Positions 1 to 30,031 are shown, counted from the stretch's first letter. The stretch is 30,031 nt of DNA from Lentimicrobiaceae bacterium (GCA_009776395.1 WRNX01000002.1:1-30031); one strand, 5' to 3'. Numbers and translations are program-made. Notes: a model not told the origin generated them from the sequence alone.

Positions 1-956
1 TAATGCGCCTGTAAGATAAAATAACGGATAGTCATGGGTGAATAGGAACACTGCAACGAAGGATGGTTTCCTGTAAAAAACTCATTAAGTGTAATAAAGT
101 TTTCTAACGATTTACCCATTTTTTGTCCGTCAATAGTAATCATGTTGTTGTGCATCCAATATCTCACCGCTTCTTTTCCATTTATCGCAGTAGCCTGGCA
201 CACTTCCGATTCGTGGTGCGGGAATAACAAATCCATACCTCCGCCGTGAATATCAAATTGTTCTCCCAAATATTTTGCTCCCATTGCGGTACACTCAATA
301 TGCCATCCAGGGAAACCTATACTCCAGGGAGAGCGCCATTTCATAATATGCTCCGGAGCGGCTTTTTTCCAGAGGGCAAAATCGGCAGGGTTTCTCTTTT
401 CCTGTTGTCCGTCTAAGGCACGGGTGTTAGAAATCATCTCTTCCAACACTCTACCAGAGAGTTTACCGTAGCCATAATCTTCATTATATTTCGGCACGTC
501 AAAATAAACAGAACCGTTTGAAATGTAAGCATAGCCTTTTTCAATAATTTTTTCAATGGCTTCAATTTGTTCGATAATATGACCGGATGCGCGTGGCTCA
601 ATAGAAGGACGTAACACATTCAGTTTATCCATAGCCCGATGATAACTGTCAATGTAAAACTGTGCCACTTCCATAGGTTCAAGTTGTTCTACTTGTGCTT
701 TTTTGGCGATCTTATCTTCTCCTTCATCAGCATCGTTTTCTAAATGTCCCACATCGGTGATATTACGCACATATCTCACTTTGTATCCAATATGGGTTAA
801 ATAGCGAAACAAAATGTCGAAAGTAATGGCAGGACGTGCGTGTCCTAAGTGCGGCTCTCCGTAAACGGTAGGTCCGCAAACATACAAGCCTACTCTGTCT
901 GGCACAATAGGTTCAAAAGTTTCTTTTTGTTTGGATAGGGTATTGTAGATTTGCAT
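1..956 (-). CDS. cysS: Cysteinyl-tRNA synthetase, 5' part (runs off the window's left edge; absent from the ORF track)
   Basis: Manual translation from ATG at 956: [41 protein letters not shown] (HIGH-type), [45 protein letters not shown]; frame stays open to position 1. Confidence 0.98.
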
Positions 957-959
957 AAT

Positions 960-1012
960 AGTGGTTAATGATTAGTGATTCATCCGTAATTTGTAATTTT
1001 TAATCTGTAATT
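960..1012 (-). repeat. Two heptamer tandem arrays in the cysS leader
   Basis: Minus strand: AATTACA-GATTAAA-AATTACA-AATTACG (985-1012), then AATCACT-AATCATT-AACCACT (960-980), ending 3 nt before the ATG. Confidence 0.75.
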
Positions 1013-1024
1013 AAAATTATGTAG

Positions 1025-1032
1025 CAAAAATA
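1025..1032 (-). promoter_or_regulatory. Bacteroidetes -7 promoter box for cysS
   Basis: TATTTTTG on the minus strand matches TAnnTTTG, about 70 nt upstream of the cysS ATG. Confidence 0.75.
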
Positions 1033-1086
1033 TATAAAAAAATTAACCAGAAATTTTTATTTGTTACTATTGTATTTTTTTTTTTA

Positions 1087-1094
1087 TATTTTTG
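1087..1094 (+). promoter_or_regulatory. Bacteroidetes -7 promoter box for the lipoprotein pair
   Basis: TATTTTTG; TTTG at 1060-1063 is a possible -33 box; T11 run at 1075-1085 in between. Confidence 0.7.
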
Positions 1095-1130
1095 CCACAT
1101 AATTTCATTATTAACTTAAATTTTAAAAAC

Positions 1131-1679
1131 ATGAAAAAATTAATTTTAATCTCAATGGCTATTATGATAGCCTTTGCATTCACTTCATGCGGTGATAAAG
1201 AACTCACAAAAGAAGAAATGCTAACACAAAAAAAAGGGTGGATTCTTAACCAAGCAACATGTTCTCCCGACTATCAGCTGAACAACGATGAATGGTGTGA
1301 TACAGATCTTTTGAATGGAGGATTCTTTTTTGATTGCGAAAAAGACGACATCTTCTATTTTAAAGATGACAAATCTTTTGTTATGTCCTATGAAAAAGAA
1401 AAATGTGATTGGAATGAAGCAGGAAAAGAAGAAAATATGGGAAGATGGGAATTCCAAGAAAATGAAACTTGGGTTCAATTCTATATGGGTGCTTACTATG
1501 ATGATGAAAACAATGAGTACTTTAAACTCAGAGGTATTATTAAAGAATTGGATAAAGAAACTTTGAGATTAGAAGTACCAATTAATGAAGATTATCCTGT
1601 TGCCAAATCTAGAATGTTGCGTGGTGAAGTTCACCCCTATAAAGGCACATTTTATTTAATTTTCAAAGTAGCAAAATAA
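1131..1679 (+). CDS. Lipoprotein, probable lipocalin-like/DUF5004-type beta domain
   Basis: MKKLILISMAIMIAFAFTSC lipobox followed by charged GDKE; TKEEMLTQKKGWILNQ and MGRWEF motifs resemble Bacteroidetes lipocalin-like lipoproteins. ATG 1131 preferred because the track's TTG at 1092 lies inside the promoter box. Confidence 0.75.
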   Translation: MKKLILISMAIMIAFAFTSCGDKELTKEEMLTQKKGWILNQATCSPDYQLNNDEWCDTDLLNGGFFFDCEKDDIFYFKDDKSFVMSYEKEKCDWNEAGKEENMGRWEFQENETWVQFYMGAYYDDENNEYFKLRGIIKELDKETLRLEVPINEDYPVAKSRMLRGEVHPYKGTFYLIFKVAK

Positions 1680-1711
1680 TTTAACCAACAAAATCATTAA
1701 AATCTACGAAT

Positions 1712-2002
1712 ATGAAAAAATTATTTTTAATTCTCGCAGCCGCAACTCTTTTTATTGCTTGCGGAAACAGATCTACTCCCGTTGAAACAGTAACCGATGA
1801 AGTTGCTGTGGAAGAAACAACCATTGACGAACCTGTTGCTGATGCACCGGTTGCAGTTACTACCCCAAAACCGACAACTCCGAAACCGACAGTGAAAGAG
1901 GAACCAAAAGTTGAAGAACCTGTTAAAGAAGAACCTGTTAAAGAAGAACCTGTTAAGGAAGAACCTAAAAAGCCTGAAAATAAAGTAAAAGGTGGTAGGT
2001 AA
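1712..2002 (+). CDS. Small Pro/Glu/Lys-rich, probably disordered lipoprotein
   Basis: MKKLFLILAAATLFIAC lipobox; TTPKP x2 and EEPVK repeats. Confidence 0.8.
   Translation: MKKLFLILAAATLFIACGNRSTPVETVTDEVAVEETTIDEPVADAPVAVTTPKPTTPKPTVKEEPKVEEPVKEEPVKEEPVKEEPKKPENKVKGGR
1913..1966 (+). repeat. In-frame 15-bp tandem repeat (EEPVK)
   Basis: GAAGAACCTGTTAAA x2, GAAGAACCTGTTAAG, then partial GAAGAACCT; a degenerate unit lies at 1898-1912. Confidence 0.95.
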
Positions 2003-2008
2003 AATTTG

Positions 2009-2036
2009 AAAAAAGCCCGCTTTTGCGGGCTTTTTT
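2009..2036. terminator. Bidirectional intrinsic terminator
   Basis: AAAAAAGCCCGC-TTTT-GCGGGCTTTTTT perfect hairpin with A/T tails, between convergent genes. Confidence 0.92.
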
Positions 2037-2988
2037 ATTTTACTCTCAACCGTTGCCCCTCGCGCAAAAAATCGCTTTTCATTTTATTCAGTTTCATAAT
2101 AGTGCTTACCGTTGTCCTGTATTTTTTCGCCAATGCGCCCAATGTGTCCCCCCTTTTTACCGTAATATAAACCGGCGATGGATCTAAAGGTTGTCCATTT
2201 TGAACCGCAGAATTGGCTGCAATGGGATCCGTGTTTGTTTTAATTACCTTTCCTCCAATATAAAGCGTATCACACGAAAGTTTGTAGTTGGTAAAATCAA
2301 TAATTCTTGCGGGGTTAAAGTGTTGTCCCAGATAGCGTGTTTCAAAATGTAAATGGTTTCCCCTTGAGCGCCCTGTGTTTCCACCTAATCCAATGGTATC
2401 GCCCGCTTTAACTGTTTGTCCGGGATTTACCAAACGCCTAACTAAATGCGCATAATAGGTTTCCAACCGATTTTCATGCCGAACCACTACCAAATTTCCA
2501 TAACCACCATTATTATAAGTAGATATACGCACAATTCCGTCAAAGGCAGCCACCACGGGAGTTCCTTCTGGAAAGGGAATATCAATGCCCCAGTGGTATC
2601 TATTTCTTCGTCTTTTTACTCCATAAAATGAAGTGGCTTTATAATTAGCGGGATGCACATAATTTTTCAAAACAATAGTATCCGGATGAACAGTACGATC
2701 GTGAACATAATGAAGTTTTAAAATATCAAAATTTGAATATACGCCATATCCGGGCATCCAATTAAAATAGATAAACATCATGGATTGGTCTGCGCCGTGG
2801 TCATCTTCAAATTCATCCACCTCTTCTTCATCACTATCTTCAAAAGAAGTTTCTGCAAAAGAAAGCGTATCGCTTTCACTGAAATGGAGTTGATTGGTTT
2901 TGCTTTGATCTACTTGTGCTATACTTAATAAGGGAAACACCAATAAGAGACAAAACAAGTATGATAATTTCACATTTTCTATAAACAT
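2035..2988 (-). CDS. M23 family metallopeptidase with C-terminal LysM domain (peptidoglycan hydrolase)
   Basis: Signal peptide; HWGIDI (HxxxD), GYGNLVVVRH, YYAHL, HLHFE (HxH); LysM YITVKRGDTLGALAKKYRTTVSTIMKLN. Confidence 0.95.
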   Translation of the reverse strand: MFIENVKLSYLFCLLLVFPLLSIAQVDQSKTNQLHFSESDTLSFAETSFEDSDEEEVDEFEDDHGADQSMMFIYFNWMPGYGVYSNFDILKLHYVHDRTVHPDTIVLKNYVHPANYKATSFYGVKRRRNRYHWGIDIPFPEGTPVVAAFDGIVRISTYNNGGYGNLVVVRHENRLETYYAHLVRRLVNPGQTVKAGDTIGLGGNTGRSRGNHLHFETRYLGQHFNPARIIDFTNYKLSCDTLYIGGKVIKTNTDPIAANSAVQNGQPLDPSPVYITVKRGDTLGALAKKYRTTVSTIMKLNKMKSDFLREGQRLRVK

Positions 2989-3029
2989 TTTCTATTGGAT
3001 TAGTTAGTTTTTTTCTGATTTCTGTTCGG

Positions 3030-3118
3030 CAAAAATAAATTTTTTTCTAAAAAATATTTTTTTTTTTTTTAGTTTCAAAGAACCATATTAATATGTATTA
3101 ATTATTTTTCTATTTTTG
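3030..3118. promoter_or_regulatory. Divergent pair of -7 boxes
   Basis: TATTTTTG on minus at 3030-3037 (M23 gene) and on plus at 3111-3118 (operon starting 3168); T14 run at 3057-3070 between them. Confidence 0.7.
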
Positions 3119-3167
3119 CTTCCTTTAAAAAAAGGAATAAGTATTCAATAAAAAATAAATCAATAAT

Positions 3168-3845
3168 ATGAAAGTTAAAACTTTATTCAACATTTTGCTC
3201 ATTGTTGTTGCGCTATTTTTGGCGCTTCTTGCCACACGTAGTATTTTGCGTCCTGAAAAATACAAATCTTCTTATAATCAACGCGCAGAAGAAATAAAAG
3301 CGCGATTGATTACCATTCGCGCCGTTCAAACCGTATATCGTAATGAGTTTAAAAAATATGCCGGCGATATAGATACCTTAGTAGATTTCGTAAATCATGG
3401 AACGGTACAAATTATCCAAACTTCAGGAGAAATCCCCGAAGATATGTCAGAAGAGGCTGCTTATAAAGCGGGTTTAATTAAAAAAGTGGTGGTCTCTATC
3501 CCCGCGAAAGATAAAATTGTAGAGTCAGATCCTAATGTTACATTAGAGAGTTTGAAGAATTTTGAATTCATTCCTTATTGTGATGGCAAAAAATTTGAAA
3601 TTCAGTTAGGAACCATATCCAGCAAAACTTACGAAATTCCGGTTTATCGGATTGACGTTCCCATAGATGATATTCTATCCAATTTAGAAAAAACCATCTC
3701 TCCCAAAGATGCCAATCTGTTTAGTAAAATATCAAACAGGTTGTTTTATAGTGGATTAGCAGAAGAAACGTCATACCAATCACAATATAAACCGATGTGG
3801 TTAGGATCGCTTAACGATTCAGGTACTTCAGGTAGTTGGGAATAA
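3168..3845 (+). CDS. Conserved Bacteroidetes membrane-anchored hypothetical protein with a pilin-like helix
   Basis: N-terminal TM helix, then RLITIRAVQTVYRNEFKKYAGDIDTL; ends SGSWE. Confidence 0.75.
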   Translation: MKVKTLFNILLIVVALFLALLATRSILRPEKYKSSYNQRAEEIKARLITIRAVQTVYRNEFKKYAGDIDTLVDFVNHGTVQIIQTSGEIPEDMSEEAAYKAGLIKKVVVSIPAKDKIVESDPNVTLESLKNFEFIPYCDGKKFEIQLGTISSKTYEIPVYRIDVPIDDILSNLEKTISPKDANLFSKISNRLFYSGLAEETSYQSQYKPMWLGSLNDSGTSGSWE

Positions 3846-3857
3846 ATTTTTATATTC

Positions 3858-4337
3858 ATGCCAACCATAATCACCGATACTCCCGCTTACTTAGTTCCAA
3901 AAGAATTATGTAACGAAGAAAAAATTCAAGAGTATTGGAATATTATGCACGATAATCTACAACAAGAAAAAATCTGTAAAGATGAGTTAGACAATTTTTT
4001 TTTAATCTATCCTAAACAAAAAGAGGAAGATACTATTCATGAAATTACTGTTATGCATAATTATTTAAAAGAAAACTATTTAGCCATAACAGATGCTATT
4101 TGTATAAATGTTTATAATACGAATTGTTATTTATGGGCGCTGAAAGATAGAGATATCGCTTATACCGGATCTTTTCAATACTCTGAAAAAGAAGATATTC
4201 TGTATCATCTTGCCAATATCTCTCACCATTTTTTTGAAAACATTTCTCCAATCAGTTTCTTTTATCAACAATTATCTTCTGATCTATTGCGTTTTCTATC
4301 AAAATACTATGAAATAAAAAAGTTACAAATATTATGA
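3858..4337 (+). CDS. Hypothetical protein, possibly a shortened DUF3822-family member
   Basis: AYLVPKEL and FQYSEKEDILYHL resemble DUF3822, and the position after the 3168 gene fits; only 159 aa. Stop overlaps the next start (ATGA). Confidence 0.5.
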   Translation: MPTIITDTPAYLVPKELCNEEKIQEYWNIMHDNLQQEKICKDELDNFFLIYPKQKEEDTIHEITVMHNYLKENYLAITDAICINVYNTNCYLWALKDRDIAYTGSFQYSEKEDILYHLANISHHFFENISPISFFYQQLSSDLLRFLSKYYEIKKLQIL

Positions 4338-5167
4338 ATAGAAATATTATCCTGTTTTTTTTTATTTTTATTGCCATAACAACCAAAAGTTACACTCAGG
4401 AATTTTACAGAAAAGATAATAACTATGTGGATTCTGCAACATTTATGATTTGGGGCAGCCCTAATTTTTCTACGCAACTTCCTTTTGGACAAGGATATTT
4501 ATCTTCAACATTTAATTTTAATTATAATGTTGGACTTGATTTTACCTTTAAAACTAAATCAAACTGGACTTTTGATTTCGCATTTAACTATATGTTTGGG
4601 AGTAAATTGAGAGAAAGCCCTGATAAGTATCTAGGAGATATGTGGTTTCAAATTCTAAGAGACAACAATAAAGATACAATTCCCGTAGTATTTAATGGTG
4701 CAGGTAATAATGGAACTAAACTTGCCTACGAGGGAAGATATTGGTACTTTGGCGTTTCAGCAGGCAAAATAATTCCTTTAGACCGCTGGAAAAACTCAGG
4801 ACTGTGGCTCAAATTTGGTGTGGGATATTTTGGACATAAAATTCATTTCACAGACCCAAATAATTATTATCCACAAATTGACCAAAAAACATACCGTTTA
4901 GGATACGACCAACGCTCCTCTGCCATTGCGCTGAACCAGTTTTTTGGCTATCTGTTTATGCACAAAAAAAGAGTACTCAGTTTCTACGCAGGTATTGAAG
5001 TATGGGAAATTTTCTCTAAACCTGATAGAGGTTACATCTTCGTTGGCAATCTTCAAGGACCTACCAGCAATTTAAAAAGAAAATTTAGCGGACTGTTAGG
5101 AATAAAAGTAGGTTGGATTTTACCTTTTTATGAAACAAATCGTGTAACCACCTATTACACTTTTTAA
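4334..5167 (+). CDS. Predicted outer-membrane beta-barrel protein
   Basis: Signal peptide; alternating aromatic/Gly strands (FNYNVGLDFTF, YFGVSAGKII, LKFGVGYFGH, GIKVGWILPF). Confidence 0.75.
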   Translation: MNRNIILFFFIFIAITTKSYTQEFYRKDNNYVDSATFMIWGSPNFSTQLPFGQGYLSSTFNFNYNVGLDFTFKTKSNWTFDFAFNYMFGSKLRESPDKYLGDMWFQILRDNNKDTIPVVFNGAGNNGTKLAYEGRYWYFGVSAGKIIPLDRWKNSGLWLKFGVGYFGHKIHFTDPNNYYPQIDQKTYRLGYDQRSSAIALNQFFGYLFMHKKRVLSFYAGIEVWEIFSKPDRGYIFVGNLQGPTSNLKRKFSGLLGIKVGWILPFYETNRVTTYYTF

Positions 5168-5171
5168 AAAT

Positions 5172-6401
5172 ATGCGATTTCTATACACGCTTTGTATTCA
5201 ATCTTTTGCATGCGTAATTAAATTCGCTTCCCCCTTTTATAGAAAAGCAAAGTTATGGAATGCCGGAAAAAAAGATATCTTCTATCTACTTGAAAATAAA
5301 TGCTATGGAAAAGAAAATATAGTTTGGTTTCACTGCGCCTCGCTGGGTGAATTTGAACAGGGAAAACCTTTGATGGAAAAATTGAAACAGGAAGAAAAAA
5401 ATGTTTCACTTTTACTTTCTTTTTTTTCGCCCTCCGGTTTTGAAGTTAAAAAAAATGACCCTATTGCTGATATTATAACCTATTTGCCTGCTGATACTCC
5501 AAAAAATGCAAAAAAATTCATCCAAATTGTAAAACCTCAAAAAGTTTTCTTTATAAAATATGAATATTGGTATAATTATATGTACGAACTCTCAAAATCA
5601 AATATTCCATTTTATTATGTTTCTGCAATTTTTAGAACTCATCAATACTTTTTTAAGAGTTATGGAAAGTGGTTTTTGCAACATTTGAAAAAGTGTACTC
5701 ATTTTTTTGTACAAAATGAAGAATCAAAAACAATCCTGTTTCAGCATGGCTTATCAAAAGTAACCGTTACCGGCGATACGCGCTTTGATAGCGTGTATGC
5801 CACTGCCCACCAATCCTTTTCATTAGATTTTATTACTTCTTATAAAAGCGATAAAAAATTAATTGTGGCAGGAAGTACTTGGCTACCCGATGAAAAATTA
5901 CTATCCGAATTGTTTCCTAACATTAACACCGATTATAAACTTATTATAGCGCCACATTTAGTAGAAAAAAATCATATTGAAAAAATTATCAAACTATTTT
6001 CTTCATTTTCAGTAGTTTGTTTTTCTGAAAAAAACAATAAAAATCTTGCAAATGCTGAAGTACTGATTATTGATACTATCGGATTATTAAGAAAAATTTA
6101 TAAATATGCTGATGTTTCCTATATCGGAGGAGCATTTAAAACAGGATTACACAACATTTTGGAAGCTGCCGTTTTTGAAAAGCCAATCTTTTTTGGTACT
6201 CATTATCAAAAATTTAAAGAAGCAATAGAGTTGATTGAACGAGGCGGTGCATTTTCAATAATAAAAGCGAATGATATGGCGCAAAAATTATTTGAATTTT
6301 CAAAAAATCAAATACTCTATAAAAATGTTTGTGATATTTGCAAAAAATACGTCGCAGATAATCTTGGCGCCACGGAGAAAATTTGGGATAGTCTATTATG
6401 A
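5172..6401 (+). CDS. waaA: 3-deoxy-D-manno-octulosonic acid (Kdo) transferase
   Basis: WFHCASLGEFEQ, FFSPSG, YLPADT, GDTRFD, GSTWLPDE, IIAPH, IIDTIGLL, HNILEAAVF. Confidence 0.95.
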   Translation: MRFLYTLCIQSFACVIKFASPFYRKAKLWNAGKKDIFYLLENKCYGKENIVWFHCASLGEFEQGKPLMEKLKQEEKNVSLLLSFFSPSGFEVKKNDPIADIITYLPADTPKNAKKFIQIVKPQKVFFIKYEYWYNYMYELSKSNIPFYYVSAIFRTHQYFFKSYGKWFLQHLKKCTHFFVQNEESKTILFQHGLSKVTVTGDTRFDSVYATAHQSFSLDFITSYKSDKKLIVAGSTWLPDEKLLSELFPNINTDYKLIIAPHLVEKNHIEKIIKLFSSFSVVCFSEKNNKNLANAEVLIIDTIGLLRKIYKYADVSYIGGAFKTGLHNILEAAVFEKPIFFGTHYQKFKEAIELIERGGAFSIIKANDMAQKLFEFSKNQILYKNVCDICKKYVADNLGATEKIWDSLL

Positions 6402-6475
6402 GTTTGCAAATGATTTTTTTTAGATACTTTATTTTTTGTTTTTCCTTTGAAGTATTTTGAAAAAACATATTGATT

Positions 6476-6483
6476 TATCTTTG
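6476..6483 (+). promoter_or_regulatory. -7 promoter box
   Basis: TATCTTTG, 46 nt before the GTG at 6530. Confidence 0.55.
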
Positions 6484-6529
6484 TATGATTTTAAAAATTT
6501 CATGTTTATTTGCCACTCAATAAATTATC

Positions 6530-7585
6530 GTGCAATTCTCAAATCCAAACATTAACTCTGTTTTTAGCCTCAAACGCATCTTAATCCCAATAGCAATAGG
6601 AATAGCATTCTCTGCCTACTCTTTATATGCTTCAAAATTTGATTTATCTGTGTTAAAAGGGATCGAAATCAGTTTTAAGTATATTCTATTAGCGCTTTTT
6701 TGTATGGTGTTGAGAGATTTAATGTATATAGTGCGAATAAGAATATTAACTGAAAAACAATTAAGTTGGTTAGATAGTTGGCACGTAGTAATGCTTTGGG
6801 AATTTGCTTCTTCGGTAACTCCATCTATGGTGGGCGGATCGGCGTTTGCCATCTATTTTGTGTATCAAGAAAAAATAACATTAGGCAAAAGTACGGCTAT
6901 AGTACTCACAACAGCAATGTTAGACGAAATATTTTATATTCTCACAGTTGCCTTGCTTCTTTTAATATTAGGAATCAACATTGTACAATTCGGTGAGTAT
7001 TTACCTTTCAATCCCATGATACTATTTTTTGTTGGCTATGCAGTCATAATTACAATGACTACAGGTATCACCTTAGGTATTTTTGTTGCGCCAAAAGGAA
7101 TAAAAAAACTATTAGTAAAACTTTTTTCTTTTTCATTTTTAAAAAGATGGCAACCCAACATGGAAAAAACAGGCGATGAACTTATTACAGCTTCCATAGA
7201 ATTGAAAGGAAAATCCTTTTTTTATTGGACAAAAGCATTCATCGCCACCGCTTTCTCATGGACAGCACGTTTCATGGTACTCAATTTCTTAATATTAGCG
7301 CTCAACCCTGAATTAGGCTTTAGTATCATGCAACAGTTGCTTATTTTTGCCAAACAGTTGGTCATGTGGGTAATATTGTTAATTAGCCCTACGCCCGGAG
7401 CCAGCGGAATTGCCGAAGTGAGTTTTTCCGCTTTTTTCAGAAACGATTTTCCCGAACACTCCCATGCTGCTATAGCAGTACTGTGGCGCGCCATTTCTTA
7501 CTATCCTTATTTAGCATTAGGACTGATTATATTACCAATTTGGTTACAGAAAGTACAAAAACGACAAAAAAATATTATAAATTGA
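6530..7585 (+). CDS. Lysylphosphatidylglycerol-synthase TM domain / UPF0104 (YbhN-like) flippase-type membrane protein
   Basis: Multiple TM helices; SSVTPSMVGG, ISPTPGASGIAE, LWRAISYYPY motifs. Confidence 0.85.
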   Translation: MQFSNPNINSVFSLKRILIPIAIGIAFSAYSLYASKFDLSVLKGIEISFKYILLALFCMVLRDLMYIVRIRILTEKQLSWLDSWHVVMLWEFASSVTPSMVGGSAFAIYFVYQEKITLGKSTAIVLTTAMLDEIFYILTVALLLLILGINIVQFGEYLPFNPMILFFVGYAVIITMTTGITLGIFVAPKGIKKLLVKLFSFSFLKRWQPNMEKTGDELITASIELKGKSFFYWTKAFIATAFSWTARFMVLNFLILALNPELGFSIMQQLLIFAKQLVMWVILLISPTPGASGIAEVSFSAFFRNDFPEHSHAAIAVLWRAISYYPYLALGLIILPIWLQKVQKRQKNIIN

Positions 7586-7633
7586 ACAATTTTTTTCTTA
7601 GTAAATAAACAATACATATCCCAAACTTTTATA

Positions 7634-7641
7634 TAATTTCG
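7634..7641 (+). promoter_or_regulatory. Variant -7 box for the hydrogenase operon
   Basis: TAATTTCG followed by CACC (TAnnTTCG variant), 74 nt before the hndB ATG. Confidence 0.55.
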
Positions 7642-7715
7642 CACCCGTTAGAAAAAAATGTTTTTTTAGTCAAATTATTATCATAAATATATATTAATCA
7701 ATATTATAAATTAAA

Positions 7716-8099
7716 ATGGAAAAAATTAAATCGTTGGCAGATTTGAAGAAAAAAAGAGAAGATCTTCAATCGGCTATTTCAATTCGCGAACAAAGCGAAA
7801 ATATTCAGGTGAAAGTAGCAATGGCTACTTGCGGCATCGCTTCAGGAGCCAAACATGTTATGGAAGTAATCATGAACGAATGTAACAAACGAAATATCCC
7901 CGCCACTGTTACGCAAACCGGCTGCATGGGATACTGCTACGCCGAACCTACGGTGGAAGTTACAAAACCCGGACAAAAACCCGTCGTTTTTGGATATATT
8001 ACCCCGCTAAAAGCGGAAGAACTTGTTGCTAAATATTTTGCAGGCAACGAAATGTTAGACACTGTAATCCCAGTTAATTACGAAAAAGTTGAACTATAA
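7716..8099 (+). CDS. hndB: Thioredoxin-like [2Fe-2S] ferredoxin subunit of a multimeric [FeFe]-hydrogenase (HndB/HydD-like)
   Basis: VKVAMATCGIASGA ... QTGCMGYCYAEPTVEV; 127 aa, directly upstream of the NuoF-like gene. Confidence 0.85.
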   Translation: MEKIKSLADLKKKREDLQSAISIREQSENIQVKVAMATCGIASGAKHVMEVIMNECNKRNIPATVTQTGCMGYCYAEPTVEVTKPGQKPVVFGYITPLKAEELVAKYFAGNEMLDTVIPVNYEKVEL

Positions 8100-8114
8100 A
8101 TCATAACACTCTCT

Positions 8115-9584
8115 ATGGAAAATAATTACAAACAAATACGAATAGCCTTGCGCAACTGCGGATTTATCAATCCTGAAAATATTGAAGATTATATCGCGCG
8201 CAACGGTTATGCCGCATTGGCTTCTGTTTTAGAAACCAATAATCCGCAGGCTACTATTGAGGCCATTAAAAAATCGGGGCTGCGCGGTCGCGGCGGCGGC
8301 GGATTCCCCACCGGAGTAAAATGGGAAATTGCAAGTAAAAATCATGCAGACCAAAAATATGTGTTTTGTAACGCAGACGAAGGAGACCCTGGCGCTTTTA
8401 TGGACAGATCAATCTTAGAAGGCGACCCCCACTCCGTACTGGAAGCAATGGCTATTAACGGTTTCTGTATCGGCGCTAATAAAGGACTTATCTACATCCG
8501 CGCAGAATATCCCCTTGCCATTGAACGTTTGCTCATCGCAATCAAACAGGCGGAAGAAGTTGGCGCATTAGGACAAAATATTTTCGGTACCGGTTTCAAT
8601 TTTGATATTGAACTGAGATACGGTGCCGGAGCATTCGTTTGTGGCGAAGAAACCGCATTGATTCACTCTATGGAGGGCGACCGCGGCGAACCCACTTTCA
8701 AACCTCCTTTCCCTGCACAGGAAGGTTATCTGAAAAAACCTACCAACGTGAACAACGTGGAAACATTTGCCAATATTCCCGTTATTATCCTTAAAGGGTG
8801 GGAATGGTTTGCCGCTATCGGAACCGAAAAATCAAAAGGTACAAAAGTATTTGCATTAGCAGGAAAAATTAACAACGTGGGACTGATTGAAGTTCCCATG
8901 GGAATTACGCTTCGCGAAGTAATTTATGAAATTGGAAACGGGATAAAAGATGATAAAAATTTTAAAGCCGTGCAAACCGGAGGTCCCTCCGGCGGCTGTC
9001 TGACAGAAAAATTCTTGGATACTCCCATTGATTACGACAACCTCATCGCTGCTGGCTCTATGATGGGCTCCGGCGGAATGATCGTAATGGATGAAGACGA
9101 CTGTATGGTTTCCGTTGCCAAATTTTACTTGGATTTTACGGTGGAGGAATCTTGCGGAAAATGCGCTCCCTGCAGAATCGGAAATAAACGTCTGTATGAA
9201 TTGCTTGATAAAATTACAGAAGGAAAAGGAAATATGGAAGATCTTGACCAACTGAAAAACTTAAGTAAAGTTATCAAAGATACAGCGCTTTGCGGATTGG
9301 GACAAACCTCACCTAACCCCGTACTTTCCACTATCGAAAACTTTTGGGAGGAGTATGTAGCTCACGTAAATGAGAAAAAATGTCCCGCAGGACAATGTAA
9401 AGCGTTGAAAAGTTATATTATTGACCCTGACCTTTGTATTGGCTGCACGGCGTGTGCGCGCGCTTGCCCCGTAGGCGCTATTAAAGGCGAAAAGAAAATG
9501 CCCCACGAAATCAATCAAAATACCTGTATCAAATGTGGTGCATGTATGGAAAAATGTAAGTTTAATGCAATATCAATCAAATAA
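8115..9584 (+). CDS. hndC: NADH/FMN-binding NuoF-like hydrogenase subunit (HndC/HydB) with C-terminal 2x[4Fe-4S]
   Basis: GLRGRGGGGFPTG, NADEGDPGAFMDR, GAGAFVCGEET, GGPSGG, ESCGKCAPCRIG, CGLG, CIGCTACARACP, CIKCGACMEKC. Confidence 0.95.
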   Translation: MENNYKQIRIALRNCGFINPENIEDYIARNGYAALASVLETNNPQATIEAIKKSGLRGRGGGGFPTGVKWEIASKNHADQKYVFCNADEGDPGAFMDRSILEGDPHSVLEAMAINGFCIGANKGLIYIRAEYPLAIERLLIAIKQAEEVGALGQNIFGTGFNFDIELRYGAGAFVCGEETALIHSMEGDRGEPTFKPPFPAQEGYLKKPTNVNNVETFANIPVIILKGWEWFAAIGTEKSKGTKVFALAGKINNVGLIEVPMGITLREVIYEIGNGIKDDKNFKAVQTGGPSGGCLTEKFLDTPIDYDNLIAAGSMMGSGGMIVMDEDDCMVSVAKFYLDFTVEESCGKCAPCRIGNKRLYELLDKITEGKGNMEDLDQLKNLSKVIKDTALCGLGQTSPNPVLSTIENFWEEYVAHVNEKKCPAGQCKALKSYIIDPDLCIGCTACARACPVGAIKGEKKMPHEINQNTCIKCGACMEKCKFNAISIK

Positions 9585-9594
9585 AAATAAGATA

Positions 9595-11370
9595 ATGGAC
9601 AACATAAAATTAACAATAGATCATAAAGAAGTATCTGTACCAAAAGGTACTACAATATTAAAAGCGGCACGCGAAATTGGAATTGATATTCCTACTTTGT
9701 GCCATTTTGAATTGGCAGGAATGAACATTCATAACCATCCGGGCGGATGCCGTATTTGTGTGGTAGAAGTAGAAGGAAGACGCAATTTGGCGCCCGCATG
9801 CGTTACCGAATGTATGGACGGAATGGTGGTAAAAACCAACTCCATCCGCGTACTAAATTCTCGTAGAACCGTATTAGAACTGATTTTGAGCGACCACCCC
9901 GCCGACTGTTTAGTGTGTGCCAAAAGCGGTAACTGTGAACTGCAAGCGTTGGCTATTCGTTTTGGCGTGCGCGAAATTCCATTTCAAGGTGAACAATCAT
10001 CTTACAAAGTAGAAGTATCACCCTCCATTGTAAGAGATATGAACAAATGCGTGATGTGTCGCCGTTGCGAAACCATGTGCAATGATTTTCAAACTGTTGG
10101 CGCGTTGTCTGCCATTGAAAGAGGTTTTCCCGCAGTAGTTTCTACCGCTTTCAACCAAAAATTGAGTTACTCAAACTGCACATTCTGTGGGCAGTGCGTT
10201 GCCGTTTGTCCGGTGGGTGCATTAGTTGAAGTGGATCATACTCCGAAAATTATTCGCGCTATTTCCGATGAAAAGAAAACCGTAGTGGTGCAAGTGGCGC
10301 CCGCAGTGCGCGTTGCACTCGGCGAAGAGTTCGGCATGAAACCCGGATCTATCGTTACCGGTAAATTAACCGCCGCACTAAAAGCGCTCGGATTTGACTA
10401 TGTTTTTGATACCGATTGGAGCGCCGACCTAACCATTATGGAAGAAGGAACCGAGTTGATTGACAGATTGACCCGCCATTTAAAAGGTGATAAGGATGTG
10501 AAATTGCCACTGTTAACCTCTTGCTGTCCTGCATGGGTAAACTTCTTTGAATATCACTTCCCTGATCTGAAAGAGATACCTTCTACCGCAAAATCGCCGC
10601 AGCAAATGTTTGGCGCTATTGCCAAATCATTTTTTGCCGATAAAATTGGCGTGAAACGTGAAGATATGATAGTAGTTTCCGTAATGCCTTGTTTAGCAAA
10701 GAAATATGAATGCGCCCGCGATGAATTTAAAGTAAATGGAAATCCTGATGTGGACTTCTCTATCTCTACTCGCGAATTAGCCACATTAATCAAACAGGCA
10801 AATATTGATTTTAACTCATTGGAAGAGACTCCTTTCGATTCCCCGTTAGGCGAATCTACCGGCGCCGCCGTAATTTTCGGAACTACTGGAGGCGTGATAG
10901 AAGCCGCTGTAAGAACCGCTTACGAAGTGATTACAAAAAAACAACTTCCCAAAATTGATTTTACCGAACTTCGCGGTTTGGAAGGTGTACGCTCGGCAAC
11001 TATTGATGTGGACGGATTGCCGCTCAACATCGGTATTGCACACGGATTGAGCAATGCCCGCAGGTTGTTGAACGATATTAAAGAAGGAAAATCACAATTT
11101 CATGCAATTGAAGTGATGGCATGTCCGGGGGGATGTATTGATGGAGGCGGACAACCGTTGCACCATGGCAACAGCGATATTATTAAAGCCCGTTGGGAAG
11201 CTATTTATGAAGCCGACAGAAATATGCCTGTCAGAAAATCTCACGAAAACCCATCCATTAAAGAAATTTATAAAGATTTCTTAGGCGAACCCTGCGGACA
11301 CAAATCCCACGAGTTGCTTCATACACACTACTTCGATAAAGCCAAAGTAATTGAAATTAAGTTGGATTAA
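9595..11370 (+). CDS. hndD: [FeFe]-hydrogenase catalytic subunit (HndD/HydA, multimeric group A)
   Basis: H-cluster motifs TSCCPAW, MPCLAKKYE, EVMACPGGCIDGGGQP; N-terminal [2Fe-2S], His-ligated HPADCLVCAKSGNC and two CxxCxxCxxxC clusters. ATG 9595 preferred to the overlapping 9535 start. Confidence 0.97.
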   Translation: MDNIKLTIDHKEVSVPKGTTILKAAREIGIDIPTLCHFELAGMNIHNHPGGCRICVVEVEGRRNLAPACVTECMDGMVVKTNSIRVLNSRRTVLELILSDHPADCLVCAKSGNCELQALAIRFGVREIPFQGEQSSYKVEVSPSIVRDMNKCVMCRRCETMCNDFQTVGALSAIERGFPAVVSTAFNQKLSYSNCTFCGQCVAVCPVGALVEVDHTPKIIRAISDEKKTVVVQVAPAVRVALGEEFGMKPGSIVTGKLTAALKALGFDYVFDTDWSADLTIMEEGTELIDRLTRHLKGDKDVKLPLLTSCCPAWVNFFEYHFPDLKEIPSTAKSPQQMFGAIAKSFFADKIGVKREDMIVVSVMPCLAKKYECARDEFKVNGNPDVDFSISTRELATLIKQANIDFNSLEETPFDSPLGESTGAAVIFGTTGGVIEAAVRTAYEVITKKQLPKIDFTELRGLEGVRSATIDVDGLPLNIGIAHGLSNARRLLNDIKEGKSQFHAIEVMACPGGCIDGGGQPLHHGNSDIIKARWEAIYEADRNMPVRKSHENPSIKEIYKDFLGEPCGHKSHELLHTHYFDKAKVIEIKLD

Positions 11371-11388
11371 TAAGCAAGAAGAGTGATT

Positions 11389-12408
11389 ATGAATCCTAAA
11401 ATAAAAGAAATAAAAGAACAGTTAGAGCAGTTTCGTGTAGAAGCAGGCGAGCATTTAGAACAGTTTCGATTGCAGTTTCTCAGTAAAAAAAGTGATTTGC
11501 AACAGTTGCTCGGCGAAATCAAAGAGGTAACACCCGATTTGCGTAAAGAATTTGGGCAAGCAGTGAACAATTTAAAACAGTATGCGCAAGAATTGTACGA
11601 GATGCACAAAAACAGAGTGGAAAACGAAGCCACTGTTTTTAATTCGGAAATTGATGTAACTCGACCAGCAACCCTTTATTCACTTGGCGCCATGCACCCT
11701 GTTTCTATTGTAATGAATGAAGTGTGTGAAATTTTCGAAAAGATTGGTTTTTCATCTGTTTCTGGTCCTGATATTGAAGATGATTGGCACGTTTTTTCGG
11801 CGTTGAATTTTCCGTTAGAACATCCGGCGCGAGATATGCAAGATACTTTCTTTGTAAATGTAAATCCTGAGTTTTTGCTTCGCACGCACACTTCTTCACT
11901 GCAAGTGCGTACAATGGAAAGTTGTCCGCCGCCCATTCGGGTGATTTGTCCGGGCAGAGTATATCGCAACGAAACTATTACCGCACGTTCTCACTGTATT
12001 TTTCATCAAGTTGAAGGATTGTATATTGCCAATGAAGTCTCTTTTGCTGAAATGAAACAAGTGTTGTTATTTTTTGCACAAGAGATGTTTGGAACTGATA
12101 CCAAGATTCGACTGCGTCCTTCTTATTTTCCTTTTACAGAGCCTTCTGCAGAGATGGATATTGAATGTAAGATTTGTGGAGGAAAAGGTTGTAATGTGTG
12201 CAAACAATCCGGTTGGGTAGAGATACTCGGATGTGGAATGGTAGACCCCAACGTTTTAGATAACTGTGGTATCAATTCCAAAGAATACAGCGGATACGCT
12301 TTCGGCATGGGAATTGAACGTATGGCAATGCTCAAATATAAAATCAACGACATCCGCCTCTTTTTTGAAAACGACGTAAGGTTTTTGGGACAGTTTGCCA
12401 ACGCGTAA
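11389..12408 (+). CDS. pheS: Phenylalanyl-tRNA synthetase alpha subunit
   Basis: HPARDMQDTF, LLRTHTSS, PGRVYRNE, FHQVEGL, RPSYFPFTEPSAE, CKICGGKGCNVCK insert, GFGMG-like FAFGMGIER. Confidence 0.98.
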   Translation: MNPKIKEIKEQLEQFRVEAGEHLEQFRLQFLSKKSDLQQLLGEIKEVTPDLRKEFGQAVNNLKQYAQELYEMHKNRVENEATVFNSEIDVTRPATLYSLGAMHPVSIVMNEVCEIFEKIGFSSVSGPDIEDDWHVFSALNFPLEHPARDMQDTFFVNVNPEFLLRTHTSSLQVRTMESCPPPIRVICPGRVYRNETITARSHCIFHQVEGLYIANEVSFAEMKQVLLFFAQEMFGTDTKIRLRPSYFPFTEPSAEMDIECKICGGKGCNVCKQSGWVEILGCGMVDPNVLDNCGINSKEYSGYAFGMGIERMAMLKYKINDIRLFFENDVRFLGQFANA

Positions 12409-12430
12409 TGGTGATGAGATAATGAAAGTC

Positions 12431-12480
12431 AAAACATATTTTTTCCCCGACTTTTTTTTATTCGGGACAAAGTATGGTTT
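12431..12480. terminator. Long imperfect hairpin (terminator or REP-like) between convergent pheS and tRNA-Pro
   Basis: AAAACATATTTTTTCCCCGA pairs imperfectly with TCGGGACAAAGTATGGTTT around an 11-nt T-rich loop. Confidence 0.55.
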
Positions 12481-12567
12481 AAAACACAAATTTATATCAA
12501 TCTTATATCACTAACTTTCTGAAAATCGTTTTATTCTACTGATTATCAGTTGGTTAAATATTTTTTG

Positions 12568-12641
12568 TCGGGATGACAAGATTCGAACTTGCGGCCTCTT
12601 CGTCCCGAACGAAGCGCGCTACCGGGCTGCGCTACATCCCG
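12568..12641 (-). tRNA. trnP: tRNA-Pro (anticodon CGG)
   Basis: Acceptor CGGGATG/CATCCCG, anticodon arm CTTCG-TTCGGGA-CGAAG, T-loop TTCGAAT; CCA not encoded. Confidence 0.98.
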
Positions 12642-12657
12642 CTCCTAAAAAGATTGG

Positions 12658-12693
12658 CAAAAATATACTTTTTAGGAATTAATTTTATTTTCG
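12658..12693. promoter_or_regulatory. Divergent -7 boxes for tRNA-Pro and the aminotransferase
   Basis: TATTTTTG on minus at 12658-12665; variant TATTTTCG on plus at 12686-12693. Confidence 0.65.
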
Positions 12694-12725
12694 CGCAAAA
12701 TTTTAAAATTTATTGTAAGTATTAA

Positions 12726-13889
12726 ATGAAAAAATCTTTTTACAAATACATCGCCCAAACTTCCGATGCACCTCTTGCTCTTGAAATAGAACGCGCAGAA
12801 GGGATTTACTTTTACGATACATTTGGAAAAAAATATTTAGACCTTATTGCCGGAATTTCCGTTTGTAATATGGGACACTCACATCCTGCAATTATCAATG
12901 CTGTTAAAGAACAGGCAGAAAAGTATATGCACTTGATGGTGTATGGCGAACTTATTCAAAAACCCCAAGTAGAATTAGCAGAAAAACTGTGTTCGTTTTT
13001 GCCGGCATCTTTAAACTCTGTGTTTTTTGTTAATTCCGGCTCTGAGGCAGTGGAAGGCGCGTTAAAATTAGCCAAACGTTATTCAGGGCGTAAAGAACTG
13101 ATACACTTTGAAAATGCCTATCACGGAAGTTCGCACGGTGCCATGAGTATGATGAGTAATGAAACATACAAAAACGCTTTCCAACCCTTATTACCAGATA
13201 CCAAAGCCATTCGTTTCGGATTGGAAGAAGATTTACAGATAATTACAGAAGAAACCGCAGCCATTATTGCGGAATTGATTCAAGGAGAAGCAGGCATAAG
13301 AATTGCCACCACAGAATATTGGAAAAAACTGAGACAACGCTGTGAAGAAACCGGAACTTTACTCATTGCAGACGAAATTCAAACAGGCTTAGGGCGCACA
13401 GGAAAACTGTTTGCCTTTGAGCATTATGATATTACTCCTGATATTCTGTTGCTCGGAAAAGCATTTGGCGGCGGTATGCCGTTGGGCGCATTTATAGCAG
13501 AAAAAAAAATAATGAACGTGCTTACTCACCATCCTGTGTTAGGGCATATTACCACTTTTGGCGGACATCCGGTGTGTTGTGCCGCAGGCTTAGCACATCT
13601 GAAACTCATTACAGAAAACAAAATGTGGAAAAATGCAGAGATGATCGGGAAAAAATTGGAAACTATTCTTTGGAATATTCATCATGTAAAAGAGATTCGC
13701 AGAAAAGGATTTATGATTGCGGTAGATTTTCATGACAAAGAAATAAACTTTAAAACTTTATATTCATTTTTAGAAAAAGGTCTTTTTTCCGATTGGTTTT
13801 TGTGGTGTGATACTGCTTTACGTATTGCGCCACCGTTGATTTTTAATGAAGAAAATTTAGAAGAAATTGAAACCATACTAAAATATTAA
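12726..13889 (+). CDS. Class III PLP-dependent aminotransferase (acetylornithine aminotransferase/ArgD-like)
   Basis: DLIAGISVCNMGH, NSGSEAVEGALKLA, AYHG, ELIQGEAG, IADEIQTGLGRTG, LGKAFGGG (PLP Lys), TTFGGHP. Substrate cannot be fixed from motifs. Confidence 0.88.
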   Translation: MKKSFYKYIAQTSDAPLALEIERAEGIYFYDTFGKKYLDLIAGISVCNMGHSHPAIINAVKEQAEKYMHLMVYGELIQKPQVELAEKLCSFLPASLNSVFFVNSGSEAVEGALKLAKRYSGRKELIHFENAYHGSSHGAMSMMSNETYKNAFQPLLPDTKAIRFGLEEDLQIITEETAAIIAELIQGEAGIRIATTEYWKKLRQRCEETGTLLIADEIQTGLGRTGKLFAFEHYDITPDILLLGKAFGGGMPLGAFIAEKKIMNVLTHHPVLGHITTFGGHPVCCAAGLAHLKLITENKMWKNAEMIGKKLETILWNIHHVKEIRRKGFMIAVDFHDKEINFKTLYSFLEKGLFSDWFLWCDTALRIAPPLIFNEENLEEIETILKY

Positions 13890-13997
13890 GAACACCCAAC
13901 AACATTGCAAAAACAAAGTTATTAATGGATGACGTTTTTTTCTGTTAATTCTATGGTCTTTCATGGTGCAAAAATAAGATAAAAATGATTTCTTCAT
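13878..13997 (-). pseudogene. 5' remnant of an ISAs1-family-like transposase (frameshifted and truncated)
   Basis: Manual translation MKKSFLSYFCTMKDHRINRKKRHPLI..., resembling the ISAs1 N-terminal F..L.DPR..R.K.H.L..I pattern; a one-base shift continues FVFAMLLGVL. TATATTTG box on minus at 14025-14032. Confidence 0.6.
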
Positions 13998-14106
13998 AAT
14001 AAATTTAATTTATTGATTACGAGGCAAATATATAAAAAAATATCCTTACGTTCAGCATATAAAATATTAACAAACAACTGTTTATAACTAATAATCAAAT
14101 TAAATT

Positions 14107-14142
14107 CTCTGTGAAACTTTATGCTTCTCTGTGAACTCTGTG
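14107..14142 (-). repeat. CACAGAG-type spaced repeat array
   Basis: Plus strand CTCTGTG at 14107, 14127 and 14136 with degenerate CTTTATG at 14117; TTCTCTGTGAA occurs exactly twice. Confidence 0.75.
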
Positions 14143-14328
14143 TTGAATCAAAAAATCAGGTAATAAGGTTATAATTTTCTTTGTATCTTATTGCTACTAA
14201 AGTGTTTTAATATTTTTTAAGGTAAAAATCAGATCTCATATAAAACCATAATCAAAAATCATCTTTTATTTTTAATGATTTTGCTCTGGAAAAAATAGGT
14301 ATCAAAAACACTATATTAGAAAAAAGTA

Positions 14329-14336
14329 TATTTTTG
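14329..14336 (+). promoter_or_regulatory. -7 promoter box for trnT-tuf-trnW
   Basis: TATTTTTG followed by CACC, 30 nt before tRNA-Thr. Confidence 0.8.
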
Positions 14337-14366
14337 CACCCCTTAAAATGAAACATAAAAATGTAA

Positions 14367-14438
<72 letters not shown>

Positions 14439-14512
14439 CAAAAATGAATAAAAACAACCTCTATTCTTATAAAATAGATTTAATAATTTAATAACCTTTA
14501 ATTGATAAAACA

Positions 14513-15700
14513 ATGGCAAAAGAAAAATTTGAACGCTCCAAACCCCACGTAAATGTGGGAACCATTGGCCATATTGACCATGGTAAAACAACCTTAACTG
14601 CCGCTATTACTATGGTATTAGCAGATAAAGGACTATCCGAAGTACGTAGTTTTGACTCCATCGACAACGCTCCGGAAGAAAAAGAACGCGGTATCACTAT
14701 TAACACAGCACACGTTGAGTATCAAACCGCAAATCGTCACTATGCTCACGTGGACTGTCCCGGACACGCCGACTATATTAAAAACATGGTAACCGGCGCT
14801 GCGCAAATGGACGGCGCTATTATCGTAGTGGCTGCAACCGATGGACCTATGCCCCAAACTCGCGAACATATCTTGTTGGCACGTCAGGTAGGCGTTCCTA
14901 AATTGGTGGTTTTTATGAACAAAGTTGACTTAGTGGATGACTCCGAACTTCTTGAACTCGTGGAAATGGAAATTCGTGAACTCTTATCATTCTATGGCTT
15001 TGACGGTGACAACACCCCTGTTATTCAAGGTTCAGCACTAGGTGGATTGAATAAAGAACCTCAATGGGTAGAAAAAATTATGGAACTTATGGATGCTGTA
15101 GATACCTACATTCCGCTTCCTGTTCGGGATAAAGATAAAGAATTTTTAATGCCCGTTGAAGACGTATTCTCCATTACCGGACGTGGTACGGTTGCCACCG
15201 GAAGAATTGAAACAGGCGTTATTCACACCAGCGACCCCGTAGATATTATCGGTATGGGCGCAGAAAAATTGAAATCTGTGGTTACCGGAGTAGAAATGTT
15301 CCGCAAAATTTTGGATACCGGTGAAGCCGGCGATAATGTTGGTCTTTTACTTCGCGGTATTGATAAAGATGAAATCCGTAGAGGTATGGTAATCGCAAAA
15401 CCAGGTTCTATTAAACCTCACAAAGAGTTTGAAGCCGAAGTTTATATCTTGAAAAAAGAGGAAGGCGGCCGTCACACTCCATTCCATACCAAATACCGCC
15501 CGCAGTTCTATTTCCGTACAACTGACGTAACAGGTGAAGTTATGCTTCCCGCAGGCGTAGAAATGGTTATGCCCGGCGACAACTTGACTATCACTGTGAG
15601 ATTGTTATCTGAAATCGCTATCAACTTAGGACTTCGTTTCGCTATCCGCGAAGGTGGACGTACAGTGGGAGCAGGACAAGTAACAAAAATTTTAGATTAA
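14513..15700 (+). CDS. tuf: Elongation factor Tu
   Basis: [49 protein letters not shown]. Confidence 0.99.
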
Positions 15701-15705
15701 TACAA

Positions 15706-15743
15706 ATTTTGTATGGGCAACAAATGTTTTGCTTATACAAAAT
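15706..15743 (+). other. 15-bp RNA hairpin in the tuf-trnW spacer
   Basis: ATTTTGTATGGGCAA / TTGCTTATACAAAAT (two G-U pairs) with an 8-nt loop; ends at the base before tRNA-Trp. Confidence 0.8.
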
Positions 15744-15814
15744 AGGGGAATAGTTTAAGGGTAGAACAGCGGTCTCCAAAACCGTCGGTGGGAGTTCGAA
15801 TCTCTCTTCCCCTG
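15744..15814 (+). tRNA. trnW: tRNA-Trp (anticodon CCA)
   Basis: Acceptor AGGGGAA/TTCCCCT, anticodon arm GCGGT-CTCCAAA-ACCGT, T-loop TTCGAAT. Confidence 0.98.
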
Positions 15815-15883
15815 CAAAGGTAGCAATGTTGAAAACATGTTCATTGCCTGAGGTAGTTGCCTTCAAAGAAAGCGTTTTTTTAC

Positions 15884-15928
15884 CACAAAGTGCGCAAAGG
15901 AAACGCAAAATACGCAAAGTACGCAAAG
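15884..15928 (+). repeat. CGCAAAG-type spaced repeat array (mostly 9-nt period)
   Basis: CACAAAG-TG-CGCAAAG-GAAA-CGCAAAA-TA-CGCAAAG-TA-CGCAAAG. Confidence 0.85.
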
Positions 15929-16286
15929 ATGGTATAACGCAACTTGGAGTTCCACCGTTTACGAAAAAGGCATAGAAGGTATATTATCTGCAAAACTTTG
16001 TGTTTGGGATATGAAAATTTATGTGGACGGAACACCCATTACCCCTTGGATGGATTTAAATCACACTTCAAGTACATTAAAACCGGACGATAAAAAAGAT
16101 CTCATTATTACTTTCGGGGCAGATGATATTGTTGAAAAATGTGAGAAAAAAGCAAAACTGTATTTCCATTCTACCGATTTTTATAAAGAAAAAACCATTC
16201 TTGACGTAACCGTGAACTTTCTTGTGGGGATAGATGAATTAACAGTATCGGATATTAAGGTTTATCCGAATCCAACAACGGGAGAA

Positions 16287-16315
16287 TTACGAGTTACAAG
16301 TTATGAGTTGCCAGT
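16287..16315 (+). repeat. Heptamer array within the CTD coding sequence
   Basis: T-TACGAGT-TACAAGT-TATGAGT-TGCCAGT, encoding LRVTSYELPV. Confidence 0.85.
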
Positions 16316-16351
16316 TACATGGATTGAAGTATTTGATATTTACGGAAGAAA

Positions 16352-16386
16352 GCAGAATGCAGAAAGCAGAATGCAGAAAGCAGAAA
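16352..16386 (+). repeat. Second heptamer array within the CTD coding sequence
   Basis: GCAGAAT-GCAGAAA-GCAGAAT-GCAGAAA-GCAGAAA, encoding QNAESRMQKAE. Confidence 0.92.
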
Positions 16387-16496
16387 AGGAGATAGTAATG
16401 GATATTCGGAATTTGCTTTCGGGAGTTTACTTATTAAAAATATTCACAGAGGCAGGGGTAGTAGTGAATTTTCCCCTCTCTTAAATAATATTCTTA

Positions 16497-17072
16497 TCAC
16501 CATTCTTCCCCATATAAGGCAATAATCTCATCCGGAGATTGTCCTAAATATTGAAGATAAGATTCAACATTCATAGCAAGCGTATCTGCGGAGTATTTTG
16601 CTATAAATTCTCTGTAATAAAATTCAGCATTTTCATAATCATGGAGAATATCAGCATATACAACCCCTTTATTAAGAATGCAATTTTTTACTCTGTTAAA
16701 TTCAGGATAAACATTCAAAATATTATCGAAAATAATTAAGGCTTTTTGGCTATACAATATTGTTTCCTCTGAATTATCAGAGTTTTTTGCTACAGCCATG
16801 GCTAATAGCCCTGCCTTAAAGAGAAATTCAGCCGCCATTGGATCCTCGGGATAAGTATTACAAAATTCTTCCACTTTGAAAATGTATTCTTGTGAAATCA
16901 AAGGATCATATTCGCTTACATTATTCAATGAATCAATTTGTTGTAATAATTGCAGCACACATGTTTGCGATTTTCCCTTTTGCTGTAGTAGCGTATTATT
17001 TGTTTCTCTGTGACAGCTTATTCCCATAATTAATAAAAAAAAGGAAATGCAAATCAATATTTTCTGTTTCAT
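16497..17072 (-). CDS. TPR-like helical lipoprotein
   Basis: Lipobox GISC; FCNTYPEDPMAAEFLFKAG and YENAEFYYREFIAKY helical repeats; lies downstream of def. Confidence 0.8.
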   Translation of the reverse strand: MKQKILICISFFLLIMGISCHRETNNTLLQQKGKSQTCVLQLLQQIDSLNNVSEYDPLISQEYIFKVEEFCNTYPEDPMAAEFLFKAGLLAMAVAKNSDNSEETILYSQKALIIFDNILNVYPEFNRVKNCILNKGVVYADILHDYENAEFYYREFIAKYSADTLAMNVESYLQYLGQSPDEIIALYGEEW

Positions 17073-17074
17073 AA

Positions 17075-17623
17075 TTAATTAAATTTTGATTTATATTTTG
17101 GCTTCGTTTTACCGGAAGCAATATCGTTTAATTTTTTCTTTACAATCATTTTTCTGATAGAAGAAAGTCGGTCTGTAAAAACATGACCTTCCAAATGATC
17201 TAATTCATGTAGAATCACCCTGGCTGCCAATCCTTTAAAATGTGTTGTTTTTCTTTCAAATTCGCTATTAAAGTAAGTGAGAATAATTTCTGATTTTCTA
17301 ACCACATCTTCTCTAATTTCCGGCAAACTTAAACAACCTTCGTTAAAAGTAAAATCCTCTCCCAAAATTTCCACCACTTCGGGATTAATAAAAGCCTCTT
17401 TAAGTAACTCAACATCAGGATATGATTCTTTAAAACCATAGGTATCAATAACAAATAATCTCCATGCTTGTCCTACTTGCGGAGCGGCAAGTCCTACTCC
17501 TTCAGCATGATACATAGTTTCAAACATTTCATCAATAAATTCTTGCAAATTTGGTTTATTAAGAGAAACTTCGCTTGCTTTTTTTCTTAATGCAGGATGT
17601 CCGAATACGCAAATAGTCAACAT
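17075..17623 (-). CDS. def: Peptide deformylase
   Basis: GVGLAAPQVG, EGCLS, HELDH. Confidence 0.97.
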   Translation of the reverse strand: MLTICVFGHPALRKKASEVSLNKPNLQEFIDEMFETMYHAEGVGLAAPQVGQAWRLFVIDTYGFKESYPDVELLKEAFINPEVVEILGEDFTFNEGCLSLPEIREDVVRKSEIILTYFNSEFERKTTHFKGLAARVILHELDHLEGHVFTDRLSSIRKMIVKKKLNDIASGKTKPKYKSKFN

Positions 17624-17638
17624 AGTGTTTAGTGTTTA
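17624..17638 (-). repeat. Heptamer dimer forming the whole ruvX-def spacer
   Basis: Minus strand TAAACAC-TAAACAC-T then ATG; the first TAA is the ruvX stop. Confidence 0.7.
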
Positions 17639-18052
17639 TTTTTTAATTGATTGTAAGTACCCTTGCAGGATAATAGTGGCGCTAATTTTATCAATGAGTG
17701 CTTTATTGGTGCGTGTTTTTTTATTTACACCTGCGTCTATTAGCGTTTGAAAAGCCATCTTTGAGGTAAAACGTTCATCAAAACGTTCAATTTTAATATT
17801 CTGTAACTCTTTTTTTAAGCGATTCACAAAAGGTTCAATAAAACGGGCGGCATCTGAATTAGTATTATTCATGGTTTTGGGCTCTCCCACCACAATCGTT
17901 TCTACATTTTCTTTTGCGATGTAGTTTACTAAATAGTCAAACGCTTTTGAAACACGTATTGTTTCCAATGCATGAGCACAAATTTGCAATTCATCTGTAA
18001 CTGCAAATCCTACTCTTTTTTGTCCATAATCAATGGATAAAATTCTACCCAT
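17636..18052 (-). CDS. ruvX: Holliday junction resolvase-like / pre-16S rRNA nuclease YqgF
   Basis: ILSIDYGQKRVGFAVTD, IVVGEP, DERFTS, IDKISATIILQ. Confidence 0.96.
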   Translation of the reverse strand: MGRILSIDYGQKRVGFAVTDELQICAHALETIRVSKAFDYLVNYIAKENVETIVVGEPKTMNNTNSDAARFIEPFVNRLKKELQNIKIERFDERFTSKMAFQTLIDAGVNKKTRTNKALIDKISATIILQGYLQSIKK

Positions 18053-18069
18053 ACATTTTCTTTGTTTTG

Positions 18070-18142
<73 letters not shown>

Positions 18143-18154
18143 AGTTAGGAGCGG

Positions 18155-18235
18155 CAAAAATATATGAAAATTTGAAAAATAGATTTATAAAAAGAATAAT
18201 TTTTGTTCTTTAATATCATAATAATATTATTTTTG
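18155..18235. promoter_or_regulatory. Divergent -7 boxes for trnT-ruvX-def-TPR and trxB
   Basis: TATTTTTG on minus at 18155-18162 and on plus at 18228-18235. Confidence 0.75.
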
Positions 18236-18288
18236 CCATGCAATATACGAAAGTATTCTAATGCGTTCAATTAATAATAAAAAAAATT

Positions 18289-19227
18289 ATGACTTATAAA
18301 TGTGTAATTATTGGTGGAGGACCTGCTGGATATACTGCTGGAATTTACGCTTCAAGGGCAGGAATAAATCCTGTGATCTATGAAGGTATGCAACCTGGTG
18401 GACAATTGACAATTACTTCTGAAGTAGAAAATTTTCCAGGTTATCCTAATGAAGAATCGGGTCCTGTAATTATGGATAATTTTAAAAAACAAGCATTACG
18501 TTTAGGAACTGACATAAGGTCGGGTGAGATAACTGAAGTTAATTTTTCAAAATACCCTTTTCGTATGGTGGTGGACTATGAGCATGAAATTTTTTCAGAA
18601 ACTGTTATTATTGCTACTGGAGCAAAAGCACGTTGGCTTGGGTTGGATAGCGAAGAACAATATAGAGGATTTGGAGTTTCAACATGTGCCACCTGTGATG
18701 GCGCATTCTTTAAAGGAAAAACTGTTGCTGTGATTGGGGGGGGAGATACTGCGTTAGAAGAAGCATACTATCTATCCAAAATAGCCGCAAAAGTATATCT
18801 TATACACCGCCGAGACAACTTCAGAGCTACAAAAGTACTGCAAGATAGAATATTTAAAACATCAAATATTGAATTGGTAATGGATACTATTACTATTGAG
18901 ATAATAGGAGTGAAAAATGGATTTTCGAGAAAAGTAACAGGTTTACGAATTCAAAATACGAAAACAGAATTGTTGACCGAGATTGCTTTAGATGGTATTT
19001 TTGTTGCAATAGGTGTAACACCTGTAACAGATCTTTTTGTTGGACAATTGGAATTAGATGAACAGAAATACATAAAAACAAAAGGAGAAAGACCACTTAC
19101 GAGTATATCGGGAGTTTTTGCAGCGGGTGATGTACAAGACCCTTTCTATCGGCAAGCATGTACGGCAGCGGCTTCAGGATGCAAAGCAGCAATAGAAGCA
19201 GAACGCTTTCTTGCAGCATTATCTTAA
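18289..19227 (+). CDS. trxB: Thioredoxin reductase
   Basis: IIGGGPAG, GGQL, VENFPG, CATCD, VIGGGDTALEEA, IHRR, FAAGDVQD. Confidence 0.98.
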   Translation: MTYKCVIIGGGPAGYTAGIYASRAGINPVIYEGMQPGGQLTITSEVENFPGYPNEESGPVIMDNFKKQALRLGTDIRSGEITEVNFSKYPFRMVVDYEHEIFSETVIIATGAKARWLGLDSEEQYRGFGVSTCATCDGAFFKGKTVAVIGGGDTALEEAYYLSKIAAKVYLIHRRDNFRATKVLQDRIFKTSNIELVMDTITIEIIGVKNGFSRKVTGLRIQNTKTELLTEIALDGIFVAIGVTPVTDLFVGQLELDEQKYIKTKGERPLTSISGVFAAGDVQDPFYRQACTAAASGCKAAIEAERFLAALS

Positions 19228-19304
19228 TTTAAAAAATGATATGTATGTAAAAAAATATTCAGTGCATATCCTTGTTTGTAACTTTTGAAATCTAATCACT
19301 AACA

Positions 19305-21056
19305 ATGCCCCTCATCACTCCCCAGGACATCGTGCGCCAATCGAACAAATTGAGAAGATCGTTTTCTAAATTGATGATGAATGTGTTAGGATTTAATAAA
19401 TTAAACGATTCTTACGCCGCCACCGCTGAGTATTTGGGCAACGATGTTACTGCGCATTATCTCTTCCAACATAATATTAAATATATAGTAGATGAAACTA
19501 ATTTGAAAAATGTTCCCGAAAAAGGAAGTTGCGTTTTAATTTGCAATCACCCCACAGGAATGTTAGATGGCATAGTTCTCATTGATTTAATTTCCAGAAT
19601 TCGCCCGGATGTAAAATTCTTGGGTAATTTTCTTCTGGGAAGAATGGATGTTTTGGAAAAGTTTTTTATTGAAGTAGACCCATTTGATTCCAAAAGTTCT
19701 CAAAATATTAAAGGGATAAAAACAGCGCTGCAACATATAAAAGAGGGAAACTGTCTGGCAATGTTTCCGGCTGGCGAAGTATCTACTGTTCACGGGTTTA
19801 GAATACAGGATAAAAAATGGCCCAACTCTATGATGAAATTTATTCGAAAGGTAAAGGCGCCTATTGTTCCTATGTTTATGTCGGGAAAAAATTCCCTTTC
19901 TTTTCATATTTTGGGATTTCTTCATCCCATTTTTCGAACCATTCAGTTGGTGCGCCAATTCAATAGAAAAGATAATACTACGGTAAGAGTTGCCATCGGT
20001 GCGCCCATTTTGCCTGTACGCACCGCTTCTTTAAACAATAAAGAGTATGCCGATTTTGTGAGAATGAATGTGGATCTGTTGCGAAAAACGATTACTGAAA
20101 AAACAGATACGCCAAAAACTACCAACATGATGATTGCCCCCATTGCGCAATCTCAAAATAAAGATTTGATTGTTAGTGAAATAAATGAAATAAAAAAAGA
20201 ACACACCCTCTTTCAACAGGGCCCTTTTACTTTGTTGTTTGCACATCCTAAAAAACTTAACTATGTAATTGAAGAGATAGGAAGATTGCGAGAGATCACT
20301 TTTAGAGAAGTGGGCGAAGGCACGAATAAAACGCTTGACCTTGACAAATACGATGAATATTATCACCAACTTTTTATTTGGGATGAAGAGCACGAAACTA
20401 TTGTAGGCGCTTACCGAATTGGAATGGGGAGTGAAATTATTACAAAATATGGAAGAAAAGGGTTTTATACCGATTCTATGTTTCAGTTAGGCAAACCTTT
20501 AAATCCTGTTTTGCATAAAGCGGTGGAGTTGGGACGCTCGTTCATTATTAAACCCTATCAAGGAAACTCCGTAACGCTTATGTTGTTGTGGAAAGGAATT
20601 TTGCAAGTGTTGTTAGAAAACGATGAATATCGCTATCTGATTGGTCCCGTTTCTATCTCTAATGATTATTCCGATATTTCTAAAACATTGATTGAAAGAT
20701 ATATCAAAAAACATCATTTTGATTATTACAATGGAAAATTTGTAAATCCTGTTCATCCGCTACCCAAAGAAAAATTCGGTTTTGTAAAAAGTTATTTAAA
20801 AGATGTGAACAGTTTGGAACTTTTGGATAAACTGATTATTGATTTGGAAAACAAACAGCGCGGGTTGCCTGTGTTGGTGAAAAGATATTTACAATTAGGA
20901 AGTAAAGTGTTGGCGTTTAATATAGATGTGGATTTTAACAATTGTGTGGATGCTTTAATTTTGTTGGATTTAAAGAATGTGCCCGAAAAAACATTAACCA
21001 TGCTTTCTAAAGATATGAATATAAATGCAGTAGAAAGATTTCAAAAACTTCAATAA
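19305..21056 (+). CDS. Two-domain acyltransferase: PlsC-like O-acyltransferase + GNAT N-acyltransferase (OlsF-like amino-lipid synthase)
   Basis: NHPTGMLD (HxxxxD) and FPAGEVS in the N-terminal half; EIGRLREITFREVGEG, DLDKYD, IVGAYR, ELGRSF, LPVLVKRYL in the C-terminal half. Confidence 0.85.
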   Translation: MPLITPQDIVRQSNKLRRSFSKLMMNVLGFNKLNDSYAATAEYLGNDVTAHYLFQHNIKYIVDETNLKNVPEKGSCVLICNHPTGMLDGIVLIDLISRIRPDVKFLGNFLLGRMDVLEKFFIEVDPFDSKSSQNIKGIKTALQHIKEGNCLAMFPAGEVSTVHGFRIQDKKWPNSMMKFIRKVKAPIVPMFMSGKNSLSFHILGFLHPIFRTIQLVRQFNRKDNTTVRVAIGAPILPVRTASLNNKEYADFVRMNVDLLRKTITEKTDTPKTTNMMIAPIAQSQNKDLIVSEINEIKKEHTLFQQGPFTLLFAHPKKLNYVIEEIGRLREITFREVGEGTNKTLDLDKYDEYYHQLFIWDEEHETIVGAYRIGMGSEIITKYGRKGFYTDSMFQLGKPLNPVLHKAVELGRSFIIKPYQGNSVTLMLLWKGILQVLLENDEYRYLIGPVSISNDYSDISKTLIERYIKKHHFDYYNGKFVNPVHPLPKEKFGFVKSYLKDVNSLELLDKLIIDLENKQRGLPVLVKRYLQLGSKVLAFNIDVDFNNCVDALILLDLKNVPEKTLTMLSKDMNINAVERFQKLQ

Positions 21057-21575
21057 ATGGATGATTTTTTTTATTTGGGTGTAATTACCAAAACTTTCGG
21101 TTATAAAGGGCAAGTAGTGATCTATTTAGATACAGATGAACCTGAAAAATACAAAACGTTAGATGCAGTGTTCTTGAAAGATACAGATGAGATGTTGCCT
21201 TATATGATTGAAGAGTTTATTTACAAAGGCGCCAATCAGGCAATCGTAAAATTTGCGGATACAGATGGCGAAGATGCCAAAAACTTACTAAAAGCGGAAC
21301 TCTATTTACCCATGAGTGATTTACCTCCTTTAACAGGAAATAAGTTCTATTTTCATGAAGTAATTGGTTTTGATGTGATAGACAAAGAAAAGGGAAATAT
21401 TGGGAAATGTCTTGATTTTATGGAAATAAGTCATCAGCCTATCATGCAAATTGACTATAACGGAACTGAGATTTTAATTCCTGCGGTAGATGATATTTTT
21501 GAAACGGTGGACAGAGATAACAAAACGATTACTATTTCTGCGCCGGAGGGGTTGATAGAGATTTATTTACAATGA
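21057..21575 (+). CDS. rimM: Ribosome maturation factor RimM
   Basis: GVITKTFGYKGQV, FYFHEVIGF, EILIPAVDD, PEGLIEIY. Confidence 0.95.
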   Translation: MDDFFYLGVITKTFGYKGQVVIYLDTDEPEKYKTLDAVFLKDTDEMLPYMIEEFIYKGANQAIVKFADTDGEDAKNLLKAELYLPMSDLPPLTGNKFYFHEVIGFDVIDKEKGNIGKCLDFMEISHQPIMQIDYNGTEILIPAVDDIFETVDRDNKTITISAPEGLIEIYLQ

Positions 21576-21585
21576 ATAATATCTC

Positions 21586-22254
21586 TTACCAAACAATCTC
21601 TGTTTTTCCAATATTTCGTAAAATATCATTTGTCTTTGAGAAATGCTTACATCCAAAAAATCCTGCGTGCGCCGATAATGGTGAGGGATGCACTGTTTCC
21701 AAAATGTAATGTTTTGTTCGATCAATAAGCATGGCTTTAGCGCGAGCATAGTTTCCCCATAATAGAAAAACCAATCCTTCCCGTTGTTTAGAGAGTTGTT
21801 GAATCACAGCATCTGTAAACTGTTCCCACCCTTTATTTTGATGCGATCCGGCTTGATGTGCGCGAACGGTAAGAGTGGCATTAAGTAAAAACACGCCCTG
21901 CATTGCCCAACGGGTTAAATTACCACTAACAGGAATTGATACACCCACATCATCGTGAAGTTCTTTAAAAATGTTAATCAATGATTTAGGATGCGGCACG
22001 CCATCTGGAACCGAAAAACACAAACCATGTGCTTGTCCAAAATCATGATACGGATCTTGACCTAATATCACCACTTTTACCTCTTGAAATGGCGTAAGAT
22101 TAAACGCATTAAAAATGAATTTTCCGAAAGGAAAAACGGTAAACATTTTCTTTTCTTCAATTAGAAAAACCTTTAACTGTGCAAAAGAGGGAGCGGCAAA
22201 CGCCTCTGCAAGCACCTCTTTCCATGAGGATTCAATTTGAGGGGTAATAGTCAT
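21586..22254 (-). CDS. ung: Uracil-DNA glycosylase (family 1)
   Basis: GQDPYH, AHGLCFSV, LLNATLTV, HPSPLSA. Confidence 0.98.
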   Translation of the reverse strand: MTITPQIESSWKEVLAEAFAAPSFAQLKVFLIEEKKMFTVFPFGKFIFNAFNLTPFQEVKVVILGQDPYHDFGQAHGLCFSVPDGVPHPKSLINIFKELHDDVGVSIPVSGNLTRWAMQGVFLLNATLTVRAHQAGSHQNKGWEQFTDAVIQQLSKQREGLVFLLWGNYARAKAMLIDRTKHYILETVHPSPLSAHAGFFGCKHFSKTNDILRNIGKTEIVW

Positions 22255-22296
22255 AATAAAAAAAATATTATTCTTTCTTAAAAGTAAACTCCATTT

Positions 22297-22728
22297 TTAG
22301 CTATGCACTCTCAATCTCACACCGTCGTATTCAGTGTAATATTGTCTTAATGGATATTTTGAAGATCCCGTAATTACGCTTCCATCTAAAATGTTGTACA
22401 ATGTACTGCATTTTTCACAACGTAAAGTTATTCCGTCATTTTCCACAGAAACTCTTGGCGCGTCAGCATCATCCCAATCGTAGGGACAAGAACGGTCAAA
22501 TGCGCTGAATCCCATCAATTCACCTATCCTATATACTACAATCCCTTTCCTGTTTACGCCGCCTGTAAAATACATGTGTCCACCGTCGTAATTCAAATCT
22601 AAATACATAACATCATTAGGATAAATAGAAAAATTGACATAAACTTTTGGCATAGGGTTATCATACTTTACACAACTATAGGGTAGACAAAAAAATAGTG
22701 CTAATAAAATTCGAGCTATATTTTTCAT
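22297..22728 (-). CDS. Lipoprotein with a degenerate Rieske-like domain
   Basis: Lipobox PYSC; AFDRSCPY ... LRCEKCSTLYNILDGS ... PLRQY. Confidence 0.7.
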   Translation of the reverse strand: MKNIARILLALFFCLPYSCVKYDNPMPKVYVNFSIYPNDVMYLDLNYDGGHMYFTGGVNRKGIVVYRIGELMGFSAFDRSCPYDWDDADAPRVSVENDGITLRCEKCSTLYNILDGSVITGSSKYPLRQYYTEYDGVRLRVHS

Positions 22729-22730
22729 TA

Positions 22731-22800
22731 TAAGATTTAAAATTTCAAGTTATGAGTTACGAGTTACAAGTTCTGCTTAAACCACTAATCACTAATCACC
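22731..22800 (-). repeat. Composite heptamer/octamer arrays filling the clpX-lipoprotein spacer
   Basis: Plus strand TTCAAGT-TATGAGT-TACGAGT-TACAAGT (22744-22771) and AACCACT-AATCACT-AATCACC (22780-22800); TAAATCTT on minus just before the ATG. Confidence 0.88.
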
Positions 22801-24009
22801 CTTCTCTCCCATCTGTCCTGCTGCATATTTTTTATCAATTTCAATTTTCTTTTGTTTAGAAGATGGAAATTCATACATGGCGTTTGTCATAATTCTTTCC
22901 ATAATTGAGCGTAAACCTCGCGCACCTAACTTCAAAGAAATGGTTTTATCCACAATATAATCAATCGCATCTTCGGTAAAAGTCAATTCTATTCCATCGA
23001 AAATAAATAAACGTTCATATTGTTTAATTAGTGCATTTTTGGGTTCAAGTAAAATTCGTTTCAACGCATCTTTATCTAAAGAAGAAAGGTAAGTAATCAT
23101 GGGGAAACGTCCACACAGTTCTGGAATCAATCCGAAATTTTTTAAATCTTGGGCTGTGATATACTGCATCATATTGTTTTTATCCAACACTCTGTTTTCC
23201 TGATTATACCCTATCCTATTAGTATTCAATCGTTCTGCAATAATCTTATCCATTTGATTGAATGCGCCGCTTGCGATAAACAGAATATTTTGGGTATTCA
23301 CCACAATAAATTTTTGTTCGGGGTGTTTTCTACCCCCCTCTGGCGGAACATTCACGGTTGCACCTTCTAACAGTTTTAACATTGCCTGTTGCACGCCCTC
23401 ACCCGAAACATCACGAGTAATGGATGGATTATCTGCTCCTTTACGTGCAATTTTGTCAATTTCATCAATAAACACAATGCCGCATTCTGCTTTTTCAACG
23501 TTATAGTCAGCGGCTTGTAATAATCGAGAAAGAATGCTTTCCACATCTTCGCCCACGTAGCCGGCTTCGGTAAATACAGTGGCGTCTGCAATACAAAACG
23601 GCACATCTAACAAACGCGCAATAGTTCTTGCCAACAATGTTTTACCGGTTCCTGTTTCTCCTACCAGCATAATATTCGATTTTTCCAGTTCTACATCGTT
23701 GTTATCTTGCGCCGCATGAAGTAGTCGTTTATAATGATTATACACTGCCACTGCAATCACTTTTTTTGCCTCTTCCTGCCCTATGACATATTCGTCTAAT
23801 TTTTCTTTAATTTCGATAGGTTTTAGTAACTTGAATTTTAGTTCTCTTTTTTTATTTTTTTCGGCGTGAATATGGTTTTCTCTAACTATATTGCTAACAG
23901 TTTCACAGCATTCATCACACATTAAAGCGTCAATTCCATTTACGTGAAATTCGTTTCTTTTTATTGGACGCCCGCAAAACGAGCAAAATAGGGTTTCTTT
24001 TCTTGGCAT
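22792..24009 (-). CDS. clpX: ATP-dependent Clp protease ATP-binding subunit ClpX
   Basis: CSFC...CDEC zinc finger, [51 protein letters not shown]. Confidence 0.98.
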
Positions 24010-24023
24010 TTTTTTTGTATTTA

Positions 24024-25445
24024 TTAATAACGTTCATACATTGCTTCAAACGTTTGGGTGAGTACATTGGCAATCTCTTTAGCGCCTTTGGTAGTGAAAT
24101 GTACGTAATCGTTTCCAGCCCATCCTTTTTTTACCCATGCTTTCATAGAATTGGCGCCTCCCATCACTTTATACATGTTCCAAAATGCAGCGCCCGATTT
24201 AGGAATTTCCGCGCTAAGCTGCGCAACCAAATAGGGTAGATGTTTGTACGTTTTCAGTTCGCCATCCACCACCGAAAGCATATCGGAGGGACCAATAAAC
24301 AGAATGGGAATATCAGGCACAACCCGTTGTAAATATTTAATTTGCGAGATAATGTTTGTTACATAAATATCCACGCTTTTTTCACCCGACAGCCCCGGCA
24401 CCGCATTTCCTCCATATTGCAAAACAATCATTCCCACATCCATCAATTTCAAAGTTTCCCGCATCAGTGAATCATTCATAGAAGTAAAATGCAATCCGTT
24501 TGCGCCGCGCATCGCAATATTGTCCACTGCAACACCAAAACCATCATCCATCAAAACGCCATAAATATTAGCGTTTCCTTTCATATCAATGGAAAATGAT
24601 TGGGTAGAAAAATGTAACGGAAAATCCAATAACTGAATACCCAACGAATCTGCCGCTACTTGATATTTGGTTTGATTGGTTTTATCTGTCAATTCAGCAC
24701 TGAAACTTCCTTTTAAATTATTAATTAACAATGATATATTTGAATAATTATCCCTTCGATCTGTTTCCCCTTTTCTATTTATTATGCTTGCGGTAAAACT
24801 GTTTTTACCATCTATTCTAAACATTTTAGCCAACGGACCGTAGTCGTTTTCTTTGTTTTTTCGCGTTTCGCCCCAAAGAGAAAAGCAGGAGTAATCGCCA
24901 GAATAACTTTGGTTTAAAGCGCCGGTAGGAATCGTTTGATGATAGGGAACCATTCCAACGCCTCCACCTCCAAATTTTTGTTGAAAAAATTGTCTTAAAT
25001 TATTGCTAAATCTATCTAATTCAATTTGAGAATCACCATAATATAAAACTCTTACAATCTTATGCTGCGCTCTTGCGTTCTCGGCTTTTTCAAAAAAAGT
25101 ATTAAAATAGGATAGATTTCCTTGTGGCAATTCGAAAGTGGATTCCATTTTTTCAAGCGCTGCTACTAAATAATTAGCCGTATCTTTTGTAACGCTTTTT
25201 TTAGTAGATGTGTCAATAGCAACAACATCATCCGTAATAGCAGTAATTTTCCATTGTTTAAGAATCTCTTCGGGGTCTTCGTCAAAATCTTGTGAGTGCG
25301 TCATAATTTCTGTTAAAGAAGGAAATCGTAACGTTTTAGAAAACAGCGTAATTCCGTTAGTGGGAAATAAAACCGCGATGAGCGCTAAACAGGCGATCAC
25401 GATGATGATAAAAAGTAGAATTTTTTGCGGTTTCATCTCATTCAA
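24024..25445 (-). CDS. Membrane-anchored SGNH/GDSL hydrolase-fold protein
   Basis: N-terminal TM; YYGDSQIE (block I), QYGGN (block III), DYVH (block V). Confidence 0.85.
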   Translation of the reverse strand: MNEMKPQKILLFIIIVIACLALIAVLFPTNGITLFSKTLRFPSLTEIMTHSQDFDEDPEEILKQWKITAITDDVVAIDTSTKKSVTKDTANYLVAALEKMESTFELPQGNLSYFNTFFEKAENARAQHKIVRVLYYGDSQIELDRFSNNLRQFFQQKFGGGGVGMVPYHQTIPTGALNQSYSGDYSCFSLWGETRKNKENDYGPLAKMFRIDGKNSFTASIINRKGETDRRDNYSNISLLINNLKGSFSAELTDKTNQTKYQVAADSLGIQLLDFPLHFSTQSFSIDMKGNANIYGVLMDDGFGVAVDNIAMRGANGLHFTSMNDSLMRETLKLMDVGMIVLQYGGNAVPGLSGEKSVDIYVTNIISQIKYLQRVVPDIPILFIGPSDMLSVVDGELKTYKHLPYLVAQLSAEIPKSGAAFWNMYKVMGGANSMKAWVKKGWAGNDYVHFTTKGAKEIANVLTQTFEAMYERY

Positions 25446-25886
25446 TTAACTATCAAAGAATTTAATATTGTTCATAATGTCTGATATTTTAAAACCTTTA
25501 CTTGATAGAAAACGTACCAATTTAGGAAAAGTTGTTTTCGATAATTCGTTATTTTTTTTCCATTTTTCTATATTTTTCTGCAACTGTTCGTTCCAGTCTG
25601 TTTTTTCAATATTATTTAATGCATTATGAATAATATCATTAGAAATACCTTTTTGTTGTAAATGAAATTTAATTTTGGCATATCCCCATCCTTTGGTTTT
25701 TAATTTTGCATTCACATAATTTTCAGCAAAACGTTCTTCGTTTAAAAAATCTTCAGCAATTAATTGGTTAATAATAGTTGCTATTTCATCTTCAGAAAGG
25801 ATAGCGCCTTTTAATTTAGTTCTTACTTCTGCTATAGATCGGTCTTGGTAGGCGCAAAATTTTAGGATTTTTGAAAGCGTAAACAT
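25446..25886 (-). CDS. recX: Regulatory protein RecX
   Basis: CAYQDRS, FLNEERFAENYV, KGWGYAKI...LQQKGI, LVRFLSSKGF. Confidence 0.92.
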   Translation of the reverse strand: MFTLSKILKFCAYQDRSIAEVRTKLKGAILSEDEIATIINQLIAEDFLNEERFAENYVNAKLKTKGWGYAKIKFHLQQKGISNDIIHNALNNIEKTDWNEQLQKNIEKWKKNNELSKTTFPKLVRFLSSKGFKISDIMNNIKFFDS

Positions 25887-25901
25887 TGAAACAATAGCGT
25901 C

Positions 25902-26486
25902 TTAAAATTCATCAACCAAATTACAAATATCCAAAAACACTTTTTCCACAGATTGTATTCCATTTACTTGAAGAAGTTTATTTTGATTTTGGTAATGCGC
26001 AATGAGAGGTTTTGTTTGCGCTTCGTAATTCATAATACGTTGGCGAATCACTTCGGGAGTGTCGTCAGTACGTTTTAGTTCTATTGCTCTTTTTGAAAGT
26101 CGCTCCACAATTATTTTTTCATCTACTTCTATATAAACTGCCATAGATACAGGAATGGTGTGCGGATATTCAATTCCTTCCATCATTTTTGCCTGCTCTA
26201 TAGTGCGCGGCACTCCATCTAAAAGAAAACCTTTTGTTTTTTCACAGGAGATGCAAAATTGGTATAAAAGGTCTAATGTCATTTCATCAGGGCAAAGCAA
26301 TCCCTGTTCAATGAGTTGTTTTGCTTTTAATCCGATGGGAGAACCCGAAGCAATCTCATTACGATAGAGATCCCCCGTGGATACATGTTGCAGGTTGTAT
26401 TTTTGTTTTAACAAGTTTGCCTGTGTTCCTTTTCCGGATCCGGGCGCGCCTAATAAAACAATGTTGAAATAGTTGGATGTTGTCAT
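25902..26486 (-). CDS. adk: Adenylate kinase (short-LID type)
   Basis: GAPGSGKGTQA, HVSTGDL, GFLLDGVPRT, RTDD. Confidence 0.97.
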   Translation of the reverse strand: MTTSNYFNIVLLGAPGSGKGTQANLLKQKYNLQHVSTGDLYRNEIASGSPIGLKAKQLIEQGLLCPDEMTLDLLYQFCISCEKTKGFLLDGVPRTIEQAKMMEGIEYPHTIPVSMAVYIEVDEKIIVERLSKRAIELKRTDDTPEVIRQRIMNYEAQTKPLIAHYQNQNKLLQVNGIQSVEKVFLDICNLVDEF

Positions 26487-26488
26487 AT

Positions 26489-27076
26489 TTAAAATTTTAA
26501 TGAAAGTCCTATTCCGTCTTGATTAGCATTCAAATAAATTGCAGATTGTGCATTAAGGTCTAATAATTTGCCGGCTCTATAAATTTGGTTCCAACCTCTA
26601 ATAATAAAGAACAGGCTGGTAGCGGCAGTAACTCCTCCTGTAATGTAGCATGCAGTTTTTCCGGCGTCGGCATTAACCCAAAACGCACCCATGCAAATTA
26701 TTCCAGTTCCAACAAGGGCTAATCCGGCACCGAGATAGGTATTTCGCGCTGCTTTTCGCAGGTATGCTCCTGCCGTATTTTGATTGTTAAACATATCGGT
26801 GGTAACGGCATCCAACCCTTGAAATTTATACACTTCATAAGGCGTCATTTCACGCGCACAACGTTTTAAGTCTTCTATTAACGATTTTTTTAAGGTAGTG
26901 ATTGCAAATCCATTGTCAATAACTACCGATTCACTGTCTTCGCTAAGCAATTTACAAAAGAGAGTATCCTTTTTTGCATTGTTATCTTCCATATTTAGAA
27001 CAATGTAGTCAATACAATTTTGAGAAAAAAGTTGAAAACTGATGAATAAAAAAGCGATGATTGAGAACTGTTTCAT
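26489..27076 (-). CDS. Hypothetical exported protein with a Gly-rich hydrophobic hairpin and a C-terminal Phe
   Basis: Signal peptide; GAGLALVGTGIICMGAFW / TGGVTAATSLFFII; ends GIGLSLKF. Confidence 0.75.
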   Translation of the reverse strand: MKQFSIIAFLFISFQLFSQNCIDYIVLNMEDNNAKKDTLFCKLLSEDSESVVIDNGFAITTLKKSLIEDLKRCAREMTPYEVYKFQGLDAVTTDMFNNQNTAGAYLRKAARNTYLGAGLALVGTGIICMGAFWVNADAGKTACYITGGVTAATSLFFIIRGWNQIYRAGKLLDLNAQSAIYLNANQDGIGLSLKF

Positions 27077-27203
27077 AATGATTATGGGTTGAATTGTGTA
27101 ACATTGTTTTAACGCTGCAAATAAACATGAAATTGTAATAATGGTAATTTAACCAAAAAAAATATCAAAAAAAAAAAATCTACATTTCTTTTAAATATTT
27201 TAC

Positions 27204-27211
27204 TATATTTG
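27204..27211 (+). promoter_or_regulatory. -7 promoter box upstream of secE-nusG-rplKAJ
   Basis: TATATTTG followed by CCGCCC; 198 nt before the secE ATG. Confidence 0.7.
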
Positions 27212-27409
27212 CCGCCCACAAAAATTGTATATGTACAAATAGGTTTTTGGTGTTGGTTTTATTTGTAATGTGCTTTATATTAGTTGTTTAAAAATAAAGT
27301 TCTGTGTTGGTAATAAATAGTGAGTTGGTAAAAATTGAACCGTTTTCTTCCGAAAATTGATACAATACAGTTTCAAAAATTGATAATAATTAAAAAAAAT
27401 AGTTGAAAG

Positions 27410-27601
27410 ATGAAAAAAGTAGTGAATTATTTTAAGTCAACTTACGATGAGTTGGTTCACAAAGTAACGTGGCCCTCAATGAAAGATCTTCAAAATAGCG
27501 TTATTGTGGTGTCCATTGCTTCCCTTATCATTGCACTCATTGTGTTTTTGATGGACAGTTTCCTTAACGCAGGCATTCATGCCTTATTCCCCGCCATGTA
27601 G
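27410..27601 (+). CDS. secE: Preprotein translocase subunit SecE
   Basis: [10 protein letters not shown] plus one TM helix; upstream of nusG. Confidence 0.95.
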
Positions 27602-27642
27602 TTTTTCACCTAAATTGGTATTTTATCCATTACACTTTGAAT

Positions 27643-28197
27643 ATGGCAGAAATTGAAAAAAAGTGGTATGTCATTCGTGCCGTTACAGGAACTGAAAAAA
27701 AGGTTAAGTCGAATATCGAAAGTGAGATTCAGTCTTCCTCTTATGTTAGAGATCTCGTAACCCGCGTACTCATCCCCACAGAAAAAATTTACCAAATTCG
27801 CAACGGTAAAAAAGTGAGCAAAGAACGCAATTTCTTTCCTGGGTACGTATTCGTTGAAGCGATTATGACCGCAGAAGTGAAGCATACGTTGCTCATCGTT
27901 CCTGGTGTGCTTGGCTTTGTAGGCTGTAAACGTAAAATAGATGCGCCTATCCCGCTACGCCCCATAGAGGTAACCCGAATGCTTGGTAAAGTAGATGAAT
28001 TGTTAGAACAAGACGCTACTTACGCCACCCCATTCATCGTTGGCGAAGAGATCAAAGTAATTGATGGACCATTCAACACTTTTACCGGTACCATTGAAGA
28101 AGTGAACACCGAAAAAAAGAAACTGAAAGTTATGGTGAAAATTTTTGGTCGTAAAACTCCTCTCGAATTAAGTTTTATGCAAGTTGAAAAAACGTAA
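27643..28197 (+). CDS. nusG: Transcription termination/antitermination factor NusG
   Basis: [18 protein letters not shown] motif [21 protein letters not shown] 27643 preferred to TTG 27637. Confidence 0.98.
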
Positions 28198-28238
28198 TAC
28201 CAATTCTCAAATAGTTACAAACAATTAAAAACAAACCA

Positions 28239-28688
28239 ATGGCAAAAGAAGTAGCTGCACTAATTAAGTTACAAATCAAAGGAGGCGCTGCCAATCCATC
28301 GCCGCCCGTGGGTCCTGCATTAGGCGCCAAAGGGGTGAATATTATGGAGTTTTGTAAACAGTTTAATGCCCGTACCCAAGAACAAGCCGGAAAGGTAGTT
28401 CCCGTCGTTATTACTGTTTATAAAGATAAGTCATTCGACTTTATTACCAAAACCCCGCCGGTTCCGGTTCAATTAATGGAAGTTACCAAAATTCAAAAAG
28501 GCTCGAAAGAACCCAACCGAAACAAAGTGGCTAACGTTACATGGGATCAAGTGCGTACTATTGCTGAATCAAAGATGGTTGACCTAAACTGTTTCACAGT
28601 AGAGGAAGCCATGGGCATGGTTGCCGGAACTGCAAGAAGTATGGGAATTACCGTAAAAGGTGGAACAGATCCCTTTGAACAAAATTAA
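28239..28688 (+). CDS. rplK: 50S ribosomal protein L11
   Basis: [32 protein letters not shown]. Confidence 0.99.
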
Positions 28689-28712
28689 TCATTAAGTAAT
28701 AACAAAATCAAC

Positions 28713-29405
28713 ATGGCAAAAATATCTAAAAAACGCAAAGAAGCTCTTGCCAAATTCGACAAAACAAAAGTATATGCTTTGACTGAAGCGGTGGAAGTAG
28801 TGAAAAATATTACCTATACCAAATTTGATTCTTCTTTCGACATTGACGTCCGCTTGGGCGTAGATCCTCGAAAAGCGAATCAAATGGTTCGTGGTATTGT
28901 TACCCTCCCTCACGGCACCGGAAAAGTTACTCGCGTACTTGCGCTTTGTACACCGGATAAGGAGGAGGAAGCAAAAGCTGCCGGCGCCGACCACGTAGGA
29001 TTAGATGACTACGTTGAAAAAATTAAAAAAGGTTGGACCGAAGTTGATGTAATCATTACTATGCCCAGCGTCATGCCAAAAATTGGAGCGTTAGGAAAAA
29101 TATTAGGTCCCCGCGGCTTAATGCCTAACCCTAAATCCGGTACCGTTACTATGGATATCGGAAAGGCAGTTGCTGAAGTAAAAGCCGGTAAAATTGACTT
29201 TAAAGTTGATAAATACGGCATTATCCATTCCGGAATCGGAAAAATAAACTTTTCTTCCGACAAACTCATTGAAAATGTGAAAGAAATTATGAGTACCATT
29301 ATTAAACTTAAACCTACCGCTGCAAAAGGTACTTATGTGAAAAGTATCTATTTGTCAAGTACCATGAGCCCGGGAGTTCAAGTTGATGTAAAATCTGTAT
29401 CGTAA
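28713..29405 (+). CDS. rplA: 50S ribosomal protein L1
   Basis: [38 protein letters not shown]. Confidence 0.99.
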
Positions 29406-29428
29406 CCCATTAATGCTAAATTAAACGT

Positions 29429-29944
29429 ATGAAACAAGAAGAAAAAAGTCTGATAATAGACGCAATCGCAAAAGATTTAGCCGATTATCCGCATGTTTAT
29501 ATTACTGATATATCCGGATTTACCGTTGAAACCGTAAATCAATTGAGAAGACAGTGCTACCGTAGAAACATTAAATTAAAAGTGGTGAAAAATACGCTTT
29601 TAAAACGTGCTATGGCACAATCTTCCGTTGATTATTCGGAAATCTACCCCGCCTTGAAAGGCGTATCTTCTATTATGCTTTCTGAAACAGGAAATGCACC
29701 TGCAAAATTAATCAAAGAATTTCGTGCAAAAAACAAAAAACCTTTAGTAAAAGCAGCATTTATAGAAGAATGCACCTATTTTGGCGATGAACTTTTAGAT
29801 TTTCTCTGTGCAATCAAATCCAGAGAAGAACTTATTGGAGAATTAGTAGGATTACTGCAATCTCCTGCACGTAACGTAATCTCCGCCCTCCAATCAGGCG
29901 GTGGAAAGTTGGCAGGAATTGTGAAAACATTATCCGAACGTTAG
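29429..29944 (+). CDS. rplJ: 50S ribosomal protein L10
   Basis: KVVKNTLL, SREEL...LLQSPARNVISAL; follows rplA. Confidence 0.97.
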   Translation: MKQEEKSLIIDAIAKDLADYPHVYITDISGFTVETVNQLRRQCYRRNIKLKVVKNTLLKRAMAQSSVDYSEIYPALKGVSSIMLSETGNAPAKLIKEFRAKNKKPLVKAAFIEECTYFGDELLDFLCAIKSREELIGELVGLLQSPARNVISALQSGGGKLAGIVKTLSER

Positions 29945-30031
29945 TTCAAAATTGAAAATTTAAAAATTTAAAAATTTAAAATTCAAAAAATATTTACATA
30001 TAAATCTTTAAATCTTTAAACCTTAAATCAT
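29945..30031 (+). repeat. Two opposed octamer arrays after rplJ
   Basis: TTCAAAA-TTGAAAAT-TTAAAAAT-TTAAAAAT-TTAAAAT, then TAAATCTT-TAAATCTT-TAAACCT-TAAATCAT at the window end. Confidence 0.8.

Follow-up and report, generated by a model that had tools for sequence, protein, structure and literature searches.

Heptanucleotide tandem arrays at gene junctions of a Lentimicrobiaceae bacterium: a new example of a known, polarized repeat class

That heptamer repeats occur at the boundaries of bacterial genes has been known since 1990, and they are still unexplained. STRR sequences in heterocystous cyanobacteria were reportedly described in that year by Mazel et al.; the units of STRR1-3 are CCCCAGT, TTGGTCA and CAACAGT. 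The hmw promoters of Haemophilus influenzae carry (ATCTTTC)n, and SSR arrays of 8-10 near-perfect units are prone to slippage. According to PMC4679880, Mrazek et al. (2007) examined heptanucleotide long SSRs, reported 7 as the commonest period of long SSRs and proposed polymerase slippage. In Xanthomonas and Nostoc PCC 7120, GGGNATC / GGGGA(C/T)T repeats follow a polarity rule by which the G-rich strand is sense after stops and antisense before starts (Rehm 2015, PMC4692102). TAACTGA direct repeats have been found in marine Beggiatoaceae, cyanobacteria and five Bacteroidetes (MacGregor 2015, PMC4679880). Finally, the CTCTT repeats of Neisseria opa genes and the heptanucleotide SSRs of H. influenzae are discussed in PMC2651432.

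The window analysed here is the whole stretch of 30,031 nt at WRNX01000002.1:1-30031 (GCA_009776395.1), and it belongs to a genome (G000) represented by a 1.09 Mb assembly that is 53% complete. The assignment of the host to the phylum Bacteroidota is backed by FtsL_2 and Por_Secre_tail matches and by the ClpX neighbours. Exact matches to the ClpX and FtsL-like proteins were confined to contigs that all come from a single ENA sample and are identical to the window along 7.2 kb, and a search for sequencing runs listed none. Gene starts were taken from ORF-based gene calls, which agree with the depositor's calls where compared. The window gave 8 period-7 rows in Tandem Repeats Finder (TRF) compared to about 1.3 expected, and its arrays are collected in Table 1.

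Table 1. Heptanucleotide and related arrays of the window (positions counted from its first nucleotide)
Array	Position	Strand	Sequence and context
3-unit array, cysS leader	960..980	-	AATCACT AATCATT AACCACT on the mRNA strand; AGTGGTT AATGATT AGTGATT on the + strand
Second array in series, cysS leader	986..1012	-	AAATTAC x3.9 on the mRNA strand, GTAATTT on the + strand; TRF period 7, score 40
AGTTACR-family array inside a T9SS C-terminal sorting domain (CTD)	16287..16319	+	In-frame translation LRVTSYELPVT; TRF
AGAAAGC/AGAATGC array x5.7	16347..16386	+	Same CTD as 16287-16319; in-frame RKQNAESRMQKAEK; TRF
TAAACAC x2	17624..17638	-	Fills a 12-nt spacer; TRF row 17623-17638, TAGTGTT on the + strand
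Single exact AATCACT with degenerate neighbours	19288..19304	+	Exact unit 19294-19300, separated by 4 nt from the acyltransferase ATG (19305)
AACTYRT array x3.6, G-poor on the mRNA strand	22748..22772	-	19 nt from the downstream ATG (22728); TRF
AGTGATT-family array, G-rich on the clpX mRNA strand	22780..22799	-	AACCACT AATCACT AATCAC on the + strand; clpX mRNA GTGATTAGTGATTAGTGGTT
AAAATTT(A) and TAAATCT(T) 7/8-nt arrays in series	29948..30029	+	After the stop 29942-29944, up to the window end; TRF

On the mRNA strand the ATG of cysS (954-956, read from the sequence; the gene was identified by a Pfam tRNA-synt_1e match) lies 3 nt past the first array. The TAAACAC pair gives the upstream gene its TAA stop and touches the ATG of the next gene. 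A first-pass annotation of the window had pointed to identical 7-nt units in the cysS leader and the clpX spacer, and these sequences were confirmed. It had likewise listed a shared 16-mer, TTACGAGTTACAAGTT, whose copies at 16287-16302 and 22757-22772 are indeed identical because both sit in AGTTACR-family arrays. Before the acyltransferase gene the exact AATCACT unit that it reported stands; its neighbours are degenerate and the site, possibly a remnant or a proto-array, is weak evidence when taken alone.

Both the repeat class and its polarity rule have been described before in cyanobacteria, Xanthomonas, Beggiatoa and a few Bacteroidetes (PMC4692102, PMC4679880), so that G000 is a clean new example and not the undescribed system suggested at first. 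As in the repeats of Rehm (2015), tandem 7-nt units of variable copy number occur genome-wide (PMC4692102); in contrast to them, the units of G000 are AT-rich and devoid of G-tracts, their copy numbers fall smoothly from 2 upward and four units are not favored, many arrays are translated, and the host is a member of the Bacteroidota that does not use Shine-Dalgarno (SD) sequences. The resemblance to the TAACTGA repeats comprises the forward orientation a few nt upstream of starts, the presence of other heptamers in the same spacers, the existence of relatives without arrays at the same junctions and the patchy distribution among species. One array of the window (22748-22772) differs from the published unit by 1-2 nt. 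Nevertheless, the dominant unit of G000 is AATCACT/AGTGATT, many families coexist whereas only TAACTGA is repeated in Maribeggiatoa, and arrays at stop codons and within coding regions are prominent. With the STRR and long-SSR sequences G000 shares short tandem heptamers of several families per genome, mostly intergenic, but the host phylum differs and the arrays are dense, with about 340 loci in 1.09 Mb. The STRR1-3 units were sought among the 50 commonest of the 90 canonical units of G000 and were absent, the class being the same and the sequence families different. As in the opa and H. influenzae SSRs, units that are not a multiple of three lie in the hydrophobic core of signal peptides or near the 5' end of genes for surface proteins; most arrays of G000, however, adjoin housekeeping genes.

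At the genome level, TRF with a score of at least 50 detected 123 arrays of period 7, 26 of period 8 and 0-2 at periods 5, 6 and 9-11 (none at 5 or 6), compared to 0 in four shuffles; at a score of 30 there were 323 period-7 rows versus 44-49 in four shuffles. A chance origin of the period-7 arrays is excluded, and the enrichment of STRR-like arrays over shuffles and at gene junctions anticipated from the window was borne out. Merging yielded about 340 array loci, which occupy 6% of the intergenic bases and are dominated by the AGTGATT/AATGATT, AGTTACR, GCAGAAA and GAGAATK families. The reversed-unit control is unusable for AGTGATT, whose backward reading is its own rotation; counts in other genera and a separate, valid control were used. 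Higher-order rows were frequent (62 of period 14 versus about 13 in shuffles; 49 of period 21 versus about 2); C20, for instance, carries (AATCACT AATCACT AATCATT)n and C9 carries (AGTGGTT AGTGATT)n. Long arrays include those at C20:1444-1557, C1:29447-29550 and C3:10142-10266. These 14- and 21-nt patterns suggest that the arrays grow in place. Spacers between co-directional genes hold 2.5 arrays per kb, divergent ones 0.5 and convergent ones 0.85, a preference that agrees with that of the repeats of Rehm (2015; PMC4692102). Arrays in series, which the first reading had noticed, recur, with AGTGATT followed by AACTYRT in six spacers. The idea that the arrays caused the breaks in the assembly was rejected, since of the 95 AGTGATT arrays a single one lies within 60 nt of a contig end.

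The orientation seen in the window, G-poor before starts and G-rich at the clpX stop, holds for the whole genome. In co-directional spacers, arrays with more G than C were near the stop in 46 cases and near the start in 10, while those with more C than G were near the stop in 18 and near the start in 44 (odds ratio 11, p 5e-9 for all arrays; 5.7, p 0.006 without the main family), in agreement with the rule of Rehm (2015). At 5' flanks the AGTGATT family comprises 50 G-poor and 10 G-rich arrays, 8 of the latter at least 23 nt from the ATG; the 3' flanks have 32 G-rich arrays, of which 25 overlap the stop codon. Replication-strand bias was ruled out as the origin of this polarity because spacers of one gene direction, and even single spacers, contain arrays in both orientations. 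The same rule was explained in Xanthomonas and Nostoc by G-quadruplex formation of the G-rich strand of GGGNATC (PMC4692102), a precedent that would speak for quadruplexes here as well; yet the dominant units AGTGATT, AATGATT and AGTTACR, which lack runs of G and are unable to form quadruplexes, still obey the rule. This indicates that polarity is independent of G-quadruplexes in this genome, for which that explanation is hardly credible.

The 5' side of the rule can be related to translation initiation. AATCACT-type arrays lie at most 20 nt from the ATG in 46 genes, cysS among them, even when the spacer measures 140-757 nt, and the arrays vary in their phase relative to the ATG. The AAUCACU strand contains no AUG, GUG or UUG and has almost no predicted structure; the complementary AGUGAUU/AAUGAUU strand carries start codons and is predicted to fold. 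For leaders from -40 to +12, the median predicted folding energy is -0.9 kcal/mol with an array, -2.2 kcal/mol in other leaders and -6.7 kcal/mol when the arrays are flipped; ordinary leaders already contain only 7.8% G. Bacteroidetes tune initiation through mRNA structure, and the surroundings of their start codons are depleted of AUG (PMC6847099). The predicted energies support the earlier proposal that the G-poor strand makes usable SD-less leaders, and the 5' half of the rule is matched quantitatively by a model in which leaders are selected for lack of structure and of start codons. Exclusion from leaders would account only partly for the preference of the G-rich strand for stops.

The same positions may also be read in terms of a trans-acting factor, as MacGregor proposed for the TAACTGA repeats (PMC4679880): the arrays would be cis-acting RNA elements through which ribosomal protein S1 or a cold-shock or CsrA-like protein tunes downstream translation, the units having co-evolved with their binder. 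The closeness to the ATG in 46 genes irrespective of spacer length is consistent with this idea, but the variable phase is not, nor is the occurrence of the same units at stop codons and within coding regions. Similarly, the dominant set of units that is peculiar to each genome and present at many loci would be expected of a co-evolved binder; however, several unrelated families share the same positions in one genome, and congeners have no array at all at the same genes. Two exact TAACTGA arrays of G000 have the published forward orientation (C1:29403-29450, 6.9 copies, 2 nt before the ATG; C11:4485-4509, 3.6 copies, 14 nt before the start), a further point in favor of a trans factor, which on balance is considered unlikely.

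Comparison with six congeners (G001 to G006) at five orthologous junctions revealed different units, different lengths or no array, evidencing that the arrays turn over fast and are not old conserved leaders. After the conserved ClpX C-terminus there is an AGTGATT array in G000, GAGAATT in G006 and G003, GAGTAGT in G002 and no array in G005, G004 and G001, and the spacer measures 8 nt in G005 and 63 nt in G000. In G000 the TAG stop of clpX (22792-22794) and the final three codons (K-G-D) come from the array, and the protein ends in QMGEKGD; the congeners end in QMGE, QMGEN, QMGEK, QMGG or QMGN. The GAGAATT arrays of G006 and G003 begin within conserved clpX GAG AAT codons. AGTGATT is rich in G000, G006, G003 and G004, and AGTTACR in G000, G002 and G005; AGTTACR units were looked for in G004 and G006 and were not found.

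This distribution bears on the suggestion, made from the window, that the arrays are footprints of a mobile or templated system, in which an enzyme extending arrays on a template or a small transposable or recombining element would write a few template units into junctions. Such a system would be in keeping with a small own repertoire at hundreds of loci, patchy among congeners and other families of the order, and with a unit identity that tracks the genome and not the locus, different species having different units at the same site. However, unit variants are mixed in higher-order patterns typical of growth in place, the GAGAATT arrays that start in conserved clpX codons resemble a local seed, and the array boundaries inspected by eye showed neither terminal inverted repeats nor duplicated targets nor any conserved flank. 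The junctions between adjacent arrays are not conserved; they differ at 6 of 6 AGTGATT-AACTYRT loci, and a composite AGTGATT-AACTYRT element was rejected. About 10 AGTGATT arrays do lie at one end of a repeated hairpin cluster of about 200 nt (77-96% identity, 86-96% among the best copies), but these clusters are REP-like, are explained by RAYT-type Y1 transposases in congeners and adjoin only about 10 of the 95 arrays. The RAYT genes of the congeners are flanked by REP hairpins and not by heptamer arrays, and RAYT gene number does not track array abundance. An Rfam search of one hairpin cluster returned nothing significant, and one of 67 kb returned four tRNAs only. The idea that inverted array pairs surround special genes was not sustained either: twelve pairs enclose ordinary genes, 6 genes have arrays at both ends versus about 4 expected, and no PF05635 match for an IVP / four-helix-bundle gene was obtained in G000 (53% complete). 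Taken together, a mobile or templated origin appears improbable.

Arrays lying wholly within ORFs amount to 80 of 244. Among these, 32 are in the first 50 codons (27 genes) and 18 in 16 genes with T9SS CTDs, and the translated units form cores of signal peptides and strands of T9SS sorting domains. In the window, the Por_Secre_tail domain (Pfam) spans residues 84-149 of the protein bearing two arrays, the second of which (16347-16386) also shows a 14-nt higher-order period (x2.8). A gene encoding an outer-membrane barrel contains two arrays in G000, and its orthologues have ordinary signal peptides at the same place. Since units are translated as signal peptides and CTD strands, repeat turnover would rewrite protein ends and targeting signals.

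The location of these 32 and 18 arrays in parts of exported and surface proteins, together with arrays of 8-10 near-perfect, slippage-prone units, raises the question of contingency switching: as the unit is not a multiple of three, the gain or loss of one unit in a signal-peptide or CTD region would toggle a surface protein, as happens with the CTCTT repeats of Neisseria opa, and arrays in spacers would alter leader length. However, signal peptides and CTDs are also the regions most tolerant of low-complexity sequence, and tolerance is therefore a simpler account than switching. Moreover, most arrays are intergenic and adjoin housekeeping genes (cysS, clpX, ftsL-like), and the organisms studied by Rehm (2015) showed no link to surface genes (PMC4692102). 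Contingency switching is thus regarded as a quite improbable role for these arrays.

Based on the available evidence, it seems probable that the arrays are lineage-specific heptanucleotide SSRs of the STRR / long-SSR class, made by slippage and filtered by translation. We infer both that slippage is the generator and that selection is the cause of the polarity. In this model arrays would arise and grow in place at gene junctions by replication slippage or unequal exchange, and selection on translation would set the sites where they survive and their orientation. Before starts, the G-poor AAUCACU strand could serve as an SD-less leader of the Bacteroidota type and would hence be retained directly 5' of the start codon. 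After stops, the AGUGAUU/AAUGAUU strand would survive only away from starts, mostly abutting or overwriting the upstream stop; with TAG/TGA in all three frames, the G-rich strand would terminate the upstream gene. Inside genes, units open in one strand (AGTTACR, GCAGAAA/TTTCTGC, GAGAATK) would persist in parts that are sequence-tolerant, cleaved or linkers, namely signal peptides, T9SS C-terminal domains and charged linkers.

Slippage combined with selection does not explain period 7. Local slippage alone also gives no account of why every genome relies on a dominant set of its own at numerous unrelated loci, the same few units being found at about 340 loci here while congeners use others, nor of the near-identical TAACTGA and TAACTYG across phyla. 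It is possible, although doubtful, that beyond slippage some form of copying between loci (ectopic gene conversion, template switching or an unknown enzyme) spreads the own units of a genome to hundreds of junctions, where the cell would reuse them as SD-less leaders, all-frame stops, signal-peptide cores and T9SS-CTD strands.

In this genome the polarity rule holds for AT-rich units that are unable to form G-quadruplexes, and must hence have another cause. The comparison with congeners separates two questions, where the arrays sit, presumably a matter of selection, and which unit is used, a matter of some genome-wide factor. Within genes, protein ends and targeting signals may be reshaped by the turnover of repeats. 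If copying between loci proves true, heptamer arrays would constitute a general source of gene-boundary sequence in SD-poor bacteria.

The assembly that contains the window (G000; 1.085 Mb in 98 contigs, 53% complete) is enriched in tandem arrays with a 7-nt unit. At a Tandem Repeats Finder (TRF) score of 30 or more, 323 rows had period 7, vs 57 with period 6, 114 with period 8 and 44-49 period-7 rows in shuffles; at 50 or more, the count was 123, vs 26 for period 8, 0-2 for periods 5, 6 and 9-11 and none in the shuffles, the comparison suggested in a first-pass annotation. Periods 14 and 21 were likewise in excess (62 and 49 rows vs about 13 and 2), which reflects higher-order patterns of unit variants. 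The merged loci, about 340, occupy 1.1% of all assembled bases and 6.1% of the intergenic ones, and the dominant families by TRF rows are AGTGATT/AATGATT (75), AGTTACR (33), GCAGAAA (20) and GAGAATK (about 20), together with AAAGGAG.

Placement was analyzed against genes called from ORFs and codon usage (860 genes, 90.6% coding), which matched the depositor's calls wherever checked. Array density in co-directional spacers was five times that in divergent spacers. Within the former, arrays whose mRNA strand has G>C lay nearer the stop in 46 cases and the start in 10, vs 18 and 44 for arrays with C>G (odds ratio 11, p 5e-9; 5.7 with the main family left out); the fixed polarity proposed earlier, G-poor before starts and G-rich at stops, thus holds genome-wide. 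In the AGTGATT family, 5' flanks carried 50 G-poor arrays, most of them 0-15 nt from the ATG, vs 10 that were G-rich, and 25 of the 32 G-rich arrays at 3' flanks overlapped the stop codon. The 46 genes with a G-poor leader of this family have almost no G in the last 20 nt and a variable phase between array and ATG.

In the window, the coordinates and sequences noted in the first-pass annotation were correct on re-reading (see table); the AATCACT before the acyltransferase ATG is present as just one exact unit. The 16-mer common to 16287-16302 and 22757-22772 matches exactly because both sites are arrays of one family. The cysS, clpX and acyltransferase genes and a T9SS sorting domain were confirmed with Pfam. 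Words of the type ACGCAAAG, resembling the 9-nt array of the window, were observed near a hairpin cluster on contig C6.

Heptamer arrays and other features in the window and in contigs (C) of G000
Feature	Location	Context
AATCACT AATCATT AACCACT array	window 960-980	cysS leader, mRNA strand; 3 nt before cysS ATG
AAATTAC array	window 986-1012	cysS leader; second in series after 960-980
AGTGATT-type array	window 22780-22799	clpX spacer; includes clpX TAG stop
AACTYRT array	window 22748-22772	clpX spacer, after AGTGATT-type array; 19 nt before next ATG
TAAACAC units	window 17624-17635	whole 12-nt spacer; provide stop, abut start
tRNA genes (4)	window 12568-12641, 14367-14438, 15744-15814, 18070-18142	Rfam RF00005
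CAAAGTACG, 9-nt tandem array, x4.6	window 15886-15928	just 3' of tRNA gene 15744-15814
Two-array signal peptides (AGTTACR, TTTCTGC)	C3:10142-10266 (locus L023), C16:9523-9582 (locus L022), C18:3499-3533	
Elements in series	C18:3385-3533	stop, AGTGATT, AACTYRT, ATG, TTTCTGC-encoded signal peptide
AAAGGAG arrays, 8.6 and 17.6 copies	C1:23076-23338	in-frame KKEKGEEEKGE repeats near N-terminus of 766-aa protein
AAACCCC array, degenerate, 16.7 copies	C94:325-441	telomere-like unit; open frame reading PQTSNPK repeats
Hairpin clusters by AGTGATT arrays	C6:2298-2496, C6:5965-6176, C6:10104-10293, C14:1907-2121, C92:1516-1707, C48:5858-6020	none in window

Of 244 arrays, 80 lie wholly in ORFs, 32 of them (in 27 genes) within 50 codons of the gene start. 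TTTCTGC arrays encode the hydrophobic core FLLSAFC and are often preceded by AGTTACR arrays read as KLQVTSY; orthologues of these two-array signal peptides are ordinary at the same place in 4 of 5 congeners examined, and G001 carries a heptamer-like repeat of its own there. An outer-membrane barrel gene has two arrays in G000 where its orthologues have ordinary signal peptides. A further 18 arrays follow YPNPTTG in 16 T9SS sorting domains, and the remainder encode mainly charged linkers. The AAACCCC array is unlike the others in composition, and contig C94 could be foreign to the bin.

Spacer preference and polarity equal to those of the G000 arrays were reported for GGGNATC repeats (Rehm et al., 2015; PMC4692102), and TAACTGA arrays before start codons for Beggiatoaceae, cyanobacteria and five Bacteroidetes (MacGregor, 2015; PMC4679880); heptamers are the commonest long SSRs (Mrazek, 2007, as summarised by MacGregor, 2015). 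The arrays therefore belong to an already described kind of repeat, and the suggestion of an undescribed system is not upheld.

In Bacteroidetes mRNA structure tunes translation initiation and the vicinity of start codons is depleted in AUG (PMC6847099), which the 5' half of the polarity rule fits. Median predicted folding energy was -0.9 kcal/mol for array leaders, -2.2 for other leaders and -6.7 for the same arrays flipped, the flipped strand having AUG or GUG in each unit. Since each of the six frames of the main unit contains a stop codon, this unit cannot be read through and ends any ORF within 21 nt. The earlier observation of polar heptamer arrays is thus confirmed and extended, and its interpretation supported in part: usable, unstructured leaders are supported, a mobile system is not, since junctions between adjacent arrays are not conserved, the array boundaries read bore no transposable-element marks and no cassette structure was seen around arrays in G000. 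The higher-order patterns, and clpX arrays that begin in conserved codons, speak for growth in place, as judged from sequence; together with leader fit, such growth does not account for the small unit set that each genome reuses as its own, or for the choice of period 7.

Next to about ten of the AGTGATT arrays lies a modular cluster of GC-rich hairpins. It comprises the stems GGAGTCCC..GGGACTCC, CCGTAGGC..GCCTACGG and CCCCTTCAAA..TTTGAAGGGG plus a covarying stem capped by a GNRA-like loop, terminates in GGGGTAGTTTATATA at a constant distance from the array (~125-146 nt) and had no match in Rfam. A Y1 (IS200-like) transposase of ~150 aa occurs in 1-10 copies in congeners (loci L083 in G005, L085 in G004, L086 in G001 and L087 in G006), flanked by inverted GTAG-containing hairpins in the typical REP/RAYT arrangement, which probably explains the clusters; none was found in G003 or the 53% of the genome represented by G000.

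The period-7 excess was present in all six congeners sampled (G001-G006; 5-14 arrays per 17-40 kb vs 0-2 in shuffles) and mostly absent from small samples, some picked for having hits, of other genera of the family. Arrays of AGTGATT are plentiful in G000, G003, G004 and G006 and rare in G001, G002 and G005. Those of AGTTACR abound in G000, G002 and G005, went undetected in G004 and G006, and turn up sporadically in further families of the same order. In some congener spacers orthologous to C6:5940-6555 (loci L035 and L030 in G006, L034 in G005) a G-rich array is followed by its own reverse complement, one example being an AGTGGTT-AACCACT pair that spans about 200 nt; such spacers would form a very long hairpin in RNA or DNA.

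At orthologous junctions, units differ between species or the array is missing. Behind the conserved ClpX end lie AGTGATT in G000, GAGAATT in G006 and G003 (beginning within conserved codons), GAGTAGT in G002 and an 8-nt spacer without repeats in G005. The cysS leader and three C6 junctions repeat this pattern; in each species the arrays behind the stop are G-rich and those before the start G-poor, and the two are sometimes complementary arms. Old conserved leaders, the reading that would have counted against a dispersing element, are ruled out by these differing units; the arrays lengthen spacers and rewrite gene ends.
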